Part shown: positions 1 through 64,000 of the stretch, piece by piece
Numbering within the stretch: the stretch's first letter is position 1
Layout: the number at the start of each line of letters is the position of its first letter
Assembly (NCBI GenBank): GCA_963789335.1
Contig: CAWBKH010000013.1
Location: forward strand, 3,174-67,173
Direction: 5' to 3'
Length of the DNA: 64,000 nucleotides
Origin: an uncultured Verrucomicrobiae bacterium
GTDB lineage: Bacteria > Verrucomicrobiota > Verrucomicrobiia > Limisphaerales > UBA11358
Position numbers and translations under genes: made by a program
The notes under the pieces: generated by a model
What the model saw: only the letters and a program-made list of their open reading frames with translations
Told to the model about the DNA's origin: nothing
The model's database searches: none

Positions 1-966
1 ATGGCTATCGGTTCGTTCACAATGGACGACAAGGTAAAACTTCCTCCCGACGCGCTTGCGATTGATAAGAAAGCCATTTGTTTTAAGGACAAGGCCGAAA
101 CAAAATGGCTGGAAATTTTACCGACGCTTGGCTACATAAAATACTATGACCCCAATGCCCTAGCCCAAGCAGTCAGCGCTGTCAAAGATGTTCCTGAACC
201 TGTTATCGGAGTTCCAAATGAAACAGAAACTACACAACTTGGATTGAAATATCTACGACTGCTTGGGATTGACATTTCCGAAATTGCCAGAAAACCGGGC
301 ACGGATAAGTTTGATCTTCATTGGGAAAAGAGAACAAGGGAATGGACGAATCAAAAAACACACAAGGAAATTTGGGAGGTCGAAATGTTTGGGGTCTTCT
401 TCACGCGTTGTATTGATGGTATTGAGGAAAGCGGCTTCGGGAATGTAGAAGTTAGTTTCGGAAACAACGCAAAAGTTTTCGAGTTGGAAGTTAGTTGGAG
501 AAATCTGCAACCTTATCAATTACTGGATAATTTCGTCACGCCGGAACAGGTAGTGAAATCAATTCAAAGCAGACAAACCCGATTGCCGATACTTGAAGGA
601 TGGCCGGTTGACGAGATTAAGACGCTGACTATCACCAACGCAACTCCCCGCTACAGCCGCAAACCAGGGGATGAACCAATGGACTTTGTAGTTCCCGCCC
701 TTCAACTGGATGCAATCATAGACAACGGAAAAACCAATCGCTCCATTTGGTTTCAAACTGGAATTCTTGGCAGTGCCAAGGCGCGTCAAGGCGCTGCCCT
801 TGACAACGGCTACATTGATTGGCTGAGCGTCAAGAGCATAACGATTAAGCAGCCTTGGCCTTGCTATTTTGCAGGCAACTCAAATTTTGTTTATCCTTTC
901 CTGGCGCTCTGGACGACTGCTGAGGTGGGAATAGATTGTCCGATTATAGATGAAACGAAGTTGTGA
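1..966 (+). CDS. Hypothetical protein (may be 5'-truncated by the window edge); paralogue of the next gene
   Basis: 321-aa ORF. It shares motifs with 963..1898 (F-x-x-R-x-IDGI, FG-x-x-x-K, W-x-NL, P-x-Q, LTIT-x-x-TP-x-Y, P-x-x-x-LDA). The stop overlaps the next start (GTGA). Confidence 0.7.
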   Translation: MAIGSFTMDDKVKLPPDALAIDKKAICFKDKAETKWLEILPTLGYIKYYDPNALAQAVSAVKDVPEPVIGVPNETETTQLGLKYLRLLGIDISEIARKPGTDKFDLHWEKRTREWTNQKTHKEIWEVEMFGVFFTRCIDGIEESGFGNVEVSFGNNAKVFELEVSWRNLQPYQLLDNFVTPEQVVKSIQSRQTRLPILEGWPVDEIKTLTITNATPRYSRKPGDEPMDFVVPALQLDAIIDNGKTNRSIWFQTGILGSAKARQGAALDNGYIDWLSVKSITIKQPWPCYFAGNSNFVYPFLALWTTAEVGIDCPIIDETKL

Positions 967-1898
967 AAATCTTCGCCTTTCTCGCGGCACTGTTGGCCGT
1001 AGTTTTTTCTTCTTTTGCCGACTATACGCTCGAAGACCTTTCGCCGCATTTTTCAACCAAAATGCCAATCGTTTGGAATGCGCCGACGAATTATCTACCG
1101 AGAGAGTTTTGGATTTACAGGAAATTGCCGCGCATCTTTTCGGCCACAACCATTTCCAACGCCATCATCCTCGCCTCATTTCAGGACAAAGGATTTCCAA
1201 AGTCTTCGACCAACCGGGTTATCCTGTGGGGCAACCGCTTCAAAGGCGAACCGGAACCGCCTAATTTCGCAATTATACCGGATGAAGGGCAACTGTCTTA
1301 TAGTCTTGGGGATCGCGCGCCGGATTCGCTGAAGGATGTTTTAACGAATGAAACGGCGGTCAATCACGCATGGGATTGTCTCCTCCAACTTGGAATTGAC
1401 CGCAGCGAATTTGTAAAAACAAACGCTGCCGTCCCAGGACTCGGGGGAGTTTTTTTACCGCGACAAATTGACGGAATCCAACCGCATTATGCCTCCCAAG
1501 GTTTTCAATTTCAACAATTCGGCAGTGATGGAAAAATCCGGGAATTTTGCCTGCTTTGGCCAAACCTTGAGCGCGAGCAGAACAGCCCGACTGCCAATCC
1601 GCAACAAATCATCGCCTGCATCCGGGCGTTCAAAACACCCCTTGTTCCTGATGATAAACCCGATTATTTCGCACGGGTTAAACATCTGGCGGAAGCAAAG
1701 AAACTCACCATTACGAAAATTACGCCCTATTACGGCGAAGGCGTTTATGGGGAAACGCCGGCCAACAACGAACCGTCAAAAATTGTAACTCCTATTGCCG
1801 AATTGGATGCCGTTGCCAATTTTGGAAATAGCAATGCCACGGTTAGGCTCTTGTCACCCATCCTTTCTTCTGACGCAAACCGGTTGTTGAATAAATAA
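963..1898 (+). CDS. Secreted hypothetical protein, paralogue of 1..966
   Basis: Signal peptide MKIFAFLAALLAVVFSSFA; shared motifs with the upstream ORF; translationally coupled to it. Confidence 0.75.
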   Translation: MKIFAFLAALLAVVFSSFADYTLEDLSPHFSTKMPIVWNAPTNYLPREFWIYRKLPRIFSATTISNAIILASFQDKGFPKSSTNRVILWGNRFKGEPEPPNFAIIPDEGQLSYSLGDRAPDSLKDVLTNETAVNHAWDCLLQLGIDRSEFVKTNAAVPGLGGVFLPRQIDGIQPHYASQGFQFQQFGSDGKIREFCLLWPNLEREQNSPTANPQQIIACIRAFKTPLVPDDKPDYFARVKHLAEAKKLTITKITPYYGEGVYGETPANNEPSKIVTPIAELDAVANFGNSNATVRLLSPILSSDANRLLNK

Positions 1899-2090
1899 TC
1901 ACTTCATTTCACACGGACGCTATTCTCCTTGTGAAACAAGGCGGCAGACGTAACAGCGGAGCGACCAAGCTGGCGACAGTGATGCACACAGCGATTGCGC
2001 TGGTGTAAACCGGCAAATTTTCCAGTCAGACATCTTCCCTAAGCACAGCTTTAGACCGTGACCGCAGCAGGAAAATTTGCGCGAATTTTG

Positions 2091-2119
2091 CGCAACAGTT
2101 GCGCAACACAAACGCAACA
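2091..2119 (+). repeat. Three direct repeats CGCAACA with 11-bp period (integrase arm-type-like sites)
   Basis: CGCAACA at 2091, 2102 and 2113 in non-coding DNA just after the paralogue pair. The function is inferred. Confidence 0.5.
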
Positions 2120-3062
2120 AGTTCAACGCCATTAAACGCCTTTCAACACTGTTCAACCTTGAGCCGTTCACGCGCTGGCAAAAGGCGTTAAAATCCACGG
2201 TCAGGACGGCGGGAAGCGACGGCTAAAAGGGAAATTTTGAGCATGACACTAACCCCGCCTTGCGCCGGGCAGCGAGCCGCCGGGAGCCGAGCGCAACGGC
2301 GGCTCGCAAAAAATCCGGGCGGCGTAACAAGCGCCGCCGGTAGGAACGCCAAAAGGTCGCCCTATGAAGTGACGATGATGTGCCGAAATTTTCACCGCTC
2401 ATGGGAGCGTGCCAGCTCACGGCACGTTGCTGTCATGGAACATTGCGAGATGGCAGCCCTAAGTCAGCGACGCGCCTGAATTGAGCACCGAACTGGCTCG
2501 CGGCCCGTGGCGGCGCAGTGTGGGAAGGTTGCTCGGCCAGCCGGATGCTGCCGTCATTCGTCACGCCCGCCGCTCGTGGGGATGGCGCAAGAAAAGTTGA
2601 CCGGCGAATCGAATCCTGCTTGAGTGAACACCACAACGGCGACGGTCAAAAAATCAGCGGATGAATCAGGTGTTGACGGTGGAAACATTTCAAGGCTGAT
2701 ACAGCCGGGAACCGGCGTTGCCGGAAAAGTGAGCGCGTCATCCGCTGACAGAAAAACGAAATCGCGCCGGACGTGTGCCGGAGGTTCGTCCGTTGGCTGC
2801 CGCGTTGAGGCGTCACGAGTTTTTCACTTTGGCATTGAGGGTGATGTCTCTGGCTTCGTCGGAACGGCGTTGGAAACTTTCACGCGCGTCGTGCTGTCGG
2901 GCGTCACGGGCCAAGTCAGTGGGCTTCTGTCCTCTGGCGTCGGACGGGCGCACCGCGATTGGCTGCCCCTGGGTACGACCCCCAGCCAATCGCTTTGCAG
3001 TTTGAACGGCTGGTGAAACGTGAGTGTTGCTGTGCCAGGCGTTTGGCCGCCGGTTTCTGCCG

Positions 3063-3371
3063 CTACGATTTCGGCGCTTTCACTTTCGCGGCTTTGGCTC
3101 GCTTGGGCGACGTGAATGGAATTTCGGGCAAGGCCGGTTCGATTCTGCCCCGGTGCGCTTGTTTGGGGATTTTACCGCGATAGACCTTTGGAAAAGCCAG
3201 GATGATTGTCTCTCCTTCTTTCCACCCGGCAAATTCGTCACCGATTTTCAATCCCATGTCCCGCAGCCATTCAACCGGCAACGGCAGACCCCCTTCGCTG
3301 TCAGTCGTAATGATACCGTGCTCTTTTATGGGTGATTTCTCCTGCAATTTGGTTTTATTTCGTGGCATCAT
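3063..3371 (-). CDS. AbrB/MazE/SpoVT-like DNA-binding protein
   Basis: GIITTDSEGGLPLPVEWLRDMGLKIGDEF...EGETIIL fits the swapped-hairpin pattern (G-x-x-x-LP-x-x-x-R-x-x-GL-x-x-GD). Confidence 0.6.
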   Translation of the reverse strand: MMPRNKTKLQEKSPIKEHGIITTDSEGGLPLPVEWLRDMGLKIGDEFAGWKEGETIILAFPKVYRGKIPKQAHRGRIEPALPEIPFTSPKRAKAAKVKAPKS

Positions 3372-3723
3372 TTTTCAAATGTTTCGCCTCGCGCACATCC
3401 CGCAAGGCGGCGGTGCGGGCGATAGCGGGCAACCTCCGCCGCGCGGTGGGCGCGAAAGAACCCATAAGGCTCATGCCCAGTTCCCAAAAAACGAGCGGAA
3501 CAACGCAAGCGACCACCCTGCCGCGCTTGGTTATGTTGACAAAATTCTCACCGCCCAAAGTGCCAGCGCGCCAAAATTTCGCCGATACCAGATAGCCGCG
3601 GCGGTGGCCATCCCGTTTGATTCCGACGAAACCAAATTTGTCGGCGGCGCGGTAAATGGCTTTTGATTCCTTGCGAAATTGCCTCTCGTCAAAATCAACC
3701 ACTTCGACAGGTTTGGGCTTCAT
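3355..3723 (-). CDS. Phd/YefM antitoxin-like protein with an internally duplicated motif
   Basis: FVNITKRGRVVACVVP resembles the Phd 'ITKRGRPVAVLVP' motif; a degenerate second copy FVGIKRDGHRRGYLVS lies upstream. Confidence 0.45.
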   Translation of the reverse strand: MKPKPVEVVDFDERQFRKESKAIYRAADKFGFVGIKRDGHRRGYLVSAKFWRAGTLGGENFVNITKRGRVVACVVPLVFWELGMSLMGSFAPTARRRLPAIARTAALRDVREAKHLKNDATK

Positions 3724-3729
3724 ATTGTT

Positions 3730-4053
3730 CTAGCCGCGCGTTTGAGCCTTGTGCTTTTGTTTCCAGGTTTCCAATCGCTTCCACAAGTCATCGGCATATC
3801 GCTGCCAATTGATCGCTCTAATCTTTTTGGGCTTTTCGGCTTTACACCGCTCCGCAATCACGCGAAGCATCTCTGTCAGCAGCACTTTAGGCGGAATTCC
3901 GGTGCGCTGGCAAAACTCCTTCACCTGTTCCGCGTCTTGGCCGTGCAAGATAATTTCTTTACCTACGATTTCTACCCCGCCTTTGTTGTCCAATGCAACC
4001 GACGCTTTCAACTTCTTGCCTGTCACTGATTTCTTGCTCTGTTCAAATTTCAT
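3730..4053 (-). CDS. Hypothetical protein
   Basis: 107-aa ORF in the co-directional run; its start overlaps the HNH stop (ATGA). Confidence 0.6.
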   Translation of the reverse strand: MKFEQSKKSVTGKKLKASVALDNKGGVEIVGKEIILHGQDAEQVKEFCQRTGIPPKVLLTEMLRVIAERCKAEKPKKIRAINWQRYADDLWKRLETWKQKHKAQTRG

Positions 4054-4754
4054 CTTGATCTTTTCTTCTTTGCTCCGTGTTCCTCGAATGAATGATAGTT
4101 GCGTATGCCTCGACCATTGTTGTTACGGCCAAGAGCGGTGTTATCAATCTTGGCTTTAAGTTCCTGCACAATTTCGTTGAATTTTTCGATAGGCAAATCT
4201 TTTGGAAGATTGCCAAATTCGTTTGCGAGAATGTTGCGAGTGACGCCAGCGTGAATTTTGCCTTTGCGTTTCTGACCATAACTTTGGCCCGCGTTTCGGA
4301 AGTCAGATAGCCGCTTTATCAAATATTCAACGTATCGGTATTGCGGCGGGTTATCAGCTATTGAACCGGATAAGATTATCGGGCCGGGTTTTCGTTCGCC
4401 TTCAAAAACAACTTTGCCGTGAAATTCTTGCGCGATGACCCCGCCACGATTATCTGTGCCACTAACATTCATTCCAGATTTTTTGCCACGTGCGGGATGA
4501 ACGCCATTTTGCAATGCTCGTTTGCGCCAAATCACTTCGCTGTCAGGAATCAGTTGCCGCGTTAATTGGTCATGGCAGGAAGCGCAAACAGCAATGAGAT
4601 TGTCGTCAATTGTATTGCTCGAATTTCTATCTATGTGATGTATTTGAAGTGAACCGATCAATTCCAATCCGCAAAAGGGACAAATGCCACTGACTTCTTG
4701 CAGCAATCGTGTCCTTTGTGCGGCGCTTATTGCTTTTCGGTTTGAATCATTCAT
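4050..4754 (-). CDS. HNH endonuclease with a C-terminal domain of unknown function
   Basis: CPFCG...LQIHHIDRNSSNTIDDNLIAVCASCHD is an HNH/zinc-finger signature. Confidence 0.85.
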   Translation of the reverse strand: MNDSNRKAISAAQRTRLLQEVSGICPFCGLELIGSLQIHHIDRNSSNTIDDNLIAVCASCHDQLTRQLIPDSEVIWRKRALQNGVHPARGKKSGMNVSGTDNRGGVIAQEFHGKVVFEGERKPGPIILSGSIADNPPQYRYVEYLIKRLSDFRNAGQSYGQKRKGKIHAGVTRNILANEFGNLPKDLPIEKFNEIVQELKAKIDNTALGRNNNGRGIRNYHSFEEHGAKKKRSR

Positions 4755-4830
4755 TTTGCCTCACGACAGCAAACGAAAATCATTACTTCCGCTTGCCTCT
4801 TCGGATTACAGCGGGCAGTTTCATACGACG

Positions 4831-7800
4831 CTAAATCATTTCTTCCGCGTGTTTCGCTCGTTGCGCTTTTGGCATGTTGACCTTCGCGGCTTTGGCTTCT
4901 TCCGCCGCGCGTTCCAAATTCAAGGTGAGCAATTTTTCCAAGATGGCTTCGTCCGTCGAATCAGCAGGCCAGCCGTAGGCGGCGGCAACGGCGGCGTCCA
5001 GTTTCTTGTGTGCCAGGTCGAGCCATGCCGGGCGTTCGTTGTAAAGATTCGTGAGCGTGCGTTTTTTGAGCTTGGCGGCGCAATCGGCGTCGCGCGGTTC
5101 AAGGCGCGGATAACGCACCGTACCGACGCCGGTTTTAGCGTCAACCGTCTTGGCGTCGAGGTAGCGATGCCACGGGCCGCCGGTGCTGCCGGGGAATTCC
5201 AGAATGTTTTCCACCGACCATTCCGGCGGATTAAGCCAGCGTTCGCGCAACTCGTTCAACTCTTTGGCAGTGGCGGCAATGGCGGTTTCCTGCGTGGGCG
5301 TCGGGCGCGGAAACGGAAAAGTTTCAAAGCACGTTGTCGGCGTGTAACGAAAGCCGGATTCCTTTTCGCGCAATTGCGTACCTTGCGCCAACGCCCAAAC
5401 TTCGTGAATGCGAGATTGCAGGACACCAAATGAAAAATCGTCGGCTTTTGTAAACACTCTCGTTTGATGATCCGCTAAATTCACCGCATCTAGCCAAACG
5501 AAAATGCGATGTTTGGAAACTTCAGGCGTGATGATATACCGAACTTTCTCCATGAGTGCATTTCGCAAACCAGGTCGCGGCTCACCGTGAATCCACCACC
5601 ACTGCGCGAGACTCTTTCTCCGGTTTTGTAGCCGTTCCGGTTTTACGTTGCTTTCAACGTAACCAAATGGCCCTTGAAATTTTGCGGCGTCAACTTCTTC
5701 GGTGTCGCACCCAAAATCAATTATCCAGCCACCGCCTGTCCGCTGCAAAATGTCTCTTGCGGTAAAGCGAGGGCGCAACACTTCGCTATTCGGAATCCCG
5801 TGTGGATTAGGCGCCGCCAACATTTTGACGACCATTTCTTCATCCAAATCAAACGCGCCAGCTTTCATCACTCCAAGAAAACAAGTTTCTGCATTTTCTT
5901 GAAGTGGTTTTGCCTCTGGCAAAGCCGTATGTCTTGAAAGGTTCGATTCAATGGAAGGGATAGAAGTTCCATCCAGCGTTCTTAAAACTTCGGTGCCGGA
6001 ATCAAAACCAACCATGCTGACGTGAACCGTTGCGCCAGCCAAAATCCATTCGCGGTCACTCTCGGCAAAGAAAATGTCGCCCGTGTCTTTGATACGCTTC
6101 AAAACTTCGCGGTTTGCGCCGCCGCGAATGCCCTGTGTCGCCAGCAATCCCGCGCGTTCGCATTTTTTCTTTTCAATTTGCTCGCGTGCTTTTTCAAACC
6201 AGTAGCAGCATAAATCGGATTGGCCGGGAATCCGCTCGCCATAACTGTCGCGCAGTTGGTCAACGTAGTAATCGCCGAGTTCGCGGCGCATAACTTTGTC
6301 GCCGAGAAACGGCGGATTGCTCACAATAACGTCGGCTTTCGGCCATTCGCGCTCGGTGTAAAATTTCAGCGAGTCATCGCCGGTGTGTTCGCCTGCTTGC
6401 GCTTCCTTCAATGTCTTGGCCTTGCTATGGAAATGCGGCACGAGCAACGCATCTTCGTTTTGGAAACCGTCGAGCACCTGCAAAACGGGCGTGCGGTCGT
6501 TGTCAAAGCCGTTGTCGCGCCGCCATTGCAGGTAGCCGATTTGCACGGACACTTGTGCCAGTTCGTAGGCGTATGGATTGATTTCAATGGCGCGGAGTTG
6601 TTGCACGCTCACTTGCGGCGCGAGTCTGAATCCAAGCTGCGTGGCAAAGGTGACAACTTCCTTTTCCAGGTCCAAAAGCAGTTGCAGCGAGACGTAAAGG
6701 AAATTGCCGCTGCCGCACGCGGGATCAAGCACACTCACGGCGGCAAGTTTTCTTTGGAATTTCACCAGCCGCTCGCGTTGCGCGGCGTCGCCCTTGCCTT
6801 TGGCGTAGGCGGCAGCCAGTTCTCCTTTGATTTGCGACCATTTGCGGCGGAAGGGCTGCATCAGGACGGGTTCAACCAGCGTGCGGATGTCGGCTTCGCT
6901 GGTGTAGTGCGCGCCAAGCTGGGCGCGCTGGCTTTCGTCCAGGGCGCGTTCAAACAGCGTGCCCATGATGCTGGGCTGAATGAATTGCCAGTCCGCCTCG
7001 GCGGCTTCGGCAAGGTCTTTGATTTCCTCCTCGGTCAATTCAAACACGGTGAAATCATCAAACAGATGGCCGTTGAAATGGCGGATGACCTGATTGCCGA
7101 AACGCCCGCCCTTCTGCATTTTCTTGAACAAATCTTCCGTGGTTTCAACAAAATGCGCGGGGTCGTGCAACGAGGCTTTGAGAATTTCTGTGAACAAATC
7201 TGCGGGCAAAAGGCCGGTGTCCTCCGCAAACAGGCAAAAAACAATGCGATTTAGGAAACGGGCGATGCGGAGATTTTTCCTTTGGGCAACGTTCACTTCC
7301 TTGCGGTTCCTGGCGTCGGCCAATTCAACGCTTTCACGCTTTTGCAGGGACAGAGCGACATTGGCGATTTGCGTGGCCAGCTTTTCCGTCACTTCCGCCG
7401 TGGTGCGCTGCGGTTTGAGAAATTCCGGTTCACTGAAAAGCGCGCGGAGAATGCGTAAATTTTCCGGGCGATCAATGTCGGCATTAGTGAATTCATGCGT
7501 CTCTTGAACCGTGCCGTTGAAATTGGTGCGGACGATGTAACGGTCGAAATCGCAAACAACGAGCAGCGGCGGATTCAGCAGCGATTCGCGGTAGCGGAGT
7601 AATTGCTTGTAGGCTTCATCCAGATTTTTCTTTTTGCCTTTGTATTCCCAAGCGAAGCAACCTTTTTTCCACACGTCAGCAAAGCCGCGTTCGGTCGGCT
7701 CGCTGGCGTCCGGCGTTTCGTGCAACTCAAAAAGCTCCGCGTCTTTAACCACGCGCTTTTGATAGCAGAAGAAATCCGCGCCGGATGGATCGGCTTCGTT

Positions 7801-7911
7801 TGGCGTCGGCTGGTCCAGCAGACGGCAAAGGTCTGTGAAATGTTCCTGATAGGCCGAAGTTTCTTTGCCCTGATAGCGCGCCCATTTTCGTTTGAATTCG
7901 GCGGCGGTCAT
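4831..7911 (-). CDS. MmeI/YeeA-like type IIL (IIG) restriction-modification enzyme (adenine MTase + nuclease + TRD)
   Basis: Motif I DPACGSGNFL, motif IV NPPFLG, GAHYTS, N-terminal FAWEYK nuclease-like segment, C-terminal TLTNLYNERPAWLDLAHKKLDAAVAAAYGW. Start placed at MTAAEF (7911); the ORF track extends to 8046. Confidence 0.9.
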   Translation of the reverse strand: MTAAEFKRKWARYQGKETSAYQEHFTDLCRLLDQPTPNEADPSGADFFCYQKRVVKDAELFELHETPDASEPTERGFADVWKKGCFAWEYKGKKKNLDEAYKQLLRYRESLLNPPLLVVCDFDRYIVRTNFNGTVQETHEFTNADIDRPENLRILRALFSEPEFLKPQRTTAEVTEKLATQIANVALSLQKRESVELADARNRKEVNVAQRKNLRIARFLNRIVFCLFAEDTGLLPADLFTEILKASLHDPAHFVETTEDLFKKMQKGGRFGNQVIRHFNGHLFDDFTVFELTEEEIKDLAEAAEADWQFIQPSIMGTLFERALDESQRAQLGAHYTSEADIRTLVEPVLMQPFRRKWSQIKGELAAAYAKGKGDAAQRERLVKFQRKLAAVSVLDPACGSGNFLYVSLQLLLDLEKEVVTFATQLGFRLAPQVSVQQLRAIEINPYAYELAQVSVQIGYLQWRRDNGFDNDRTPVLQVLDGFQNEDALLVPHFHSKAKTLKEAQAGEHTGDDSLKFYTEREWPKADVIVSNPPFLGDKVMRRELGDYYVDQLRDSYGERIPGQSDLCCYWFEKAREQIEKKKCERAGLLATQGIRGGANREVLKRIKDTGDIFFAESDREWILAGATVHVSMVGFDSGTEVLRTLDGTSIPSIESNLSRHTALPEAKPLQENAETCFLGVMKAGAFDLDEEMVVKMLAAPNPHGIPNSEVLRPRFTARDILQRTGGGWIIDFGCDTEEVDAAKFQGPFGYVESNVKPERLQNRRKSLAQWWWIHGEPRPGLRNALMEKVRYIITPEVSKHRIFVWLDAVNLADHQTRVFTKADDFSFGVLQSRIHEVWALAQGTQLREKESGFRYTPTTCFETFPFPRPTPTQETAIAATAKELNELRERWLNPPEWSVENILEFPGSTGGPWHRYLDAKTVDAKTGVGTVRYPRLEPRDADCAAKLKKRTLTNLYNERPAWLDLAHKKLDAAVAAAYGWPADSTDEAILEKLLTLNLERAAEEAKAAKVNMPKAQRAKHAEEMI

Positions 7912-8098
7912 GCCAGTGGATTGTGGCGCGATTTTTTCCCGGCGCGGCATGGCAGGGACGGTATCAAAAAGAATGACACCGGGCAATAAGGGTGAATTTC
8001 GCTTGCCGATACCGCCCCGCCCGGCCATACAAAACAAACATGGCAACTCGAAAAGGTATGCGCGCCCGCCCGGCTAGTTTCCGCATCCGCTAAATACC

Positions 8099-8372
8099 CG
8101 GACACCAAAGGCGGACAAGTTAGGCGGGAGCGATACGCGGACGGAAATGGGCGTCTGTCATTGGTTTCGAGCTTAAAAATCAGCGGAAAGGCAGCCTGTC
8201 CGTTTAATGTGTCCGGTTTTGTGTCCGGGTATCCATCCGTTTTTTGTCCGCCTAACCCACTCTGGTTTGTCCGGTTTTGGGGTTATTTTTACCGCTGACA
8301 CCATTGGCGGACGCCGGGCAGGGGCAAAACACACCTCAAAAATGTCCGTCTATCTTGGGTCAAATACGTCCG
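8099..8372. repeat. Cluster of TGTCCG/CGGACA motifs in direct and inverted orientation
   Basis: CGGACA at 8099 and 8112; TGTCCG at 8197, 8210, 8222, 8245, 8268 and 8343. The region is intergenic between divergent genes. Confidence 0.6.
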
Positions 8373-8562
8373 CCAATCCGGCTTCCAGAGACGACTCCAG
8401 ATGACAATAGCAAAGACCAGCGGAGTCAAACGGCATCCAGAACACACCGAATGACGAGAGATGACGCAACGGTGCCGAACAAAATTTGGCGCAAATCCAC
8501 CGCGTGCAATTCGACGTTGAATCGCCTCAAAAAGTCGTTATGTTGAAAACCCGGACAGACGC

Positions 8563-9333
8563 ATGAAAAGAAAACCTTTACCGGATGACTTTCTCGTATG
8601 CGGTTCAATCCCGCCGGAAGAACGTCGCGCCAAGCTCGCCCAAATGCTTGCCGCCGGTGCGCCGCCCGCTGCCGCAACGGTCTTGGTTGGCAAAATTCCT
8701 GACGCCGATGCCGAAGACCCGCCGCCGTTGCCGTCTTTGCTCGACTTGGTGAAACGCAAATTCGGGCTGCATATTGAGCATAACGCCCCCGAATGGGCCA
8801 AGCGCGCGGCGGAAATGGCTTTCGATTCACTGACGCCGCAACGTCGCAAACGCGCGGCCTCTGCGCCATATAGTGTGGGCTTCGATTCGGGCTACCTGCA
8901 CGGCGCGGCAGAATTGCTGGCGGCCAAAACCACTGCGCCTCCCCCTCGACTGACCACGCCCGACTCGGCGGGAATACGAGAGTGCGACAAACTTTTGAAA
9001 CAGCAGTGGGCCGAGCAACCTTCTGACCAAGCCGCCGATTTTTTCATCGGTTTCCGAGATGGGGAAAGACTCATGCGCGGCGCGCCGGAACGGGCGCGGC
9101 AAATGGCGCAGCGGACTAAAATCTATCGCGCGATTGCCACACGCTGGAGGGAAATTGCTCCCGGCGTTCTCCACAGCACCGACCAGTTACACCAATGGCT
9201 TCTCTCCCAAAAAGCGATTTTGTTCAACACCGATTCACGAGAAACGCGGCAAGTCTGCAAGCGAATCGGCCTTCATTACCGAAATCCCGGCAGACCGCGC
9301 AAACAGAAAACGGAGCCACTTCCCCAATCGTAA
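8563..9333 (+). CDS. Hypothetical protein of the mobile element (possible regulator)
   Basis: 256-aa ORF with a basic C-terminus (RNPGRPRKQK), upstream of the excisionase-like genes. Confidence 0.6.
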   Translation: MKRKPLPDDFLVCGSIPPEERRAKLAQMLAAGAPPAAATVLVGKIPDADAEDPPPLPSLLDLVKRKFGLHIEHNAPEWAKRAAEMAFDSLTPQRRKRAASAPYSVGFDSGYLHGAAELLAAKTTAPPPRLTTPDSAGIRECDKLLKQQWAEQPSDQAADFFIGFRDGERLMRGAPERARQMAQRTKIYRAIATRWREIAPGVLHSTDQLHQWLLSQKAILFNTDSRETRQVCKRIGLHYRNPGRPRKQKTEPLPQS

Positions 9334-9423
9334 ATCCGGTTTGTGGGATTTCCGGCAAAACCGGATTTCCACTCACAAGCCAAGTCCCTATTCCTCTGGC
9401 GTCGCCCGGTGTAATGTGGCGGC

Positions 9424-9636
9424 ATGGCAACGATTCCAAAGTTATCCGATGGAGTGCCAAAACTGGCACTGACACGAGAAGAAACCGCCGACGCACTTGG
9501 TATCAGCGTGGTCACGATTGACCGTTTAACCGAACGCGGTTTGCTCAAACCCTCCCGCGCCACCCGCCGCCCGCTCTTTCCGGTTTCCGAAATTGAGCGG
9601 TTTCTGAAAGAGACCCAGGGCAAGGGTGCTGCATGA
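9424..9636 (+). CDS. Excisionase-like HTH (HTH_17/MerR-like) protein
   Basis: ALTREETADALGISVVTIDRLTERGLL...PLFPVSEIERFL. Confidence 0.85.
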   Translation: MATIPKLSDGVPKLALTREETADALGISVVTIDRLTERGLLKPSRATRRPLFPVSEIERFLKETQGKGAA

Positions 9637-9775
9637 AGTTCACAACGCACGATCTGGTTAGAGCGGCCACGGGAACCCTGTTTAACTTTCATCTGCTCTC
9701 TACCATCCAGAAGGTTTGAGCTGATAAAATGACCCTTTGGAAACATTGTAACGGCAACACTATTGAAAGAGACGT

Positions 9776-9988
9776 ATGGAAAGCATTCCAGAAACTGAAA
9801 GCCCACCAGCGGCAACACCAGCCGAACGGCTGGCGTATTCCATCCAGGAAGCCGCCGACATGCTCGGTGTGAATTATTTTAGCGTTTACCGCCTCATCCA
9901 ACGTGGTAAGCTTAAAGTATGCAGGGCTTTGCGCGGCAAGCTGCTGGTGCCCCGCGCTGAATTGCTGAAACTGTTGCAAACCCAGTGA
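9776..9988 (+). CDS. Second excisionase-like HTH (HTH_17) protein
   Basis: LAYSIQEAADMLGVNYFSVYRLIQRGKL...LLVPRAELLKLL. Confidence 0.85.
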   Translation: MESIPETESPPAATPAERLAYSIQEAADMLGVNYFSVYRLIQRGKLKVCRALRGKLLVPRAELLKLLQTQ

Positions 9989-9994
9989 AGCGTT

Positions 9995-10567
9995 ATGAGC
10001 AGCCGATTTGATCGCCGCCGTCTGACGACGCTGGAGGCACAAGCCTGCATCGAAGCCACAGAGCACTTTGCCGAGCACTTAAAGCAATTTCGCGCCAGCC
10101 GTGCGACCGTTGATCGTCTGGAATGGGACGTGGCGAAAATCGCCTTGGCGGCAAACACGGCTGCTTCTCAAACACCGCAGGGAAATCCGATACCAGCCAA
10201 TGATGGCACGCAATGGCATAGGAGCGTGGACTTGACGGACAACATTTGTCTGTGTCACTGTCCCGTCACCGGCGGAATGGAATATGCGGCGGTGGAATAT
10301 TTCCCGGCTCGTGGGAGGCACGAAATCTGGAGCCGGGGGCCGAACGCCGTGGAAGTGTTGAGGGTATTCGTGCAGGAACAACGGAAGGCGTTGCAGGTTT
10401 GGGCGGAGGACTTGGCGGCGCAGGCAAAGGAATTTCTGGAGGAGAAATATCCCCGCCAGAACATGAGCCGCGCCGTCGGCAGTTTCATGCAATATCTCAC
10501 GCATGTAGATTTGAGGCAGCCTATCCAAGCACTAAACCAAAATCACAGTTGTGGTATCAGGATTTGA
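9995..10567 (+). CDS. Hypothetical protein
   Basis: 190-aa ORF starting 6 bp after the xis-like gene, same strand. Confidence 0.55.
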   Translation: MSSRFDRRRLTTLEAQACIEATEHFAEHLKQFRASRATVDRLEWDVAKIALAANTAASQTPQGNPIPANDGTQWHRSVDLTDNICLCHCPVTGGMEYAAVEYFPARGRHEIWSRGPNAVEVLRVFVQEQRKALQVWAEDLAAQAKEFLEEKYPRQNMSRAVGSFMQYLTHVDLRQPIQALNQNHSCGIRI

Positions 10568-10596
10568 ACGAATCCGCTGCGGGCGCAAACAAAGGC

Positions 10597-10624
10597 TTGA
10601 ATTACCATGACACTGCAATATGTT
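10597..10624 (+). promoter_or_regulatory. Sigma70-type promoter of tRNA-Thr(TGT)
   Basis: TTGAAT-N16-TATGTT followed by a GC-rich discriminator-like segment, 15 bp before the tRNA. Confidence 0.55.
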
Positions 10625-10639
10625 GCCAATCCGCCTTGG

Positions 10640-10714
10640 GCCGCGATAGCTCAGTGGTAGAGCATCCGATTTGTAATCGGACGGTCGTCAGTTCAAGCCT
10701 GACTCGCGGCTCCA
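10640..10714 (+). tRNA. tRNA-Thr (anticodon TGT)
   Basis: Cloverleaf: acceptor GCCGCGA/TCGCGGC, D arm GCTC/GAGC, anticodon arm TCCGA-TTTGTAA-TCGGA, T arm GTCAG-TTCAAGC-CTGAC, encoded CCA. Confidence 0.95.
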
Positions 10715-10736
10715 TTTGCTTTCGTCCAAACGCAAA

Positions 10737-10775
10737 AAATCCCGCACCGGCAGGAAGCGTGTCGTTGCGGGATTT
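10737..10775. terminator. Hairpin between the convergent tRNA and integrase (possible bidirectional terminator)
   Basis: AAATCCCGCA ... TGCGGGATTT inverted repeat. Confidence 0.45.
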
Positions 10776-10795
10776 GAGCCTGAACCGCCCGCCAT

Positions 10796-11887
10796 TTAGA
10801 ATGTCACCTTCAACGCCTCGCGCTGGCTGTGTTCGTCGCGCAAATGGCCGTAGGTCTTCATGCACAGCGCGCCGCCATCCTGATGCCCAAGCCAGCGGGA
10901 AACCGTCGGAATGTCCACGCCAGCCTCAATGCAGCGCGTCGCAAACAGATGCCGCAAATCATGGTGCGTGATGCGTTTGACGCCGGCCAGCTTCGCCGCC
11001 CGGTCTATGGACTTCTGGCACTCGAAAACCTGCATTACCGTTTTGTCCGCCGATTCTTTGGGCCGTTCCGCCCGCATTTTTTCCAACAGTTGCCGCAAGC
11101 TGCTATTCAGCGGAATCCAACGATCTTTGCCGTTCTTGGTGATGCGGGTGTGCAGCAATCCCTTTTCAAAATCCACATCGCCCCAAAAAACGTGCCGTGC
11201 TTCGTCTATCCGCAAACCGGAAAACGCCAGAAAACGAAACAGATTCGCGCAATCCTTTGCCTGACCCGCCCCCGATGTTTCAACATGCGTTGCCATTTCC
11301 TGAAATTGCGCCTGGGAGGGCAGGTGCAATTCCTTGGGCTTGACCGCGTGCCGGTCCACGAACCGGGCCGGATTGTCCACCCGGTAGCCGTGTTTAACCG
11401 CGATGTCGAAAATCCGGCGCACCACGCCCAACGCGCCGTTGAAGCGCGTGGGGCTGTAATCCTTGCCGTGGCGCGCCGCCCAATCGTTGCAATCCTTCTG
11501 GCTGATTTTGGCGATGTCGGTCGAATACAATTTGGGCCACGACTTTTCCAGTGCCTTGAGCACTTCCTGTTTGTAAAGTTTGGTGCGCGGCTTGTTGTTG
11601 TGGTCGTCCTGGATTTCCTTTTTGAACATTTCAATAATGACTTCGCCTTTGACCGACTGGCCTTTGTTGAGGGCCAGCCGCCGGTGATCGTGGAGAAAAT
11701 CGGAGAGCTTGAGCTTGGCCACGGTCAGGACGTGCGTTTCGAGGGAGCGGCGAATTAACTTGCCATTGACGCGGACGCGCCCAAAATATGTGCCGCTGGG
11801 TTTGTAGCGGAGCAGGTTTGGATACGGCGTCTTGACCCAATCCACATCTGCATTGCTCTTGGTTTGTAATCGTGATGTCGTTTTCAT
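10796..11887 (-). CDS. Tyrosine recombinase / phage integrase
   Basis: Catalytic motifs FSGLRIDE (R), ITKNGK (K), HDLRHLFAT (HxxR), LGH and KTYGH (Y); N-terminal arm-binding-like GTYFGRVRVNGKLIRRSL. Confidence 0.95.
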   Translation of the reverse strand: MKTTSRLQTKSNADVDWVKTPYPNLLRYKPSGTYFGRVRVNGKLIRRSLETHVLTVAKLKLSDFLHDHRRLALNKGQSVKGEVIIEMFKKEIQDDHNNKPRTKLYKQEVLKALEKSWPKLYSTDIAKISQKDCNDWAARHGKDYSPTRFNGALGVVRRIFDIAVKHGYRVDNPARFVDRHAVKPKELHLPSQAQFQEMATHVETSGAGQAKDCANLFRFLAFSGLRIDEARHVFWGDVDFEKGLLHTRITKNGKDRWIPLNSSLRQLLEKMRAERPKESADKTVMQVFECQKSIDRAAKLAGVKRITHHDLRHLFATRCIEAGVDIPTVSRWLGHQDGGALCMKTYGHLRDEHSQREALKVTF

Positions 11888-11983
11888 GGCTGGAAAGAAC
11901 ATACCATATACAAATCAAGTATGCAACCGCGAAAAATCTCATTGAGAATAACAGCATAGAATGCTTTATTATCAATGTGTTTA

Positions 11984-12058
11984 GCCAATGTAGCTCAGCG
12001 GTAGAGCAACGGTTTCGTAAACCGTCGGTCGCCGGTTCAATCCCGGCCATTGGCTCCA
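11984..12058 (+). tRNA. tRNA-Thr (anticodon CGT)
   Basis: Acceptor GCCAATG/CATTGGC, anticodon arm ACGGT-TTCGTAA-ACCGT, T arm GCCGG-TTCAATC-CCGGC, encoded CCA. Confidence 0.95.
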
Positions 12059-12060
12059 TC
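12038..12060 (+). repeat. attL: tRNA-Thr(CGT) 3' end
   Basis: CAATCCCGGCCATTGGCTCCATC is identical to 44756..44778. Confidence 0.9.
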
Positions 12061-12105
12061 CCTAACTGTGAGTGCTGCAATGAGTTATGAAAGCGGAACG
12101 GACGA

Positions 12106-12125
12106 GTGCCAGCTGAAGTGCCAGC
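12106..12125 (+). repeat. GTGCCAGC direct repeats (arm-type-like); a third copy lies at 44604..44611
   Basis: GTGCCAGC at 12106 and 12118, and again about 145 bp inside attR. Confidence 0.5.
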
Positions 12126-12130
12126 AGGAT

Positions 12131-12507
12131 TTAATTCTGGCGAATTCGGCAAAACTCCCACCTGCTCGCTGCTGTTTCATGCGCCTCGACCAATCGCTGG
12201 TCGTCCAGTGCCACCGCCAGCACCGATACCGATTTCGGTGCCGAGCAGGTGAAATCATAAAACACTCGGCGTTGACCTTCAGCTTTCTGCCGTTGCGTCA
12301 GCCGTTCACCGTCATTCGGATTTCGATTTTCGCAGAGTGCATAAAACCTTTCGCGGCTGACTTGATAGTTTAATCCCAGCCGTTCCACTCCCGTGCCGAT
12401 CCACTGGCCGGGGCGGATTTCACCGGCGGCGTAGTAATCGTTCTGCGACAGGTGCTCGACAAAGTAACCGCTGTTTCCAGACTTTTATGCGCGATGGCGC
12501 TAAACAT
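12131..12507 (-). pseudogene. MobF (TrwC-like) relaxase N-terminal remnant, frameshifted and truncated
   Basis: ATG at 12507 (MFSAIAHKSL). After a frameshift it reads GYFVEHLSQNDYYAAGEIRPGQWIGTG...RRVFYDFTCSAPKSVSVLA...RLVEAHETA (MobF DYY and D-x-T-x-SAPKSVS motifs) and ends before the HUH motif. Confidence 0.85.
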
Positions 12508-12725
12508 ACGGTGCCATTTTATCGGTTTTCTCGAAGGGCTTTGTGCTGATTCGGCACAACTTTTAATTTCCTGTCGGCTCTCATTTACAGTTTTGTCATT
12601 TTACCGGACGGCGAATCGTCAAAGGTGTCGTTGGGACACCAAACTGAATTTGCAGTTCAAGTTTTGTCGCGGAGTCAAATCGTGGCTGGACTTTGGAAAA
12701 AATTTGTGGTCTGCTGAGAGCTGAT

Positions 12726-12968
12726 ATGAATACCTCCCTCGTGAAATCAGTGCCGCAGGGCGATTTTGCGGAAGTCAGTGCGTTAATGAAGGGCTGGGAA
12801 AACAAATTTCAATCGCTGGTCAGCCAAAAGCAGCCGATCAAGTATGACATGTACCCATTGCCAAACATTCCCCGGGAATTAAAAACCTGGCTCGAGCAGC
12901 AGGGCTATTATGACTTGGTTTTGGAAAACGATCGATGGCAGCACTTTTTGGTTCCAAATTCAAATTGA
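12726..12968 (+). CDS. 80-aa hypothetical protein, copy 1
   Basis: 61/80 identical to 29632..29874; conservation of both copies supports coding. Confidence 0.7.
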   Translation: MNTSLVKSVPQGDFAEVSALMKGWENKFQSLVSQKQPIKYDMYPLPNIPRELKTWLEQQGYYDLVLENDRWQHFLVPNSN

Positions 12969-13183
12969 TTAGACTTTGAGGAGGCCGCGGGAATTTCTCT
13001 GGATAGCATGAGCGAGACGAGCCTGATCTTGCCGTGTTTGGGAGCTTGGTAAAACGTTGTATTGGTGGGGAGAAACATACGCTGCGTGAGTTAAGTTGGC
13101 GTAGGCAGCCGCGGAAGTCAGGGTGCTCAACCACACTTACGCGGGGAAGATCGGCTCTCCAAAAAGGAGCGTCCGTGCCCGTT

Positions 13184-14824
13184 TCAGAACTTGAGGGTCA
13201 GGTCCACCTGATAAATCTCGTAGTTATTGATGGGGTTTATCTGGGGGATGTCCTGACCGCTGCCACCGGTGCCCAGCGAATTGTTGATGCGGCTGGCGTC
13301 GCCCCAGCGGAAAGTGGCGATCAGGTTGTCGGTCAGCCCATAAGCCGCGGCCAGGTAGATGCCTTCCAGATTTTCTTGGCCCTCGAAAAAGTCCGTGTCC
13401 AGCAGATTAGGGTCCAGCGAATATTGTTCGATGTGCTGCCAGTAGGTCTTGATGTCCCACCCGTGCCGCTGCGCAGTTGTTCCATTGGCCATTCCCAAGC
13501 TGCCCCGGCTGGCCAGCTCCAAGCCGATTTGATAGGCTTTCACATCACTCGTTTGCGCGGAAAAAGAATGAGGTATGGCAATGCCGGGGTTGGAAGATAA
13601 AACAGCCTGGTAGGCGGTGGCGGCCTCGCGGGCCCGCTCTGCCCCATCCAGGTTGTAGGCCACATCGCCAAAGAGCCGGGCATCCAGCCGGCTGATTTTG
13701 AAATCGAATTCAAAGGGAACTTCCAACACCAACAGATGGTCGAGGCCGACTTGATTGAAAGGGTAATCGGCGCTTTGATAGCCAATCGCGCCCTGAGGCG
13801 CCGGGTTCGGGTATCCGCTGTAACCGGGCGCGTAGCCACGATTAGAACCACCGAAGTAATAATACGCACCTTCACCGATATAGGGATCGCCGAAATATGG
13901 GGAAAAAGCAGACGCGCTGTTCAGGCCACTCTGCTGAAGTCCAATATAATTGTATAACGTGGCTGCAATCTTCGCGGAAACGTTGGTGGTAATATGATAG
14001 TTAAAGCCGCCCTGCCAGGCAAACATGAAAATATTGTCCGCCTGCTGCCCGGTTCCTGCTGCTGTTCCACTAGGAATCCCCAGTCCTGCGGAGGCGGAAT
14101 TGGGGTCGAAGTCTGCGTAAAGAAATTGCCCAAGCGTGGCAAAGAAGTCCACCGGGCCGACGGTGTATCTCAAACGCTCCGCGAAGCCCTCCGGGCTGAT
14201 GCTCCCATTCCAAACCATAGGCGTGGTGTAGAGCGGATTGGGCATCTTGCCCACCGTCAAATCCACCCAATCCCACGGTCGCCAGCCAAGATACACCTGG
14301 CCAATGTTGATGCCCGAGTTGGATTTGCCGAAAGGGCCTTGGTACGGCGTGCTGCTCGAAGAGGTGCCCAGGGTGACAAAAGAGGAGCGCGGATTGTCGC
14401 CGGTGTCCAGCCTGACGCCATAGTAGAAGTTGTCAAACAGGTCGCCGCGCAAACCCAACCGCACCGCGTAACGAAAGCGCTGGAGGTCAATGCTGTTGCC
14501 CGCGGGGTCTTCCTCATAACGGTCCTCGTAACGCAGCCGGATGTCGCCAAACAGCTCCACGCTCCGAATACCCTGGCTGATCTTCCATTTGGAAGGCGGT
14601 GCCGAGGGCAGTTGCGTTTCGTTGGTGCGGAGCGCCTGCGCCTCGGCCTCGACCTGTTCGGCCTCCTGCTGCGTGACGAAGCCTTTCTTGATAAACAAAT
14701 CCAGCAGCGGGTCGGTGGTATTGGTGGAATCCGCACTCCATCCCCGGGTCGCTACGCTCACGAGTGCCATCATGATAATCCCTGCCAGCCAGGCTGCCCG
14801 GCACCTTGCTTTGATTATTCGCAT
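13184..14824 (-). CDS. Putative porin (Porin_5-type outer-membrane beta-barrel)
   Basis: Signal peptide; LLDLFIKKGFVTQQEAEQV N-domain; FGDIRLRYE...RFRYAVRLGL; C-terminal YQVDLTLKF with terminal Phe. Confidence 0.8.
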   Translation of the reverse strand: MRIIKARCRAAWLAGIIMMALVSVATRGWSADSTNTTDPLLDLFIKKGFVTQQEAEQVEAEAQALRTNETQLPSAPPSKWKISQGIRSVELFGDIRLRYEDRYEEDPAGNSIDLQRFRYAVRLGLRGDLFDNFYYGVRLDTGDNPRSSFVTLGTSSSSTPYQGPFGKSNSGINIGQVYLGWRPWDWVDLTVGKMPNPLYTTPMVWNGSISPEGFAERLRYTVGPVDFFATLGQFLYADFDPNSASAGLGIPSGTAAGTGQQADNIFMFAWQGGFNYHITTNVSAKIAATLYNYIGLQQSGLNSASAFSPYFGDPYIGEGAYYYFGGSNRGYAPGYSGYPNPAPQGAIGYQSADYPFNQVGLDHLLVLEVPFEFDFKISRLDARLFGDVAYNLDGAERAREAATAYQAVLSSNPGIAIPHSFSAQTSDVKAYQIGLELASRGSLGMANGTTAQRHGWDIKTYWQHIEQYSLDPNLLDTDFFEGQENLEGIYLAAAYGLTDNLIATFRWGDASRINNSLGTGGSGQDIPQINPINNYEIYQVDLTLKF

Positions 14825-14871
14825 GAGGTGGGAATGCTGCCGTTCCAATGCGGCGAATTCGTGGCGCGACG

Positions 14872-14888
14872 GTTACAAGTCGGTTACA
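14872..14888 (-). promoter_or_regulatory. Pho-box-like direct repeat upstream of the porin
   Basis: Gene sense TGTAAC-cgact-TGTAAC (11-bp period). Confidence 0.6.
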
Positions 14889-15035
14889 AACCGCAGGCGC
14901 TTTGTTCCAGTCGGTCTGTAGCAATGAAATAAAACCAAAATCAGGAACGAAGGTGGAGCAGAGGCCGCGTTCTTCCAGAAAAACCAATCATCCGGCTTTC
15001 TACCGAAAGCCGCTACGTTTGTAATTTCCAACAGA

Positions 15036-16259
15036 TCACCATCGCAGGACACGATAGCACCGTTGGGGAGTAACGGCGGGATCCGTCAGTTGCAGCATGC
15101 CGCCAGTGCCGGCGTGCAGCGGCAGCGATCGCCAGGCGCTATCGGTGAGGGAGTTTTTATATTCCAACTGATAGACCCGTCCGTTTTGCGTCGGCAGAGA
15201 GACGCTAAAACCGTTCGTTCCAAGAATGGGCTGGGTCAGCACCGCCTGGATCACTGGCGGACCGTTTCCCACCAATGCCAGACTATGCACGTCCCCGGCG
15301 GCAATCTGCACCACATCATTCAAGTTGGTCGGCACGATGTTTTGTAAGTAATCCACGTTAGTATCCGAACCGACACCGGCGCCCCAAGCCCACACGGTTC
15401 CATCGCTCTTCAATGCCAAGCTGTGCCAGCCCCCTGCCGCGATGGCCACGATATTGCTCAAACCCGTGGGAACATTGGTTTCACCGTAAGTGTCCAGCCC
15501 CCACGCAACCACAGTTCCGTTGGCCAGAAGGGCAAGATTGTGAAATCCCCCTGCCGCGATGGCCACGACGTTGCTCAAGCCGGCGGGAATGTTCGTCTCG
15601 CCATCGTCGTTATCTCCCCACGCAAACAAGGTGCCGTCCGACTTCAGCACCAGGTTATGATAGCCACCGGCGGCGATGGCCACCACATTGGACAAACCGT
15701 TCGGAACCGTTCCCTGGCCGTAATCCACATTCACGGAACCTTGCCCGCCCCAAGCGGCCAGGGTGCCATCGGATTTCAAAATCAGACAATGGTAAAAGCC
15801 GCACGCGACGGCCACCACATTGCTTGGATTTCCGGGGACATCAAGCTGTCCGTAGGTATAGTCCCCAACCACAGCCACCGTGCCATCCGACTTCAGTGCC
15901 AGACTGTGCAGTTCCCCGCAGGCAATCGCCACATAATTACTCCCCGCCGGAAAATCGGTCTGGCCCACCGAATCATCGCCCCAGCCTTGCAACGTGCCAT
16001 CGGCCTTCACTGCCAGACTTTGACGCCAACCGCCCGCTACTTGGACGGCATTAGTCAGATTGGAGGGGACCATAGACTGGCCATAATTATTTTGGTCCGG
16101 CGGATTGGAGACGAACGTTCCCGCTCCCCACGCGACCACGGCGGTTCCGGCGCGGACATCCAGCGCCAGACTGAACACCGCCAACATCAAGGCTGGCAAT
16201 TTCAAAAACAATCTGCCCCGGCACCCGGTCACGCATCGTATGCTGCTGATAACGGCCAT
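15036..16259 (-). CDS. Secreted RCC1-repeat beta-propeller protein with a C-terminal 'RxYRV' domain
   Basis: Repeated IAAGGxHxLALKSDGTVxAWG units; C-terminus PTQNGRVYQLEYKNSLTDSAW...GTGGMLQLTD...QRCYRV. Confidence 0.85.
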   Translation of the reverse strand: MAVISSIRCVTGCRGRLFLKLPALMLAVFSLALDVRAGTAVVAWGAGTFVSNPPDQNNYGQSMVPSNLTNAVQVAGGWRQSLAVKADGTLQGWGDDSVGQTDFPAGSNYVAIACGELHSLALKSDGTVAVVGDYTYGQLDVPGNPSNVVAVACGFYHCLILKSDGTLAAWGGQGSVNVDYGQGTVPNGLSNVVAIAAGGYHNLVLKSDGTLFAWGDNDDGETNIPAGLSNVVAIAAGGFHNLALLANGTVVAWGLDTYGETNVPTGLSNIVAIAAGGWHSLALKSDGTVWAWGAGVGSDTNVDYLQNIVPTNLNDVVQIAAGDVHSLALVGNGPPVIQAVLTQPILGTNGFSVSLPTQNGRVYQLEYKNSLTDSAWRSLPLHAGTGGMLQLTDPAVTPQRCYRVLRW

Positions 16260-16318
16260 TGTTCATACCTATAGTTCCCGTGGCTCGGCGCTGTCAAACA
16301 AGCTCATGCGTTTTGCTT

Positions 16319-16335
16319 GTTACAAATGGGTGACG
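16319..16335 (-). promoter_or_regulatory. Pho-box-like direct repeat upstream of the RCC1 gene
   Basis: Gene sense CGTCAC-ccatt-TGTAAC. Confidence 0.55.
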
Positions 16336-16715
16336 GGCTGGCTTGGTGGAAACTGACGACTGAAAGTATGTCCAGGTCCGGTTCGGTCATTTCAATCTGC
16401 CGCGGAAAACAGTCAAGAAGCGTTAAGAGTCGGCGGTTGGCAAGCCGGCGCTCCAGGGTTTTTCAATCCGGCCAACGTTACCTTCTTGCGACGAAGCCCT
16501 CCAAATCTCCAATCCGCGCTCCGGAATCATTTTAAGTTTAATGCAAACAACAACTTACAGTTTCGGCTTTCAAGTCTTAAAATAGACAACCCATGTCCTC
16601 TAACTTGAAGCGAATCAGTGTTGACCCATGATAAAGTTTTGCCTGTTGAACCACTTTGTGGTCAGGCACGGACAAATTGGAGAATGTCAAACAACAGCAA
16701 CAGCATTAAAATTAT

Positions 16716-17522
16716 ATGAAAAAATTAACCAGCGCAGCAATACTGATTGGCGGAGCCATCCTGGCTTCCCAATCCGCGTTCGCACAAACACAGACGTTCA
16801 CGGCGAACGACCTGTACTTTGGGTTTGAAAATTACAATGGGGGCGCGACGGAGGATTACATTATTGATCTCGGCCCGGCTTCCGGCATTGTCGGCGGTTC
16901 CTCCCCGGTCAATCTCAGCGGCGACTTTTCACTGAGCGACTTCAACGCGGTCTTGGGCGGCTCGGCCAGCCTCAATGCGGGCGTGGTTGGCGGCAGTCAG
17001 TACAACCCGCCCGGATGGGACATTTATGCCACGCAGTTGCGCAGTGGCGGACCCGGAAATCCGGCAATGCCAGGCTCCGTTATGAGCACTTCAGAGGGTC
17101 CAATCTCGACGTTTGGCGAATCTCAAATTTCAACCTCGATAGCGGCGCTTTCGACCCTGAATGCGCCCACGGCGGGAATCGGCCTTCTGGACACCAGCCT
17201 GTCGTGGACTTCCGACGTTGAGCCTGCTCCCAATCAGGCCATTCAAACTTTTTATGGAAACTCCGGCATCAATCCCAGCTCGGCCATCGGCAGCGGCGGC
17301 GTGCTTTACGAAGACCTCTGGAAGGCGACGGCCACCTATACCCAAGGCGGTGCCTTTCAATATGAGGGCTATCTTACACTGGACCTCAGCGGCGGCAGCC
17401 CGAACCTGACCTTCACACCCAACCCGACTGCGGTTCCCGAACCGACCGTCCTTGGTTTGCTCGGCGGCGCGGGGTTTTTGCTTCTTTCAATTCGCCGCCG
17501 GTTGAGCCGCAACAAGGCCTGA
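16716..17522 (+). CDS. PEP-CTERM sorting domain protein
   Basis: Signal peptide; C-terminal VPEPTVLGLLGGAGFLLLSIRRR. Confidence 0.9.
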   Translation: MKKLTSAAILIGGAILASQSAFAQTQTFTANDLYFGFENYNGGATEDYIIDLGPASGIVGGSSPVNLSGDFSLSDFNAVLGGSASLNAGVVGGSQYNPPGWDIYATQLRSGGPGNPAMPGSVMSTSEGPISTFGESQISTSIAALSTLNAPTAGIGLLDTSLSWTSDVEPAPNQAIQTFYGNSGINPSSAIGSGGVLYEDLWKATATYTQGGAFQYEGYLTLDLSGGSPNLTFTPNPTAVPEPTVLGLLGGAGFLLLSIRRRLSRNKA

Positions 17523-17597
17523 TTCGGTTTTGCAACTCATAAACACAAAACAGAGAACAAACAAACAAACAAACAATACAACAAGACCAACAAGATT

Positions 17598-18932
17598 ATG
17601 AAAATCAGCACTCACATCACTGCCGCGCTGCTCGCCTTGGGAATCGTCTCCCAGGCCGGCGCCGATCCTGTCGTTTACCTGACCGGTTCAACGGCCTTCC
17701 GCTCCACGGCTGACACAGCGATATTGAACAACACCGGCACCAACAACGGCGGCTTGTTTGATGCCGGTTCCGTCACCTATGTGACGTATGGCAACGCCAA
17801 TCCACTCAGCGCCAATTACCTGGTTGTGCATGGCACCATCAATAACGGCGCAACGCCCGTCTATCTTGACGTGGCGTGGAGCGGTTCCGAAGCCGGCATC
17901 GCCTCAGCCTGCAATACCACGCTTAAAAATACGGATCGCAACGGCAATGTCATCAATCTGGCCGGTTCGCCGGAGCAATGGCTTAACGTGAACGCGGTTG
18001 CGCTGAACGGCAGCGCCATCTCCACCAATCCGCCATCCTACCTGTTGGAAACCAACTCGGACGGAACAGCCGATTACCACGGAGGGGATCTGGCCCAGGC
18101 GGACACGTCCCAAGCGGTTTCCTGGACGCCATTTGTGGCCAACACGCAGCAAGCTATAACAAACTACGGCACTGAAGGCGTGGTCACGTTCGCCATTTCG
18201 AAAAATGTCCAGACAACGCCCTCGCAGGCCTGGCTGGATTGCACAAACATAACCATTCCTCAACTGACTGTCCTGACCGGTGCTGGCTTCCTGCCGGCAG
18301 GTTTCATAAGCGGGAATACAAGCGACGACAGCCAGTTCGTTTACCTTACGGGACGTAACCGGGGTTCCGGCACGCGGATGAACTTCTTGGCAGACCAACA
18401 TTACGGCACCAAAAACGGCGTCCAACAGTATTCCGTCGGCTTGGGAATTGAGGAGCCGGCGAATAACACGCTCATCCTCACCAACGAGGGCAACAACGGT
18501 TATGAAAGCGGCGGTGGAACTGTAAAAGCGCTGTTCATCCCCGGCAGTTGCCAGCAGACCGATCCATTTACCGGAAACAGCGGTTGGTTTGTCATCGGCT
18601 ATGCCAGTCCGGGAGATCTTCTGAATCCTGCCAACACTGTGGGCGTCAATAATTGGCTGACCGTAGATGGCGTGCCTTCTAATAACCAGACCATTGAGAA
18701 CGGCCAATGGTGGTATTGGGGCCATGAACATCTGTATGGCAAATACCAGATCAGCGGCATTCAGCAAACCTTGGGCACCGATCTGTTTAATGCCATCGTC
18801 AACACGCTTAACGTTCAGCAGCTTGGACTCCTTCCGGGAAATCACGATAACGCCATAGCCAAGCAATACATGAATTGCACCAAGAGCAGCGACTCGGCTT
18901 ATCCCACCCCAAGCGCCCCGGGTAATCCTTAA
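17598..18932 (+). CDS. Secreted PstS/DING-like periplasmic-binding-fold protein
   Basis: Signal peptide; N-terminal LTGSTAF, GRNRGSGTR (compare PstS R-x-x-GSGT), SGG and IGY motifs. Confidence 0.55.
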   Translation: MKISTHITAALLALGIVSQAGADPVVYLTGSTAFRSTADTAILNNTGTNNGGLFDAGSVTYVTYGNANPLSANYLVVHGTINNGATPVYLDVAWSGSEAGIASACNTTLKNTDRNGNVINLAGSPEQWLNVNAVALNGSAISTNPPSYLLETNSDGTADYHGGDLAQADTSQAVSWTPFVANTQQAITNYGTEGVVTFAISKNVQTTPSQAWLDCTNITIPQLTVLTGAGFLPAGFISGNTSDDSQFVYLTGRNRGSGTRMNFLADQHYGTKNGVQQYSVGLGIEEPANNTLILTNEGNNGYESGGGTVKALFIPGSCQQTDPFTGNSGWFVIGYASPGDLLNPANTVGVNNWLTVDGVPSNNQTIENGQWWYWGHEHLYGKYQISGIQQTLGTDLFNAIVNTLNVQQLGLLPGNHDNAIAKQYMNCTKSSDSAYPTPSAPGNP

Positions 18933-18972
18933 TCCGCTGGCAGCAAAGGGTTGAAAAGCGGTTTAACAACAC

Positions 18973-19004
18973 GGCCAGCGCGGACACCCTCCGCGCTGGC
19001 CTTT
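18973..19004 (+). terminator. Rho-independent terminator
   Basis: 12-bp perfect stem GGCCAGCGCGGA-caccc-TCCGCGCTGGCC followed by TTT. Confidence 0.65.
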
Positions 19005-19051
19005 CGGCTTATGCGAACGTATAATCAAAAGCCTTCCGAGTTGCCGCTAGG

Positions 19052-19137
19052 TTTTGGAGTGCGCCAGCCCTCTGGCGCTTTCCACACTGCGGCGGCATCG
19101 AGCGGCAGAGGACTGCCGCAGTCCAAGACGCTGCCGC
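19052..19137. repeat. REP doublet (GGAGTGCGCCAGCCCTCTGGCGCT family)
   Basis: The same unit recurs at 50468 and 52457; units are palindromic and in inverted arrangement. Confidence 0.75.
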
Positions 19138-19173
19138 GCCCGCGTTGGCCGATAGTTTAAACGAAGTATAAAA

Positions 19174-20133
19174 GTGAAATTAAAGATTTCCATCTGGCTG
19201 AATATGACTTTGCTCGGCGGCCTGATTTTTGTCCTGATGAACCAGCGAAAGGAAGAAACCACCGCCGCGCCGGTTTTATCTGAAGCCAGACCGCCGTTGC
19301 GGGCGATTGCCACGCCCGCAGCTCCGGCGTCTTCGGACATGGAAACCGCGCCTTTTCATTGGAGCCAGCTTGTGTCTGCGAAGGATTATCGGGCTTACAT
19401 CGCCAATCTGCGCGCCATCGGCTGTCCGGAACCGACCATCGAGGACATTGTCAGGGGCGACACCGACCGGGCGTTTGCCTGGGAACGCAGTCAACTGGAT
19501 CTGGACGGCGCCGGCACGGGCCCGTGGTCGCAGGCGCGGGAGATGCAATTGGTGGCCAGCTTGTTGAGCGGCCAGCCGCCGGTTGAAACTGCCGCCTTGG
19601 CGCAAAGCGCGGAGAATCCGATGGATGGAAACAGCGGCAACAACGAAGCCTCTCAAACGGCCACCCCGCCGCAAGTTGCGGCGAATCAAACGCCGGAGAA
19701 TACGGGTGGCATGGTTGCTCAAGTTCCTGTTCCGTCACAAAATGCCGAAAGGACAGCGCCATCCTACCCGTTGTTCCTCCAGAATGTGAATTGGAGCGCC
19801 TTGGGGTTCAATGCCGACCAGCAGGCCGCCATCGCGCAGGTGCGGCAGCAGTTCTTGGGCGAGATTAACGGTCTGAGCCAAAACCCCAACGATCCGGCGA
19901 GCCAGAATTCTAATCCATCGGTTCCCGACTCCAACAACCCGGCTCCCCTGACGCAATGGCAAACGGCCCTGCAAAACGCCGATGCCCAGTTGCTCGCGTC
20001 GCTGGGCAGCGATGGTTACGAGGCTTATGTGCAACAGCAATACCATAGCTGGTATCAACCCCAGGTGGTCGCGGCCAATGCGGAAGGAAAGCCTCTGGTA
20101 ATTAACCCGGATGCGTTCTCGGTTTCACCGTAA
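19174..20133 (+). CDS. Membrane-anchored hypothetical protein
   Basis: N-terminal hydrophobic segment; PFHWSQL...DYRAYIANLRAIGCPEPTIEDIV motif; helical C-terminus. Confidence 0.7.
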   Translation: MKLKISIWLNMTLLGGLIFVLMNQRKEETTAAPVLSEARPPLRAIATPAAPASSDMETAPFHWSQLVSAKDYRAYIANLRAIGCPEPTIEDIVRGDTDRAFAWERSQLDLDGAGTGPWSQAREMQLVASLLSGQPPVETAALAQSAENPMDGNSGNNEASQTATPPQVAANQTPENTGGMVAQVPVPSQNAERTAPSYPLFLQNVNWSALGFNADQQAAIAQVRQQFLGEINGLSQNPNDPASQNSNPSVPDSNNPAPLTQWQTALQNADAQLLASLGSDGYEAYVQQQYHSWYQPQVVAANAEGKPLVINPDAFSVSP

Positions 20134-20286
20134 CTTTTATTTGAGGGGAGTGGCTGAACCTGGCGCAGAACACACGAAATGAGACCTCTGCAAAAACCTC
20201 GTTTGACTGTAATTGAGTGCCGCAAACTCCGCTAAATTGAAGAGTGCGGCTTTCTCCCGAAAGCCGCCACGTTTGCTTTGCGCCTG

Positions 20287-21222
20287 TCACTCGCTGCGCT
20301 TTTGTTGGTTCGTAGGATTTTGGGCGTGAAACTCGGCCACCATCCGCTCCGCTTCGGCAAATTGTTCGGGCGTGAGCGCATGATTTAGGTTGTATTCTTC
20401 AAAGGAATGCCGGCCGGTTGCGTTCCCCTGTTCTGCGCTCAACGCGAACCATTTGTAAGCCCGCACCTTGTCATGGGGAAGCCCGCCGTCGCCATCCTCG
20501 TACATCAAGCCCAGGTTGGCCTGGGCCATGGCGTCGCCCCTTTCGGCCGCCCGGCGATACCATTTGGCCGCCTCCATCAAATCCGTCTTCACGCCCCAGC
20601 CGTTTTGATACAAAAAAGCCAGATTGTTCATGGCGCCCACGTAACCCTGTTCAGCCGCCTTACCGAGCCATCTGGCCGCCTCGGCATAGTTGACATGTTT
20701 GGTGTCACCGGGATATTCGCCGTTGAGATAGAATTGCCCCAAGGCGTTTTGCGCATAGGTCTGGCCGTGTTCGGCGGATTTCTGCCACCAAGCCACGGCT
20801 TCATCAAAATCCTGTGGCACGCCGTTGCCGTGGGCATAAGCGTAACCCAGGCAGTATTGAGCCAGCGAATCTCCCTGCGCGGCCGCCTTGCGATACCACT
20901 GGAGCGCTTGCGGAAAATCCTGTTTGACGCCCAGGCCGCGCGCGTAATAAGAGCCGAGGGCGGTCTGGGCATGGGCGTACCCTTGATCGGCGGACTGGCG
21001 GAGGTACTCAGCCGCCTTGGCATAATCCTGCGGAACCCCTTCTCCATTTTCATAACACTGGGCAAGCTCATACTCCGCCCGGGCATTGCCTTGGCCTGCC
21101 GCTGACTGGACGGCTTGAAAATGGGAGCGCGGCGAAGAAACACAACCGCCCGTGGCCACAATCAGTAATGCCGATGCCAGCCGGATGCCCGCTATTGGAT
21201 ATCTACGCATGTTTAATTCCAT
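20287..21222 (-). CDS. Sel1-repeat (TPR) putative lipoprotein
   Basis: About seven AQxxLGxxYxxGxGVxxD..A..W...AA.QG repeats; lipobox-like ATGGC. Confidence 0.9.
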   Translation of the reverse strand: MELNMRRYPIAGIRLASALLIVATGGCVSSPRSHFQAVQSAAGQGNARAEYELAQCYENGEGVPQDYAKAAEYLRQSADQGYAHAQTALGSYYARGLGVKQDFPQALQWYRKAAAQGDSLAQYCLGYAYAHGNGVPQDFDEAVAWWQKSAEHGQTYAQNALGQFYLNGEYPGDTKHVNYAEAARWLGKAAEQGYVGAMNNLAFLYQNGWGVKTDLMEAAKWYRRAAERGDAMAQANLGLMYEDGDGGLPHDKVRAYKWFALSAEQGNATGRHSFEEYNLNHALTPEQFAEAERMVAEFHAQNPTNQQKRSE

Positions 21223-21349
21223 ATTGTGACGGGATTCAGATTATTGGGCGCCAGCGCTTCAAACAAGTTACGATTCGGAGTCGAAGGAAAGAAGGTTTGT
21301 TACAATCACGTGATGCGCTGCAAAGTTTGATTCGTCCCGAAGCCGTTTC

Positions 21350-21376
21350 TGTTATAAGCTGTAAACCCCCAGTCAC
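21350..21376 (+). promoter_or_regulatory. Weaker Pho-box-like repeats upstream of the 21491 gene
   Basis: TGTTAT-aagc-TGTAAA-ccccc-AGTCAC (10- and 11-bp periods). Confidence 0.3.
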
Positions 21377-21490
21377 TTGTAAAAACCGCCCATGCGTCCG
21401 ATTATTTGAAGTTCATGTCCTGACACAGGTAGTTTGAATCGCCAATCTTGGCTAACCTTTCCTCTCAAAATTATGACAAACAAAGGAACA

Positions 21491-22534
21491 ATGAAAAAAA
21501 TCTTTCAAAAAATCAACCGGCGGTGTTTTAAACTAACAATCCTGGCAGTCCTCCTATTGCCTGAAATTGCCAGCGCCCAATATTTTACTTATGGACCTGG
21601 CGATTTGGTGGCCGGTTTTCGAAAGCCCAATGTCGGCTCCTACGAGCTGGTGGTGAATGTCGGCAACATTTCCAACTTTCTAGTCCAGCCGATAGGCACG
21701 GTCATCACCCTCTCGCCTACCGCCACGTTTTCTCCCAGCCAGCTTTCGGATGCTTTCCCCAGTTTCACCAATCTGAATTGGTCGGTGTCGGGGTCGTTTG
21801 GCATTAGCGGCACCTGGGATGGATTTGCGCAAAACACAATCTGGTACACCCTGCCGCGCTCCAATCCCAACGTCCAAACCACGCCCCCATCGCGCTATAC
21901 CCTTTATGTCCAGTCACCCGTTAAACTGGACATAACCAATCCAGGCATTGAATTTGCCGCCAATAACATTGGCAGCAACTTGGGAGCGACCAACCAGGAT
22001 AACAACATGTACTTGGTGCGAGAACCGGTCAACGGCGCTTACAGCAGTGAAAATTACTCCGCCTATGTCGAGGATCCAAATGACAATACCCAGGCGACTT
22101 TTCAAGGTCAGTTGCCCTCCACCATCGAAAACGTGACGCCCACCCCGTTCACCTCGGCGGTGGCTTCCGTCTCGGACCTGTATCAATCCGTCCCGACCGG
22201 TTACACGGATCCCAATACCGGCACCAACAACGGCACGGCCTATTATGTCGGTTATTTCACCTTGAAGTATGATGGTTCCATGACGTTCACCCGGGCCGTG
22301 ACCGAACCGCCGGCGCCGCAGATTACGTCCGTCACCCGCGCAAGCGGCACGACCACCATCTATTTTACGACGGTGAGCGGGGCGACCTACACGCTTTATC
22401 ACTCAACCGCGCTGACGACCCCGCTGGCGAGTTGGACGTCTTCGTCAACGCTCACGGGTGATGGCGGCACTGATCATTTGACGGATTCCTCGACGGATGC
22501 CGCGCGGTTCTACCGGGTGAGCGCGCATTATTAA
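21491..22534 (+). CDS. Secreted protein homologous to the PEP-CTERM protein at 16716 but ending in an 'RFYRV' C-terminal domain
   Basis: RBS AAGGA at 21483; signal peptide; shared DL-x-x-GF and Y-x-GY-x-TL...TFT motifs; C-terminus FTTVSGATYTLY...W...GDGG...LTD...RFYRV. Confidence 0.8.
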   Translation: MKKIFQKINRRCFKLTILAVLLLPEIASAQYFTYGPGDLVAGFRKPNVGSYELVVNVGNISNFLVQPIGTVITLSPTATFSPSQLSDAFPSFTNLNWSVSGSFGISGTWDGFAQNTIWYTLPRSNPNVQTTPPSRYTLYVQSPVKLDITNPGIEFAANNIGSNLGATNQDNNMYLVREPVNGAYSSENYSAYVEDPNDNTQATFQGQLPSTIENVTPTPFTSAVASVSDLYQSVPTGYTDPNTGTNNGTAYYVGYFTLKYDGSMTFTRAVTEPPAPQITSVTRASGTTTIYFTTVSGATYTLYHSTALTTPLASWTSSSTLTGDGGTDHLTDSSTDAARFYRVSAHY

Positions 22535-22686
22535 TTAAGTTTGGCTTGTCATTGTTCGTTTCGTGGGCTGCCCGTGGTTCAGAGCGGCCAGCCTTTTTTG
22601 TCTGAATCGAAAAGGATGGCTTCGACAATGGGCCGGCGGCGTTCCATCGCTGACCGGCGTTCCCTTTCGCGCTATACCGTACCCGC

Positions 22687-23556
22687 ATGCAGATTGCAAC
22701 CCTGAGGGTGTTCTGCGATGTCATTGAAACCGGAAGTTTTACCAAAGCCGCACCGAGAAACGGCTGCAGCGTGTCCCATGCCTGTCATGCCTTCCGAAGC
22801 GTGGAGGAGCATTTCGGCGTCCGTTGCGCCGTCCGCGACCGGCAACATTTCCGGGTCACGTCCGAAGGCTGGCTCTGCTACCAGCATTGTCTGGAAATGC
22901 TCCAGCTCCAATGCCAGGCGCTGCGGCAGGTCGAGCGCACCCGCAAAAGCTCCGCTGCGATTTTTATCTTGGCCGCCTGTCTCAGCTTCGGCCTCCATCA
23001 ACTCCAGCCCATTCTCCGGCAGTTCCGGCAGACGTTCCCGCACCTTCAAATCCATGCCCGCTACGGGCACATTGACGAAGTGCATGAACTGGTGTTGAAC
23101 AACGCCGTGGACCTCGGTCTGACCGCCTATCCCCGGCGGCTGCCGGAACTGATCATCGAGCGCGTCCGCGACGAGCGGCTGGTGCTGGTCTGTCATCCGC
23201 AACATCGCCTCGCCGGATGCGCCGAAGTTTCCCTGCCGGCCCTGCGCGGCCTGCCGATTATTGCCTGGCGCGAAATCCCATGGAGCGTCTTTCTGAAAAA
23301 ACTCCCCGACGGTCAGCGCCACCTGTTTGAACCGCACTGCAAATTCAACGAGGTGGAAATGGTCAAGCAAGCGGTGGAAAAAGACGTGGGCATTGCCATC
23401 CTGCCGGAAGCAACGGTCATGTCGGAAGTGTCCAACCACCTGCTGGCGGCGTGCCCGTTTGAAAACGGCCGGTACGCCGAGCCGGTGGCCGTCATTTACC
23501 GCAAAGGCCGGGTGCTGACCACGGCCATGAAAAACTTCATTCAGTTCTTGAAATAA
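22687..23556 (+). CDS. LysR-family transcriptional regulator (divergent HTH)
   Basis: MQIATLRVFCDVIETGSFTKAA; LysR substrate-binding C-terminus (VDLGL, LVLVCHPQHRLA, VEKDVGIAILP). Confidence 0.85.
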   Translation: MQIATLRVFCDVIETGSFTKAAPRNGCSVSHACHAFRSVEEHFGVRCAVRDRQHFRVTSEGWLCYQHCLEMLQLQCQALRQVERTRKSSAAIFILAACLSFGLHQLQPILRQFRQTFPHLQIHARYGHIDEVHELVLNNAVDLGLTAYPRRLPELIIERVRDERLVLVCHPQHRLAGCAEVSLPALRGLPIIAWREIPWSVFLKKLPDGQRHLFEPHCKFNEVEMVKQAVEKDVGIAILPEATVMSEVSNHLLAACPFENGRYAEPVAVIYRKGRVLTTAMKNFIQFLK

Positions 23557-23587
23557 CCGGAGGGAGGGTAATGCGTCATTTTCAATG

Positions 23588-23637
23588 GTAGGGACGCCGC
23601 GCTGCGGCGTCCGGACAGCGCAGCGCGCTGTCCCTAC
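23588..23637. repeat. GTAG-type REP doublet
   Basis: GTAGGGACGCCGCGCTGCGGCGTCC / GGACAGCGCAGCGCGCTGTCCCTAC. Confidence 0.75.
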
Positions 23638-23749
23638 AAATTGATATTCAGCGGCAACCCGGCCACCAACGCGGGAAACTTCCACCAATCCATCGGACAA
23701 TCTGTCGGCAGCGCGCGGCCTTCCGGGTGAGGCCGAAAGCCTTTTACGT

Positions 23750-23838
23750 GGCCTGCCGCGTGAGGCGGAGCCTTTTGCGCGGCACAACCGCGTGGCGTAG
23801 CTTTACGCGGCATTTTTCCGGCTGTCAACCGGCAGTCC
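23750..23838. repeat. About 90-bp direct repeat, copy 1
   Basis: The 18-bp GGCCTGCCGCGTGAGGCG and the 37-bp TTTACGCGGCATTTTTCCGGCTGTCAACCGGCAGTCC are identical to those in copy 2. Confidence 0.85.
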
Positions 23839-23988
23839 TTGATGAAACTGTTTCAACCACGAAACACACGAACCACACGCAAACTTCCGCTCCAATCGTA
23901 AATCGGCAATCGTAAATCCCGACGCCCTGCTGGCCGGCATCGGCCTCTAGGTCCTGCGCCAAAAATCCTCCGCGGTGGAGAAACTGGA

Positions 23989-24219
23989 TCAGATGTCAAC
24001 CGCCGAAAGTCTTTTGTAACGCAGGAAATTGGTGGCCGCTTTGGCCGCGGTGCAATCACCGGCTGCATCCACATAGATGCCCTCGATGCGGGAAGAGCCA
24101 TCCTCCGCTTGACACAAGGCCCAGCAGTTCAGCGGCAAGGACAATTCAGCGTCGTCATCCATCTTAAACACGGCAAACCAATCATCGGCGGGAATTATTT
24201 GTACAATTCTTTCGTTCAT
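23989..24219 (-). CDS. Small hypothetical protein
   Basis: MNERIVQIIPADDWFAVFK... compact, globular-looking 76-aa ORF. Confidence 0.6.
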   Translation of the reverse strand: MNERIVQIIPADDWFAVFKMDDDAELSLPLNCWALCQAEDGSSRIEGIYVDAAGDCTAAKAATNFLRYKRLSAVDI

Positions 24220-24384
24220 GTTTATGTGATCACAGAAATATGGCTTCCTTGGTGCGATTCCGTGTATCGCAAACACGATAATGCGGCTTCTGTGACTGTC
24301 AAATGCGATGTGCCAACGGCCCCCGCTGTTTCTCTCCGCCCAGGTGACGCTCTTTCCCGGCAGCTTTTGGAACCGACGCCGCGC

Positions 24385-25176
24385 TCAGCTTCGTTTGAGT
24401 TCGAAAATCTGAATTCGGATACGGTGGCGGATGTCAAATTGGGCAGGGGCAATTCCTTCCAGCAAAGTCTGATGCTCGCGGTCAAATGCTTCCGTCTGCT
24501 CCGGGGACAACGCCGCGCCAATCCACTTGCAGGCGCGTATGCGCCCACGCCAGGACTCGCGTGTAAATGACACATTAACTGTAAAATCGTGGTACGTTTT
24601 CAACCGGAACCGGGCCAGCGACCAGGCTGGAATGATTTCCACGTTTCCACCCCGGCTCGACTGCCCCGCCGCGGGATTGTGCCTGGCAATCAATTGATCC
24701 GTCTGGCTGGCAATGGGGTTCTCCGCCGCCATCCAGGTCAAGGAACTCACCAGCAGCAACCCTTCCGAACGGAGCAGGCGCGGCGCCTCCGCTTCCATGC
24801 GGTTCATGTCAAAATAGCTCCAGCACATGCTGGCGGTGATCGCGTCAAAATCATGGTCGGGCAAACCCGTGGCCTCGGCCGGAGCCATCTTGAAAGTGAT
24901 TTTGACACCATGCCGGCGGGCGGCCTGTTGTCCGGCCTGGATTTGTCCTTCCGAAACATCCACGGCCGTAACCCGCGCGCCCTGCTTCGCGAATGGAACG
25001 GCCAGTGCTCCAGTGCCCGAACCGAGATCGAGAATGTCCTGTCCCGCCAACCCGATCCCCAGATATTGCAAAAGAACAAAAAAGTCGTTGGGGTATCCCG
25101 GCCGGTGTTGGAGATAATCCTGCGAGGTGGCGCCCCAATGCAGCGGTTTTACATCTTTGGTCTGTGCGTGAGCCAT
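24385..25176 (-). CDS. Class I SAM-dependent methyltransferase
   Basis: DYLQHRPGYP; ILDLGSGTGALA; VTAVDVSEGQI; FDAITASMCWSYFD. Confidence 0.9.
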   Translation of the reverse strand: MAHAQTKDVKPLHWGATSQDYLQHRPGYPNDFFVLLQYLGIGLAGQDILDLGSGTGALAVPFAKQGARVTAVDVSEGQIQAGQQAARRHGVKITFKMAPAEATGLPDHDFDAITASMCWSYFDMNRMEAEAPRLLRSEGLLLVSSLTWMAAENPIASQTDQLIARHNPAAGQSSRGGNVEIIPAWSLARFRLKTYHDFTVNVSFTRESWRGRIRACKWIGAALSPEQTEAFDREHQTLLEGIAPAQFDIRHRIRIQIFELKRS

Positions 25177-25249
25177 GCGTCATTTTTGCCAAAGCAGCAG
25201 GAATGTAAAGGGTCGCGGCGGAGAGAAGCCGTCACCCGCCCGGTCGCGC

Positions 25250-25340
25250 GGCCTGCCGCGTGAGGCGACCTGTCCATCGTAGCCTTGGAGAAGTTGGAAG
25301 CCATTTACGCGGCATTTTTCCGGCTGTCAACCGGCAGTCC
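25250..25340. repeat. About 90-bp direct repeat, copy 2 (contains a minus-strand TTGACA upstream of the methyltransferase)
   Basis: See copy 1; offset 1500-1502 bp. Confidence 0.85.
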
Positions 25341-25462
25341 GTGAGTGTTGAAGGCTGCAGGTTAGAATCTGTTTAAATCGCCTTTCGAAAACCGCGATTC
25401 TACATTCCCAAATTTGCTCGCCTCTGCCCCCTTTCCGGCGCACACTCGCGCTACCAAACGCC

Positions 25463-25843
25463 ATGTCACTCATCAAAGGACGCCGCTACACCTGGGGCGA
25501 GATCGTGGACGAAACCAACGCCGACGGCTCAGGCCCGTATTACCTGCTGCATCGGGACGGGAAGGTCGTGGCGGGTTGCTTCACACTGGAGCTCAACCCG
25601 GAGGCGCCGCTGGTGGTTCTTGCCGGCGACGGCCCGCAGGTCCGCGAGTGGGCGGACATCTTCTGCGCGCAGGCGGGTTCAATCCCGGTATGCCTGAAGA
25701 CTGGCATGGGCGAATGGCTTTGCGTTGGACGCTTCCAACTGGTGCGGGCCAGCACCGACCCGGCCGAAATCGCAAAGTATTCCGCTTCAGCCAAAAGGTC
25801 TGACGTTTACAAAATCCTCTTTCTCGAAGAAGTGGCCAAATGA
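25463..25843 (+). CDS. Hypothetical protein; possible DUF6697/PUA-like nucleic-acid-reading domain
   Basis: 126 aa. GKVVAGCFTLELNPEAPLVVLAGDGP...IPVCLK...W..VGRF resembles domains seen fused to HNH nucleases (recalled, not searched). Confidence 0.5.
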   Translation: MSLIKGRRYTWGEIVDETNADGSGPYYLLHRDGKVVAGCFTLELNPEAPLVVLAGDGPQVREWADIFCAQAGSIPVCLKTGMGEWLCVGRFQLVRASTDPAEIAKYSASAKRSDVYKILFLEEVAK

Positions 25844-26192
25844 CGCATCAGCGCCCGCGGATTTCTGTTTTGCCGCCCTCCGCCCTCCGCCCTCCGTCTT
25901 CTGCCCCTTTCTCAAACCTCAGCTCCTTGCCTCGCTGTAGTGAACGAAGGCGGGTCAACCAACAACCTTCAACCAGCTCGCTATTGACGCGCGCGCCGCT
26001 CCGGCCCACTCTCGTAGTCATGGCGGGTCAGAAGAAACCGTTGGCTCACGAAGAATCCATCCTGGAGATGGCCATCATACGGATCGCGTCGTCAAGGATG
26101 GCGGTTTTGCCGAACCGCAAAGAGATTTTTTGGAATTCCACGCCACCAACGTGTTCTTGAAAAGAGAAATTAGTGGATGAACCGACCAGACC

Positions 26193-27028
26193 TTGAGTTT
26201 TAACCCACCACTTTCAAATGCAGAGGTTGAAGCTGCTTTCCGCAGCAGCTTCACCAAAATCGCATCCATAGCTAGAGGAACTGGCGGTCAGGGTGTTGTG
26301 TTTAAGGCCGAATCGAAACAGCAAGACAACGTGCCATCGCAAACAGTTGCCCTGAAGATTTACTATCCAGGATCGCTGGTGGAAAGAACACACAGAGAAG
26401 TCCAGGCGCTTGCCAGATTGAAATGTGACCACATCGTAAAACTCCACGCCGCCGGCCACACCAATTTACGTGGACAAAATTGCATGTTTGTAGCCACTGA
26501 ATTCATTGAGGGAGAGGTTTTATCTGCTGTGCTCTCTCGCGGTCATCTGCCCACGGGTCAGGTAGCTCGGATTGGCCGCGAAATTGCATTGGCCATTGCA
26601 GCCTTATGGGTTGAGCGCTTGGTGCATCGAGATATTAAGCCGAATAACATTATGTTTGCTCACAATGGTCGTGCGGTGCTGATCGATCTTGGAGTTGCGC
26701 GCCACCTATCGCTGGGTGCGCTCACAACTCTTGGTAAAACTTGGGGGACTGATGGCTATATGTCACCAGAGCAAGCAAACGCGCTCCGGCAATTGTCATG
26801 TAAGTCTGATATTTTCTCCCTGGTGTCGTGCTTCAAGAGCTGTTGCTCGGCATCCATCCAACGGGCAACAATCAATTGGCATTCGCCGGAGGTGGGGTTA
26901 AATGTGCTGCCTTGAAGTTCGGGATGCCAATTCCATTTGAGCTTCTATTGAATTCAATGCTTGTGCTTAATCCACAGAACCGCCCAAATCCGCTTCATGT
27001 CGCCGATTGTTTCCTAAAATACATATAA
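26193..27028 (+). CDS. Hanks-type Ser/Thr protein kinase with an apparent 1-nt frameshift at about 26822
   Basis: GGQGVVF, VALK, HRDIKPNN, LIDLG, GTDGYMSPEQ and SDIFSL motifs. Adding one G at 26822 restores ...SLGVVLQELLLG... and joins the 26828..27028 ORF. Confidence 0.85.
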
Positions 27029-27038
27029 GCAAACGAAT

Positions 27039-28358
27039 ATGAATAACGCATTCTACGCACCCGCGCGTTACAAAATGGCCATCCCTGGCAATGTTCAGGG
27101 AATCTCTGGTGGTCTGATTTTCCCAGCAGGTGTTCCGTCGCCGACCTTAATTCGGCGGGGCCGAAAGGATTTGAGTAAAAAATACCCATATCTCACGCAA
27201 CGACTATTGGATCCACAACTCTATCTTGCGGAGCTTCCTGCCGCAACGTGTCGGAAGGCGTGTGTAAATTTAGCTAGTTACGGCTGGTTTCTAACAGAAG
27301 GAATCAAGCCGTTCGACAGCTCAAAACAAGATCAAACAGAATGGAGACAAGAAGCATTGGGAAAGATTCATCGTGCTTGGAAGGGAACAATTCCGACCGA
27401 TAAGCCGCGCATCCGAACGGCGATTCTTAAATCCGTCCTTTTTCAACAGAACATCGATTGCGAAGCAATTATTCTCCCATCTCCTCTTACCGCCGAGTTG
27501 TCGAGCGACTATACAGTTGAACTCGGCTGGCTTGATAGCGGGTTGGAAGTTGCCGAAACGATTGCGCCTGGCATGGATCGGATTGCATCCGTTGCGTTAT
27601 CAGACACTTCCTTGCGCGGATTAGACCCATGGAAAAACGACTTACTGACGGTAATCATTGATCAGATTACTGCTCGCACACCGGAGGGGGTTTATATCGT
27701 GATCGAACAATCGAATGAACACGGTTACTACTGCACTCATCCTAACACGGTTGGTTCTTTATTACGGTTGATTCATCAGTTTAGAGAAGCGGGATTAAAA
27801 CGAATCATTGTTGGCCCAATCGGATTGGCCGGTCTCCTTGCAACAGCAGTTGGCGCGGATGTTTGGTCCGCTGGCTGGTATCGGGGGGAACGCAGGGTGA
27901 TGCTTGCTGACTTTACAGATCAAATGGGGATGGCGGTTCCGACCTACTACACCCATGGTCTGGCTGGAGAAATTCATCTGGAAGGAGACCTCGACCGTTT
28001 GGTCCAAAGAGGTTTTCTCAAGCGCCTGGAAGACGAAACCCAAGCTAGTAACGGCTTAATAACAGCTTTGAGGGCTCGTCGCAGTGTCGGCACAGTGCCT
28101 GAATGGCGGCATGGCCAATCTAACGTCGAGGCTGCAAGGGAACATTTTTACACTGTTGCTGTTCGCGAGACCGCAAAATTAAATGGGCAACCGAAAACAG
28201 CTTGCTTACGTTACGCAAACGAGTGGCTGAAAGGAGCCGAGCAACTCGCTTCTGATTTATACAGCGTTGGGGGATTTAATCCTCGGACAGAACTTAACCA
28301 CCAGGCCGCTTGGCGTCAGGCTTTTGGTCAATTCTTAGAAGTGGTCGGGGCTTCGTAA
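27039..28358 (+). CDS. Hypothetical protein, predicted alpha/beta (TIM) barrel, reminiscent of P4 Beta/sce7725-type proteins
   Basis: 439 aa starting 10 bp after the kinase; alternating strand/helix pattern (LLDPQLY, IILPSP, GVYIVIE, IIVGPIG, GADVWSAGW). The family call is tentative. Confidence 0.6.
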   Translation: MNNAFYAPARYKMAIPGNVQGISGGLIFPAGVPSPTLIRRGRKDLSKKYPYLTQRLLDPQLYLAELPAATCRKACVNLASYGWFLTEGIKPFDSSKQDQTEWRQEALGKIHRAWKGTIPTDKPRIRTAILKSVLFQQNIDCEAIILPSPLTAELSSDYTVELGWLDSGLEVAETIAPGMDRIASVALSDTSLRGLDPWKNDLLTVIIDQITARTPEGVYIVIEQSNEHGYYCTHPNTVGSLLRLIHQFREAGLKRIIVGPIGLAGLLATAVGADVWSAGWYRGERRVMLADFTDQMGMAVPTYYTHGLAGEIHLEGDLDRLVQRGFLKRLEDETQASNGLITALRARRSVGTVPEWRHGQSNVEAAREHFYTVAVRETAKLNGQPKTACLRYANEWLKGAEQLASDLYSVGGFNPRTELNHQAAWRQAFGQFLEVVGAS

Positions 28359-29062
28359 CCATTTGAAGCAGGACGTGGCGTTTTGTGCAACGCCGCAACT
28401 TTTCGAATTAGCCATATTCGTTCGGCGGTAATCGGTTTCACGTTCTTTGTTGCCAGAATAAGCTCCGTTTTTTTTGCGCTTACGGAAATCAATCCAACTC
28501 GTTCTCGACGGCACGCGTTTTGGAGTCTCGGATTGCGGTCAACCACGGTCTTAGGTAGGGCAACATACGAGTGATTTGAAAATCGGTGATATTCCTTAGC
28601 TTGTCTGATTGCATCTTTCCACCTTCGTAGTTTCGCTTCAACCGAAACGATTTTGATTTTTGATGGGAATGCGTCTCTCCGCACGACCAGAGCCCCGGCA
28701 CGATTGACTCGTAGCAATTTGTCGCGGACCAAGCGAAGTACAGCACGTTCTAAACTGGTTTCCCTCGCATATAAAAGGCGCGCCAGTGTTCTTCGCCCCA
28801 ATGGCCCGCGCTTGAGAAGTGTCGCCAGTATTTCACACTCAAATAACGACGGAACGCGGTTGGAATGTTTCGGAGGCCTTGCATTAGCACGAGTAGCAAT
28901 CAAAACAAGATCCGGTACAATCATTCCAACCGGTAGCTTCATAAATCGAACTACCTTTTTCAGCGTCTTTGAAACAAAATGCGCAGAAATTTGTTTTTCA
29001 ACAATCCACAGGAGATGGTCTTCCAGGGCAAATTCAATTTGGCCAGTCGTCTTGCGATTCAT
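28328..29062 (-). CDS. PD-(D/E)XK nuclease-like protein with an inserted winged-helix domain
   Basis: E...GMIVPDLVLI, then a wHTH (ILATLLKRGPLGRRTLARLL...LERAVLRLVRDKLL), then IVSVEAKLRRWKDAIRQAKEY...SYVALP. Start set at MNRKTT (29062). Confidence 0.65.
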   Translation of the reverse strand: MNRKTTGQIEFALEDHLLWIVEKQISAHFVSKTLKKVVRFMKLPVGMIVPDLVLIATRANARPPKHSNRVPSLFECEILATLLKRGPLGRRTLARLLYARETSLERAVLRLVRDKLLRVNRAGALVVRRDAFPSKIKIVSVEAKLRRWKDAIRQAKEYHRFSNHSYVALPKTVVDRNPRLQNACRRERVGLISVSAKKTELILATKNVKPITAERIWLIRKVAALHKTPRPASNGYEAPTTSKN

Positions 29063-29260
29063 CTGCGTAGAGGTTTGCACATTTTCGCACACATGCGAAG
29101 AGAGAAAATTCGGGGGCAGTCCCGCGCATTGACACATTCCCCCCTGTCCGGTTGGACGACGAGGGCGCAGAGATTTGAGAGTTTTATTTGGGCGGCCTGT
29201 ATTGCCGATGTTTTGATGAATCCGATTACATGAAGGGGCCAGTCCGGCATTTTGAGCCAG

Positions 29261-29982
29261 CTTCGTTCTTGCCGGGCGGCGAATCGTGAAAATTCGTGAA
29301 ATCCGTGTCAGCAAGATGCTTTGTGTTCCAGTTCCTCGGTTGTGTGCTTCAATTTGGTTGCTTTGAGTGTTTGGCGTTCCCTTCAAGTGATTGGCGGGTT
29401 TGGCCTCCGGGCGGGAAGAAAAACGGCGCTGGCGGATGCTGTACGGCTGAACGCTGCCAGCGCCGTTAACTATTCGACCTGGGCTTGAATCGAACGCGAA
29501 AGAGCAAATCACATTGGTACCATTCGGTCAAAGACGGGACCGCAACATGACTGTGACGTTTGGGAGACGTTCGGCGATTAACCGCGTTTTGACTGGACTT
29601 TTAAGCCGGCTTTGTGCCTAATCCAATCTGTATGAATATCTCGCTCGTGAAATCCGCGCCGCAAGGCGATTTCATTGAAGTCAGTGCTCTATCCCGTGGG
29701 TGGGAAACCAAATTTCAAACGCTGGTCAGTCAAAAAAGGGCCATCAAGTACGACATGTACCCGATGCCAGGCATCCCAATGGAATTAATGAGCCGGCTTC
29801 ACCAACAAGGTTATCAGGACCTGATTTTAGAGAATGACCGGTGGCAGCACTTCTTGGTTCCAAAGTCAAATTGAGTCGCCGGCAGTTGAGCGACCTGAAT
29901 GGGCAAGCGCCTGTCATGCCATAGCCCCTCCACTCAAGGTCAGTTCCTCATTTTAAACCATCTTCGCTCTTGCCGGGCGGCG
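29261..29982 (+). repeat. 21-bp direct repeats (29261..29281 and 29962..29982) flanking the 80-aa ORF copy 2
   Basis: CTTCG(T/C)TCTTGCCGGGCGGCG with one mismatch. Confidence 0.55.
29632..29874 (+). CDS. 80-aa hypothetical protein, copy 2
   Basis: 76% identical to 12726..12968. Confidence 0.7.
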   Translation: MNISLVKSAPQGDFIEVSALSRGWETKFQTLVSQKRAIKYDMYPMPGIPMELMSRLHQQGYQDLILENDRWQHFLVPKSN

Positions 29983-30167
29983 GCAGAAGGAAGGCTGAAG
30001 GCTAAAGCTAAAGGCTAAAACTCCCATCGCGGAAATCCGGTTTATGGAGCAGCTTCGCGAGATGGGCCAGCGGGTGCAGATGTTTTTGGGATTGGCCGAT
30101 ATGGTGTCTCAGTTGCCCGGCTTCCCACCGGCGTCGCACGTTGACGGGGTAGCGAGAAAAATCGAAG

Positions 30168-30470
30168 TCATGCAGGGAGTTTCACCGCAAGGACGTCGGC
30201 CTTCTCGATGACCGGCGCCCGCGCGAGCAACTCCGGTGCTTTGGCCATCAAGGCCGCCGCAACTTTTCCCGAGAGATGCGCCTGCCGGCCCGATTCGTCC
30301 GGGAACGCGTCGAAAATGCCGAACGTGGTCGGTCCCAGGCGAATGCCGAACCAGGCCAGCGTGGCCGGTTCCTGTTCAACTAGCGGAAGGCCGCCCTTCA
30401 GAAAGCGTTCAACCTCCGCCTCCTTTCCGGGTTTTGCTTCCAGCCGTACAAATAATGCCACCTTGATCAT
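30168..30470 (-). CDS. Antibiotic biosynthesis monooxygenase (ABM) / putative quinol monooxygenase
   Basis: GGAG RBS; MIKVALFVRLEAKPGKE...EPATLAWF...FGIFDAFPDESGRQAHL. Confidence 0.9.
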   Translation of the reverse strand: MIKVALFVRLEAKPGKEAEVERFLKGGLPLVEQEPATLAWFGIRLGPTTFGIFDAFPDESGRQAHLSGKVAAALMAKAPELLARAPVIEKADVLAVKLPA

Positions 30471-31464
30471 GTTCAACTCCTTTCCATTCGTGCGCCAACA
30501 CCATAACACAGGTGTCCGTCATCCGCCACTGCCCGTGCCCGCCCGAATGAGGTTCGCGCGCTTGGCTATGGACCCGAAGACCCCGGCCTGACGGAAGTGA
30601 TGGCCGTGGTACCCCCATTTATGCCGCGCCGGATTTCCAAAAGCCCGCCTGGAAACCGGGCAACAAGTGATTTTCAGCGCGACCGGCAGGCTTCGCCCCA
30701 GCCAAGCCAACGACGGCTGAATTAGCCCGAAAGATGCGGCAACCGGACTGGTTAATTTCGCTGTCCGTTTGGGTTGGCAGAGAGGTTTTGCTTGTGGCGC
30801 GGCTCGGACAGCGACCTTTCATGGTCGCGCCGCTCTTCTGAGCGTCTCGGTGAAGGCGTATAAACCTCGTCACCAATTGAGCCGGACGCGAGTCCGGCTC
30901 TTATTTTTTTAATGGGTGACTAGCCCGGCGGGTCTCCGAGCCTCTGACTTCTGACCTCTTGTTTATTTCGGCCTTCAGCTTTCAGCATTTCAACTTTTTG
31001 TGTGTCCCGCCGCGTCCCGTTTTTATCCGCTGTCTGTCCAACACACGGAGAATTTGGCCTCTGGGAAGCAGCCGTCAGTGACCGATTGCTGCCAGTCAAA
31101 GATCAAATCGGAGCCGTCCGAGACACAATGGGAGCAATGAGGCGCTCAGAAGCACCAATCTGAGACGGAATCGGAGCCATCAGCGACCGACGGCTCCGTC
31201 TCGACACGTTTTTTTCAGGCGAAACAGCCGCCAGAAATCCGGTTTTGAAGCCATTTTTGAATCGTAACCGTTTGAACCGCCCTTGGTTGGACCGAAACGG
31301 TCTGCGGTCCAAAAACTAAGACGCCAGGTTTGGCCTTCTCATCGCTTCCTGCGCAAAGCGCAGTGCGTGGATTGAAACCCAGCACTCTTCGTCAACTCCC
31401 GTGTTGTCACGATAAAAATATCCCCGGCTGAATGGCAATAGAAATAAAGCGGGCATCAACGCGC

Positions 31465-34400
31465 TCAACTGGCTTTGGGCAGAATGACCGTGACCCGTCC
31501 GACACTCCGAACCAGCGCCGCCTTCTTTTTCTTTTTCTTTTCGTCATCGTTTCCGGTGCTGTTGCTGGCGACCTGTTGCTGGTTTTCGGCGCTGGTCTGC
31601 CCGGCGGCACTTTGGCTGGCGGCGGTGGCGGAGGAGGAAGTGGCCAGGGTGCCCGCGCCGCCGTTGACGGAAGTGCTGAGCACGTTGGCGGTGGCTGAAA
31701 GGCTCCCGCCGCCAGAGGTGTTCACGCCGCCAATGGCAACGATCGTCCCGGAAATCGTGCCGCCACCGGAAAAAGTGGCCGTGCCGCCGGAAAGAACGGT
31801 CCCGGCGAAACTTTGGGCCGCATTGATGTCGGCGTTCCGTTGGGAAATGATCAGGCCCGTGATGGTGCCGCTGGCCGTAGCATTTACGTTCACCCCAATC
31901 ACGCCGGATGTGCCCAGAATAATATTGCCTTCACCAAGGTCCGGCGAACCGCTCGCCGTCAGCGTTATGGTGGGGCTGTCGGGACCGGAGGCGGACAGGG
32001 TCCCGCCGAACGCTTCCTGCGATATTCCACCCAGATTGGCAATAATGTTTCCCTGGAGCGCGGTCACCGTGATATTGCCCGGCAGACGGGCGGCGCCGGG
32101 AACCTGAGACGCGTTCGCCAGCGTGTCCGCCACAATGCCATTCGCGGGAACATACTCTACCGGCTCGGGGCCGGAATAAGCCGGAGAATAGAAATTGACC
32201 GGGATAGCCACCGTGCCGCCGCTGCCGGCGTTGATATCGCCCGTCAGTGACGTGATGCTGACATCGCCGCCGTTCAAGGTGGCGATGCGGGAACTGTCAA
32301 TATTGATGGTGCCCAGAGCGGTCACATTCACGTCGCCGCCGCCCGTGGTGTAAATGCCCAAGCCGAGGTTGCTGGCATTCATGATTTGAGCCTCGAAGGG
32401 CAACAAATCTTGGGAGCCTAAATCCATTGAAATTCCCTGGCTGTTCGCCCCGTCGCCGGTCACATTGACATCTCCACCGCCGAGCGCCGCAATGGTGGAG
32501 CTGGGCATGTTCAAACTCGGCACGATTATGCCATTTACCGTTTGATCATTATCCAGCGTGACCACGTTGATGGTCGCGCCTCCAACAGACAGGATTCCTT
32601 TCGAGTTGCCCAGCGAGATGGAACCGGCGTTGATGTCAAATTCGCCCGGGCCGCCAACGGTATAACCGCCCTTGACAAACCCCAGCGGCGGTGCTCCCTG
32701 ACTGCCTTGATGACTGGCTTGATAGAGAGAGGCGAGTTGAGCGTAATCGGTGCTGGGAGTCAAGGTGACCGTATCGGTCACAAAATGGCCGGAGGAATCC
32801 AGGAGCGGATAGCCATTGGGACCGTAACGCAACACGGTCAGAGACGGCTGCTCCAAGTCCGTCAACAGGTCCAAGGACAAGGGGCCAATGGCGGTCAGCG
32901 TTTTTGTGGCTGAGTTGTAAGACAGTTCGGTCGTGAGTTCACTGCCAATACTTGGGAACATGCCGGCATTGTTCAGGGCGTATGAGGCCCATTGCGAGGG
33001 ATTCGAGGGATCGGCGCTTAAGGGCGACAGGGTGGCTAGCTGTGCTGCATTCACCGCCCCCAGCAGGATTTGAGACCAGGAATTAACCGTACCGGGAGCC
33101 AGGTCCTGCAACGGCAGGCTGGATAAACCTTGATCCAAGGTTATGAAGTTAAATGAGCCCGGGTTGTAAATCTGGCCACCGACAGTGAGGGAGGTGACGT
33201 CGCTGGCGTTCAAATTATTCCCGTAAAAAGTGCAGCCGATCATGTCGCCTGCCACGCTTATCTGGGCCGGTTTGGACACCTGCAAGCTGATGTTTTCCAT
33301 ATTTCCGCCGATGTTAATCACCACCGGATTGTCATTAACCGCCGAGCTGCTGGCGGACAAGGTCAAGGAGGCGTCGCTGCCGTCGTCATTTCCGCTGCTA
33401 AAATCTCCCCGGTCGTTGATTTGGAGATTCCCGTCGGGCGAAGCAAACAAGGTGATATCGGAGTTCGGCAAGGTGACGTCACTTTCAGCGGCGAGCGGCG
33501 TTTGCAAGACGATTCCACCGGGACCGGCGTTGATATTCAGTATCGGGGGCATAATCAAGGGAATGGCGTCGTTTGGCCGCGGGATTTGATAACCGGTCAA
33601 ATAAACTCCGTTGCCGGCCGTCAGCGTGACTGAAGCTTGCGGGCCATAGTCAAAGTAATGAGTCCCGGCTGTGGCCACATAAGTGTATGGATTGATAGTA
33701 TTATTGAAAACGCCATTGGGATTCCGCACTTCCTGCAAATAGATGTCTCCCTGCGCATTCAGGCTCCAACTGCCTGTGGCCAGACTCAATGCCACATTTT
33801 GATTGTCACCAGATTGACCGACGCCGATGTTCTGGCCAGCGTTGATGATGCCCGTGCCGTTCATCACCACATAGTTTCCATAGACACTGCCGCCGGCGTT
33901 AATCGTCACATTCCCCGCTTCGGGTCCAAAGGCCCCTGTCCCGGGATCGTTCGCCGCGACCATCGTGGTGGGGAAACTGACTACGTCGCCGCCGGCGTTG
34001 ATGGTCACGTTCCCGCCGGCGGCGGTGCTGATGCCGCCGAGATTCGATTGATTGTAATTAATTGTCTCGAGCGCACTGCTGGAGACTTGAAATGGAGTAT
34101 AGTAGGGGGCATTCCACCGAAAATTAAACCCGGAGGTATTGTCCCCCGTGTTGACATTCCCATATTCCGTTGTCACGTCAATATTGCCGCCGCCGATGGT
34201 TCGGATGGCGCCGCTGTTGACGATGACTTCGTTGGCGGCATACAGATTGATGGCGTTATGATTGGCGTCGCCGTTCGCAGCTTGAATGTAAGCAGTGCCA
34301 TTCAGATAAATCCCGTCGCTGCCGGAAGCTGGTTGGGAACTTGAAGGAAGCGTGCCGGCAGTCAAATTCACAGTCCAATTGTTTCCGACTTGAATTCCTG

Positions 34401-36282
34401 AACCGTCATCCAAGGTAATGTCGTTGCCCGCAAACAAGCTCAAGGTGCCGGGGGTGCTCGCGTCTGGAGCCCACTGCGAACTCAGCTCGATGTTGTAAAG
34501 ACAAATTTGCGAATAGGGCAATAAATCACTTACATTCAAGTTGGGGCTTGAAGAGGAGGTGGACGTGGCGCTGGAGGAAAGTGTCAGACCGAAGGGATTG
34601 ACGAACAGACGGGAGAATTGTGCGGCGGCCGTGCCATCAATCGTGGAGTTGACCGTGTTTGCAGTGGTTCCATTGCCAAAAATCTCAATAAAACCGTTCG
34701 GTCCGCCATTATTTCCCGAAACGGAAATCTTGGAGCCTGTCGGGTCTGAAAACGTTCCTGCCGAATTCAAGACCACAAACCCACCGGGACTCGTTGTGGT
34801 CGAATCGCCAGCGGCGGAAATGACGGAACTGGCGCCCAAATTCAGGCTGCCGCTGCTGCCACTCGCGTAAATTTCAATGGCTCCATTCGCGTTGCCGATT
34901 GAATCGGCTCGGAGAACTCCGTTCTGATTCACCGTTGTCGCGCTCATGGCAATCCGCCCGGCGTCCGCTTCAATTCCCGCGCCGGGGTCCACCGTGATGG
35001 TGTTTCCAGCCAGTAGTGACAGCGCGCCGATGATGCCGCTCTTTGGGGTCAAATTCCATGGCGAACTCAGTTCGATGCTATTGGCCGCCTGAAGATTGAT
35101 TTGCGACAACCCGGCGGACAAGGAATTGATGTTGAGAGCGAGTTGGCCCGCTACGGGACTGCCGTCGGCATTCAGTGTTATATCCGCCGTGTCAATGGAA
35201 AGGCTGGCGTCCGCATAGCCGGCACCGGCCAAGCCGTTGATGCTGGATTGAAAGGCGCTCATCTGGGGCGCGGAAATCGTCACTTGTCCACCATTGCCGC
35301 CCTGCGTGCCCCCGGCGACATTGATGACTGAGCCGTTTTGATCGGAAAAGCTATTGCCGGATTGAATCGTCACCGAGCCGCCGGGGCTGGTGCCTGTCGT
35401 GTCTCCATTGGCCGAGATGACGGAGCTGGCGCCCAGATTGACCGAGTCGCTCCCGACCAGTTCGATGGTTCCGTTGACGTTTTGGGCGGAGTTGGCCTGG
35501 ATCAATCCCCCTTGATTGACGATTTGGGCCGCCTGTAGAATGACGCTGCCGGCATCGGCAACCAATTTGCCTTCATTGTCCACCAAGCCTTGAGGCAGGG
35601 TGACTTGCGCGCTTAATCCGCGCCCGTCCGGGGACGTGGAAACTAGGACCGTTTGACCGGCGTAAAGACCGATGTTGCCGCCCGGCGCGGCAATCGTCCC
35701 ATTGTTCTCAACGTCATTGGCGATGAGAAAAGCCGAACCGCCGCCGGCAATGTTAATCTGGCCGTAGTTGATGATTTTGGCGGTGGGCGGCGGCGCATTA
35801 AAAGACCAGGGTCCGCCGCTGGAAAGGTCGAACGCAGGCGTGGAAGCCGTGGTCATGACCAAGCCATGAGCGGAAATGGCCGCCGAGCCGCCAACGGTGA
35901 AGCCGTTTGGATTTTGCAGCACCAAATAGCCATTGGCGCTGAGATTCCCGTTGATACTGGAGGCGCTCGGGTTGTTGGGGTCGTTGATGTAGTTCCAAGT
36001 GACCGAGGAGGACGAAGGTTGGTTAAAGACCGTGGCTTCACCAGCGCTGATATTGAAACTTTGCCAGTTGATAAAAGCGCTGGCGGAAGTTTGATTTATA
36101 GTCAATTGCGAACCTGATGTGCCGATGGTAGCCGTGCCTTGGGCAACAACGCCGCCGGTCGGATTGGCGTGGAGGTGAAGAGAGTTCCCTCCCCAAACCA
36201 GCAGAACAATGCCAGTCCCGACCAACCTGCAATAATGAAAGAAAACCTTGTTCACGGTAACACGCCTATCATCCGCCAGCAT
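31465..36282 (-). CDS. Filamentous-haemagglutinin-like TpsA exoprotein (about 1600 aa)
   Basis: Signal peptide, then a TPS domain (ANPTGG...INWQSFNI...NPNG); G/S/T/N-rich beta-helix repeats; C-terminal K6 tract and GRVTVILP. Start uncertain (36282 or 36255). Confidence 0.9.
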   Translation of the reverse strand: MLADDRRVTVNKVFFHYCRLVGTGIVLLVWGGNSLHLHANPTGGVVAQGTATIGTSGSQLTINQTSASAFINWQSFNISAGEATVFNQPSSSSVTWNYINDPNNPSASSINGNLSANGYLVLQNPNGFTVGGSAAISAHGLVMTTASTPAFDLSSGGPWSFNAPPPTAKIINYGQINIAGGGSAFLIANDVENNGTIAAPGGNIGLYAGQTVLVSTSPDGRGLSAQVTLPQGLVDNEGKLVADAGSVILQAAQIVNQGGLIQANSAQNVNGTIELVGSDSVNLGASSVISANGDTTGTSPGGSVTIQSGNSFSDQNGSVINVAGGTQGGNGGQVTISAPQMSAFQSSINGLAGAGYADASLSIDTADITLNADGSPVAGQLALNINSLSAGLSQINLQAANSIELSSPWNLTPKSGIIGALSLLAGNTITVDPGAGIEADAGRIAMSATTVNQNGVLRADSIGNANGAIEIYASGSSGSLNLGASSVISAAGDSTTTSPGGFVVLNSAGTFSDPTGSKISVSGNNGGPNGFIEIFGNGTTANTVNSTIDGTAAAQFSRLFVNPFGLTLSSSATSTSSSSPNLNVSDLLPYSQICLYNIELSSQWAPDASTPGTLSLFAGNDITLDDGSGIQVGNNWTVNLTAGTLPSSSQPASGSDGIYLNGTAYIQAANGDANHNAINLYAANEVIVNSGAIRTIGGGNIDVTTEYGNVNTGDNTSGFNFRWNAPYYTPFQVSSSALETINYNQSNLGGISTAAGGNVTINAGGDVVSFPTTMVAANDPGTGAFGPEAGNVTINAGGSVYGNYVVMNGTGIINAGQNIGVGQSGDNQNVALSLATGSWSLNAQGDIYLQEVRNPNGVFNNTINPYTYVATAGTHYFDYGPQASVTLTAGNGVYLTGYQIPRPNDAIPLIMPPILNINAGPGGIVLQTPLAAESDVTLPNSDITLFASPDGNLQINDRGDFSSGNDDGSDASLTLSASSSAVNDNPVVINIGGNMENISLQVSKPAQISVAGDMIGCTFYGNNLNASDVTSLTVGGQIYNPGSFNFITLDQGLSSLPLQDLAPGTVNSWSQILLGAVNAAQLATLSPLSADPSNPSQWASYALNNAGMFPSIGSELTTELSYNSATKTLTAIGPLSLDLLTDLEQPSLTVLRYGPNGYPLLDSSGHFVTDTVTLTPSTDYAQLASLYQASHQGSQGAPPLGFVKGGYTVGGPGEFDINAGSISLGNSKGILSVGGATINVVTLDNDQTVNGIIVPSLNMPSSTIAALGGGDVNVTGDGANSQGISMDLGSQDLLPFEAQIMNASNLGLGIYTTGGGDVNVTALGTINIDSSRIATLNGGDVSITSLTGDINAGSGGTVAIPVNFYSPAYSGPEPVEYVPANGIVADTLANASQVPGAARLPGNITVTALQGNIIANLGGISQEAFGGTLSASGPDSPTITLTASGSPDLGEGNIILGTSGVIGVNVNATASGTITGLIISQRNADINAAQSFAGTVLSGGTATFSGGGTISGTIVAIGGVNTSGGGSLSATANVLSTSVNGGAGTLATSSSATAASQSAAGQTSAENQQQVASNSTGNDDEKKKKKKAALVRSVGRVTVILPKAS

Positions 36283-36315
36283 AACGCCATTGCTGCTGGA
36301 ATAAATTCGTTTTTT

Positions 36316-36332
36316 GTAACATTCAGGTGACA
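36316..36332 (-). promoter_or_regulatory. Pho-box-like direct repeat directly upstream of tpsA
   Basis: Gene sense TGTCAC-ctgaa-TGTTAC, between the tpsB stop and the tpsA start. Confidence 0.6.
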
Positions 36333-36334
36333 AG

Positions 36335-38914
36335 TCAGAACTGCGCCGTCAGCGCAAAATTAAAGAACGGCTGGTATGCCGAAACGGTGCCGGCGCTCAA
36401 AAGCGGCCAGGAGAAGAGAAATTGTGCCTGCCAGTGGGACCCGGTTGCGGCGGAGAATCCAAAACCCGTGCCCCAAAGCGGGGTTCTGGCCTGACGACCC
36501 TGGGGGGGATCCAGCAAATAGACGTCTGCATAATCCATATAGACCGAGCCGCGAATCGTCAGCGGCGCCCCGTCATAGACGGAGCCGACCACATGCGCCG
36601 GCGTTTGCTGTTCAAGGCTGACATGCCAGCCGGTGTCGCCGAAAACCTCGCCTTCGTGATAGCCCCGGACGCTGTTGACGCCACCCGCGCCATATTGTTC
36701 GGTACTGACCAACGGCTCGCTGGACCATTGGCCGTCCGCACGGATGGACGTCGTCCAATTGGTGTAAAAATCAATTTCCTGCGAGAAGCTGGGCCGGAGG
36801 ACCACCCAATGGCCGGTGGATTGAGCCGAGCCTGTTATAAATTGGAGACTTTTTTCACCCTCAAGTTCCACGCCTTGGTTGGTAAGCGTAGAGCTGGAAT
36901 ACCAAAGATTGGCGCTCAAGCCCAATCCCCAAGTGGCGGGACCAAACGCATCTTGCAGGCTCGCGCTGTAATTCAGCGATAAAGGCAAATAGTCCAGCGT
37001 CGGGTAGGTCGCCGGTACGGCGGATTCTTCATTCGCCGGGGGGTTTGCAACAATTTGGCCTGAAGAGTTTTTATAATAAGTCAAGTCGGTGAAAATATTG
37101 GTTCCATAGGAGCTCAAAGAATAGACTTTGTAATCAAGTCCCCCGGATAAGGAGGAATGGACACTGCCAATTTCCGGCAACGGTTTGGCCAACTGGAATC
37201 CAACATCTTCGTTAATCGTAACGTCCTGGTGAACTACTTGAGAGGTGAGCTGGCGCACAAAGGGAATGTCAAACAGGGTCTCACTGGAGATGGTTTCAAC
37301 GCCGGTGTCAATGGTGGCGCGGCTGCCGTACACAGTCAGTTCAGGCTGGCCAGAAGGCGGCGGCAGCCGGAATTGGCGCGTGGCTTCGCTGTAGCCGAAA
37401 CTGCCGGGTTTGCTCGCCACCACGTCCTCGATTGGCTCCGGGTTGCCCAGCGGCAGGCGGTAAAATCCACTGTAGTAGGCGACGATAGGCTGGTCGTAAA
37501 AATTCCATTGGCCACCCTGCTTATAGAGCTCCGGTGAGAAACCGTATTGGACGCCGAGCGAATTTTCGGCCTGCCAGAGATTGTCATAGACGGCCGAGCC
37601 GTTCACGCGCAGGTCCGGTGTGCCGGGCGAGTTTTGATTGTTGAATTCCACCTTGGCGTGGAGCGGCAGCCGGTCCTTGATGTTGAGGGTGAGTTCGCTG
37701 GTGTCTGGCACCGGGCCGGGACCGATGACGGGATAAATTTGCCGATCCTGATTGGCGTTGGCCCGGTTCAGTTCGGCATTGAAGATCGGGCCGTTGAGCA
37801 CCATGTTCGTGTGCAGGCTGGGCAACGCGCGCATCACGTTGTTGGAACTGAAGTAGCGGTTGCCAGTAACTTTGATGTCCGCCAGCCGGCCTTCCAACAC
37901 CCGCAATTTCACGGTCGCATTGGTGAGTTTCTGTTGGGGCACGTCCACCGCCACCGTTACATAGCCGCGCTCATGGTACGCCTTCCCCAGTTCGGTCACC
38001 ACCGTCTCAATCCCATCGAAGCTGACATTAGTGCCAAAAGCGCCGTCTATGTTGGTAATCGCCTCACCGATGGCCGCCGACGGCAAAATGGAGTTGCTGT
38101 TGATCAGATATTTTTCCACCTCAAACCGGGGACCGGCATTGGTCGAAACCACATGAACCCGGGTGTCTTTCGCCTCGGCATTCAACTCGGTCATCTTCCG
38201 ATGCAAGGCGGCGATCGCTTGGTACATTTCTGTGGGAGTGGCTGGTTTTGTGGCGAAGTTGATTGCCGGCGGCGCCGCATTGGTGGTGGCGGAGGCAACC
38301 GGCTTTTGGGGAGGAACGGGGGCGGCAGCCGGCGGTTTGGACACAATTTCCACACCGTTGCTCAGACTCAGGTAACGTTCACCAGCCACCACGATTTGTG
38401 GAATGGCTGTTTGAGCAACGTTAAACGTGACGATGCCGTCGGTGATTTGCTCCGGCACGAAGGCGATGCTTATCGCCGGATAACCTTGATTATGGTATTC
38501 CAATTGCAGGTCTGAGGCCGCCTGCACTATTTCCTCCAAACTGAGGTTCGGCCCGGCGTATTTGGAAACGATGGAGGCCACGGTATTCGTAGGAAGTAAT
38601 GGACTGCCTTCTACGACATAGGCCCGGACATTGAAGTGAGGAGCCGAGTTGCTTTCGACCATGACTGTTGCTTTGGCTGCCAGCAAGGAGGCCGGGGAGT
38701 TTTGTGAAGGAACAGATTCGGCTGCGGACGTTTTCAACGTCGTTCCTTGTACCCAGCAGCAAACAAGCAACAGCAGGCAAACGGCGCGGCTGCACTCAAA
38801 CCTCGGGCAAAAAAGGGAAAGCCGATCAGTCATATTTGCATTCGTTCGGCGCATGTGAATGCAACGCGACGGCAGAAGCGTGTTTGGTCGCGCAACATTG
38901 ATTGAACAGCCCAT
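36335..38914 (-). CDS. ShlB/FhaC/HecB-family TpsB outer-membrane transporter with an extra POTRA-like domain
   Basis: POTRA segments (F-x-V-x-x-Y...Y...GY...V-x-VP-x-Q), VRGYHEG motif, C-terminal ALTAQF. Start uncertain. Confidence 0.9.
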   Translation of the reverse strand: MGCSINVARPNTLLPSRCIHMRRTNANMTDRLSLFCPRFECSRAVCLLLLVCCWVQGTTLKTSAAESVPSQNSPASLLAAKATVMVESNSAPHFNVRAYVVEGSPLLPTNTVASIVSKYAGPNLSLEEIVQAASDLQLEYHNQGYPAISIAFVPEQITDGIVTFNVAQTAIPQIVVAGERYLSLSNGVEIVSKPPAAAPVPPQKPVASATTNAAPPAINFATKPATPTEMYQAIAALHRKMTELNAEAKDTRVHVVSTNAGPRFEVEKYLINSNSILPSAAIGEAITNIDGAFGTNVSFDGIETVVTELGKAYHERGYVTVAVDVPQQKLTNATVKLRVLEGRLADIKVTGNRYFSSNNVMRALPSLHTNMVLNGPIFNAELNRANANQDRQIYPVIGPGPVPDTSELTLNIKDRLPLHAKVEFNNQNSPGTPDLRVNGSAVYDNLWQAENSLGVQYGFSPELYKQGGQWNFYDQPIVAYYSGFYRLPLGNPEPIEDVVASKPGSFGYSEATRQFRLPPPSGQPELTVYGSRATIDTGVETISSETLFDIPFVRQLTSQVVHQDVTINEDVGFQLAKPLPEIGSVHSSLSGGLDYKVYSLSSYGTNIFTDLTYYKNSSGQIVANPPANEESAVPATYPTLDYLPLSLNYSASLQDAFGPATWGLGLSANLWYSSSTLTNQGVELEGEKSLQFITGSAQSTGHWVVLRPSFSQEIDFYTNWTTSIRADGQWSSEPLVSTEQYGAGGVNSVRGYHEGEVFGDTGWHVSLEQQTPAHVVGSVYDGAPLTIRGSVYMDYADVYLLDPPQGRQARTPLWGTGFGFSAATGSHWQAQFLFSWPLLSAGTVSAYQPFFNFALTAQF

Positions 38915-39481
38915 GCCGCAGCCCGCCGGTCACGACTGATTCCCCCCACATGAACTTTGGGCGGAATTGATGGTGGACAAAATGATCAGATTCATTGCTC
39001 GCAATAACACTCTGTCACATGACATGGCTCTCCCGCGACTTGCGGCTTAGGCAACACCTACAATGCTGTGATCAACACAGACGGTGAAAATTACACCACA
39101 CCAAACCAGTCGGCGCAGCCCGAAGGCGGGCACCTGAACATTCACGTCAGAGAAAGCTGGGCAATTTATATTACAGGCTTTTGTCGGAATTGTGACAATC
39201 CCGAAACAAAGAGCCTGGCGAAAACCGATGGAGTCCTTGAAAACTGAACACTGCCTGTGCCTAGCGTCACTGTCGGATGGTCTCCGCGCGACAAACAACG
39301 GATCAAAAATAAGAAATCAAGTTTCCAGTATTTTTCGGAAACGCCACTGGTTCGTAACATTCACTTCTCAAGATGAGGCGTTGCCACGCTGGCGTATCAG
39401 GAGAGCGGATGAAGAAGAGTTGTTTGGCAACCGCCAGAATCGCAATTAAGTCACTAAAGACACTTTGGAAATTCTGAGAGA

Positions 39482-40354
39482 ATGAAGCGACCGCAGCGTA
39501 CATACGAACCTCATTTGGTCATTCGGGAAATTTCGGTGCCGCCAGGGGGAGAATGGGTGCCGCGATCGCCCGGTTGGTCGCTGATTCAAATGGCCCGCGG
39601 AACCGGTTATTACCTTCAACCACAATTGAGTCAAGAGCTTAAAACAGGAACGGCTCTTTTGGTTGCGGGTCATGGGCAAGGAAGCATTCGCGCCAGCCAA
39701 TTGGGCGGGTTGTCACTATGTGTGTTCAACGTGATTCCGGCGCGGCTTACCGGCCTGATCACCTTGGGCGAACAGGATTTTCTCGAGACGGCGGCCGCCC
39801 GGAAGGAATTTCCCCTTCGAATTCTTCCACCGCAAAATCCGGTTGCCGTGAAAATGATGGAACTGTACGCCGGTCGGAGTTCGGCTGGATTGTTATTCCG
39901 ATTGAACCTGCTTCAACTTTTTGCCGAGGTTTTCGGCAGTGAATTGGAGCAAGCCGCGTCCAATTGGGAGACCGCCGACGCCAAGGAGCGGTTGCGGGTG
40001 TTATTGGAGCGGACGCCGTCGGCTGAGTTGCTGGAAATGAGCTTCGACGAGTTGGCGCGGATGACCCATTGCACGTCGCGGCATCTAAGCCGGATTTTTC
40101 GCGAGTTGGTTGGCATGTCATTTCGCGACAAGCGCGCCGAACTTCGACTGACGCGCGCCCGCGACCTGCTCGCCACCAGCAGATCCAAGGTGGTGGAGGT
40201 GGCCTTGGAGAGCGGATACAAGTCTTTAAGTTTGTTCAATCTGATGTTCACGCGCCATTTTGGAACCAGCCCCGGCCGGTGGCGGCAGAAATATCGGAAC
40301 AACGGAAACGGCAAAAGCATTCGAAGCAAAAGAGTGCCACCGTTCGCGATTTAA
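39482..40354 (+). CDS. AraC-family transcriptional regulator
   Basis: LARMTHCTSRHLSRIFRELVG...VALESGYKSLSLFNLMFTRHFGTSPGRWR. Confidence 0.9.
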   Translation: MKRPQRTYEPHLVIREISVPPGGEWVPRSPGWSLIQMARGTGYYLQPQLSQELKTGTALLVAGHGQGSIRASQLGGLSLCVFNVIPARLTGLITLGEQDFLETAAARKEFPLRILPPQNPVAVKMMELYAGRSSAGLLFRLNLLQLFAEVFGSELEQAASNWETADAKERLRVLLERTPSAELLEMSFDELARMTHCTSRHLSRIFRELVGMSFRDKRAELRLTRARDLLATSRSKVVEVALESGYKSLSLFNLMFTRHFGTSPGRWRQKYRNNGNGKSIRSKRVPPFAI

Positions 40355-40504
40355 AGAAAATCGGAGGGTGCTTCCGGCGTGTCCATGCGGGCGTATGATC
40401 GGCGATCCGAGGATTTCCGTTCAAAGCCGACCTGACGAATCTTTTCAAAATTGTCGCAATTTTGACACATGGCAGTCACATCCCGCCATTAGCTTCTTAA
40501 GCTG

Positions 40505-41410
40505 ATGATTGTTGAGCGACATCTCATCTTGCAGGAGTTGACGCTGCCGCCCTCCACCGAATGGCCTCCCCGTTGCAATGGATGGCTGATGGTGCGTGTG
40601 GCGGTGGGAACGGGCTACTGGTTGCAACATGGTGTCGAACCCCGGCAATTGACGGTTGGTGATGGTTTGATTGCCACTCACAATGTTGACGGTGTCATCC
40701 GGGCCAGCCAGCTTGGCCCGCTGAAACTGCAGTTTTTCACCGTCCAATTGCAATACCTCAACGGCGTGCTCACCGTGGCGGAATGGCAGCAACTGGAGAT
40801 TGACCCGAACAATCCAGCGCCGCCCGTTTCCCTTTTCAAGGCTGAAGAACCCATCGGAAAAAGATTCATGCGGTTGGCCGACCAAACACGCAGCAACCGG
40901 TTGCCTATGCGCTGCGCGTTGCTGCAGCTATGGGCCAACGCCGTGGCCGGCCTGTTGCCGGCCTCGGTTTCTGCTTCCACCAGCGGCAATAAACTCCGCG
41001 ATCATATCCGGGAACTGGTCGGGCAAATGACCGAAGCCGAACTTTCCGAACATTCCTTGACGGAGCTGGCCCGGCAGTTGCATTGCAGCGAACGCCATTT
41101 CAGCCGCTTGTTCCGCGAGGAATTCGGCGTGCCATTTCACGCGCGGCAGATCGAATTGCGCCTTCAACGCGCGCGCCAATTGCTGGCGGAACCCGATGCC
41201 AAAATTATTAATGTCGCCTACGACAGCGGCTACCGGCACCTCGGCCTGTTCAATGCCTTGTTTAAAAAGCGTTTTGGCCAGACGCCCGCTGAATGGCGCC
41301 GGCAATACCTTCGTAAAGGCCATTCGTCTTCCCATAGAAATCATCCCTCTCATTTGGCTGAACGTGCCGCCCTCTTGCTTGCGGTACTCAGCCTTCATTT
41401 CATTTTGTAA
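40505..41410 (+). CDS. AraC-family transcriptional regulator (paralogue of the upstream gene)
   Basis: LARQLHCSERHFSRLFREEFG...VAYDSGYRHLGLFNALFKKRFGQTPAEWR; the N-terminal domains are similar (HLxxxE..PP..EW.PR..GW...GTGY). Confidence 0.9.
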   Translation: MIVERHLILQELTLPPSTEWPPRCNGWLMVRVAVGTGYWLQHGVEPRQLTVGDGLIATHNVDGVIRASQLGPLKLQFFTVQLQYLNGVLTVAEWQQLEIDPNNPAPPVSLFKAEEPIGKRFMRLADQTRSNRLPMRCALLQLWANAVAGLLPASVSASTSGNKLRDHIRELVGQMTEAELSEHSLTELARQLHCSERHFSRLFREEFGVPFHARQIELRLQRARQLLAEPDAKIINVAYDSGYRHLGLFNALFKKRFGQTPAEWRRQYLRKGHSSSHRNHPSHLAERAALLLAVLSLHFIL

Positions 41411-41505
41411 GTATGGACGCCTGCCTCTGTAGAATGAATGGAACGTTGGTTGACATGCACTTTGACTTGGTCGCGGACAACGCATCCAGTCGCCATGAAT
41501 TTGAA

Positions 41506-41522
41506 TGTTACCTATTTGTAAC
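41506..41522 (+). promoter_or_regulatory. Pho-box-like direct repeat upstream of exbB
   Basis: TGTTAC-ctatt-TGTAAC. Confidence 0.6.
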
Positions 41523-41725
41523 CTGCATGCAGAAGCCATTGGTATAAAGTGCAAAAGCAGTGCTATGTGTGTGGCCCAGCCCAACATCTGGTTTTGTAAA
41601 CCGTCACCGGAACTCGGTGAAACGGTTGTGTCATCAATGGGCCGGCCGATCTGCAAATTCGCCTGTGATTTTAACAACCAGGAATTGTCCAAAAACCAAA
41701 CCTCAACCAAATATTTATAACCACC

Positions 41726-42598
41726 ATGTTTGTTCAACCCCTGTTCGCCGCAAATGCCGCGGTGTACGCCATTCAAAACGCCACCCCTGAGGGCAAGATC
41801 ACCGTCATCGTGCTGCTGATCCTGTCGTTGTTCAGTTGGACGATCATCATCACCAAGTTCCGCCAGTTGATGATCGCGCGCAGGGCGACCAAAATGTTTT
41901 TTGCCGCCTACAACTCCACGCGCGATCCGCTCGACATCCAGCGCAAGGGGGAGACATTCGACGGCGCGCCCGCCTACCAGCTTTACATCCGCGGTGCGGA
42001 TGAACTGGTGTATCAATTGAAAAATAATCCGGTGCAGGTTGAAATCGTTGCCCCCACAACTCCGACGGAAGGGGTGGAACATACCAACACCGATTTTCTT
42101 GCCCGGTCCACGGCGGTGAAGGTCAGCATGGCGTCATTCGATGCGGTGAAGGTGATTTTGGAAGAAGCCGCCAGCGGGGAGGCGATGTCGTTGGAAAAGG
42201 GCATGATTGTGCTGTCCACGGCAGTCGCAGGCGGGCCGTTCATCGGGTTGCTCGGTACGGTCTGGGGCGTCATGTCCACCTTCGCCGGTATCGCCGAAAG
42301 CAAAGCCGCCACCCTTACGGCCATGGCACCCGGTGTGGCGGCCGCCTTGGTCGCCACGGTCACCGGTCTATTGGTGGCCATCCCGGCCATGTTCGCGTAC
42401 AACTTCATGGTTACCACCATCCGTGCCATTACGCAGGAGTTGGACGGGTTTGCCAGCCGCTACGCCAATCAGATTGAACACGTTTATGTGGATCACCGTC
42501 CGCTCGCCGAGGAAATCCGGAACGCCAATGAAGTGCTGGCCGGTCGCATCGTCGGCGCGCTGAAAGACAACGAAGCACACGCGCTCGTTGAATCATGA
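41726..42598 (+). CDS. exbB: MotA/TolQ/ExbB proton-channel protein
   Basis: GPFIGLLGTVWGVMSTF...APGVAAALVATVTGLLVAIPA. Confidence 0.9.
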   Translation: MFVQPLFAANAAVYAIQNATPEGKITVIVLLILSLFSWTIIITKFRQLMIARRATKMFFAAYNSTRDPLDIQRKGETFDGAPAYQLYIRGADELVYQLKNNPVQVEIVAPTTPTEGVEHTNTDFLARSTAVKVSMASFDAVKVILEEAASGEAMSLEKGMIVLSTAVAGGPFIGLLGTVWGVMSTFAGIAESKAATLTAMAPGVAAALVATVTGLLVAIPAMFAYNFMVTTIRAITQELDGFASRYANQIEHVYVDHRPLAEEIRNANEVLAGRIVGALKDNEAHALVES

Positions 42599-43011
42599 AG
42601 AAGTGTTCCAAGTCCGCGCATGAATCGTTGACGCAGTTGAACATCACACCGCTACTGGATTTGGCGTTTGTACTGCTGGTCATCTTTATCATCACGACCA
42701 TACCGCCGGTCAACGATCTGAGTTTGAAATTGCCCACCGCAACCAAGCATCTCAAGGATCCTCCCCGCAAGGCCAATTACATCACCGTCCAGGCCGACGG
42801 TGCGATGTATTTGAACAAGGCGAAAATTGCCAATGCCTCCGACATGCTACAGACCCTCATCGGCCTGCGCACAGATGACCCGGACCTGAACATCATCATT
42901 CGCGGCGACAGCCAGACCAAATACCGGCAGATCCGCGCCGTGCTCGATGTGTGCCAGCAGGCCAACGTGCCCAAGGTGGACTTGGCCACCGAGCCTGCGA
43001 ATGGAAAATAA
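42595..43011 (+). CDS. exbD: ExbD/TolR protein
   Basis: LNITPLLDLAFVLLVIFIIT; IIIRGDSQTKY. Confidence 0.9.
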   Translation: MKKCSKSAHESLTQLNITPLLDLAFVLLVIFIITTIPPVNDLSLKLPTATKHLKDPPRKANYITVQADGAMYLNKAKIANASDMLQTLIGLRTDDPDLNIIIRGDSQTKYRQIRAVLDVCQQANVPKVDLATEPANGK

Positions 43012-43014
43012 CCC

Positions 43015-43682
43015 ATGCTGCCGCAGACTCAGCCGCGTAAAAAACGCAACTCGTCAAAGGTGAACCTGCTCATCTCGTTCGTCTTTCATTCGTTGATCGT
43101 GCTCGTGGCGCTCTATTTTGCCGCGCGACATGGATTGCTGGGCAAACAAATCCAGAAAATTTCGGTGGAGATGATCAAGGAGAAACCGCCCGAGAAGCCC
43201 AAGCCGCCGGAAAAACCCAAGGTCGAGCCGCCCAAAGTCGAGCAGCTCAAAATCGTTGCCACGCCCAAAGTCGAGCCGCCCAAGGAAACGGCGCCCCCGT
43301 GGCGGCTCCGCCCACCGTCGCGCCGCCGGCGGCCGAACTGCCGTCGTTCGTCTTCAGCGGTGGCCGGACCGTTGAGAGCAGTTCCGATCCCGTCCAGCTT
43401 TATAAGGGATTGCTCGAATACGCGTTTCGCTCAAAGTGGGACCGTCCCCAAAACATGCACGACGATGATTACGTGGCGGAGGTGAGGGTGGCGGTGGATA
43501 GCGACGGACAAATCAGCCATCTGAAATGGCTCAAAGGCTCGGGCAACACGCGCTGGGACGAGTCGGTGCGGCGCGCTTTGGCCGCCGTGACGCAGATGGA
43601 TCGCCCACCACCCACCAATTTTCCGCCGCAGGTGGTGATTCGTTTCGATGTGCAGCAGGAAACCGAACCGGTGCTCCAGTGA
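43015..43682 (+). CDS. tonB: TonB/TolA-like energy transducer, frameshifted in a C5 run (43294..43298)
   Basis: TM anchor with SFVFH, Pro/Lys-rich linker; adding one C joins the C-terminal domain (WDRP...VAVDSDG...GSGN..WD.SV..AL). Confidence 0.8.
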
Positions 43683-43686
43683 TTTT

Positions 43687-44106
43687 GTGAAAAAAACGTC
43701 CCACAGCCATCATAGTTCGCTCAGCGAATTGAACATCACGCCGCTGCTGGATTTGGTGTTCGTGCTGCTGGTCATTTTCATCATCACCACGCCGCAGATG
43801 ATGAACAATCTGGAGATGACGCTGCCTTCGGGGAAGCCGCCGCCCAAAACCAACCAGCCCAAACCCAAAATCAACAAGATTGTGGTGGACGCAAAGGGCC
43901 AAACCTTTTTGAACGATGAGCTGGTTACTATTCCCCAGCTCAAGGACAAACTGCAGCAATTGCAGGTGGATAATCCCGACTTGAGCGTGGTGGTCAAGGG
44001 CGCCGACGCCGTGAATTACCAGCACATGATCAACGTGCTGGACGTGCTCCGGCAATTGGACATCACCAAGGTCGGCCTGGCTACGGAGGCGGGCGCAACT
44101 CCTTGA
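43687..44106 (+). CDS. exbD: Second ExbD/TolR protein
   Basis: LNITPLLDLVFVLLVIFIITTP; VVVKGADAVNY; GTG start. Confidence 0.9.
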   Translation: MKKTSHSHHSSLSELNITPLLDLVFVLLVIFIITTPQMMNNLEMTLPSGKPPPKTNQPKPKINKIVVDAKGQTFLNDELVTIPQLKDKLQQLQVDNPDLSVVVKGADAVNYQHMINVLDVLRQLDITKVGLATEAGATP

Positions 44107-44219
44107 GCGGGCGTCGCAACAAGTCAATTTGCGTCCGAGCCGGGCGAGCGAAATCATTCCCTTCCGTTGCCCGCTGCGTGTTCAATCGCCCTGTTACCTG
44201 TTCCAGTGTTCCCCAGCGT

Positions 44220-44372
44220 TCACTTGTGGAACCGGAAATTCGTCAAGTCGTAGTCCTGCATGACGTATAGCTTCGTCTTCAGTCGCATTTTGTTGGCGCG
44301 CTTGGCCTGCGTTACGCCGCCCGCCGCGATGAAATCCGCATAGCTGATGATTTCCACGTGGATGAACCCTTT
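44220..44372 (-). pseudogene. ychF: Degenerate 3' fragment of ychF (Obg-family ATPase)
   Basis: KGFIHVEIISYADFIAAGGVTQAKRANKMRLKTKLYVMQDYDLTNFRF resembles the YchF C-terminus (KGFIRAEV..Y.DF...GG...AK..GK.RLEGK.Y.VQDGD...FRF). Confidence 0.7.
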
Positions 44373-44666
44373 CGGGATGTACAGCGGTGCGCATTTTTCC
44401 GGCATTGATTTCCGCTTAAAATGCGGCGACAAATATAGAATGCAATCAAACCGCCCCGTAAGCCTGACAAAAAATGTCCAAAGAGATAACTCAAGTCGGA
44501 GCCAGCGCCGTAACCAGAGATGGGGTGGCTTAGGAGAAGCACGCTGGCAACCGCCTCACGCCTTGTCTCCAGCATGAAAAATCGAAACTAACCCCCTCAA
44601 AATGTGCCAGCAATCCTCATCTGGTGAGGGTTAAATTGAGTTAAAAGGAGTCGGGTGGGGTTAACC

Positions 44667-44694
44667 TTGACATAAAACGTAACGGCCTTACACT
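44667..44694 (+). promoter_or_regulatory. Outward-facing sigma70-type promoter inside the island's right end
   Basis: TTGACA-N16-TACACT about 60 bp before attR. Confidence 0.55.
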
Positions 44695-44755
44695 CCACAC
44701 ATCAGCGATGCCATAGACATTTGATTCTGAGGATCTTGTGCGCTGCGGAGTTGTG

Positions 44756-44778
44756 CAATCCCGGCCATTGGCTCCATC
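44756..44778 (+). repeat. attR: displaced tRNA-Thr(CGT) 3' fragment
   Basis: Identical to 12038..12060; followed by a T-tract. Confidence 0.9.
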
Positions 44779-44953
44779 TTTTTTAATCAAATGACTGGTG
44801 TGTTGTCACTCCAGCCAGCCTGAACGAATGAGGCTGCGTCGTCCTGCCAACGACCGGCGTTCCGCGCAACCGGCAAAAGTGTTCAGGCGTTGCAAATTCG
44901 GCTGGCCAAAGCTTGAATGAATCATCTGGTTTACCGTCAAAGCACAAACTCTC

Positions 44954-45880
44954 ATGGCCCGTTTTTATGAACAACTCGTTGCCGCGCTGACGGAGGACCA
45001 ACCCTTTGCGCTGGCGCTGATTTCCGGCGTCAAAGGCTCCAGCCCGCAGCGCATCGGGGCCAAGGCGCTTTTCTTTCAAGATGGACGCGTCATTGGCACG
45101 CTGGGCGGCGGCTGTTTGGAGGCGGAAGTTCACGCCCGCGCCAAACGCGCGCTGCAAACCGGAACCCACGCCACGTTCGAGATGTTGCTGGACCATGACT
45201 TCGGCTGGGACGACGGATTGATTTGCGGCGGCAGCGTGAGTGGATTGATTTTGCCGCACGCACTCGCGGCGGCCGAAATCTGGCGCACCCTGGCCGCGAC
45301 CGGAGCTCCACGCCGTTGGGGCGTAAAAAATGATTTCTCCATCGCCTGGGCCGAAGACGCGCCGGCCGGCGAATGGCTTTACCAGGAAACCGTTACGCCG
45401 CCCCACGCATTTTGGATCGCTGGCTCCGGCCACGTCGCCCAGGCAGTCGCGCCGCTGGCCTTGCAACTGGATTTTGACGTGACGGTCTTTGACGACCGGC
45501 CCGGACTGGCCAATCACCAGTTTTTTCCCGAAGCTGTTCACCTGCGCGTGGGTGGCTGGCATGAGCTTTTGAAGGAGCCGATGCCCAAGCCGCCAGCCTT
45601 TGGTCTCATCGTCACGCGCGGACATCAACATGACGCGCTGGTGCTGACCGAATGGATTCATCGTCCATTTGTTTATCTGGGCATGATCGGCAGCCGCCGC
45701 AAGGCGCGGATCATTCGCGAGCAGTTTATCCGACAGAATATTGCCAGTACCGCGGAACTCGACAAGCTGGCCTGTCCGGTGGGTGCGGACATTCACGCGC
45801 AAAGCACCCCGGAAATCGCGGTCAGCATCCTGGCGCAGTTCATCGAGAAGCGCGCGGAATTCGCCGGAGTGAAACGGTAA
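44954..45880 (+). CDS. xdhC: XdhC/CoxI-family Moco insertion chaperone
   Basis: GSSPQRIGAK, GTLGGGCLEAEV, CGG, TRGHQHD, YLGMIGSRRK, CPVGADI...PEIAVSILAQ. Confidence 0.9.
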   Translation: MARFYEQLVAALTEDQPFALALISGVKGSSPQRIGAKALFFQDGRVIGTLGGGCLEAEVHARAKRALQTGTHATFEMLLDHDFGWDDGLICGGSVSGLILPHALAAAEIWRTLAATGAPRRWGVKNDFSIAWAEDAPAGEWLYQETVTPPHAFWIAGSGHVAQAVAPLALQLDFDVTVFDDRPGLANHQFFPEAVHLRVGGWHELLKEPMPKPPAFGLIVTRGHQHDALVLTEWIHRPFVYLGMIGSRRKARIIREQFIRQNIASTAELDKLACPVGADIHAQSTPEIAVSILAQFIEKRAEFAGVKR

Positions 45881-45888
45881 AAGCTTTT

Positions 45889-46530
45889 ATGGGTTCCGAG
45901 GGTTCCTTTCAAAACCAGTTGGCCTTCGGTGTCATCATGTTGGGCGCGGGCGCGTCTTCCCGAATGGGTCGCCCCAAACTCCTCCTGCCGTGGGGCGAAA
46001 CGACAATCATCGGCCGTCTCCTGGAACAATGGCAGGCGCTCGGCGCGGCGCAAATCACCGTCGTTTGCCGGCCGGGCGACCTCAAACTGGACGCCGAACT
46101 GGACCGTTTGGATTTCCCGCCCAGGGATTGCATCGTCAATCCGCAACCTGAACGCGGCATGTTCAGTTCGATTCTTTGCGCCGCGCGTTGGAACGGCTGG
46201 CGGGACGGGCTGGCGGCATGGGCGATTGTCCTTGGCGACCAACCCCATTTGCGTCTCGACACGCTTCGGGCCTTGCTGGCATTTCATCACGATCACGCCG
46301 CCGCGATCTGCCAGCCGGTTTATGAAGGGCACGCGCGGCATCCGGTGTTATTGCCATGCCGGGCCTGGGATGAACTGAAGAATTCGCGCGCGAAAACTTT
46401 AAAAGAATTTTTAAAACAAACTTCCTGTCAACTGGTCAAATGTTCTATTGAAGATTCGGGGCTGGCGCTTGACTTGGACCGGCCGGAGGATTATGAGAAG
46501 GCATTTAAGTCCCACTCACGCAATGTATGA
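45889..46530 (+). CDS. mocA: Molybdenum cofactor cytidylyltransferase (MocA-like NTP transferase)
   Basis: LGAGASSRMGRPKLLL, GMFSSI, LGDQP, HPVL, DLDRPEDY. Confidence 0.8.
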   Translation: MGSEGSFQNQLAFGVIMLGAGASSRMGRPKLLLPWGETTIIGRLLEQWQALGAAQITVVCRPGDLKLDAELDRLDFPPRDCIVNPQPERGMFSSILCAARWNGWRDGLAAWAIVLGDQPHLRLDTLRALLAFHHDHAAAICQPVYEGHARHPVLLPCRAWDELKNSRAKTLKEFLKQTSCQLVKCSIEDSGLALDLDRPEDYEKAFKSHSRNV

Positions 46531-47174
46531 ATGATCCGGAAGCAACCGGCGCGGGCGCGTTTTCCCGCCGGACATTTCTCAAAGGACTGGGCACCACGGC
46601 GGTCGCTGCCGTGGCCGCGCAAACCACTGCCGTGGCGGACGAACTGGAAAAGGTCAACGCCGAAAAGGTCGTCGGCCCAGGCGCGGTGCCCGTCACGCTG
46701 AAGGTCAACGGCAAGACCCTCAAGCTTCAACTCGAACCGCGTGTCACGCTGCTCGACGCGCTGCGGAATTATTCCGGCCTCACCGGCGCCAAGGAGGGTT
46801 GCGACCGCGCCTCCTGTGGAGCCTGCACCGTCCTGTTTGACGACCTGCCAATTTATTCCTGCCAGAAACTCGCCATCGAAGCGCAGGGACATGGAATAAC
46901 AACCATCGAAGGGCTGGCCAGGGACGGAAAATTATCGCCGGTGCAGCAGGCGTTTGTCGAAAAGGACGCGCTGCAATGCGGCTATTGCACACCGGGGTTT
47001 ATCATGAGCGTGACCGCGTTGCTGAAACAGAATCCGCATCCGACCGCCGCCGAAGTCAGGCACGCCTGCGCCGGAAACCTGTGCCGCTGCGGCACGCATC
47101 CGCATATTTTGCAGGCCGTGTTTCAGGCGGCGGGTGTGAACGTCACAAGCAAAACGGAGGTCATCCATGCCTAG
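46527..47174 (+). CDS. 2Fe-2S subunit (PaoA/YagT-like) with Tat signal
   Basis: SRRTFLK Tat motif; GCDRASCGAC; QCGYCTPG; NLCRCG. Confidence 0.9.
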   Translation: MNDPEATGAGAFSRRTFLKGLGTTAVAAVAAQTTAVADELEKVNAEKVVGPGAVPVTLKVNGKTLKLQLEPRVTLLDALRNYSGLTGAKEGCDRASCGACTVLFDDLPIYSCQKLAIEAQGHGITTIEGLARDGKLSPVQQAFVEKDALQCGYCTPGFIMSVTALLKQNPHPTAAEVRHACAGNLCRCGTHPHILQAVFQAAGVNVTSKTEVIHA

Positions 47175-49260
47175 CTGGCCGGAACCCACCAAATACATCA
47201 GCCACGCCACCATCCGTGTGGACGGGCCGCCCAAGGCATCGGGTCGGGCGCGATATTCTTCCGACATTCAAGCCGACGGCTGGCTCTACGGCATGATTCT
47301 CCGATCGAAATGGCCGGCGGCAAAAATCTCAGAGATCAATCTGGACCCGGCACTGAAAGTCCCCGGCATCAAGGCGGCTGTCAAGGCGCGCGATGGCGAA
47401 TTTACCGTGCGGTTTTATGGCGAGGAAATTGCCGCGGTCGCTGGCACGACCAAGCAGGCCTGTCTCGACGCCTTGCGTGCCATTGAAGTCAAGGCCGAAC
47501 CGCGTAATGAATTTGTCGTCAACGAAAACGAGGCCCGCAAAGACGGCGCGCCCGAGGTATGGGCCGGCACGCCCAATGTTTCGCCTGGCCGCTCACGCGA
47601 ACACGGCGATGTGGACCACGCTTTCGGCGAATGTGCCGCCGTCATTGAAGGGTTTTACACGACGCCGGTGCAGATACATAATCCGATGGAAACGCACGGC
47701 AACACAGTTTCGTGGACGGACGAAGGCGTCACGGCGTGGGCTTCCACGCAGGGCATTTCCAGCGTGCGCGACGGTCTGGCCGGTGCCCTGCAATTGAATC
47801 AAAGCAAGGTGCGCGTCATCACCGACTTCATGGGCGGTGGCTTTGGCTCCAAGTTCGGCCCGGGCGCGGAGGGCGCGCTGGCCGCGCGCCTGTCGCGTGA
47901 GGCGAAGGCGCCCGTCCGCCTGATGCTCACGCGGTTTGATGAAGCGCTCGCCGTCGGCAACCGGCCTTCCAGTTTCCAAAAAATCAAAATAGGCGCAAAG
48001 GCGGATGGCACCTTGCACGCATTTGAGGCCGAAAATTACGGGACCGCCGGCATCGGCGCCGGCTCGAACCAGGGCGGCGGCGGCGGCGGCGCAGATATCC
48101 CCATGCCCTACCTCTACCGGGTTCCCAATACCCGCGTGACACAGTCGGCTGTTGCCGTCAATGCCGGCGCGTCCCGCGCCTTTCGTGCGCCGGGAAATCC
48201 GCCAGCGTCGTTCGGCATGGAATCCGCCATGGATGACCTCGCCGTGAAACTCGGCATGGACCCGCTGGAATTCCGGCTCAAAAATGATCCCAACGAAGTC
48301 CGCCAGCGGGAATACAAGATCGGTGCGGAAAAATTCGGTTGGAAGGAAAAATACCAGAAGCCCGGCAGTTCGTCCGGCCCGGTAAAAACCGGCATCGGCT
48401 GTGCCGGCGCCGCGTGGCCCGCCGGTGGCCCCCACCGCGGCACGCAAGGTGAGGCGCAAATCAATCCCGACGGTAGCGTCGAATTTCGGCTTGGTGTGCA
48501 GGACATCGGCACTGGCACGAAAACCGTCATCGCCGTGGTCGCGGCGGAAATGCTCGGCCTCAAGCCGGAACAAATTACGGTAAACGTCGGCGATACGAAT
48601 TATCCGCCCGGCCCCGGCAGTGGCGGCAGTACAACGTGCGCTTCGGTGTCTCCGACGGTTTATGACATTTGCCAGCGGGCGTTGCAGCAGTTGCAGACGC
48701 AGTCCGGCATCGCCGACGCGCGCGGGGAAAACTGGTTTGCCGCATGTAAAAAACTCGGCGTCAATCCGCTCGTTGTTCATGGGAACTGGATTGAAGGGCT
48801 TTCCACCCGCCCGGCTTATGGCGTGCAGTTCGCCGAGGTCGCCGTGGACACGGAAACCGGCCTGGTCACGGTGAAAAAGGTTGTCGCCGTCCACGACTGC
48901 GGCCTCATGATTGACACCCTCACGCTCGAAAGCCAGATCAACGGCGGCGTCATCATGGGCATGGGCTATGCGCTTTACGAAGAACGTGTGATGGACGATT
49001 TGTCCGGCGTGATGCTGAATCCGAATTTTGAAACCTACAAACTGCCGGGCATCGCCGACGTGCCGGAAATCGAAGTCGTCCTGTTGAACATGCCCGAACG
49101 CGGCGTCATCGGCATCGGCGAGCCGGCCACGGTACCAACCGCAGGTGCGATTGGGAATGCCGTCGCCAACGCCCTCGGCGTCCGCGTCGGCAGCCTGCCC
49201 ATCACGCCGGCAAAAATTCTGGCCGCGCTCGGCAAAGTTCCGCCCATTGCCACCACATGA
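47167..49260 (+). CDS. Molybdopterin-binding subunit (PaoC/YagR-like, xanthine oxidase family)
   Basis: HNPMETH, MGGGFGSK, AFRAPG, QDIGTG, GSGGS, QINGG, GIGEP motifs. Confidence 0.95.
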   Translation: MPSWPEPTKYISHATIRVDGPPKASGRARYSSDIQADGWLYGMILRSKWPAAKISEINLDPALKVPGIKAAVKARDGEFTVRFYGEEIAAVAGTTKQACLDALRAIEVKAEPRNEFVVNENEARKDGAPEVWAGTPNVSPGRSREHGDVDHAFGECAAVIEGFYTTPVQIHNPMETHGNTVSWTDEGVTAWASTQGISSVRDGLAGALQLNQSKVRVITDFMGGGFGSKFGPGAEGALAARLSREAKAPVRLMLTRFDEALAVGNRPSSFQKIKIGAKADGTLHAFEAENYGTAGIGAGSNQGGGGGGADIPMPYLYRVPNTRVTQSAVAVNAGASRAFRAPGNPPASFGMESAMDDLAVKLGMDPLEFRLKNDPNEVRQREYKIGAEKFGWKEKYQKPGSSSGPVKTGIGCAGAAWPAGGPHRGTQGEAQINPDGSVEFRLGVQDIGTGTKTVIAVVAAEMLGLKPEQITVNVGDTNYPPGPGSGGSTTCASVSPTVYDICQRALQQLQTQSGIADARGENWFAACKKLGVNPLVVHGNWIEGLSTRPAYGVQFAEVAVDTETGLVTVKKVVAVHDCGLMIDTLTLESQINGGVIMGMGYALYEERVMDDLSGVMLNPNFETYKLPGIADVPEIEVVLLNMPERGVIGIGEPATVPTAGAIGNAVANALGVRVGSLPITPAKILAALGKVPPIATT

Positions 49261-50222
49261 AAGCTTTTTCCTACGCCACTGCGCACTCAACCGATAGCGC
49301 CCGTGAACTGGTCGCCGACCAGGGCGCGTATCTTGCCGGTGGCAATGACTTGCTCGGTATCCTCAAGGATTATCTCATGCCCGGCCCGAACATTCTGGTA
49401 AATATCAAGTCGCTGCCCGGCCTGAACCAAATCGCGCGCGGCGAAAAAGGCTGGACCATCGGCGCGCTCGTCACCATCGCGGAACTCGAGCGCGACGCGG
49501 AAATTGCAAAAACTTTCCCCGGACTGCACGCCGCCGCGATGGAAATCGCCTCGCCGCAAATCCGCAACGTCGCCACCGTCGGCGGCAATCTCGCGCAAAA
49601 TTCGCGCTGCTGGTATTTCCGCCAGCGCGACACCGTTTGCCTCAAGAAAGGCGGCGACCTTTGCTACGCGCGGGAAGGCGATAACCGCTACCACTGTTTG
49701 TTTACCGGCAACACCTGCATCAGCCCGGTTGTTTCCAGCCTGGGCACCACGTTCGCCGCGCTCGATGCCACCGCCGTGGTGCTGCGCGACGGCAAGGAAA
49801 CGCGCATGAGCATGGACGACCTCTACCATCTCGCCTGGGAAAATCCGCTGGCGCACAACTCGCTCAACCCCGGCGATCTGATTTTGCGCATCGAGATCCC
49901 GACCGCGCGCAACCGCAGCGCGTACCTGCAAGTCAGCGACAAGCACACATTCGACTGGGCGCTGGTCAGTTGCGCCGCGGCGGCGAATGTCGTTGACGGC
50001 AAATTAAGTCAGCCGCGTGTCGCGCTCGGCAGCATCTCACCCGTGCCGCACCAAGTCGCCGCCGCCAATGATTTTCTCGACGGCAAAACGCTGGACGACG
50101 ACACCGTGTCGCAGGCGGCGGACATGTTATTAAAGGATGCCAAGCCGCTGGCGCACAACGCCTACAAGATGCCGATGGCACACGCGCTCATCCGGCGCAC
50201 ACTGCTCAAACTGAAAGGTTGA
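49257..50222 (+). CDS. FAD-binding subunit (PaoB/YagS-like)
   Basis: AGGNDLLG, ASPQIRNVATVGGNLAQ..RCWYFR, CLKKGG..C, C cluster typical of PaoB. Confidence 0.9.
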   Translation: MKAFSYATAHSTDSARELVADQGAYLAGGNDLLGILKDYLMPGPNILVNIKSLPGLNQIARGEKGWTIGALVTIAELERDAEIAKTFPGLHAAAMEIASPQIRNVATVGGNLAQNSRCWYFRQRDTVCLKKGGDLCYAREGDNRYHCLFTGNTCISPVVSSLGTTFAALDATAVVLRDGKETRMSMDDLYHLAWENPLAHNSLNPGDLILRIEIPTARNRSAYLQVSDKHTFDWALVSCAAAANVVDGKLSQPRVALGSISPVPHQVAAANDFLDGKTLDDDTVSQAADMLLKDAKPLAHNAYKMPMAHALIRRTLLKLKG

Positions 50223-50226
50223 CGCC

Positions 50227-50430
50227 ATGAACCAGACATTTTGCAAGCATCTGCGGACGAAAAGCCTGTATGTCGGCGCGACGCCGGAGGAAGCCTTTGC
50301 GGACAAGGAAGACGGGCAAACCACCCCCTGCCATTTTTGGTGCAACCGCACGCAAACCGTTGTCGGCGTGGACGACCGGCCCGTTCACAAGGACGCCTGC
50401 CAGTCGCCGCGCTCCTGCTTCGAGGAATGA
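50227..50430 (+). CDS. Small Cys-rich protein downstream of the oxidoreductase
   Basis: 67 aa starting 4 bp after the FAD subunit stop; five Cys (FCKHL...CHFWC...C...RSC). Confidence 0.7.
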   Translation: MNQTFCKHLRTKSLYVGATPEEAFADKEDGQTTPCHFWCNRTQTVVGVDDRPVHKDACQSPRSCFEE

Positions 50431-50467
50431 CTTGGAGTGACACGTAACGCGTGACGGGTGGCGCGAA

Positions 50468-50500
50468 GCGTCTTGGAGTGCGCCAGCCCTCTGGCGCTTT
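50468..50500. repeat. REP (GGAGTGCGCCAGCCCTCTGGCGCT family)
   Basis: Identical core to the copy at 19056. Confidence 0.75.
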
Positions 50501-50579
50501 GAAAGCGCGGGCGGAAGAAAAGTCCGTTCCGCGGATTGCGCGGATTCCGCCGATAACAAAATAAAAGCCCTTGATTGCT

Positions 50580-50789
50580 TTATGCACCGGCGTAAATTGC
50601 CAAAGTCCTGCCCAAACTAGCTATGGGGGCGAACTGCGCAATTTTTGCATCCTTCGGTTTGCCGTGGTTCGTTTTGGCGGCGACGGCTCCGATTTCATCA
50701 AAGTAAAAGTTTTCCGAGGCGACAAGCATTTGCTTGATGCCTCTGGGCAGGGACTGGTATCCCGGATATGTCAAAATGATGGTTCTCAT
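50580..50789 (-). CDS. Small hypothetical protein
   Basis: MRTIILTYPGYQSLPRGIKQMLVASENFYF; 69 aa, plausible coding. Confidence 0.5.
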   Translation of the reverse strand: MRTIILTYPGYQSLPRGIKQMLVASENFYFDEIGAVAAKTNHGKPKDAKIAQFAPIASLGRTLAIYAGA

Positions 50790-50953
50790 TTTTCCTTAAT
50801 ACAACTGTGCTATTAGACGCATTGGTAACTAAATGGTTACAGGCACACGGCATTTTTTCGCTGATTACGCCGATGCCGAAATATGAAGACCGGCCCATTA
50901 AGGCGCGACAGGTCGGAACCCAATTTGAAATCCTCGGCTGGACGGTTATTCCA

Positions 50954-51940
50954 TCAACCACCAATGGCGGTCATCGGACGGCACGGCTGGTAGTTGGCGC
51001 GGAACTGGTGTTCCAGCGGTTTCAATCGCAGCGCAGTTTCCAACAATTCCTTCAACGCGGCGTCATCCGCGCCATGTCGCAGCGCCGAGCGCAAGTCCAC
51101 TTCGATATGATTGCCAAGGCACGGACGCACCTTGCCGTCGGCAGTGAGCCGCATCTTGTTGCATTGCTCGCAGAAATGCTCGTTTGTCAGCGCGCCGATG
51201 AAACCGACGAGCGCGCCGGTCTGTTTCAGCAAATAATACTTCGCCGGGCCGTGGCCGAGCTTGCGGTCAGGCTGCGGAACCAATTCATCCTTCTGCGCCA
51301 GCAATTGCATCGCCTCGCCACACGGGAGGAAATTTTTCTCCGTTAAAACCTCCGTCGAGGTCAGCGGCATCAATTCGATGAACCGCAGCGGCAGGCTGTG
51401 TTCGGCGGCGAACAAAACCAGCGGCCAGAGTTCGTGCTCATTCACGCTGCGCATGAGCACACAATTCAATTTGACTCGCTCAAAGCCCGCGGCCACCGCG
51501 GCGCGAATGCCAGCCAAAACCCTGGTCACGTCACCGCCCGTGATGCGCCGGTAAAGTGTCGGCTCCAGTGCGTCGAGGCTCACGTTGACTGTGCGCAAGC
51601 CGGCGTCGCGCAGCGGCTGCGCCAGCGTCGCCAGCTTCATGCCATTGGTGGAAAGGTTGACGGATTCGACGCCGGAAAGCCGGGCCATGGCGCGGATGAT
51701 TTCGGGCACGTCGCCGCGCGTCAGCGGTTCGCCGCCCGTGAGCCGGAATTTGCGGAAGCCCAGTCTCGTCGCCGCATACACGACCCGCACGATTTCCTCC
51801 GCCGTCAAGTGGTCCGGTTTGGTTTCCCAGCCCTTGTAACCTTCCGGCATGCAGTAGAGACAACGCTCGTTGCACCGGTCGGTGACCGAGATTCGCAGAT
51901 AATCAATTTTGCGTCCAAACGGATCCATTTTTTCCATCAA
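50954..51940 (-). CDS. moaA: GTP 3',8-cyclase
   Basis: YLRISVTDRCNERCLYCM (radical SAM CxxxCxxC), LTGGEP, FCEQCNKMRLTADGKVRPCL, C-terminal IGG. Confidence 0.95.
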   Translation of the reverse strand: MMEKMDPFGRKIDYLRISVTDRCNERCLYCMPEGYKGWETKPDHLTAEEIVRVVYAATRLGFRKFRLTGGEPLTRGDVPEIIRAMARLSGVESVNLSTNGMKLATLAQPLRDAGLRTVNVSLDALEPTLYRRITGGDVTRVLAGIRAAVAAGFERVKLNCVLMRSVNEHELWPLVLFAAEHSLPLRFIELMPLTSTEVLTEKNFLPCGEAMQLLAQKDELVPQPDRKLGHGPAKYYLLKQTGALVGFIGALTNEHFCEQCNKMRLTADGKVRPCLGNHIEVDLRSALRHGADDAALKELLETALRLKPLEHQFRANYQPCRPMTAIGG

Positions 51941-51957
51941 CCATCAACTCTCAATTA

Positions 51958-52446
51958 TCATCCAACATGCGGATCTTCTCCCCGCAAATGCGCCAGCCCC
52001 TCGCGGATGGCCGGTGCCAGAATCTCCAGACACTCGCGCACCGCCGACGGCTTGCCCGGCAGGTTCACAATCAAACACGCGCCGCGCGTGCCGGCCACTG
52101 CCCGCGACAAAATCGCCGTCCGCACTTTGGCGAACGACTGGGCGCGCATGATTTCGCCGAACCCGGGCAATTCCTTTTCCAGCACCGCGCGCGTCGCTTC
52201 CGGCGTCACGTCACGCGGCGAAATCCCCGTGCCCCCGGTTGTGACTACCATATCGCATTTCAGTTCATCTGCAAATTTTCTCAACGCTGCCGAAATCGTC
52301 TCCACCTCGTCCGGCACGATGAGCGATTCAAATTGCGCGTCGCCACCGAGAAACTCGCACAGCGCGTTTTCAATCTCCGGCCCGCTGCGGTCTTCATAAA
52401 CACCCGCCGAGGCGCGGTCGCTGATGGTGAGGCGGCCGATTTTCAT
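51958..52446 (-). CDS. mog: Molybdopterin adenylyltransferase
   Basis: LTISDRAS.G.YEDRSG; TTGGTG...RDVTPEAT; NLPGKP. Confidence 0.9.
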   Translation of the reverse strand: MKIGRLTISDRASAGVYEDRSGPEIENALCEFLGGDAQFESLIVPDEVETISAALRKFADELKCDMVVTTGGTGISPRDVTPEATRAVLEKELPGFGEIMRAQSFAKVRTAILSRAVAGTRGACLIVNLPGKPSAVRECLEILAPAIREGLAHLRGEDPHVG

Positions 52447-52456
52447 AATTGTGCGC

Positions 52457-52546
52457 GCCAGCGTCTTGGACTGCGGCAGCCCTCTGCCGATTTGAGATCA
52501 ATTGCGCGTCCGAGAAAAGCGCCAGAGGGCTGGCGCAGTCCAAAAC
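52457..52546. repeat. REP doublet
   Basis: GCGTCTTGGACTGCGGCAGCCCTCTGCCG ... AGCGCCAGAGGGCTGGCGCAGTCCAA. Confidence 0.75.
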
Positions 52547-52566
52547 CTAACGGACTTATGGACAAT

Positions 52567-53028
52567 TCATTCCAGTCCATGTTTCACCTTTTCCACCACC
52601 CGGATGCCTTCAATCCGCATTTTTTTGTCCACGGCCTTGCACATGTCGTAAAGCGTCAATGCGGCCACACTCACGCCCGTCAATGCCTCCATTTCCACGC
52701 CGGTTTGCGAACTGGTGTCCGCCGCGCAGAAGATATCAATGGCCGCGCGCTGGATTTTGAAACTCACTTCGACGTGGTTCAGCACCAGCGGATGACAGAG
52801 CGGAATCAACTGCGACGTTCGTTTGGCGGCCTGAATTCCTGCGATTTGCGCCACAGTCAGCACGTCGCCCTTCGGCAAGGCGTTCTTTTTTAGCGCGCGG
52901 ATCGTGGCCGGCGCACAAACCAATCTGCCTTCGGCGACCGCGCGCCGCCGCTGGATCGGTTTGTGGCCGATGTTGACCATGCGCGCACCGCCCGCGGCGT
53001 CGAGATGCGAAAATGTTTTCTTTTTCAT
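52567..53028 (-). CDS. moaC: Cyclic pyranopterin monophosphate synthase
   Basis: SHLD..G.ARMVN, KGDVL..AQIAGIQAAKRT, LIPLCHP, TGVEMEAL, LYDMCKAVD. Confidence 0.95.
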   Translation of the reverse strand: MKKKTFSHLDAAGGARMVNIGHKPIQRRRAVAEGRLVCAPATIRALKKNALPKGDVLTVAQIAGIQAAKRTSQLIPLCHPLVLNHVEVSFKIQRAAIDIFCAADTSSQTGVEMEALTGVSVAALTLYDMCKAVDKKMRIEGIRVVEKVKHGLE

Positions 53029-53093
53029 TTCGTGGCAGCCGATGTGAATCGGCTCAATTCAAAATTAGAGCGGACTTACGTCCACTGCTACAA

Positions 53094-54791
53094 TTATTCG
53101 GTTGTTGTTGACAAAAAATCCACTTCCTCGCCAGTTTCAATCGAGCCGCGATTCGCAGGCACACGGACCAGCGCATTCGCCGCTGAGAGACAGGCCACGT
53201 TGCCAGAATTCGCCCATGCCAGCAGACGCAAACGCGCAACCGAGTCCGAACCGATTTCCAGCTTCGCCGGCCAGAGTGTTTCGCGCGGGCACGGCGCATC
53301 ATCGAGTTTTCCGGCCAGTTGCCCGCGCAAAAATGTTGGCGGTTCACCGCCCGTTAAACAGGCCAGCGCCGTGGCCACAGCAAAATGATAACAGACAAAG
53401 TGCGACAGGGGGTTGCCCGGCAACCCGAACGCGATACGAATTGTATCTGGTGGGGCGAGGCTACTGACGAGCCGGCTCGCGGGGACGCTTGCCCCACCGG
53501 CCACGCCAAAAATCAGGGGCCGGCCGGGACGCAGGTTGACTTGGCTGAAGACAATTTCAAATCCCAGCCATTCAAGCAGTTGGCGCGTAAAATCTTTTTC
53601 ACCCACGCTCGCTCCGCCGGAAACCAGCAACACATCCGCATTGCTGATGGCCGATTGCCGGCTGCCGATTTTGTTTTTGGCGAGCTCGAAATTTTCCGGC
53701 AGATGCGCCTGTTGAAATTCGCACGGAAATGCCTGCAACAGGCCGCGTATCAGATACGAATTGCTGTCGCGGATTTGGCCCGGTTTCGGCGTCTGCTCCG
53801 GTGGCACGATTTCGTCGCCAGTCGTGAAATGACAGACGCGCAACCGGGGGCTGACGAGCGGGTTGGCATTTCCGGCTGTTGCCAGCAAAGCCAGTGCGCC
53901 GGCATCCAGTTTCGCACCCGAGTGCAGCAACGGCTCACCCGCGCGCAAATCCTCGCCGCGAAGGCTGACGTTCTTTGCCGACTCGCGGCGCACGATGCGA
54001 ATCTGGTCGCCGTTGCGTTCGACGTTTTCCTGCATCACCACCCGCAAGTTTTCACATGGCAGGGCCACGCCGGTAGCCACGCGCACGGCTTCGCCGGGTT
54101 TTAGTTGGCGCGGTTTCCAGTCGGCGGCGTGAAGCATGTCCACGACGGAAAAGGTGTCTGCCGGGTCATCGGCAAGTATCGCGTAGCCGTCGCGGGTTGA
54201 GCGGTCAAACGGCGGCAAATCTTCCGGCGCGCAAACCGTTTCACGCAATACCCGGCCAAAGGCTTCGGCCAGCGGAACTCGAACGGCGGGCAACGGCTGG
54301 CAGCGGGAACGGATTTCGACCAAGGCTTCGTCGAGCGAGTGGATTACGTTTTTGTTTGTAGTTCCGGCTTTAGCCGGTTCGGGCCGCCTGTAGGCGGGAC
54401 CTCTAACCGGCAATGCCCGACACTTCCAAATCGGCACGTCCTGCTTGAGCCGGTTCATGAATTCGGTCAGCAGTTCAAGGGCCTCGCCGCGATGGGCCGA
54501 TGCGACGCCGACATAAATCGCCGTTTCACCGACGGGAATGACGCCTATGCGGTGAATAACCATTGCCGCCAGGCACGGATGCCTGGCCGCGAGTGATTCG
54601 AGGATATGCCGGATTTCGCGCTCGGCCATGTCCGGATAGGCTTCGTATTCAAGCGCGGAAATTTTTTGTTCGTTTTCCTCACTGCGCACAACGCCGCGAA
54701 ATTCCAACCACGCGCCGTGCGCCCCAATTGACGGCGGTGGAGATATTTTTTCCGCGATTGGCTGGTGCGTGAGTTGGATTTCGATTTCCAT
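53094..54791 (-). CDS. moeA: MoaE-MoeA fusion (molybdopterin synthase catalytic subunit + molybdopterin molybdotransferase)
   Basis: N-terminal MoaE (F.GVVR, LEYEAY, HRIG, LKQDVPIWK); C-terminal MoeA (GRVL..., PFDRSTRDGYA, TTGDE, SGGASVG.KD, GLPGNP). Confidence 0.9.
   Translation of the reverse strand: MEIEIQLTHQPIAEKISPPPSIGAHGAWLEFRGVVRSEENEQKISALEYEAYPDMAEREIRHILESLAARHPCLAAMVIHRIGVIPVGETAIYVGVASAHRGEALELLTEFMNRLKQDVPIWKCRALPVRGPAYRRPEPAKAGTTNKNVIHSLDEALVEIRSRCQPLPAVRVPLAEAFGRVLRETVCAPEDLPPFDRSTRDGYAILADDPADTFSVVDMLHAADWKPRQLKPGEAVRVATGVALPCENLRVVMQENVERNGDQIRIVRRESAKNVSLRGEDLRAGEPLLHSGAKLDAGALALLATAGNANPLVSPRLRVCHFTTGDEIVPPEQTPKPGQIRDSNSYLIRGLLQAFPCEFQQAHLPENFELAKNKIGSRQSAISNADVLLVSGGASVGEKDFTRQLLEWLGFEIVFSQVNLRPGRPLIFGVAGGASVPASRLVSSLAPPDTIRIAFGLPGNPLSHFVCYHFAVATALACLTGGEPPTFLRGQLAGKLDDAPCPRETLWPAKLEIGSDSVARLRLLAWANSGNVACLSAANALVRVPANRGSIETGEEVDFLSTTTE
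54357..54407. repeat. GTAG-type REP doublet inside the moaE-moeA reading frame
   Basis: TGTAGTTCCGGCTTTAGCCGG-ttcggg-CCGCCTGTAGGCGGGAC encodes the linker PVRGPAYRRPEPAKAGTTN. Confidence 0.6.
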
Positions 54792-54800
54792 GCAAATCTT

Positions 54801-55043
54801 TCAGCCGCCCGACACTGGCGGAATCAAAGCCACCTCGTCGGCGGCGGCAAAGGTTGCGTCGGGCGCGGCGTATTCGCAGTTTTTCGCGAGCCGGACGCTG
54901 GAGCGATAAGCGGCAAGCTTCGGAAATGTCTTCAGCAGTTCCGCCCAAAGCTGTTCCACGTTCAGCAGCGACGACGACGACGTGATCTCGGCTGAATCGC
55001 AGCCGGTGGCGTCTTTGAGCTGGGCGAAAAATAGCACGCGCAT
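54801..55043 (-). CDS. moaD: Molybdopterin synthase sulfur carrier
   Basis: MRVLFFAQLKD...DEVALIPPVSGG. Confidence 0.95.
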   Translation of the reverse strand: MRVLFFAQLKDATGCDSAEITSSSSLLNVEQLWAELLKTFPKLAAYRSSVRLAKNCEYAAPDATFAAADEVALIPPVSGG

Positions 55044-55099
55044 TTTCAAATGTATGACGATTGAAACATAGCGAATGGGACAGACAAATTCATTTCATT

Positions 55100-56170
55100 T
55101 CAGCGCGGCACAAGATGGATGACCGACGCCTTGATGAGCGCGGTGATGGTTTCGCCTTCGCGCAAGGCGAGTTCGGCACAGGCGGGGCGCGTGATGAGGG
55201 CGAACAGCGGAAAGCCGGCGTCCAATTCCACACGCACCAGCGCGCCTTCCGTGCGGAGGGACAAAATGCGGGCGGAAAGACGGTTGCGCACGCTGCTGGC
55301 CGGCGCCGCGTCACGCTGAAGCACCACGTCCTCGCCGCGGATGCAAACAAAAACTTCGCGCGCCTTGGCGTCGGGCGCGAGCGCGGTGAGGGTCACGCCA
55401 TTGACACTGACCGTGGCCAGTCCGTCGTTCACGCTGGTGATGCTGCCGGGCTGAAGCGTTTCAACGCCGACAAACCGTGCCACTTCGGCGTTGGCTGGAT
55501 GGGCGAAAATGTCGGGCACCGGACCGGTTTGCTGGACTTTCCCGTTGACCAACACGATCATTTCATTCGCCAGAGTGAGCGCCACGAACCGGTCGTGCGT
55601 CACGCAGAGCATGGGAATCTGAAACTCGTCGCGGATGCGGGCGAGGTAGGGGATGATTTTTGCTTTCAGCGGCGTATCGAGGCTGGCGAGCGGTTCGTCG
55701 AGCAACAACAGGCGCGGTGACGCGAGCAAAGCACGGGCCAGGGCGACACGTTGTTTTTCACCACCGGAAAGTCCGGTCACAGCGCGCGGAACGAGCGGCT
55801 GGATTTCCAGCACTTCGATCACATGTTCAAAGGTGAACAACGGATTGGCGGCGGCGCGGGTTTTGCGGCCGTAAAGCAGATTTTGGCGCACGGACAGATG
55901 GGGAAACAAGGCAAAGTCCTGAGGCACATAACCAATACCGCGGCGTCGCGTCGCGACGGAAAATCCCTTTGCGGTATCTTCCAGGACGTGTTCGTCCAAT
56001 TGGATGAAAGCCGAGCGCGCCGCGCGCAATCCGGCGATGAGATCCAGCAGCGACGTCTTACCCGCGCCGGACGGGCCGAAAACGGCGGTGACGCGCGGGT
56101 TCATTTCCACGTCCACTTCGAGCGTGAAATGGGCCAGCGGCAGGGAAATGTTTTTTAGCAGCAGGCTCAT
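55100..56170 (-). CDS. modC: Molybdate ABC transporter ATPase with TOBE domain
   Basis: GPSGAGKT, LSGGEKQRVA, LLDEP, VTHD, SVRNRL...ALIKA. Confidence 0.95.
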   Translation of the reverse strand: MSLLLKNISLPLAHFTLEVDVEMNPRVTAVFGPSGAGKTSLLDLIAGLRAARSAFIQLDEHVLEDTAKGFSVATRRRGIGYVPQDFALFPHLSVRQNLLYGRKTRAAANPLFTFEHVIEVLEIQPLVPRAVTGLSGGEKQRVALARALLASPRLLLLDEPLASLDTPLKAKIIPYLARIRDEFQIPMLCVTHDRFVALTLANEMIVLVNGKVQQTGPVPDIFAHPANAEVARFVGVETLQPGSITSVNDGLATVSVNGVTLTALAPDAKAREVFVCIRGEDVVLQRDAAPASSVRNRLSARILSLRTEGALVRVELDAGFPLFALITRPACAELALREGETITALIKASVIHLVPR

Positions 56171-56823
56171 GCGGTTTTTTTGCGGCGTAGAAAGAATTCG
56201 CTGCCCCAGACGGCAACGAAGGCAAGCACGACGGATGCGGCAAGCAAATGATAGGCTTGCGCGTTCTGGCCTATGGTCACGTTTTCAAAAATACCCAACG
56301 AAATCGTCCTCGTTTTGCCTTCAATGTTTCCGGCGACCATGATGGTCGCGCCGAATTCGCCGAGCGCGCGGGCAAACGCGAGCAACATTCCGCCCACGAT
56401 GCCGCGCGCAGCGAGCGGAACGGTGATGGTGAAAAACACGCGCCAACCGCCCGCGCCAAGCGTGCGGGCGATTTGTTCGAGGCGCGGATTGACCTCTTCA
56501 AACGCCGTGCGCGCGGAGCGGACGAGCAACGGCAGCGACATCACGCTCAACGCCAGCAGCACGGCACGCCAGGTGAAGACGATTCTGAAATCAAATAATC
56601 CGCCAAGGCCTTGCTTTCCCAACACCGTCAGCAGGATCAAACCCGTCGCCACCGGCGGCATGACGAGCGGCAGCGTGACAAAGGTTTCGACAATGGATTT
56701 GCCGGGCCAATTGCCACGCGCCAGCGCCCACGCAAGCGCGAGGCCGATGGGCAGAATCGTCAGCGTGCTCAACGCGGCCACCCAGATGGTGAACCAAACA
56801 ATCTGCCATTCGGCGGCGCTCAT
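56167..56823 (-). CDS. modB: Molybdate ABC transporter permease
   Basis: LPLVMPPVATG, EQIARTLGA, FARALGEFGATIMVAGNI. Confidence 0.95.
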   Translation of the reverse strand: MSAAEWQIVWFTIWVAALSTLTILPIGLALAWALARGNWPGKSIVETFVTLPLVMPPVATGLILLTVLGKQGLGGLFDFRIVFTWRAVLLALSVMSLPLLVRSARTAFEEVNPRLEQIARTLGAGGWRVFFTITVPLAARGIVGGMLLAFARALGEFGATIMVAGNIEGKTRTISLGIFENVTIGQNAQAYHLLAASVVLAFVAVWGSEFFLRRKKTA

Positions 56824-57593
56824 TCTCGCAACAGGAAGCCATACTGCGTGAAGACTTGTCCAGCTTCCTTGGAAGAAAGGTAATCGAGGAATTTTTTTGC
56901 GGCGTCTGGTTGCGGCGAATCTTTCACCAGCGCCATCGGATAGCTGATGTCCGGGCCATCGGCGGGCAGGACTTCGTAGGCGATTTTAACATTCTTGGAA
57001 ATGGCGGCGTCGGTTTTGTAAACAACGCCCGCGTCCACGTTGCCGGACGCGACGGCGGCGAGCGCGGCGCGGACATTTTCTATCGGAACAACTTTCGGTT
57101 CGACCGCCGGCCAAAGTTGAAGTTTTGTGAGCCACGCCTTGGCATAGACGCCGGCGGGAACGGCCTTGGGATCGGCGAGTGCGAGCAGCTTCACATCGGC
57201 ATTGGTGAGGTCGCTTCCGGATTTGATTTGCAGCGTGCTGTCGTTCGGGACGACAACCACAAGCGAGTTGCCAAGAATGCTTTTCCGCGTGGCCGGGTCA
57301 ATTAAGCCTTTCTTTACCAGCCTGTTCATTTGCGCCTCATCGGCGGAGAAGAAAATGTCGGCGGGCGCGCCGGCCTCAATTTGCTGGGCGAGCAGGCTGG
57401 ACGCGCCGAAGTTGAAGATGATTTTGTCGCCGGATTGCTTTTCGTAATTCGCGGCAATTTGTTTTAAAACATCCGTCAAACTCGCGGCGGCTGACACCAT
57501 GATTTCCGCTGCCGAGGCGGAATGCCGCGGCAGCAGGTAGAAACCCGCTGCCATGATCATTAAAAAAAGGCGCTTCGAATTCTGCTTGGTCAT
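56820..57593 (-). CDS. modA: Molybdate ABC transporter substrate-binding protein
   Basis: SAAASL, FGASS.LAQQI..GAPADIFFSA, DPKAVPAGVYA, ENVRAAL, VYKTDA. Confidence 0.95.
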   Translation of the reverse strand: MTKQNSKRLFLMIMAAGFYLLPRHSASAAEIMVSAAASLTDVLKQIAANYEKQSGDKIIFNFGASSLLAQQIEAGAPADIFFSADEAQMNRLVKKGLIDPATRKSILGNSLVVVVPNDSTLQIKSGSDLTNADVKLLALADPKAVPAGVYAKAWLTKLQLWPAVEPKVVPIENVRAALAAVASGNVDAGVVYKTDAAISKNVKIAYEVLPADGPDISYPMALVKDSPQPDAAKKFLDYLSSKEAGQVFTQYGFLLRE

Positions 57594-57604
57594 AAATCCT
57601 CCCG

Positions 57605-58585
57605 TCAGAATGGCACCCGCAGCGATAAAATAAAGTTCTGGCGATAAAGCGGGTGGTCGGTTACTGCGATTTGATAACCCGCGCCAATGGTCAGTCCCAG
57701 CCGGTCGGCGATCGAGATTTTCCCAATAACCAATCCAGGAGTAATGAACGCCTGGTCCAGCCCGTCATGTTTGCCATTCGGCCAGTGAGTGTAATTGACC
57801 TCCACTTCCGGCCAAAGATTCTTCATCACACAATATTGGAACGCCGTGTTTAGCACGAGGGGCGTTCCCGCGCCGTCCGGCGCACTGCCGTCGTCGGGCA
57901 CGGACACGCCAAAAGTTCCCTGGCAGTCGAAATTGCCCCAGCCTTTTCCAAAGGCGATGGTGGGGGTGACGACATAGTGATGCGTTGTGAAGTCCGCACT
58001 ACCCGTGGGCACGGCAAGTCCTAGGAAAGCGGTCAGGATGTAGTTGCCCTCTTCCTCGTTGGCGGACAGCAGGCGGTATTTGAGCAGAAAGCTTTCATCG
58101 GTCCAACCTTGCTTACTTGGCGAAGTGTCCTCGGATTGCCAGGCCGGAATGCCGAGAATAAGCTCAATGCGATCGGCCGGGATGAGTTCCAATCCTTTGC
58201 CGCCGCCAAAACTCTTCAAAGTATCGCCACCGGGCAGATGTTCCCATGACTGGTCGTAACGAAGCTCCTGTTCCAAGCGAGGTGTGACGGTTGCCACGGG
58301 TGTTATCCAATCCGGCTGTTCCGCCTGGGTCTTTGACACGCGCGCAAACCAGTTGCTGAAATAGTTTTCCAATGCCGAAGCGGAAGGCGGACTATCGTCG
58401 CTGCTGCCACCAAAGCCATCCGCACGGCACGGCAAAGCCGCCAGCATTGCCAGCAGAATCGCGCCGGCGGTGATCCTGAAAGAGAATGGAAAAGATTGTT
58501 GCAAGAGAGCAGCCATACGCGTCACCCTGCAAACAACGGAAACCTTTGATTCAAAACCGGGAAACGAACCTCTAATCAATTTCAT
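57605..58585 (-). CDS. Outer-membrane beta-barrel 'transporter' heading the modABC operon
   Basis: Signal-like segment, amphipathic strands, C-terminal LSLRVPF; 11 bp from the modA start. Start uncertain. Confidence 0.7.
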   Translation of the reverse strand: MKLIRGSFPGFESKVSVVCRVTRMAALLQQSFPFSFRITAGAILLAMLAALPCRADGFGGSSDDSPPSASALENYFSNWFARVSKTQAEQPDWITPVATVTPRLEQELRYDQSWEHLPGGDTLKSFGGGKGLELIPADRIELILGIPAWQSEDTSPSKQGWTDESFLLKYRLLSANEEEGNYILTAFLGLAVPTGSADFTTHHYVVTPTIAFGKGWGNFDCQGTFGVSVPDDGSAPDGAGTPLVLNTAFQYCVMKNLWPEVEVNYTHWPNGKHDGLDQAFITPGLVIGKISIADRLGLTIGAGYQIAVTDHPLYRQNFILSLRVPF

Positions 58586-58603
58586 TGCCCAAGCTTAATG
58601 ATT

Positions 58604-58627
58604 CGTTATATGTTGTAAAATATAACG
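58604..58627. promoter_or_regulatory. ModE operator
   Basis: Perfect inverted repeat CGTTATAT-N8-ATATAACG matching the ModE consensus, directly upstream of the barrel-modABC operon. Confidence 0.85.
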
Positions 58628-58681
58628 GTTGCGGGCGGTGGTCTTTTTCACCTTTGCATGAAATCGTTCCAGCATTGCGCT

Positions 58682-59053
58682 TCAATCACGCAAAAGTTTT
58701 CGCAAGGCGCGCCAGTCAGTCTGGGCGGCCTTCAGCGCCGCCTTTTCCATTCGCTGATACAGAATCAGCACACTTCGCCCGGCGGCCGTCAATTCCGCGC
58801 CGTCGCGGTCCTGGCCGCCCCGCGCTGTCTGGATGACCTGTTTTTTGAAGCAGGTGTTCATGGTCTGGATGAGCAACCAGGCGCGCATATAGGACATGCC
58901 CATGCGTTTGGCCGACTGGCCGATCGAGCCGGTTTTCGCCACCCACGACAGCAATTCCGCCTTGCCCGGACCAAAGGCAATTTCTTTTCCGCTGGTGATG
59001 CGAAGACGCGGCCGCAAAACCGGTTGGACAGCCGGGCTGCTTTTCTTTTTCAT
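58682..59053 (-). CDS. modE: ModE-type winged-helix regulator (short form, no TOBE domains)
   Basis: FGPGKAELL...TGSI..SAKRMGMSYMRAW..I..MN...GG...GAELT. Confidence 0.9.
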   Translation of the reverse strand: MKKKSSPAVQPVLRPRLRITSGKEIAFGPGKAELLSWVAKTGSIGQSAKRMGMSYMRAWLLIQTMNTCFKKQVIQTARGGQDRDGAELTAAGRSVLILYQRMEKAALKAAQTDWRALRKLLRD

Positions 59054-59195
59054 AAAACGCCACCAGCGTAGGCGGACGGATACGAAATGACAAAGCAATC
59101 CGCACCGCTGACATGCCGCCAAATGCGCGGGCGAAGATTTTTTAGAAATAAGTTGCCGCCGTGCAAGCCGTTGCGGTATTGATTTTTTATTCTAA

Positions 59196-59963
59196 ATGCA
59201 ACTCGGCCGGATCGCCATATTTCCCATCAAGTCCCTCGACGGCATTTCAATTGAAACGGCCCGCATCACCAGCGGCGGCATCCTGGAAAATGACCGCGTC
59301 TTCGCGATTTATGATGAGGCGGGAAAAGTGGTGAATGGCAAACGCACGCCCCGAATTCACGAGTTGCGCTGCGAGTTCGACGCCCAAATTGCCGAAGTGC
59401 GGTTGTGGCACGGCAACGCAACGCCAGTGCAATTTCAACTGGACGATCCCCGGCCCGCCGGCAAATGGTTGGGCGATTTCTTTGGTTTCCCGATTGCCTT
59501 GCGGCACGAACCGGAGAAGGGCTTTCCCGACGACCGCACTGCCTTCGGACCGACCATCGTCAGCGAGGCCAGCCTGCTCGCGGTGCAGAGCTGGTTTCCC
59601 GAAGTTGCGCTTGAAAGCGTGCGCCGCCGGTTCCGCACGAATCTGGAGCTGACCGGCGGTGAGCCGTTCTGCGAAGACCGGCTGTTTGGCGCACCCGACG
59701 AACTCAAACCGTTTCAAATCGGCGCAGTGAAGTTTTTTGGCCGCAATCCCTGCCAACGGTGCGTCGTGCCGACGCGTGATCCCAACAATGGCCGGCCCGT
59801 AGCCGATTTTCAAAAAAAGTTCATGCAATTACGCCAGGAACAGCTTCCCGGCTGGGCGAACGCGCAGCGGTTCAATCATTTTTACCGGTTTGCCGTAAAC
59901 ACTTCCATTCCGCCGGCGGAAACCGGAAAATATTTGCGCGTCGGTGACGCGCTTCAATTTTGA
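59196..59963 (+). CDS. MOSC-domain protein (YcbX/mARC-like)
   Basis: IFPIKSLDG, NDRVFAI, RRFRTNL, PCQRCVVPT. Confidence 0.9.
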   Translation: MQLGRIAIFPIKSLDGISIETARITSGGILENDRVFAIYDEAGKVVNGKRTPRIHELRCEFDAQIAEVRLWHGNATPVQFQLDDPRPAGKWLGDFFGFPIALRHEPEKGFPDDRTAFGPTIVSEASLLAVQSWFPEVALESVRRRFRTNLELTGGEPFCEDRLFGAPDELKPFQIGAVKFFGRNPCQRCVVPTRDPNNGRPVADFQKKFMQLRQEQLPGWANAQRFNHFYRFAVNTSIPPAETGKYLRVGDALQF

Positions 59964-60101
59964 TTTTTGGTTTTATTTTTGACCGCGTTGGGCAATTTGC
60001 GACAGCCATTTTCGCGGCAGGGTTTTCCATTGATTAACTTTTCCTAAGAAATCCGGCGTCGTGATGATTGGCATTAGCGATGCTTGCGGGAGGTTGTCGG
60101 T

Positions 60102-60851
60102 ATGGCAACATCGTTACCTGAAAGGCATCAAGTGGAGGACGGCGCGATACAATCCCAGTTATCGTCCTTTGGGGCGCGGCTCCGCGAGCTGCGTTTGCGG
60201 CGCGGGTGGACGTTGCAGGAACTGGCCGCACGAAGCGCGCTGTCCAAGGCATTTTTGTCCCGGCTCGAATCAGGCGACCGGCAGGCTTCCATTGCGGCGG
60301 TATTGACGCTCTCGCGGATTTTTGATGTTTCGCTGGCATCACTTTTTGAATCACCGCTGGCCACCGAACCGTGCGTCATTGTGCGCGCGACGGACGCCGC
60401 GGAAAAGACCATCAATGGGTTGAAGTACGTTCCGTTGTCCAACGCGGGCCGGTTCTTCAATCTGCAGCCATTGCGCATCAGAGTATCTCCCTCGCGCCGC
60501 GGCAACGAGCATTATCATCACGAGGGCGAGGAATGGATTTATGTCTTATCCGGCCGGCTCACGCTGTCGCTGGCGGGAAAGACCTACGATTTATCACCCG
60601 GCGATGCCGCGCATTTTGAGTCGCGTCTGCCGCACCGGCTGATCGCGCCGGGACCAGAAGACGCGCAGGTTTTGCTCGTGGCGTCGCCGGTTTCCAGTCC
60701 CTCGGTGAATCAACTCAATTTCAACCAGCACCGGGCCATTCCGGGCATCAGCCTGTTGCCGCTGCCGATGGGCAGTCCGACCTCGATATTGAGGCGTCGC
60801 CGCGCCCGTGGAAATTTGAAGTCCATCAATCTGAAAAAGGAAAAACGTTAA
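60102..60851 (+). CDS. XRE-family regulator with cupin domain (PuuR-like)
   Basis: GARLRELRLRRGWTLQELAAR..LSKAFLSRLESG; HEGEEWIYVLSG...GDAAHF...PH; RBS GGGAGG. Confidence 0.9.
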   Translation: MATSLPERHQVEDGAIQSQLSSFGARLRELRLRRGWTLQELAARSALSKAFLSRLESGDRQASIAAVLTLSRIFDVSLASLFESPLATEPCVIVRATDAAEKTINGLKYVPLSNAGRFFNLQPLRIRVSPSRRGNEHYHHEGEEWIYVLSGRLTLSLAGKTYDLSPGDAAHFESRLPHRLIAPGPEDAQVLLVASPVSSPSVNQLNFNQHRAIPGISLLPLPMGSPTSILRRRRARGNLKSINLKKEKR

Positions 60852-60866
60852 CCAAGGAGAAAGATT

Positions 60867-62258
60867 ATGAACAAACTGCGTTCCAATTGCCTGAACTTCA
60901 TGGAATTACTGGCGCAAAACATTGCGTTGATTTCACCGACCATGACAGCGGCACTGATTGTGCCGTTGATGTTTTCCACCACCGGCAACATCAGTTGGCT
61001 GGCCTACGCCGTGGGCACGGTGATGCTGTTGTTTGTCGCGTTCAGTTTGAACCAGTTTGCCAAACGCACGACCATGGCAGGTTCCATGTATAATTATGCC
61101 TCGGCCGGTTTGGGCTTTGGCGGTGGCGCGCTTTGCGGCTGGTGTCTGGTGTGGGCGTATCTCTTCATTGGTTTGGCCGGGACGACGGGTTTTACAATTT
61201 TCGCCAGCACGCTGCTGATGGCGGTTCACATCAATTTGCCGCCGATGGTTCTGTTCGCCGTGTGTTTGGGAACCAGCTTCTTTCTGGGCTACAAGGACAT
61301 CAGAATTTCAACGCTGGTCATGCTGGGATTGGAAGGGTTCTCCTGTTTCTTCATCCTATTGTTGGTAGCCATCGTGCTTGGGCACCACCATTTCGCCCTC
61401 GACACGACGCAATTCAGCTTCAACGGCGCGTCGCTTTTGAGCTTGGGCATGGGCGCGGTAGTGGCCATTTTCAGCCTGGTAGGTTTTGAAAGTTCAACGG
61501 CCTTTGGCGAAGAAGCGGTCAATCCGCTCAAGACCATCCCGCGCTCGGTTATATGGAGCCTAGTGCTGACAGGCACCTTCTTCATTTTGGTCAGTTACAC
61601 GGAAGTGCTCGGCACGCGGGGATACACGACCACGCTGGACAAAATTGACGCGCCGTTGAACGTTCTGGCCACCATGTATCATGTGCCTTACCTGTGGCCG
61701 CTGCTCTCGGCGGGCGCGATGTTCAGCTTTTTCGCGCTGGCCTCGTCGTGCATGAACGCCGGCGCCCGCGTAATGTTTGCGATGGGGCGGCACGACTTTT
61801 TCCACAAATCCACCAGCGCCGCGCACAAAAGCCATGGCACTCCGCATGTCGCATTGGCCACCATGGCGATCGTGATGTTCAGCGTCGTGACATTTTGCAA
61901 GTACGCCTTCAAAATGGAAGTGCTCGACGAATTTAATGATGCAGGCACGATGGGCGCGTTTGGTTTTCTCGGCTCTTACATTCTCATCACCTTGGCCGCG
62001 CCCGCTTTTCTGAAGAAGCGGAATGAACTTCAACCCAAGGACATTGTCCTTTGCGTGGCGGCCATGCTGTTGTTGTTAATTCCGGCGGCGGGCATGTTTT
62101 ATCCCTTGCCCGACCCGCCCGTAAGATACTTCCCATATATCTTCGCTGCTTATCTGTGGTTCGGCCTCCTGCGCATCATGGCCATGCGACATCAGAAGCC
62201 GCAGCGGGTCGAGGAAATCAGCCTCGAAATCCAAAAGCTGCACGCGGAGGCCGCATGA
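60867..62258 (+). CDS. APC-family amino-acid/amine permease
   Basis: About 12 TM segments; ISPT, AGSMYNY, FSLVGFES...GEEAVNP.KTIPRS, RVMFAMGR. Confidence 0.9.
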   Translation: MNKLRSNCLNFMELLAQNIALISPTMTAALIVPLMFSTTGNISWLAYAVGTVMLLFVAFSLNQFAKRTTMAGSMYNYASAGLGFGGGALCGWCLVWAYLFIGLAGTTGFTIFASTLLMAVHINLPPMVLFAVCLGTSFFLGYKDIRISTLVMLGLEGFSCFFILLLVAIVLGHHHFALDTTQFSFNGASLLSLGMGAVVAIFSLVGFESSTAFGEEAVNPLKTIPRSVIWSLVLTGTFFILVSYTEVLGTRGYTTTLDKIDAPLNVLATMYHVPYLWPLLSAGAMFSFFALASSCMNAGARVMFAMGRHDFFHKSTSAAHKSHGTPHVALATMAIVMFSVVTFCKYAFKMEVLDEFNDAGTMGAFGFLGSYILITLAAPAFLKKRNELQPKDIVLCVAAMLLLLIPAAGMFYPLPDPPVRYFPYIFAAYLWFGLLRIMAMRHQKPQRVEEISLEIQKLHAEAA

Positions 62259-63079
62259 CGAAGCAAGTCGGTGTGGTTGCCGCTATTCACCGTTACCCGG
62301 TCAAATCCATGATGGGCGAGGAATTGAACGCCGCGCAGGTCGGAACCCAAGGTGTGCGCGGAGATCGTGCCTTCTCTCTGGCCGACCCCGTTACCGGCAA
62401 AATTGCCAGCGCGAAAAATCCGTCCAAGTGGCCGGCACTGTTTTCCTACCGTGCCACGTTTATCCGGCCGCCCGAGGCCAACGGCGCGTTGCCATCGGCG
62501 CAAATCACGTTCCCTGACGGAGATGGCGTTTCCACGGAAGATAAAAACATCGAGGCCAAATTGTCGGCCAGTTTGGGCAAACCCGTCCGGTTCTTGACTG
62601 GCGCGATGGGGACCGGCACGCTTGAAGAATACTGGCCGGACATTGACGGCTTGGCGCGCCGCGACGTCGTCACCGATGAAGTGATGCCCGCCGAAACCTT
62701 TTTCGACTGCGGCGCCATTCATTTTCTCACCACAGCCACGCTCGACAGCCTGCGCGGTTTTTATCCCGAAGGCCGGTTTGAATCGCGCCGCTTTCGCCCG
62801 AACCTCGTCATCGAAACCACGCCCGGCGTCAAAGGCTTCCCCGAAAATGAAGAATGGAACGAAAAAGTCCTGGCCCTCGGCGACGAGGTGAAATTGAAAA
62901 TCACCGGGCCGTGTGGTCGTTGCGTGATGACGACTTTGGCGCAAGGCGATTTGCCGAAAGACACCGGCATTTTGAAAACTGCGGCGCGGCACAATCAGGC
63001 ACGCGTTGGCGCTTATGCGTCGGTGCTACAAGGTGGCACAGTCCGTCGAGGTGATTTGGCTCGGATCGAAGCGTCCTGA
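62255..63079 (+). CDS. Second MOSC-domain protein
   Basis: HRYPVKSMMGE, GDRAF, RRFRPNLV, PCGRCVMTT; ATGA overlap with the permease. Confidence 0.9.
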   Translation: MTKQVGVVAAIHRYPVKSMMGEELNAAQVGTQGVRGDRAFSLADPVTGKIASAKNPSKWPALFSYRATFIRPPEANGALPSAQITFPDGDGVSTEDKNIEAKLSASLGKPVRFLTGAMGTGTLEEYWPDIDGLARRDVVTDEVMPAETFFDCGAIHFLTTATLDSLRGFYPEGRFESRRFRPNLVIETTPGVKGFPENEEWNEKVLALGDEVKLKITGPCGRCVMTTLAQGDLPKDTGILKTAARHNQARVGAYASVLQGGTVRRGDLARIEAS

Positions 63080-63132
63080 ATGTCGGCACAAGGATTTGGC
63101 TGAATATGTTATTGTGACCGCTCCGTCGGAAA

Positions 63133-64000
63133 TCACCGCTTCAGCTTTCGCTCCAAAATTTCACCGGCAAGTGCCGGGTTGGCCTTGCCCTTGCTTAGTT
63201 TCATCACTTGGCCTTTGAGAAAATTAAGCGCGGCGGCCTTGCCGGATTTAAAATCATTGACCGGACCGGGGTTGGCCGCAATCGCCTCGTCGCAGAATTT
63301 TTCGATTGCACTGTTGTCGCTTACTTGAGCTAGGCATTTCTCTTGAACGATTGCTGCCGGAGACTTGCCCGTCCCGAACATCTCGGCGAACACCCGCTGC
63401 GCGGCGGAACTGCTGATGGTTTTGGCCTCGACCAGCGCCACGAGTTCCAGCAAGGCTTCGGGCTTGAATCTCAAGGTGTTGAAAGTTAAGGCGGGCGTTG
63501 CCGAACCTTGAGTTTGAGCTACAAGCGAATAACTTCTATCAACACTCAGCGCAGCACACAAATTGTTGATGACCCAGTTTGCGATTGATTTACCAACTTT
63601 TTTCTTCTCCTTTGCTGAGTTCAGGACTTTTTCAAAATAATTCCCCAGTTCAATGTTACTCTTGAACACTTCGGCGTCACCGGCGGGCAATTGGTAGTCG
63701 CGCATGAACCGCTGCTTGCGCGCCAGCGGCAGTTCTACTTTGCGCGACTCTACTTCGGCCAGCCATGCTTTCGTCGGCACGAACGGCATCAAATCAGGAT
63801 CAGGAAAATAACGATAATCGTGGGCGTATTCCTTCGTTCGCATTTCCTCGGTCACGCCCGCGACATCGTCCCAGCGGCGTGTGGATTGAATCAGTTTGCC
63901 GCCCTTCTTCAGCACCTCAATTTGACGCGGGATTTCGTACTCCAACGCACGGCGCACGCCGGAAAAGCTGTTCATGTTCTTGATTTCAATCTTCGCGCCC
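63133..64000 (-). CDS. gatB: Asp-tRNA(Asn)/Glu-tRNA(Gln) amidotransferase subunit B (partial, 5' end outside the window)
   Basis: EIKNMNSF, MRTKEYAHDYRYFPDPDL, FLKGQVMKLSKGKANP. Confidence 0.95.
   Translation of the reverse strand, partial: GAKIEIKNMNSFSGVRRALEYEIPRQIEVLKKGGKLIQSTRRWDDVAGVTEEMRTKEYAHDYRYFPDPDLMPFVPTKAWLAEVESRKVELPLARKQRFMRDYQLPAGDAEVFKSNIELGNYFEKVLNSAKEKKKVGKSIANWVINNLCAALSVDRSYSLVAQTQGSATPALTFNTLRFKPEALLELVALVEAKTISSSAAQRVFAEMFGTGKSPAAIVQEKCLAQVSDNSAIEKFCDEAIAANPGPVNDFKSGKAAALNFLKGQVMKLSKGKANPALAGEILERKLKR

Follow-up and report, generated by a model that had tools for sequence, protein, structure and literature searches.

What joins a large exoprotein and its transporter, a Ton-like motor, an outer-membrane barrel and a set of secreted proteins in one stretch of bacterial DNA, and which of these does the motor serve? 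The question is posed by positions 13184-44106 of the window, as we call the whole 64,000-nucleotide stretch analysed here, which comes from an uncultured soil member of Verrucomicrobia subdivision 3 (Limisphaerales) with a genome of 4.35 Mb. We give a probability of roughly 0.6 to the reading that this span is a Pho-regulon island, a rearranged local version of the Pseudomonas aeruginosa-type cassette in which a two-partner secretion (TPS) pair is wired to a private Tol/Ton-like motor.

Content and boundaries of the island

The gene families that an earlier note had named in this span were all recovered in place, with Pfam and NCBIfam or, for the PstS-like protein, by its predicted fold. The span is a single conserved neighbourhood whose genes stay together, though not always in the same order, in about 20 related genomes, both of the same genus and of other families of the order. 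Because the same genes co-localise in these relatives, their grouping is not a product of chance; the co-occurrence on which the earlier note had let its proposal hang is widespread.

An unrelated 8.9-kb insert (22535-31464) splits the neighbourhood and is absent from every relative's cluster. It carries a LysR gene (22687-23556), a methyltransferase flanked by 41-nt repeats (24385-25176), a kinase fragment (26193-26915) and genes for proteins of 439 aa (27039-28358) and 394 aa (28328-29512, minus strand), and its GC content is 0.50 at 26-30 kb versus about 0.56 elsewhere. An 80-aa gene with no assigned function occurs in only two places in the genome, at 12726-12968 on the plus strand and within the insert at 29614-29874, and the two proteins are 76% identical.

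The whole span lies between two exact plus-strand copies of the 23-mer CAATCCCGGCCATTGGCTCCATC, which form att-like boundaries. The left copy (12038-12060) lies at the 3′ end of a tRNA-Thr(CGT) gene (11984-12058) and the right copy at 44756-44778. Just inside the left boundary, the minus strand encodes the N-terminal 117 aa of a MobF/TrwC relaxase (12134-12484; NCBIfam MobF 83.8 bits, relax_trwC 71.8 bits), a remnant with five further copies elsewhere in the genome and none near the cluster in relatives.

Surface proteins and a predicted phosphate response

At 17598-18932 (plus strand) lies the gene for a putative periplasmic or surface binding protein of 444 aa, which matches nothing in Pfam or NCBIfam and belongs to a family of at least 520 clusters, all without a name. 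Its AlphaFold (AF2) model (mean pLDDT 84.7) shows a PstS fold interrupted by about 180 aa of insertions; PstS phosphate-binding proteins occupy the first 21 places among its PDB fold matches (E-values as low as 1.6e-9). The GRNRGSGTR segment of the protein pairs with RSDGSGTT in the PstS that the genome itself encodes (RxxGSGT motif). The gene is not adjacent to pstCAB. The canonical locus, Porin_5-pstS-pstC-pstA-pstB-phoU, lies on contig C5, and the porin that heads it is the only other Porin_5 of the genome and a paralogue of the 554-aa island barrel (13184-14848, minus strand; Pfam Porin_5 112 bits, Porin_O_P 21.6 bits).

Upstream of the pst operon, the repeat TTGTCAC-N4-TTGTAACA, with a third unit 22 nt further on, is conserved in 16 genomes of the same genus. 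We built a Pho-box matrix from relatives' pst promoters only and scanned the 4.35-Mb genome with it; that such sites are Pho boxes is predicted from where they lie and from their resemblance to the E. coli box. With this foreign-site matrix, island sites rank 1, 3, 8 and 25 genome-wide, and the chance that at least three of the top eight sites fall within 0.75% of the genome is 2e-5. The genome's best site, TTGTAACCGACTTGTAACC (14871-14889, minus strand; 24.4 bits), lies 23 nt upstream of the porin start and has orthologous sites in eight relatives. Site TTGTCACCTGAATGTTACA, at the tpsB/tpsA junction (36315-36333, minus strand; 23.5 bits, rank 3), recurs at the same position in 12 same-genus genomes and in 31 of 73 loci across the order. 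Upstream of the RCC1 gene, CCGTCACCCATTTGTAACA (16318-16336, minus strand; 18.7 bits, rank 8) has orthologous sites in G014, G027 and G029, and upstream of exbB, ATGTTACCTATTTGTAACC (41505-41523, plus strand; 15.8 bits, rank 25) corresponds to a 20-bit site in G004 and G016. The genes for a PhoB-like response regulator and for an MGDG-synthase-type glycolipid enzyme also lie behind top-ranked sites.

About 20 relatives keep sites of this kind at the orthologous promoters, the density of such sites in 80 loci across the order is roughly ten times that of the genome, and the TPS-motor operon adjoins the porin-pstS operon in several genomes. The island is predicted to be switched on under phosphate starvation. 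The phosphate responsiveness proposed in the earlier note thereby gains computed support from the PstS fold, the porin's paralogy and the conserved sites ranked 1, 3 and 8.

Between the porin and the insert lie genes for several further secreted or anchored proteins. The RCC1 β-propeller (15036-16259, minus strand; Pfam RCC1_2 168 bits, WD40_RLD 167 bits) is secreted and ends in a C-terminal β-sandwich (...CYRVLRW). A PepA-like secreted protein (16716-17522, plus strand; weak floc_PepA match) bears a PEP-CTERM sorting tail (TIGR02595 18.4 bits, cut-off 16), and the genome has two exosortase genes. In a second PepA-like secreted protein (21434-22534, plus strand) an 'FYRV' C-terminal β-sandwich replaces PEP-CTERM; the AF2 model has low confidence (mean pLDDT 61) everywhere except in this sandwich. 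The FYRV gene adjoins AraC::TpsB in 45 of 80 loci across the order. The set is completed by a Pro/Gln-rich protein with an N-terminal membrane anchor (19174-20133, plus strand), which is kept in the cluster in relatives and has no family match in Pfam or NCBIfam, and by a lipoprotein with six Sel1 repeats (20287-21222, minus strand; Pfam Sel1 196 bits, lipobox ATGGC).

The TPS pair and the motor

The TpsA exoprotein (31465-36333, minus strand) measures 1622 aa from a TTG codon, its likely start being a Met at 36282. It combines an N-terminal TPS domain (Pfam TPS 75 bits) with a C-terminal tail, DDEKKKKKK...GRVTVILPKAS, and Pfam recognises no enzymatic or ligand-binding domain beyond TPS. The tail motif R[VI]T[VI]xL is present in 59 of 67 TpsA proteins across the order; its likeness to known TonB boxes is only loose. 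The 859-aa TpsB transporter (36335-38914, minus strand; Pfam POTRA_2 87 bits, ShlB 46 bits) has an extra N-terminal POTRA-like module. In BLAST against relatives' TpsB, its residues 85-186 align with the canonical POTRA region as well, which marks the module as a duplicated one.

Divergent from tpsB is AraC1 (39482-40354, plus strand; Pfam HTH_18 78 bits), whose position is conserved in relatives of the window-type arrangement (form B). AraC2 follows (40505-41410, plus strand) and ends in a basic linker and half a signal peptide (...ERAALLLAVLSLHFIL*). AraC and TpsB share one reading frame, linked by a cleavable signal peptide, in 66 of 79 loci, and AraC2 has 70% identity with the AraC portion of two such fusions, in G022 and G033. 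Judged from these alignments, AraC2 is what a truncation has left of such a fusion, orthologous to its AraC half. The roughly 50 nt before exbB (41674-41725, plus strand) align with the 3′ end of relatives' tpsA (local DNA alignment score 106 against L078, which has the tpsA-before-exbB layout) and are probably the trace of a lost tpsB-tpsA pair. In this genome the TPS pair that originally accompanied the motor seems to have been deleted.

The motor itself is encoded on the plus strand and consists of an ExbB/TolQ-like proton-channel subunit (41726-42598; Pfam MotA_ExbB 97 bits), an ExbD/TolR-like subunit (42595-43011; Pfam ExbD 87 bits), a TonB/TolA-like arm (43015-43682) and a second ExbD/TolR-like subunit (43648-44106; Pfam ExbD 96 bits). 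NCBIfam scores the ExbB as TolQ at 135 bits and as ExbB at 101 bits, both under the equivalog cut-offs. The arm, in which a Pro/Lys-rich linker connects an N-terminal membrane helix to a C-terminal domain, scores 25.6 bits as tonB_Cterm (cut-off 27.1) and 27.2 bits as TolA. In the assembly its gene is in two frames, broken at 43293. After this position an extra C is present in independent contigs that come from three sequencing runs, which indicates that the frameshift is an assembly error and the gene is intact in the organism; the G004 orthologue is a single frame.

As the earlier note had observed, the window holds no TonB-dependent receptor. The genome's single one is encoded on a different contig, next to a TonB and an ExbB of its own, and the cluster has neither a TonB box nor a plug domain nor any other proven TonB client. 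The obligate neighbour of the motor is the TPS pair, not the porin. Among 60 loci across the order in which tpsA is complete and followed by more than 1.2 kb of sequence, exbB comes after it on the tpsA strand in 50, from many families, at a median distance of 20 nt; the remaining 10 were not inspected individually. In window-type loci (L148, L149, L153, L156 and L157) the motor lies upstream of tpsB on the opposite strand, and in the window itself it is divergent from the TPS pair, with no co-transcription layout.

Alternative readings and the Pseudomonas parallel

The earlier note had made the porin one of two candidate clients of the motor, beside TpsB; in this variant the motor would energise the barrel through its N-terminal domain for export or surface assembly. 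Porin_5 does adjoin the motor in some relatives (G036, G015, G027, L102, L140 and L120), the putative porin PA0696 follows tonB4 in P. aeruginosa, and excision of the island as a circle would bring exbD2 and porin5 together. However, only 6 of 80 loci across the order have the island-type Porin_5 within 10 kb, and 10 have a canonical-type porin there, whereas all have the TPS pair. The porin's N-terminal helix motif, LLDLFIKKGFVTQQEAEQ, does not single out a motor contact, being common to the ordinary pst-operon porin, which has no adjoining motor, and Pfam shows no plug or TonB-box-bearing domain. We regard this role for the porin as improbable. Slightly less so, though still unlikely, is nutrient uptake, with TpsA as an HxuA-like surface scavenger of a phosphorus substrate, the motor powering outer-membrane import via an unrecognised client and the PstS-fold protein as periplasmic receiver. 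The predicted Pho regulation, the PstS-fold protein and the porin would suit it, and Haemophilus HxuA/HxuB/HxuC, where TPS is joined with TonB-dependent uptake, provides a precedent (PMC4873976). Yet about 100 related loci, like the cluster, lack a TonB-dependent receptor, the genome's only receptor is served by its own motor, and in TpsA nothing enzymatic or ligand-binding is recognised besides the TPS domain.

Equally doubtful as the porin's role is a motor that is a Pho-induced, Tol-like envelope-maintenance paralogue, stabilising the outer membrane during phosphate-sparing lipid and surface remodelling with no specific link to TPS. The higher TolQ score, an arm that scores TolA as well as TonB, and a top-ranked Pho box before the glycolipid synthase gene are consistent with it, but the tight spacing of exbB behind tpsA in 50 loci is an operon coupling not expected of a general envelope function, and neither tolB nor pal is found nearby (Pfam, window). 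By far the least probable reading is a patchwork of unrelated genes assembled by mobile elements at a tRNA hotspot. The att-like repeats, relaxase remnant, neighbouring integrase, foreign insert and duplicated 80-aa gene point that way, as does the lack of any flank gene common to a relative's locus. It is already contradicted by conserved synteny: the insert apart, every gene recurs with the others in about 20 related genomes despite rearrangement, and island genes share a conserved promoter motif.

The parallel that the earlier note drew with the P. aeruginosa phosphate-starvation locus agrees with the published gene row, pdtA-phdA-pdtB-exbB2-exbD2-tonB4-PA0696, plus LysR and AraC regulators (PMC7035377, PMC2729926), and Pi limitation leads to strong accumulation of PdtA and PA0696 (PMC9769906). 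The likeness is one of described gene content. The remark that no description was known needs qualifying, since the TPS/ExbBD/PA0696 association was noted in several proteobacteria already in 2009; the cassette of TPS, ExbBD/TonB and porin is in print, its mechanism unexplained.

Under the favoured reading of a Pho-regulon island, PhoB would bind the predicted boxes before porin5, the RCC1 gene, tpsA, tpsB and exbB at low phosphate. The Porin_5 paralogue and the PstS-fold protein would add capture capacity for a phosphate-type anion, TpsB would export the roughly 1600-aa TpsA fibre, and the PEP-CTERM and FYRV-tail PepA-like proteins, RCC1 propeller and Sel1 lipoprotein would remodel the cell surface. 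The ExbB-ExbD-TonB-ExbD motor would act on the TPS pair rather than the porin, with exbB a few bases after tpsA as the presumed ancestral layout, and the force-dependent step would most likely be control of TpsA retention or release. We guess that the motor makes its contact in the periplasm, with the conserved KKKK...RVTVILP end of TpsA or with the TpsB POTRA domains. Two AraC regulators, of which AraC2 derives from an AraC::TpsB fusion gene, may give extra local control. In the source genome the 8.9-kb insert has broken the cluster, which is seated in a tRNA-Thr-bounded island beside a relaxase remnant. The Verrucomicrobia island would then be a variant of the cassette already published for P. 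aeruginosa.

The motor and its partner

The ORF listing and family scans of the window, with tRNA genes taken from separate tRNA calls, bore out the gene families that the earlier note had named. From left to right, the island encodes a Porin_5 barrel (13184-14848, minus strand), an RCC1 propeller (15036-16259, minus), a PepA-like PEP-CTERM protein (16716-17522, plus), a 444-aa protein without a sequence-family match (17598-18932, plus), a membrane-anchored Pro/Gln-rich protein (19174-20133, plus), a Sel1 lipoprotein (20287-21222, minus) and a second PepA-like protein with the C-terminus ...RFYRVSAHY (21434-22534, plus). Further along lie TpsA (31465-36333, minus), TpsB (36335-38914, minus), the regulators AraC1 (39482-40354, plus) and AraC2 (40505-41410, plus), and the motor genes, all on the plus strand: ExbB (41726-42598), ExbD (42595-43011), a TonB-like arm (43015-43682) and a second ExbD (43648-44106). 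The PEP-CTERM protein scores 18.4 bits with TIGR02595 (cut-off 16) and 18.2 bits with Pfam, under that model's cut-off of 20.7. Its C-terminus combines a PEP motif with a hydrophobic helix and a basic tail, and two Exosortase_EpsH genes lie on contig C2 of the same genome; these features point to PEP-CTERM/exosortase sorting. The AlphaFold model of the 366-aa PepA-like protein was too poor for a fold search (mean pLDDT 61).

TpsA matches the Pfam TPS domain over residues 57-289 (75.4 bits) and contains the NPNG motif ('LQNPNGF'). TpsB matches POTRA_2 in two stretches (87 bits) and ShlB (46 bits), and its stop codon lies 2 nt from the listed tpsA start. These features are those of type Vb two-partner secretion, to which the pair is assigned by sequence. 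The C-terminus of TpsA (window 31465-31560; likewise in TpsA of the order-wide loci L078-L157) is the best-conserved part of the protein, and in 59 of 67 TpsA sequences across the order the last 45 residues hold an acidic run, KKKK, about 8 residues and (G/S)RVTV(I/L)LP. This strand-like tail has a loose likeness to a TonB box.

The channel subunits of the motor are recognised by Pfam, ExbB as MotA_ExbB (97 bits) and the two ExbD proteins as ExbD (87 and 96 bits). The TonB-like arm has a visible N-terminal membrane helix and a Pro/Lys-rich spacer, and its C-terminal domain scores 25.6 bits with the NCBIfam model tonB_Cterm (cut-off 27.1) and 27.2 bits with TolA. By NCBIfam, ExbB and the arm stand between the Ton and Tol families, under both cut-offs. 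In the assembly, the helix and linker of the arm lie in one frame and the C-terminal domain in another. A pseudogene was considered and rejected: independent contigs from three public soil runs, belonging to two studies, carry one extra C in the C-run after 43293 and restore the frame. The orthologues of relatives are also single-frame; the organism, an uncultured soil bacterium recovered only in metagenome assemblies, thus has an intact gene, and the assembled sequence a homopolymer error. Further errors of this kind may exist in the rest of the assembly.

Most species of the genus, and some scattered families of the order, encode TpsB homologues, and 40 kb was fetched around these for a co-occurrence check. 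Genes for AraC, TpsB, TpsA, Sel1, both PepA-like proteins, the 444-aa protein, the Pro/Gln-rich protein, RCC1, Porin_5 and the four motor proteins are grouped in genome after genome, in varying order. Other families of the order, and some members of the genus, have a co-directional core operon, (PepA-like, 444-aa protein)-AraC-TpsB-TpsA-ExbB-ExbD-TonB-ExbD. Scanning species-representative genomes yielded 199 loci; all 80 that were inspected belong to Verrucomicrobia subdivision 3 / Limisphaerales, in assemblies of soil, peat and lake origin. The components that the earlier note had listed as one island thus co-localise across relatives and order-wide loci.

That note had the motor energising either the porin or TpsB, and gene order separates these two clients. 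Of the 60 loci in which tpsA is complete and followed by sufficient sequence, 50 have exbB after it on the same strand, at a median gap of 20 nt. Porin_5 is rare by comparison, with the island type within 10 kb in 6/80 loci and the canonical type in 10/80. The TPS pair is therefore the motor's constant partner; a link between motor and TPS pair is supported, with energised export as its putative function, whereas the porin is disfavoured as client. In five window-type loci (L148, L149, L153, L156 and L157), the motor is placed upstream of tpsB on the opposite strand. A conserved lipoprotein of ~175 aa without a family match begins 0-22 nt after exbD2 in six order-wide loci (L086, L104, L106, L109, L114 and L117) and is absent from the window.

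No TonB-dependent receptor, with TonB box and plug, is encoded in the window. The sole receptor of the genome (C2:1073942-1076227, 761 aa) has its own TonB and ExbB; the row at C2:1071416-1076227 comprises this receptor, an amidase-like gene, that TonB (tonB_Cterm 44 bits) and an ExbB. For this one receptor there are five ExbB/TolQ paralogues in the genome.

The AraC-TpsB fusion and the layout of the island

In 66 of 79 loci, AraC and tpsB form one open frame of 900-1200 codons (L078:10001-12889 and examples through L079-L144; among related genomes, G022, G033, G003, G011, G043, G047 and G059). NCBI and JGI call the fusions as single proteins with HTH_18, POTRA_2 and ShlB domains, and public data contain at least 1295 protein clusters that match the junction region. 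The junction was located automatically in 116 of 120 proteins, as a basic stretch and a hydrophobic run (median 18 residues), with a small-x-small site preceding QTN. Judged by its sequence, it is a textbook cleavable signal peptide with a predicted cut between AxA and QTN, and the polypeptide runs from an AraC sensor and HTH domain, which would be cytoplasmic, through the basic linker and the signal peptide into TpsB. The N-terminal helix of FhaC sits within the barrel; cleavage is therefore expected, and the regulator would stay on the spent signal peptide. Outside the order, among 400 genomes sampled across the phylum, only ordinary TpsB proteins of 500-590 aa were found.

The window has a derived form of this arrangement on our best reading of the sequence. 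AraC2 shares 70% identity with the AraC half of the fusions and ends in the middle of the hydrophobic run, and the 50 nt before exbB can be aligned to the tpsA 3′ end of a fused-type relative. One tpsB-tpsA pair was probably lost between AraC2 and exbB, and a second pair with AraC1 lies divergently alongside. The idea that AraC2 needs a C-terminal membrane anchor was rejected, since three relatives (G004, G016 and G014) have separated orthologues from which the hydrophobic tail has been lost.

For the fusion itself, we tentatively consider an export-coupled switch, at roughly three chances in ten. The regulator would be made 1:1 with the pore, drawn to the inner membrane by the signal peptide and cut off by signal peptidase, then either retained or freed by proteolysis of the signal peptide; transcription of the TPS-motor genes would thereby report export of the pore, and AraC2 of the window would be a vestige. 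The fusion resembles membrane-tethered transcription factors (ToxR/CadC) and the FecR-/VreR-type anti-sigma factors of cell-surface signalling, which regulated proteolysis sets free, in placing a DNA-binding domain on a single inner-membrane hydrophobic segment, with a possible link from envelope to transcription. Unlike in those proteins, the segment is here the signal peptide of an outer-membrane transporter in the same frame.

An exact 23-bp direct repeat marks the edges of the island. Its first copy (at 12038) is the 3′ end of tRNA-Thr(CGT) (11984-12058, plus) and its second lies at 44756-44778, so that the island spans almost exactly an att-bounded segment of 32.7 kb. Immediately to the right of the left repeat, the first 117 codons of a MobF relaxase survive (12134-12484), a remnant that is the only mobility gene between the repeats. 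Five more MobF-like copies are found elsewhere in the genome. An 80-aa gene adjoins the remnant (12726-12968), and its only other genomic copy, 76% identical, lies in the central insert (29614-29874). A tyrosine integrase (10796-11902, minus) falls outside the repeats and may be part of another element to the left, in a region that also holds restriction-modification genes. Within window 10640-12058, it sits between two different tRNA-Thr genes, TGT (10640-10714, plus) and CGT.

None of the window's flanking genes, on either side, was found near the cluster in about 20 relatives. The right-flank gene XdhC was located in 9 of 18 relatives, without tRNA-Thr upstream, and the search demonstrated no empty site. 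The neighbourhood of the cluster therefore differs here. In three relatives (G014, G018 and G029), tRNAs lie 2-5 kb from the cluster, and no repeated tRNA end was found.

The stretch 22535-31464 holds genes foreign to the cluster, has lower G+C and is absent from the cluster of every relative. It encodes a LysR regulator, a methyltransferase, a kinase fragment, a 439-aa protein with a converging gene for 394 aa, and short ORFs. Within it, two 41-nt direct repeats (23802-23842 and 25304-25344; 98% identical, 1502 nt apart) bracket the SAM-methyltransferase gene (24385-25176, minus).

Predicted phosphate control

The 444-aa protein has no Pfam, NCBIfam or PDB-sequence match, and 32 homologues likewise lack Pfam and NCBIfam matches. 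An alignment of 33 homologues, none of them named in public sources, served as input to AlphaFold, which returned a confident model (pLDDT 84.7). Searched against the PDB with Foldseek, this model gave PstS structures at all of ranks 1-21 (E 1.6e-9 to 2e-3; TM-score to target up to 0.75). Residues invariant across the 33 homologues (T29, G30, S31 and F34; S95, G96 and S97; D169; R253...S257, G258 and T259) appear to correspond to the four anion-binding motifs of PstS (N-terminal S/T-x-F, GSG, an Asp and R-x3-S-G-T), the first three matched by eye. The stretch R-x3-S-G-T is the only one paired with the organism's own PstS by hhalign, run with a single PstS sequence and at low probability.

The pstCAB genes are located on contig C5 and not in the island. 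There, the canonical locus reads Porin_5-pstS-pstC-pstA-pstB-phoU; since Porin_5 heads the pst operon, it is the organism's phosphate porin, and the island thus carries paralogues of both outer components. Both Porin_5 proteins (13184-14848 and C5:266219-267649) have a SHOCT-like helix motif after the signal peptide (LLDLFIKKGFVTQQEAEQ and LLNKLEQKGILTVDEADQ, respectively).

Upstream of the pst porin, the repeat TTGTCAC-N4-TTGTAACA is common to 16 genomes of the same genus, and 22 nt on comes a third unit. The E. coli Pho-box consensus is CTGTCAT-N4-CTGTCAT, and the layout of the verrucomicrobial repeat makes it a candidate Pho box. A matrix built from the relatives' sites only was scanned over the 4.35-Mb genome. 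It placed the best site of the genome at 14871, 23 nt upstream of the island porin (24.4 bits, rank 1), with others at the tpsB/tpsA junction (36315; 23.5 bits, rank 3), before the RCC1 gene (16318; 18.7 bits, rank 8) and before exbB (41505; 15.8 bits, rank 25); the organism's own pst site ranks 6 genome-wide. The chance of finding three of the top eight sites in 0.75% of the genome is about 2e-5. The island promoters thus appear to carry PhoB-type direct repeats with 11-bp spacing. Similar sites occur at orthologous promoters in about 20 relatives, their density in the 80 order-wide loci is ten times that of the genome, and the TPS-motor operon abuts the porin-pstS operon in several genomes.

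Other top-ranking sites lie in front of the gene for a response regulator (C2, start near 1357917), matched best by PhoB among NCBIfam models, and, at C7:16178, of a 664-aa gene that encodes an MGDG-synthase-type glycosyltransferase fused to a PHP phosphoesterase domain; the latter fits phosphate-sparing remodelling of membrane lipids. Further sites (C8:9545, C8:11548, C6:89858 and C2:1180826) stand before genes for a PEP-CTERM protein, a 921-aa ...RFYRVTSP protein and an RCC1/LamG-like protein, and the predicted Pho regulon may include a broader set of surface proteins. The phosphate responsiveness proposed for the island in the earlier note is hence upheld as a prediction from the PstS fold, the porin paralogy and the Pho-box-like sites. 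That note's observation is confirmed overall, and its interpretation partly supported.

Known systems and a proposed working

In Pseudomonas aeruginosa, the row pdtA-phdA-pdtB-exbB2-exbD2-tonB4-PA0696 (a putative porin) has LysR and AraC regulators nearby (PMC7035377, PMC2729926). The PA0690-PA0701 region also includes PA0697-PA0700, PA0701 (LysR) and PA0701a (AraC), and belongs to the PUMA3/sigma-VreI and PhoB regulons (PMC7035377, PMC2729926). Its Ton set was termed 'still uncharacterized' (PMC7035377), the association of TPS, ExbBD and PA0696 had been recorded in several proteobacteria (PMC2729926), and PdtA and PA0696 are strongly up under phosphate limitation (PMC9769906). The cassette and its phosphate link were therefore already known. 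By gene content, the two loci share the TPS pair, a private ExbB-ExbD-TonB set, a putative porin and AraC/LysR-type regulators, and both cassettes lack a TonB-dependent receptor; phosphate induction is shown there and predicted here. Unlike the P. aeruginosa locus, the verrucomicrobial one has no ECF sigma/anti-sigma pair, Hxc type II secretion, alkaline phosphatase or PPIase. It has instead a second ExbD, a TpsA of about 1600 aa with the conserved KKKK...RVTVILP tail, additional PstS-fold, PEP-CTERM, FYRV-tail, RCC1 and Sel1 proteins, and, in relatives, a regulator translationally fused to TpsB.

The HxuA/HxuB/HxuC system of Haemophilus influenzae, which acts on haem-haemopexin, joins a TPS exoprotein to a TonB-energised outer-membrane step in nutrient acquisition. 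HxuC, however, is a classical plugged TonB-dependent receptor, of which this cluster has none, and the hxu operon does not include motor genes. Bordetella FhaB/FhaC shares the TPS domain with NPNG, a POTRA- and ShlB-type TpsB, and a TpsA C-terminus that could remain periplasmic and govern release. In contrast, FhaB/FhaC has no dedicated motor, its outer-membrane secretion is regarded as energy-independent, and the TpsB described here has an extra POTRA-like module. The likeness to PstSCAB-PhoU with an OprP/OprO porin lies in the pst-porin paralogue, the predicted PstS fold with its four putative anion-binding motifs, and the common promoter repeat. Unlike Pst, the island has no pstCAB, and the 444-aa protein is 85 aa longer than the organism's own PstS and falls outside PstS sequence models.

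We propose that, at low phosphate, PhoB would switch the island on. Porin_5 and the PstS-fold protein would add uptake capacity, TpsA would be exported by TpsB, and the surface proteins would alter the cell coat. The motor would work on the TPS pair, at a contact that we can only guess to be the TpsA tail or the POTRA domains of TpsB; the strand-like tail would be the last part of TpsA to leave the periplasm.

Two-partner secretion is taught as requiring no energy source at the outer membrane. In P. aeruginosa, a proton-driven motor is nonetheless firmly tied to a TPS pair, as it is here throughout an order of Verrucomicrobia from soils, bogs and lakes; in that order, the gene neighbourhoods give evidence that the pair, and not the porin, is the motor's constant partner. 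New here are the verrucomicrobial form, a candidate Pho box for Limisphaerales, the PstS-fold and porin paralogues, the sorting-tail proteins and the regulator-transporter fusion. The predicted link to phosphate starvation, computed from sequence and structure models, would be an independent one in a distant phylum. On an AraC-TpsB fusion or the function of tonB4, the literature searched held nothing past the P. aeruginosa regulon papers; fusion of a regulator to a transporter through a signal peptide is undescribed there, and no polyprotein of a regulator and an exported protein turned up. The fusion offers a simple experimental handle, because cleavage, localisation and reporter activity are measurable in E. 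coli. If the motor does govern retention or release of the fibre, this would be a new use of Ton/Tol-type machines, and if the switch is real, transcription of the TPS-motor operon would signal export of its own outer-membrane channel.

What the first reader, a model, noticed from the sequence alone, without database searches (positions are those of the whole stretch)
14872..41522. One 11-bp-period direct repeat precedes four genes spread over 27 kb
In gene sense: porin TGTAAC-cgact-TGTAAC; RCC1 CGTCAC-ccatt-TGTAAC; tpsA TGTCAC-ctgaa-TGTTAC; exbB TGTTAC-ctatt-TGTAAC. The consensus is YGTHAC-C-N4-TGTWAC, always oriented with the gene, and there is a weaker copy at 21350. This matches the geometry of PhoB/PhoP boxes. 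It ties both halves of the split module into one regulon and fits the PstS-like gene. No OmpR-family regulator is in the island, so a host regulator would act on it.
Basis: partly seen in the sequence, partly recalled or inferred. Interest (0 to 1): 0.75.

Follow-up and report, generated by a model that had tools for sequence, protein, structure and literature searches.

The report
Pho boxes on a phosphate-starvation module
The repeated 11-bp-spaced motif is very probably the binding site of the cell's own phosphate-starvation regulator PhoB, so a conserved set of outer-membrane, secretion and phosphate-binding genes in this soil Verrucomicrobium belongs to its phosphate-starvation response; this is a textbook mechanism found in an unstudied group.

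Summary
YGTHAC-C-N4-TGTWAC occurs four times in the window (0 expected), each time in gene sense before porin, RCC1, tpsA and exbB. The whole 4.35-Mb genome has one further copy, inside a coding region.

The Pho-box reading is well supported.
- The same 11-bp-period repeat lies before the best PhoB/PhoR pair (three units), before porin-pstSCAB-phoU, and before a glycolipid-synthase gene of the same genome.
- It is footprint-conserved before the phoB, pst and glycolipid-synthase orthologs of relatives.
- A matrix trained only on those foreign promoters ranks the four window sites 5, 7, 34 and 35 of 8.7 million positions.
- The module recurs in at least six congeners, with boxes before the same genes.
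- Weaker conserved boxes precede tpsB, araC1 and Sel1.
- The phoB box persists in genomes without an araC2 ortholog, which argues against the local AraC regulators as binders.
- An unannotated 444-aa module gene has a PstS phosphate-binding fold.

Caveats: the total motif count equals a backwards-read control, so the signal is in placement. There are no binding or expression data.

Verdict: a new member of a known kind, of moderate interest.

The parts
14872..14888 (-). Pho box before the porin gene (TGTAAC-CGACT-TGTAAC). A degenerate third unit, CGCCAC, lies at 14861-14866.
   Evidence: The independent matrix ranks it 7th in the genome. Orthologous boxes occur in G004, G016, G014, G010, G006, G017 and G018.
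16319..16335 (-). Pho box before the RCC1-repeat gene (CGTCAC-CCATT-TGTAAC).
   Evidence: Rank 5 in the genome. Conserved before the RCC1 gene in G004 and G014.
36316..36332 (-). Pho box in the gap between the tpsB stop and the tpsA start (TGTCAC-CTGAA-TGTTAC).
   Evidence: Rank 35. Exact box in the same gap in G004, G016, G015, G018, G017, G001 and G011; near-exact in G003, G010 and G014. Absent from a paralogous TPS clade.
41506..41522 (+). Pho box before exbB (TGTTAC-CTATT-TGTAAC). A TATAAA -10-like hexamer follows 20 nt downstream.
   Evidence: Rank 34. Conserved in G004 and G015.
21299..21315 (-). Weaker box (CATCAC-GTGAT-TGTAAC) 77 nt before the Sel1-repeat gene.
   Evidence: 11.4 bits. 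The G015 ortholog has two exact boxes.
39339..39360 (+). Weaker box before araC1 (CGCCAC-TGGTT-CGTAAC).
   Evidence: 11.5 bits. Stronger orthologous boxes in G004 (16.7), G014 (17.5) and G018 (22.1 bits).
39179..39211 (-). Weaker box before tpsB (TGTTTC-GGGAT-TGTCAC-AATTC-CGACAA), 265 nt before the ATG.
   Evidence: The same TGTTTC-N5-TGTCAC lies before tpsB in G004, G014 and G018.
40449..40481 (+). Candidate three-unit degenerate box before araC2.
   Evidence: 12.9 and 11.8 bits. Only a weak counterpart in G004 (10.6 bits). Uncertain.
13184..14824 (-). Outer-membrane porin, a distant paralog of the porin that heads the pst operon.
   Evidence: Pfam Porin_5 3.5e-32 and Porin_O_P 1.4e-4. 27% identity to the pst-operon porin.
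15036..16259 (-). RCC1-repeat beta-propeller protein with an N-terminal signal-like segment.
   Evidence: Pfam RCC1_2 2e-50; sequence.
16716..20133 (+). Three genes: a PEP-CTERM protein (16716-17522), a PstS-fold protein (17598-18932) and an unknown 319-aa protein (19174-20133). No box was detected in their sense.
   Evidence: The gene order is conserved in G004, G014 and G015.
20287..21222 (-). Sel1-repeat protein.
   Evidence: Pfam Sel1 2.7e-59.
31465..36282 (-). TpsA exoprotein (about 1600 aa; start at ATG 36282 or GTG 36255). Only the N-terminal TPS domain is recognisable.
   Evidence: Pfam TPS 8.8e-21; start candidates; no NCBIfam hit on the C-terminal half.
36335..38914 (-). TpsB outer-membrane transporter.
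   Evidence: Pfam POTRA_2 7.7e-25 and ShlB 4.8e-12.
39482..41410 (+). Two AraC-family regulators, araC1 (39482-40354) and araC2 (40505-41410).
   Evidence: Pfam HTH_18. Conserved within the module in relatives.
41726..44106 (+). exbB (41726-42598), exbD (42595-43011), tonB (split over two frames near 43290; N-terminal part 43015-43485, C-terminal domain in 43299-43682) and a second exbD (43648-44106).
11984..12058 (+). tRNA-Thr(CGT). Its last 21 nt recur at 44756-44776, so the pair brackets all the boxes.
44756..44776 (+). 21-nt direct repeat of the tRNA-Thr 3' end, the putative right end of the island.

Best explanation
The repeats are Pho boxes, that is, tandem binding sites for the chromosomal response regulator PhoB (C2:1357207-1357935, paired with a PhoR-type kinase).

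Inferred mechanism. Under phosphate limitation, phosphorylated PhoB binds head-to-tail to two or three 11-bp units with core YGT(C/A)AC. From there it activates transcription of the porin, RCC1, tpsA and exbB-exbD-tonB genes. Through weaker boxes it also activates tpsB, araC1 and Sel1.

The genes form a conserved Limisphaerales-type module for the cell surface. It comprises an OprO/P-like porin, a two-partner-secretion exoprotein, a TonB energiser, a PstS-fold binding protein, and PEP-CTERM and RCC1 proteins. Its most likely role is phosphorus acquisition or surface remodelling during starvation. The AraC regulators inside the module are probably themselves PhoB targets that add a second layer of control.

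Shown here: the sites, their placement and orientation, their presence at the phoBR, pst and glycolipid-synthase promoters, and their conservation across species. Inferred: PhoB binding, activation, phosphate dependence and the module's function.
For: 1. Same genome. A three-unit repeat lies directly before the best PhoB hit, which is followed by a PAS-HisKA kinase. A repeat lies before porin-pstSCAB-phoU. Another lies before an MGDG-synthase/PHP gene. Glycolipid synthases are classic Pho-regulon members (PMC4796936).
2. Footprints. The exact repeat is kept before phoB in 16 of 25 relatives examined, 13 of them in the same genus, while the flanks diverge. It is kept before pstS or porin-pstS. 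A five-unit array is kept before the MGDG-synthase orthologs.
3. Independent matrix. A matrix trained only on relatives' phoB, pst and MGDG promoters gives these ranks in G000: phoB 1 and 3, pst 2, MGDG 4, window sites 5, 7, 34 and 35, out of 8.69 million positions. With the first, phoB-only matrix, a reversed-genome null gave 0 hits above 18 bits against 10 real hits.
4. Module conservation. There are 20 exact boxes in about 170 kb of module DNA from six congeners. All of them precede porin, RCC1, tpsA, exbB, Sel1 or araC1 in gene sense. About 0.9 would be expected from the genome density.
5. Orthology of PhoB. In order-level relatives the ortholog follows phoU directly (loci L030, L034, L037).
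6. Geometry. It has the same 11-bp period as the E. coli Pho box (7-bp CTGTCAT repeats with a 4-bp spacer; established knowledge) and shares its TGTCA core.
7. Precedent. The P. aeruginosa TPS pair pdtB-pdtA is controlled by PhoBR under phosphate limitation (PMC5422565).
8. Function. A module gene has a PstS phosphate-binding fold.
Against: - There is no binding or expression evidence. Only soil and sediment DNA runs hold this sequence.
- The regulator and the kinase score below NCBIfam's equivalog cut-offs: PhoB 238 bits against 296, PnpS 384 against 400, PhoR 306 against 334.
- Total motif counts equal the backwards-read control.
- The distance from box to the -10-like element and to the start codon varies. 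The exbB box lies about 20 nt before a TATAAA, one helical turn further than in E. coli. The RCC1 box lies upstream of a TTGACA-like hexamer. No transcription start is known, and the sigma-70 scan found nothing convincing.
- Two window sites contain GTTAC, which is absent from the training sites, and they rank only 34 and 35.
- The PstS-fold gene itself has no detectable box in its own sense.
Confidence: 0.82

Rival explanations
1. The AraC-family regulators encoded inside the module (39482-41410) bind the direct repeats, and the module is an AraC regulon rather than a PhoB one. AraC-type proteins carry two helix-turn-helix units that contact successive major grooves, and they often bind direct repeats that overlap the -35 region.
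For: Two AraC genes lie in the module, next to the exbB and tpsB boxes. At least one AraC homolog lies in the module region in five of the six congeners examined; none was found in the G015 region.
Against: The same repeat precedes phoBR, pst-phoU and the MGDG-synthase gene, far from the module. The three-unit phoB box persists in G002, G008, G009, G013, G020 and G022, which have no araC2 ortholog at E<=1e-30. araC1 itself carries a conserved box upstream, which fits AraC being a target rather than the binder. Only araC2 was searched in relatives, so a distant araC1-like protein cannot be fully excluded.
Confidence: 0.05
2. Another of the four OmpR/PhoB-family paralogs of this genome recognises the module's TGTAAC-rich boxes. 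In that case the module responds to a signal other than phosphate, and the GTCAC boxes at phoB are a separate specificity.
For: Four further full-length OmpR-type regulators exist. Module boxes favour GTAAC or GTTAC in the promoter-proximal unit, whereas phoB boxes are almost purely GTCAC.
Against: The pst promoter (CGTCAC/CGTAAC) and the MGDG promoter (CGTAAC/TGTAAC) of the same genome mix both variants. Relatives' module boxes often read GTCAC, for example TGTCAC-CTGAA-TGTCAC before tpsA in G004 and G016. Orthologous positions therefore switch between A and C freely.
Confidence: 0.08
3. The four matches are chance, or a compositional by-product of a repeated or mobile sequence, and have no regulatory role.
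For: Genome-wide counts of the relaxed and strict patterns equal those of the backwards-read controls. The consensus was derived from the same four sites it describes.
Against: All four sites are intergenic, in gene sense and within 27 kb. They are recovered by a matrix that never saw them. Orthologous promoters in other species keep the box while the surrounding DNA diverges. Spacer and phase preferences are confined to intergenic DNA.
Confidence: 0.02

Closest known systems
Pho box / PhoB regulon of E. coli and other Proteobacteria
   Same: Direct repeats of a 7-bp unit with a 4-bp spacer, giving an 11-bp period, and a shared TGTCA core. Present before pstS and before phoB itself (autoregulation). 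Oriented with the gene. Arrays of two to five units.
   Different: The unit here is YGT(C/A)AC(C/A), and A or T is tolerated at the fourth position. Where a -10-like hexamer can be guessed, the box sits about 20 nt upstream of it (exbB), not 10 nt. The organism is a Verrucomicrobium (Limisphaerales by the names of best hits), a group for which I found no described Pho box. Binding has not been shown.
pdtB-pdtA two-partner secretion system of Pseudomonas aeruginosa
   Same: A TpsB/TpsA pair induced by phosphate limitation through PhoBR, with an intermediate regulator. In P. aeruginosa this is the PUMA3 sigma/anti-sigma system (PMC5422565). Here AraC regulators possibly play that part.
   Different: Here tpsA has its own box 3 nt after the tpsB stop. 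The intermediate regulators are of the AraC type, not ECF sigma factors. The TpsA passenger has no recognisable domain. No sequence orthology to PdtA was tested.
OprO/OprP phosphate-starvation porins
   Same: An outer-membrane porin with a weak Porin_O_P match lies behind a Pho box. A paralog heads the pst operon.
   Different: The best family is Porin_5. The match to Porin_O_P is marginal (21.6 bits against a cut-off of 20.9). Anion selectivity is untested.
PstS phosphate-binding proteins
   Same: The predicted fold of the 444-aa protein matches PstS structures only (E 8e-8, TM 0.64-0.72 normalised by target). The R-x-x-G-S-G-T loop aligns with the genome's own PstS.
   Different: No sequence-family hit. 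About 180 extra residues. Not next to pstCAB. No box of its own. The profile comparison with PstS is not significant (E 0.18).
Pho-box-preceded glycolipid synthesis genes (agt/plcP lipid remodelling)
   Same: The MGDG-synthase-like gene of this genome carries one of the best boxes (PMC4796936 for the precedent).
   Different: Here the glycosyltransferase is fused to a PHP phosphoesterase domain. It lies outside the window and serves only to anchor the regulon assignment.

Membership tests
Pho box (PhoB operator) | Two or more direct repeats of a short unit with an 11-bp period | tested here: met
   In intergenic DNA the same-strand hexamer spacing is highest at 11 nt, with smaller rises at 12, 21-22 and 33. 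The 5-nt spacer is preferred.
Pho box (PhoB operator) | Present before the pst operon and before phoB of the same genome | tested here: met
   These are ranks 1-3 of the independent matrix.
Pho box (PhoB operator) | Conserved at orthologous promoters while the flanks diverge | tested here: met
   phoB, pst, MGDG synthase, module genes.
Pho box (PhoB operator) | Replaces the -35 element, about 10 bp upstream of the -10 hexamer | tested here: inconclusive
   No transcription start is known. The exbB box ends 20 nt before a conserved TATAAA. The RCC1 box lies upstream of a TTGACA-like hexamer. Porin promoters have a degenerate third unit. The consensus scan found no full sigma-70 promoter on the gene strand.
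Pho box (PhoB operator) | Bound by phosphorylated PhoB; downstream genes induced by phosphate limitation | not testable with these tools
   Only DNA runs from soil and sediment hold the sequence.
PhoB/PhoR two-component system (regulator C2:1357207-1357935) | Receiver plus winged-helix regulator whose best family match is PhoB, scoring above the curated cut-off | tested here: inconclusive
   The best NCBIfam hit is TIGR02154 PhoB, but at 238 bits it is below the 296-bit cut-off.
PhoB/PhoR two-component system (regulator C2:1357207-1357935) | Adjacent PhoR-type kinase (PAS, HisKA, HATPase) | tested here: met
   Pfam domains. The best NCBIfam hits are the phosphate kinases PnpS (384 against 400) and PhoR (306 against 334), both just under their cut-offs.
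PhoB/PhoR two-component system (regulator C2:1357207-1357935) | Genomic linkage to pstSCAB-phoU | tested here: met
   Orthologs follow phoU directly in G023, G024 and G019. phoB, pstS and the porin share a contig within 7 kb in G024.
Two-partner secretion (type Vb) | TpsA with an N-terminal TPS domain next to a TpsB with POTRA and ShlB/Omp85 barrel domains | tested here: met
PstS phosphate-binding protein (ORF 17598-18932) | Match to the sequence family (Pfam PBP_like_2 or NCBIfam PstS) | tested here: not met
   No family hit. hhalign against the genome's own PstS gives E 0.18.
PstS phosphate-binding protein (ORF 17598-18932) | Two-lobe periplasmic binding fold closest to PstS, with conserved phosphate-binding loops | tested here: met
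   The model has pLDDT 80 and pTM 0.82. The top 16 PDB matches are all phosphate-binding proteins. TGSxAF, SGS and RNxGSGT are invariant or nearly invariant. That these loops correspond to PstS's binding loops is my reading, apart from the one loop aligned.
tRNA-integrated genomic island | Direct repeat of a tRNA 3' end bracketing the element, with an integrase inside it | tested here: inconclusive
   The 21-nt repeat of the tRNA-Thr(CGT) 3' end is at 44756. The integrase (10796-11902) lies outside the bracket, between two tRNA-Thr genes. Relatives hold the module at other sites without this repeat. An empty-site test failed.

The most novel reading that the evidence does not exclude
A transferable cell-surface module, bracketed here by a tRNA-Thr repeat and found at different chromosomal sites in congeners, carries its own Pho boxes. 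It therefore plugs into whichever host PhoB it meets. Inside it, PhoB also drives AraC regulators, giving a feed-forward cascade. The module contains a previously unrecognised 440-aa PstS-fold family that works with an OprP-like porin, a TonB system and a TPS exoprotein. Together these would form a phosphorus-capture apparatus distinct from pstSCAB.
Probability: 0.3. Interest if true: 0.55.

Novelty: new member of a known kind. Interest (0 to 1): 0.4.

Why it matters
This gives a usable Pho-box model for Limisphaerales-type Verrucomicrobiota, which are abundant soil bacteria with almost no genetics. It assigns about a dozen hypothetical surface genes to the phosphate-starvation response. It also flags a large unannotated family (more than 500 members) as probable phosphate-binding proteins. 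The regulatory logic itself is textbook. The value therefore lies in annotation and in pointing to a candidate phosphorus-acquisition apparatus, not in a new principle.

Tried and rejected
- ECF-sigma -35 element (TGTAAC-like). Rejected because the unit is repeated two to five times in 11-bp phase and lies at a variable distance from -10-like hexamers.
- A PstS homolog in the window by sequence. tblastn with the genome's own PstS found nothing. The fold search was needed.
- RCC1 protein as a query in genome contigs. It returned generic RCC1 proteins from many phyla. This was useful only for the names of the best hits, Verrucomicrobiota and Limisphaerales.
- Empty-site test for the island, using the ORF next to the right repeat (44783-45802). 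Matches in relatives carry internal stop codons, so the ORF is a poor anchor, and I abandoned the test.
- RNA evidence. No RNA runs hold the region.
- Rfam scan of the window. Only the two tRNAs were found, and nothing in the long exbB leader.
- Sigma-70 and terminator consensus scan. No convincing core promoters lie behind the boxes.
- Genome-wide over-representation of the raw pattern. It is not over-represented against the backwards-read control.

Full report
OBSERVATION

The pattern YGTHACCNNNNTGTWAC matches the window four times, at 14872-14888(-), 16319-16335(-), 36316-36332(-) and 41506-41522(+). Dinucleotide shuffles give none.

Pfam identifies the downstream genes:
- a Porin_5/Porin_O_P porin (13184-14824, -)
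- an RCC1-repeat protein (15036-16259, -)
- a TpsA exoprotein (31465-36282, -), preceded by its TpsB partner (36335-38914, -)
- exbB-exbD (41726-43011, +)

Every box is in the sense of its gene. The boxes end 47, 59, 33-60 and 203 nt before the start codons. The tpsA box begins 3 nt after the tpsB stop codon.

In the whole assembly (4.35 Mb in 13 contigs; the window is C13:3174-67173) the strict pattern has only one further copy. That copy lies inside a LacI-type coding region.

The 'weaker copy at 21350' is not there. A one-mismatch copy lies at 21299-21315(-), 77 nt before the Sel1-repeat gene.

IS IT MORE THAN CHANCE?

The raw count is not. The relaxed pattern YGTHAC-N5-YGTHAC occurs 23 times in the genome, and its backwards-read control occurs 20 times. 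Counts are similar in the 18 other genomes searched. The strict pattern equals its reversed control, 5 against 5.

The placement is.
- 14 of the 23 hits fall in the 12% of the genome that my crude ORF map leaves intergenic, against 4 of 20 for the control. The count is 16 after correcting two window sites that sit in spurious ORFs.
- A 5-nt spacer gives 14 intergenic pairs, against 0-7 for spacers of 2-11 nt.
- In intergenic DNA the same-strand spacing of YGTMAC hexamers is highest at 11 nt, with smaller rises at 12, 21-22 and 33. Coding DNA shows no peak at 11.

WHAT IT IS: THE SAME-GENOME TEST

The genome has five full-length OmpR/PhoB-type regulators, and none is on the window's contig.

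The best one (C2:1357207-1357935) has PhoB as its top NCBIfam hit (238 bits, below the 296 cut-off). It is followed by a PAS-HisKA-HATPase kinase. The top hits of that kinase are the phosphate kinases PnpS and PhoR, both just below their cut-offs. Directly upstream lies CGTCAC-CCAAT-CGTCAC-CTGGT-TGTCAC.

The only pst operon is a Porin_5 porin, pstS, pstC, pstA, pstB and phoU at C5:261.5-267.6 kb. It is preceded by CGTCAC-CCAAT-CGTAAC with further hexamers 22 nt away on either side. TTTAAC-CTGAT-TGTAAC precedes pstS itself.

A further top site precedes a gene that fuses an MGDG-synthase-like glycosyltransferase to a PHP domain. Glycolipid synthesis genes behind Pho boxes are a known part of phosphate-starvation lipid remodelling (PMC4796936).

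WHAT IT IS: THE CROSS-SPECIES TEST

- phoB. I examined the phoB orthologs of 25 relatives, taken from a set of 30 genomes (18 of the same genus, 12 of the same order). Sixteen keep an exact two- to four-unit YGTCAC repeat at a fixed place before phoB, while the surrounding DNA differs. Thirteen of the sixteen are in the same genus. In three more distant relatives phoB follows phoU directly.
- pst. The pstS or porin-pstS promoters of relatives carry the box.
- MGDG synthase. The orthologs keep a five-unit array in 11-bp phase.
- Independent matrix. I trained a matrix on these foreign promoters only, with no G000 sequence and no module site. It ranks the G000 genome as follows: phoB 1 and 3, pst 2, MGDG synthase 4, the window's RCC1 site 5, the porin site 7, the exbB site 34 and the tpsA site 35, out of 8.69 million positions. 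With the first, phoB-only matrix, the reversed genome gave no hit above 18 bits against ten real ones.

THE MODULE

tblastn of the window's proteins against about 170 kb fetched from six congeners shows a recurring gene set: exbB-exbD-tonB, araC, tpsB-tpsA, Sel1, PEP-CTERM, a 444-aa gene, a 319-aa gene, a 366-aa gene, and RCC1-porin. The set is uninterrupted in G014.

In G000 about 9 kb separates the 366-aa gene from tpsA. This stretch (22.6-31.4 kb) holds a methyltransferase, a Ser/Thr kinase and unknown genes.

The fetched regions hold 20 exact boxes, against about 0.9 expected from the genome density. All of them precede porin, RCC1, tpsA, exbB, Sel1 or araC1 in gene sense.

Porin orthologs and the tpsA clade nearest the window keep the box. 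A paralogous TPS clade lacks it.

Lower-scoring sites are also conserved. One precedes araC1 (window 39339-39360; 16.7-22.1 bits in G004, G014 and G018). One precedes tpsB (window 39179-39211; TGTTTC-N5-TGTCAC in G004, G014 and G018). Candidates before araC2 (40449-40481) and before the 394-aa gene of the insert (29551-29572) are uncertain.

THE 'PstS-LIKE GENE'

No window ORF resembles the genome's PstS by sequence.

The 444-aa ORF (17598-18932) has no Pfam or NCBIfam hit. It has more than 500 'hypothetical' homologs in Verrucomicrobiia and Limisphaerales.

Its AlphaFold model (32-sequence alignment, pLDDT 80, pTM 0.82) matches phosphate-binding PstS structures in the top 16 places of the PDB search. 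The best hit has E 8e-8 and TM 0.70-0.72 normalised by target.

The only stretch that hhalign aligns with the genome's PstS is the R-x-x-G-S-G-T loop, and that alignment is not significant (E 0.18). The fold assignment is therefore supported, sequence-family membership is not, and ligand binding is inferred. I found no box in the sense of this gene.

MECHANISM

The best-supported reading is PhoB-dependent activation under phosphate limitation. Tandem head-to-tail PhoB dimers would bind on one face of the helix, as established for E. coli PhoB.

The geometry is the same as in E. coli and the TGTCA core is shared. Where a -10-like hexamer can be guessed (a TATAAA conserved before exbB in G000 and G004), the box ends 20 nt upstream of it, not 10. 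At RCC1 the box lies upstream of a TTGACA-like hexamer. Without transcription starts this point stays open, and the consensus scan gave nothing convincing.

A terminator-like hairpin between the RCC1 stop and the porin box fits separate promoters for the two genes.

PhoBR control of a TPS pair has a precedent in P. aeruginosa pdtB-pdtA (PMC5422565).

RIVALS

- The module's two AraC regulators. They are the obvious local candidates. However, the three-unit phoB box persists in six genomes that lack an araC2 ortholog. araC1 itself carries a conserved box. The same motif also serves phoBR, pst and the MGDG synthase elsewhere in the genome.
- A different OmpR paralog with a GTAAC preference. This is disfavoured because the pst and MGDG promoters mix GTCAC and GTAAC, and orthologous module boxes switch between them.
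- Chance. This is excluded in practice by the conservation.

ISLAND QUESTION

The last 21 nt of tRNA-Thr(CGT) (11984-12058) recur at 44756-44776 and bracket every box. The integrase lies outside the bracket.

In relatives the module sits elsewhere, without this repeat. It lies near tRNA-Cys in G014, near tRNA-Leu in G018, and close to the pstS and MGDG-synthase genes in G017 and G011 and to phoB in G011. Mobility is plausible but not shown. My empty-site test failed.

VERDICT

This is a standard PhoB/Pho-box system described in a phylum where I found none reported. It gains new regulon members and a probable new PstS-fold family. All regulatory claims rest on sequence and comparative evidence only.

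Noticed in passing
window 17598-18932 (+): A 444-aa 'hypothetical' protein with no family hit and more than 500 homologs in Verrucomicrobiia. Its predicted fold matches only PstS phosphate-binding proteins at the top of the PDB list. The TGSxAF, SGS and RNxGSGT loops are invariant or nearly invariant.
   Followed up: yes
window 43015-43682 (+): tonB downstream of exbD is split over two reading frames near 43290 in this assembly. The TM and Pro-rich part is in one frame and the TonB_2 C-terminal domain in another. The G004 ortholog is one intact ORF. This is either an assembly error or a real break. The ORF 43531-44157(-) is only the antisense shadow of a second exbD (43648-44106).
   Followed up: partly
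genome C7:14148-16142 (-), box array at about 16177-16235: A gene fusing an MGDG-synthase-like glycosyltransferase to a PHP phosphoesterase domain. It lies behind a five-unit 11-bp array (GTGAAT, GTGAAT, GTTAAC, CGTAAC, TGTAAC) that is conserved across the genus. This is a likely lipid-remodelling member of the Pho regulon.
   Followed up: partly
genome C8:8581-14353: Boxes at C8:9546-9562(-) and C8:11280-11297 flank three genes: a PEP-CTERM protein, a prepilin-type N-methylation (DUF1559-like) protein, and a 900-aa protein with a Shr-like heme-binding-type domain. These are possible further Pho-regulon surface proteins.
   Followed up: no
genome C1:69600-69621 (+): A box-like site (TTCCGTCACCCAATTTTAACAA, rank 13) lies 44 nt before a PilT-like ATPase gene.
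   Followed up: no
genome C2:1357970-1358010 (-): A run of 7-nt repeats (AATCGNA, about five copies) directly upstream of the three-unit phoB box. G004 and G016 have AATCATA-type runs at the same place.
   Followed up: no
window 22600-31400: A block of about 9 kb (unknown genes, methyltransferase, Ser/Thr kinase, 439-aa and 394-aa unknowns) interrupts the module in this genome. It is absent from the uninterrupted module of G014. A weak box-like triple (29542-29572, -) precedes the 394-aa gene.
   Followed up: partly
window 41523-41725: The exbB box is 203 nt from the start codon here and about 206 nt in G004, but only about 40 nt in G015. The leader has no Rfam match. It contains a possible 52-codon ORF (ATG at 41566) whose conservation I did not test.
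   Followed up: partly
window 44783-45802 (-): A 339-aa ORF next to the right-hand tRNA repeat. Its matches in relatives nearly all contain internal stop codons, so it may not be a real gene, or it may be decaying.
   Followed up: partly
   Followed up: no

Follow-up and report, generated by a model that had tools for sequence, protein, structure and literature searches.

The window, by which we mean the whole 64,000-nucleotide stretch of verrucomicrobial DNA analysed here, contains the genes and features collected in Table 1. Two of the encoded proteins, P0001 and P0003, have unrelated bodies and a C-terminal tail in common. This tail of ~72 residues ends in R-F/C-Y-R-V followed by 3-5 further residues and the stop codon. 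It had been pointed out in an earlier note on this DNA, and the alignments uphold it: residues 334-404 of P0001 and 292-362 of P0003 are 32% identical (BLASTP E 3e-4), and profiles built from tail copies of the same genome match the two tails with E values of 2e-13 and 9e-16, respectively (also 2.5e-17 and 5.4e-19). The body of P0001 is recognised by Pfam RCC1_2 (2e-50) and WD40_RLD (8e-49), and P0004 has zero matches in Pfam and NCBIfam.

Table 1. Genes and features of the locus, with coordinates in the window.
Feature	Position	Strand	Remarks
Porin_5-type outer-membrane porin	13184..14848	-	Adjoins RCC1 gene; Pfam Porin_5 3.5e-32
P0001, RCC1-repeat beta-propeller, 407 aa	15036..16259	-	Signal peptide and FN3-like tail
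FN3-like 'FYR' tail of P0001, residues 333-407	15039..15263	-	...QRCYRVLRW-stop; profile matches
P0002, PepA-like exported protein, 268 aa	16716..17522	+	PEP-CTERM tail
PEP-CTERM sorting domain of P0002	17433..17519	+	VPEP, hydrophobic helix, RRR
P0004, exported protein, 444 aa	17598..18932	+	Member of the conserved cluster
P0005, membrane-anchored, low-complexity	19174..20133	+	
Sel1-repeat lipoprotein-like protein	20287..21222	-	Pfam Sel1 2.7e-59
P0003, distant PepA-like paralogue with FN3-like tail	21491..22534	+	347 aa, likely start MKKIFQ
FN3-like 'FYR' tail of P0003	22304..22531	+	...AARFYRVSAHY-stop; six beta strands

The same note had P0002 end in a PEP-CTERM signal and share a body with P0003, and both statements hold. 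The C-terminus of P0002, VPEPTVLGLLGGAGFLLLSIRRR, matches the PEP-CTERM model TIGR02595 (18.4 bits, cut-off 16) and scores 18.2 bits with Pfam PF07589, below the cut-off of 20.7; the V-P-E-P motif is invariant across 30 P0002 homologues. The bodies of P0002 and P0003 are distant homologues: compared directly, BLASTP aligns them only weakly (69 residues, E 0.001), and comparison of profiles from 30 homologues each by hhalign gives a probability of 96% and an E value of 3.4e-9, with 216 columns aligned over both bodies. In all, 262 homologues of P0002 were found and 200 of P0003, every one of the latter with the tail at its end. The floc_PepA model NF033554 aligns with P0002 over 3-258 of 261 positions at 27.9 bits (equivalog cut-off 80) and does not match P0003, so that P0002 is only distantly like the flocculation protein PepA. 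PepA of floc-forming bacteria belongs to the PEP-CTERM/exosortase sorting system (PMC9850573). A fold search with the PepA-like body of P0003 (full-length AlphaFold model, pLDDT 85) returned no neighbour in the PDB.

The AlphaFold model of the P0003 tail (pLDDT 94.9) is a six-stranded FN3-like sandwich whose last strand (F) reaches the final residue, and the full-length model repeats this fold. Its best Foldseek matches are FN3 domains (E >= 0.02, TM 0.5-0.6), and the top 50 are all FN3 or Ig domains. The tail profile also matches the 'Fn3-like protein' of PDB entry 3mpc (E 0.004) and cross-matches canonical FN3 arrays, while the FN3 model PF00041 matches 0 of 47 tails, even at E <= 1. Two weak matches to the FN3-like Tissue_fac family were seen among the 47 tails searched. 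Of the seven strands A-G of an FN3 domain only six are present, the chain stopping on the sixth; in tandem copies, where the median gap is 8 residues, there is too little room for an F-G loop and a G strand. The best-conserved positions are the surface-facing Arg and the aromatics of R-F-Y-R. The profile further bears a weak likeness to part of the CBM32/discoidin chitosan-binding modules (E 6e-5), which we set aside as a sub-motif and not domain homology, since the match covers ~60 residues of a ~140-residue fold.

A profile search of the 4.35-Mb genome retrieved 146 copies of the domain in 137 ORFs, or ~3% of its ORFs. The copies are terminal (<=12 residues from the stop codon) in 123 cases, or 84%, a pattern far beyond chance, so that some 120 exported proteins end in the domain. 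In 87 of the 123 terminal copies, an aromatic-aromatic-R motif is found 4-5 residues ahead of the stop. The last position is taken by P or Q in 80%, against a background of 16%; copies sampled across the phylum do not keep this preference. Of 161 Verrucomicrobiota genomes, 64 encode the domain, and a genome of the same order as this one has 0 copies. The terminal bias goes with the domain: in a sample of 40 copies from as many further Verrucomicrobiota genomes, the stop codon lies 0-11 residues past the domain end in 35 (88%). Worldwide, 84,075 protein clusters contain a match to the domain. It is not recognised by any model in Pfam or NCBIfam, and searches of the literature turned up neither a C-terminal domain of this kind from Verrucomicrobiota nor relevant exoproteome data. 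Matches to the Amuc_1099 family (NF042425) turned out to be a TSP3-like linker, 'DGDGMxNxxEYxAGTNP', that precedes some tails, and not the tail itself. The tail belongs to a very large, uncatalogued family of beta-sandwich modules that probably derive from FN3.

The earlier note had held that a domain often found internally would speak against a sorting signal, and this objection applies in part: 23 of the 146 copies here lie at the N-terminus, within the protein or as the inner member of a tandem pair, and 5 of the 40 across the phylum are internal. The N-terminal copies precede FGE-sulfatase-like and cytochrome-c bodies. In the family worldwide, head-to-tail arrays of 2-27 copies also occur, with the last copy of multi-copy proteins extending to the C-terminus in 130 of 150. 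A free C-terminus is therefore not needed for folding or use of the domain.

The bodies that end in the tail are diverse. Terminal copies sit on at least 60 unrelated body clusters, which include GH18, GH53, apiosidase/GH5, alpha-1,3-glucanase, amylase with malectin and pro-kumamolisin, as well as RCC1, PD40, LRR and NHL proteins. An N-terminal signal peptide was found in 81 of 123 carriers by a strict heuristic and in ~15 more by eye, and a lipobox-like motif in only 2. The linker ahead of the tail is an ordinary Pro-rich stretch, in which no conserved cleavage motif was found. In this genome, PEP-CTERM signals are found on small proteins (143-330 aa), whereas the FN3 tail is also borne by large enzymes (median body 554 aa).

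The earlier note had proposed that proteins with signal peptides carry a swappable domain at their end. This is upheld, and the alternation of the tail with PEP-CTERM on the same body proved much more general than the window shows. Members of the P0002 family carry either PEP-CTERM or the FN3 tail at the same junction, on bodies that are 50-60% identical, and both forms are kept within one conserved gene cluster. At least four further body families of the genome make the same exchange at the same junction. One natural pair, 55% identical, lies at C6:125300-126178 (PEP-CTERM) and C6:118384-119421 (FN3 tail). The PEP-CTERM proteins coexist in this genome with two exosortase genes (PF09721, 136 and 131 bits, above the cut-off). 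Since the swap takes place at the same junction and one conserved cluster keeps a paralogue of each kind, the tail probably specifies a destination other than the exosortase route.

We also considered the neighbours of the tail genes as possible partners. ExbB/ExbD, at 41.7-44.1 kb, are 19 kb from the tail genes. The nearness of this Ton motor, to which the earlier note had attached importance, is not meaningful: with 137 carriers in 4.35 Mb, 2.0 are expected in every 64-kb window, so that the tail genes stand at genome-average density and proximity to ExbB/ExbD carries no weight. On the same ground, the Ton motor and TpsB were both discarded as tail partners. The suggested link to outer-membrane barrels fared somewhat better, in that the Porin_5 adjacency recurs in the orthologous cluster of another genome, though for this locus only; a nearby TpsA gene recurs there as well. 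At L061, the porin ortholog (59% identical) adjoins the RCC1-tail ortholog, which is 60% identical to P0001, tail included, and a P0004 ortholog (56% identical) occupies the same position. A 451-aa gene, similar in length to P0004, lies at the corresponding position of L063. Genes at the P0005 position of the related clusters L061, L062 and L063 resemble P0005 in length, and a minus-strand gene of L061 at the position of the Sel1 gene has no Pfam match on record.

No co-occurring partner was found among the candidates examined, which were secretins and DUF1559 proteins. The DUF1559 prepilin-like proteins were rejected as an obligate partner because, at E <= 1e-8, they are absent from most of the tail-rich genomes in other classes. 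Secretin genes number 3-9 in every tail-rich genome tested, with four in this genome, and 0-3 in tail-free ones; genome size and lineage confound this difference, which we take as permissive only.

Taken together, the tail is a good candidate for a protein-localisation module. Our preferred reading, which we hold to be about an even call, is that it acts as a folded localisation or docking module and not as a linear cleavable signal. After Sec export of the carriers and removal of the signal peptide, the tail would fold in the periplasm and engage a partner through its F strand with the conserved Arg and aromatic residues. Such a partner might hand the cargo to an outer-membrane exit, in the manner of a type-II-style secretin, or might retain it on the cell surface or within the exopolysaccharide matrix. 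What we infer here is the docking itself, which partner is bound and where the cargo ends up. There is a precedent in the pectate lyases PelI and Pel3, in which an FN3 domain carries type-II secretion determinants (PMC7949064).

A bolder form of the docking proposal is speculative and, in our estimate, rather unlikely. Here the FN3 tail without its G strand would serve as address label for an undescribed surface-display or outer-membrane export route of Verrucomicrobiota, parallel to exosortase/PEP-CTERM, and would correspond in function to the T9SS CTD. The tail would be read by a receptor that adds a beta strand at the open edge of strand F, much like donor-strand complementation of chaperone-usher pilins. 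Gene clusters with one paralogue of each kind would use the two labels to send two related subunits to separate layers of the envelope or matrix.

The tail might instead be a passive structural FN3 module that stabilises its protein, acts as a spacer or aids solubility. It would then be terminal only because a small autonomous domain is easily added to the 3' end of genes in this lineage. FN3 modules are common as passive spacers in secreted enzymes and common in bacterial glycoside hydrolases, and both the apparent FN3 homology of the tail, with its cross-matches to canonical FN3 arrays, and its autonomous fold, which works in any position and in arrays, fit this explanation. A spacer at the very end of a protein, however, spaces nothing, and the terminal bias holds across the classes of the phylum. 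Nor would a passive module be expected to have surface-facing Arg and aromatic residues as its best-conserved positions. That a real sorting signal has been replaced repeatedly at the same junction, and that one conserved cluster retains both forms, indicates a function linked to localisation, and we consider a purely passive role unlikely.

The earlier note had likened the tail to the sorting signal of the T9SS. What stands of this is a swappable terminal module on exported proteins; the N-terminal, internal and tandem copies and the lack of a partner among the candidates examined go against it. In its strict form, with recognition by an outer-membrane translocon, cleavage and possibly a covalent link between cargo and surface, the explanation would account for the extreme C-terminal position of 84-88% of copies in the genome and the phylum, for the T9SS-like cargo (hydrolases, proteases and adhesin-like repeats), for the ~3% of ORFs that carry the tail and for its interchange with PEP-CTERM, a proven sorting signal. 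Yet the family is neither single-copy nor always terminal, as a T9SS CTD is, and its long head-to-tail arrays are unlike the behaviour of that domain. P0001 and P0003 have no match to PF18962 or TIGR04183 at E <= 0.1, and 0 of 47 tails match these models (Pfam E <= 1, NCBIfam E <= 0.1). The model has six strands and not seven, no T9SS CTD is among its 50 best fold matches, and the Pro-rich linker offers no conserved cleavage motif. No translocon candidate was found either, although the search for SprA is uninformative, PF14349 (SprA_N) being without a match in the source genome and equally silent in control genomes. We know of no T9SS machinery in this lineage. Altogether, a strict T9SS-type signal is distinctly improbable.

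Least probable is a carbohydrate-binding module that aims enzymes at external substrates and not at the cell's own envelope, a role suggested by the many glycoside hydrolases among the carriers, by the CBM32/discoidin likeness and by tandem copies, which are typical of binding modules, but opposed by the ~60 of ~140 residues to which that likeness extends, by the same tail on RCC1, PD40, LRR, NHL, protease and PepA-like bodies without an obvious polysaccharide substrate, and by the PEP-CTERM swap, which is not expected of a substrate-binding module.

Verrucomicrobiota are major polysaccharide degraders of soil, water and the gut, and to our knowledge little is known about how they move enzymes to the surface or into the medium. 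If the tail decides location, it would define the set of exported enzymes of a whole phylum, imply a missing machinery and provide a portable tag for display or secretion. The repeated exchange with PEP-CTERM supplies natural paired constructs, in which the same body carries one tail or the other, so that the question is open to direct test. Should the tail prove passive, a model of the family would still improve the annotation of tens of thousands of proteins.

Among known systems, PEP-CTERM (TIGR02595, PF07589) is found at the same place as the tail on homologous bodies of exported proteins, in the same genomes and the same cluster; it is, however, a ~25-residue motif plus transmembrane helix, cut by exosortase, whereas the FN3 tail is a soluble folded domain. 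The T9SS CTD of Bacteroidota resembles the tail in being a small folded beta-sandwich at the end of signal-peptide proteins, dozens to hundreds in each genome, on cargo as varied (hydrolases, proteases and adhesins), but it is a seven-strand Ig-like sandwich, while the tail has six strands in what is probably FN3 topology, is not strictly terminal and can occur in tandem. With bacterial FN3 domains (PF00041; PDB 3mpc) the tail probably shares the fold class, and it has their conserved core pattern of a Trp in strand B, a Tyr in strand C and Tyr-x-Val in strand F; it differs from them in lacking the F-G loop and the G strand and in its strong C-terminal bias. The FN3 domains of Pel3 and PelI (PDB 3b4n and 4u4b), which superimpose on the tail model with an rmsd of 2.6-2.8 Å over about 68 residues, are likewise FN3 modules on secreted enzymes. 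They are N-terminal and complete in fold, and their determinants are loops that act together with the catalytic domain (PMC7949064), whereas the tail is biased to the C-terminus and ends on its sixth strand.

The last ~72 residues of the RCC1 protein P0001 and of the FN3-tail protein P0003, whose bodies are unrelated, align with 32% identity (E 3e-4), and both proteins end in R-x-Y-R-V plus 3-4 residues. By BLASTP, P0003 is barely similar to the PEP-CTERM protein P0002 (E 0.001). We gathered 262 homologues of P0002 and 200 of P0003 and aligned 30 of each for profiles; hhalign then matched the two families with a probability of 96% (E 3.4e-9, 216 columns), from the signal peptide through the '...GYFTL...G.MTFT' end of both bodies. 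The shared tail and the shared body therefore confirm the observation of the earlier note, and its PEP-CTERM assignment for P0002 also stands, the TIGR02595 score exceeding the cut-off. P0002 further aligns end to end with the NCBIfam flocculation protein PepA, far under cut-off (27.9 versus 80 bits). Read from its likely start, P0003 has a classical signal peptide ending ASA/Q.

Coordinates of the features discussed (a slash marks the end of the body)
Feature	Location	Strand	Remark
Tyrosine-recombinase-like ORF	10796-11902		368 aa; upstream of cluster; HHDLRH...Y-type C-terminus by eye
Seeming conserved cluster, window	13184-22534
Seeming conserved cluster, L061	4739-13073
Seeming conserved cluster, L063	334-5026
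P0001, RCC1-repeat propeller protein	15036-16259	-	Pfam RCC1_2 2e-50
P0002, 268-residue exported protein	16716-17522		C-terminus VPEP, hydrophobic helix, RRR; TIGR02595 18.4 bits, cut-off 16
P0004	17598-18932		No family match
P0005	19174-20133		No family match
Sel1-repeat protein	20287-21222	-
P0003	ORF 21434-22534		Likely start, MKKIFQ methionine at 21491
Low-GC stretch	26000-30000		GC 0.495-0.50; 0.55-0.59 on either flank
Protein-kinase-like ORF	26193-26915		In low-GC stretch, with a 439-aa ORF and a 394-aa minus-strand ORF
Two-partner secretion pair	31465-38914		TpsA 1622 aa, TPS domain, Lys-rich tail; TpsB 859 aa, two ShlB-type POTRA matches, weak ShlB/Omp85 barrel match
ExbB and ExbD genes	41726-44106		On either side of the next ORF
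Pro/Lys-rich ORF	43015-43485		156 aa
Body family with both endings	C6:125300 vs C6:118384		55% identity; ...YMEV/VPEP vs ...SMTI/AGLTLNIQ...FFRLQQ
Body family with both endings	C1:415551 vs C2:1702462		55% identity
Body family with both endings	C6:46336 vs C2:1210867		48% identity
Body family with both endings	C1:350708 vs neighbour C1:348724		35% identity
TSP3-like linkers, among others	C6:79822-80013; C7:39608-39739; C3:24036-24188
Short neighbouring tail ORFs	C2:472855-479359		207, 149, 198 and 531 aa
Tandem tail modules, genome of same genus	G004:C4:240724-243270		At least four, in a 3280-residue open frame

The exchange of the tail with PEP-CTERM is the part that adds most to the finding. 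By their C-terminal tail, P0002 homologues with 50-60% identity can be divided into two types, both of which occur in the same assemblies: the PEP-CTERM form has ~256 residues and ends ...LTFTP-x-AVPEP-helix-RRR, and the FN3-tail form (305-348 residues) runs from ...LTFTP into a Pro-rich linker and an FN3 tail with an RFYRVQGQ end. By regex, 43 PEP-CTERM proteins, each 143-330 aa long, are encoded in the window's own genome, which has two exosortases as well as the tails; at least four further body families in it carry both endings and diverge precisely where the body stops. Several of its NHL-repeat PEP-CTERM proteins likewise match FN3-tailed NHL bodies. The alternative endings proposed for one body are thus a recurrent arrangement.

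From the gene orders of two loci in other genomes, the cluster with one paralogue per tail type is conserved. L063 reads PEP-CTERM form, 451-aa gene, 289-aa gene and FN3-tail form, the middle two being similar in length to P0004 and P0005. L061 reads TpsA, PEP-CTERM form, P0004 orthologue, a short gene at the P0005 position, a minus-strand gene at the Sel1 position, P0003 orthologue, RCC1-tail orthologue and Porin_5, and the orthologues compared share 56-60% identity with the window genes. Besides a PEP-CTERM protein and an FN3-tail protein, both PepA-like, the cluster comprises an exported 444-aa protein (P0004), a membrane-anchored low-complexity protein, an opposite-strand Sel1 protein, an FN3-tailed RCC1 protein and a Porin_5 porin. 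The TpsA gene of L061 lies directly upstream of it, and relative to the window the RCC1-porin pair of L061 flanks the cluster's other end and is encoded on the other strand. P0004 has no Pfam or NCBIfam match and an orthologue in the cluster at 56% identity; its motifs 'LTGSTAFRS', 'SGSEAGIA' and 'RNRGSGTR' resemble, by eye only, PstS-type periplasmic binding proteins, and a phosphate-porin-like gene lies nearby.

The link to a Ton motor suggested previously was not upheld: the Ton genes lie 19 kb from the tail genes, and the genome as a whole averages two tail genes per 64 kb. The ORF between ExbB and ExbD has no Pfam match and could encode a short TonB-like protein. The low-GC stretch may be an island inserted between the PepA-like cluster and the TpsA/TpsB pair.

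Iterative HMM searching of every six-frame ORF in the 4.35-Mb genome found 146 tail copies in 137 ORFs, the same number as an independent profile search. The C-terminal position expected by the earlier note held for 123 copies, which lie within 12 residues of a stop codon (112 of them with the stop within 2 residues of the alignment end), and failed for 23, which are N-terminal, internal or the inner member of a C-terminal pair; the N-terminal ones come right behind the signal peptide, before FGE-sulfatase-like or cytochrome-c bodies. An aromatic-aromatic-R motif followed by 4-5 residues closes 87 of the 123 terminal tails, and the final residue is P in 51% and Q in 28% (long ORFs at large: 10% and 6%). 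Once the tail is removed, BLAST groups 113 bodies into 60 clusters, and 20 representatives include GH18, GH53, apiosidase/GH5, alpha-1,3-glucanase, amylase plus malectin, pro-kumamolisin, RCC1, PD40, BspA-type LRR plus PKD, NHL and LamG. As the earlier note held, carriers are signal-peptide proteins: 81 of 123 by a strict heuristic and ~15 more obviously by eye, the remainder being contig-edge or split fragments; a lipobox-like motif occurs in just two. A TSP3-like linker, 'D-x-D-G-D-G-M-x-N-x-x-E-Y/W-x-A-G-T-N/D-P', precedes a subset of tails, with sub-threshold matches to NF042425 (Amuc_1099 family pilus-like system protein) at positions 106-153. Each of the short neighbouring ORFs on C2 ends in a tail, some lacking signal peptides, which looks like an RCC1-type carrier gene cluster broken by frameshifts or assembly errors.

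Outside this genome the tail occurs in 20 of 21 close relatives, with per-genome counts that reach at least 150, and one genome of the same order has none. Across the phylum it is unevenly distributed (64 of 161 genomes, 44 of 87 genera; E ≤ 1e-5), and several classes show large expansions. Of 40 top-scoring copies, each taken from a different other genome, 35 have the stop codon 0-11 residues past the tail and 5 are internal; P/Q was not kept as last residue. When 1.84 billion representative proteins were searched with the profile, 84,075 clusters matched (E ≤ 0.001). The best 150 are multi-copy proteins (2-27 copies each), as summed scores would lead one to expect; the last copy is at the C-terminus in 130, and the median spacing of successive copies is 8 residues. 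Some database proteins, P0262 and P0251 for example, are nothing but head-to-tail arrays of the unit.

That the tail is a folded localisation or docking module stands, in our judgement, at about even chances. Terminal bias across classes, exported and varied cargo and a conserved surface R-F-Y-R strand argue for it; the strongest argument is that it has repeatedly been exchanged for a genuine sorting signal, both forms being kept adjacent. The tail might act where cargo leaves through the outer membrane, or it might tether cargo to the surface or matrix. In Pel3/PelI, type-II secretion determinants reside in an FN3 domain (PMC7949064), and PEP-CTERM proteins of the PepA type attach exopolysaccharide to cells (PMC9850573). 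A passive FN3 module is unlikely. A strict cleaved secretion signal is also improbable: the likeness to the T9SS CTD suggested earlier survives in that the tail is swappable with PEP-CTERM and mostly terminal, but the non-terminal copies and the long arrays of other genomes indicate that it can fold and serve with its C-terminus not free, and the P/Q ending is not conserved across the phylum. A substrate-binding CBM is the least probable reading. The tail profile matches a sub-motif of CBM32 modules (E 6e-5). No partner was found among secretin, DUF1559 and SprA searches and the Ton genes. Secretin genes number 3-9 in all tail-rich genomes and 0-3 in tail-free ones, a difference confounded by size and lineage; DUF1559 prepilin-like proteins were rejected as an obligate partner, their distribution not tracking the tail; and SprA gave no match in the window's genome, the control genomes being equally silent.

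AlphaFold2, given the P0003 tail and 47 paralogues, predicted six strands (pLDDT 94.9), the last of which, RFYRVSA, extends to the final residue, and the full-length P0003 model repeats them. The top Foldseek PDB matches, all weak (E ≥ 0.02, TM 0.5-0.6), belong to the FN3 class: neogenin, DCC, cytokine receptors, Tencon and the Pel3/PelI FN3 domain. The top 50 include no T9SS CTD. The sequence profile matches the 'Fn3-like protein' 3mpc (E 0.004). No Pfam-A or NCBIfam model covers the tail, and none of the 47 tails matches fn3, Por_Secre_tail or any tail model. Canonical FN3 arrays, which are among the strongest database matches, continue past the Y-x-V strand into the usual 'G.S.PS' G strand, whereas the tail family ends there; both this and the 8-residue array spacing speak for an FN3 derivative without strand G.
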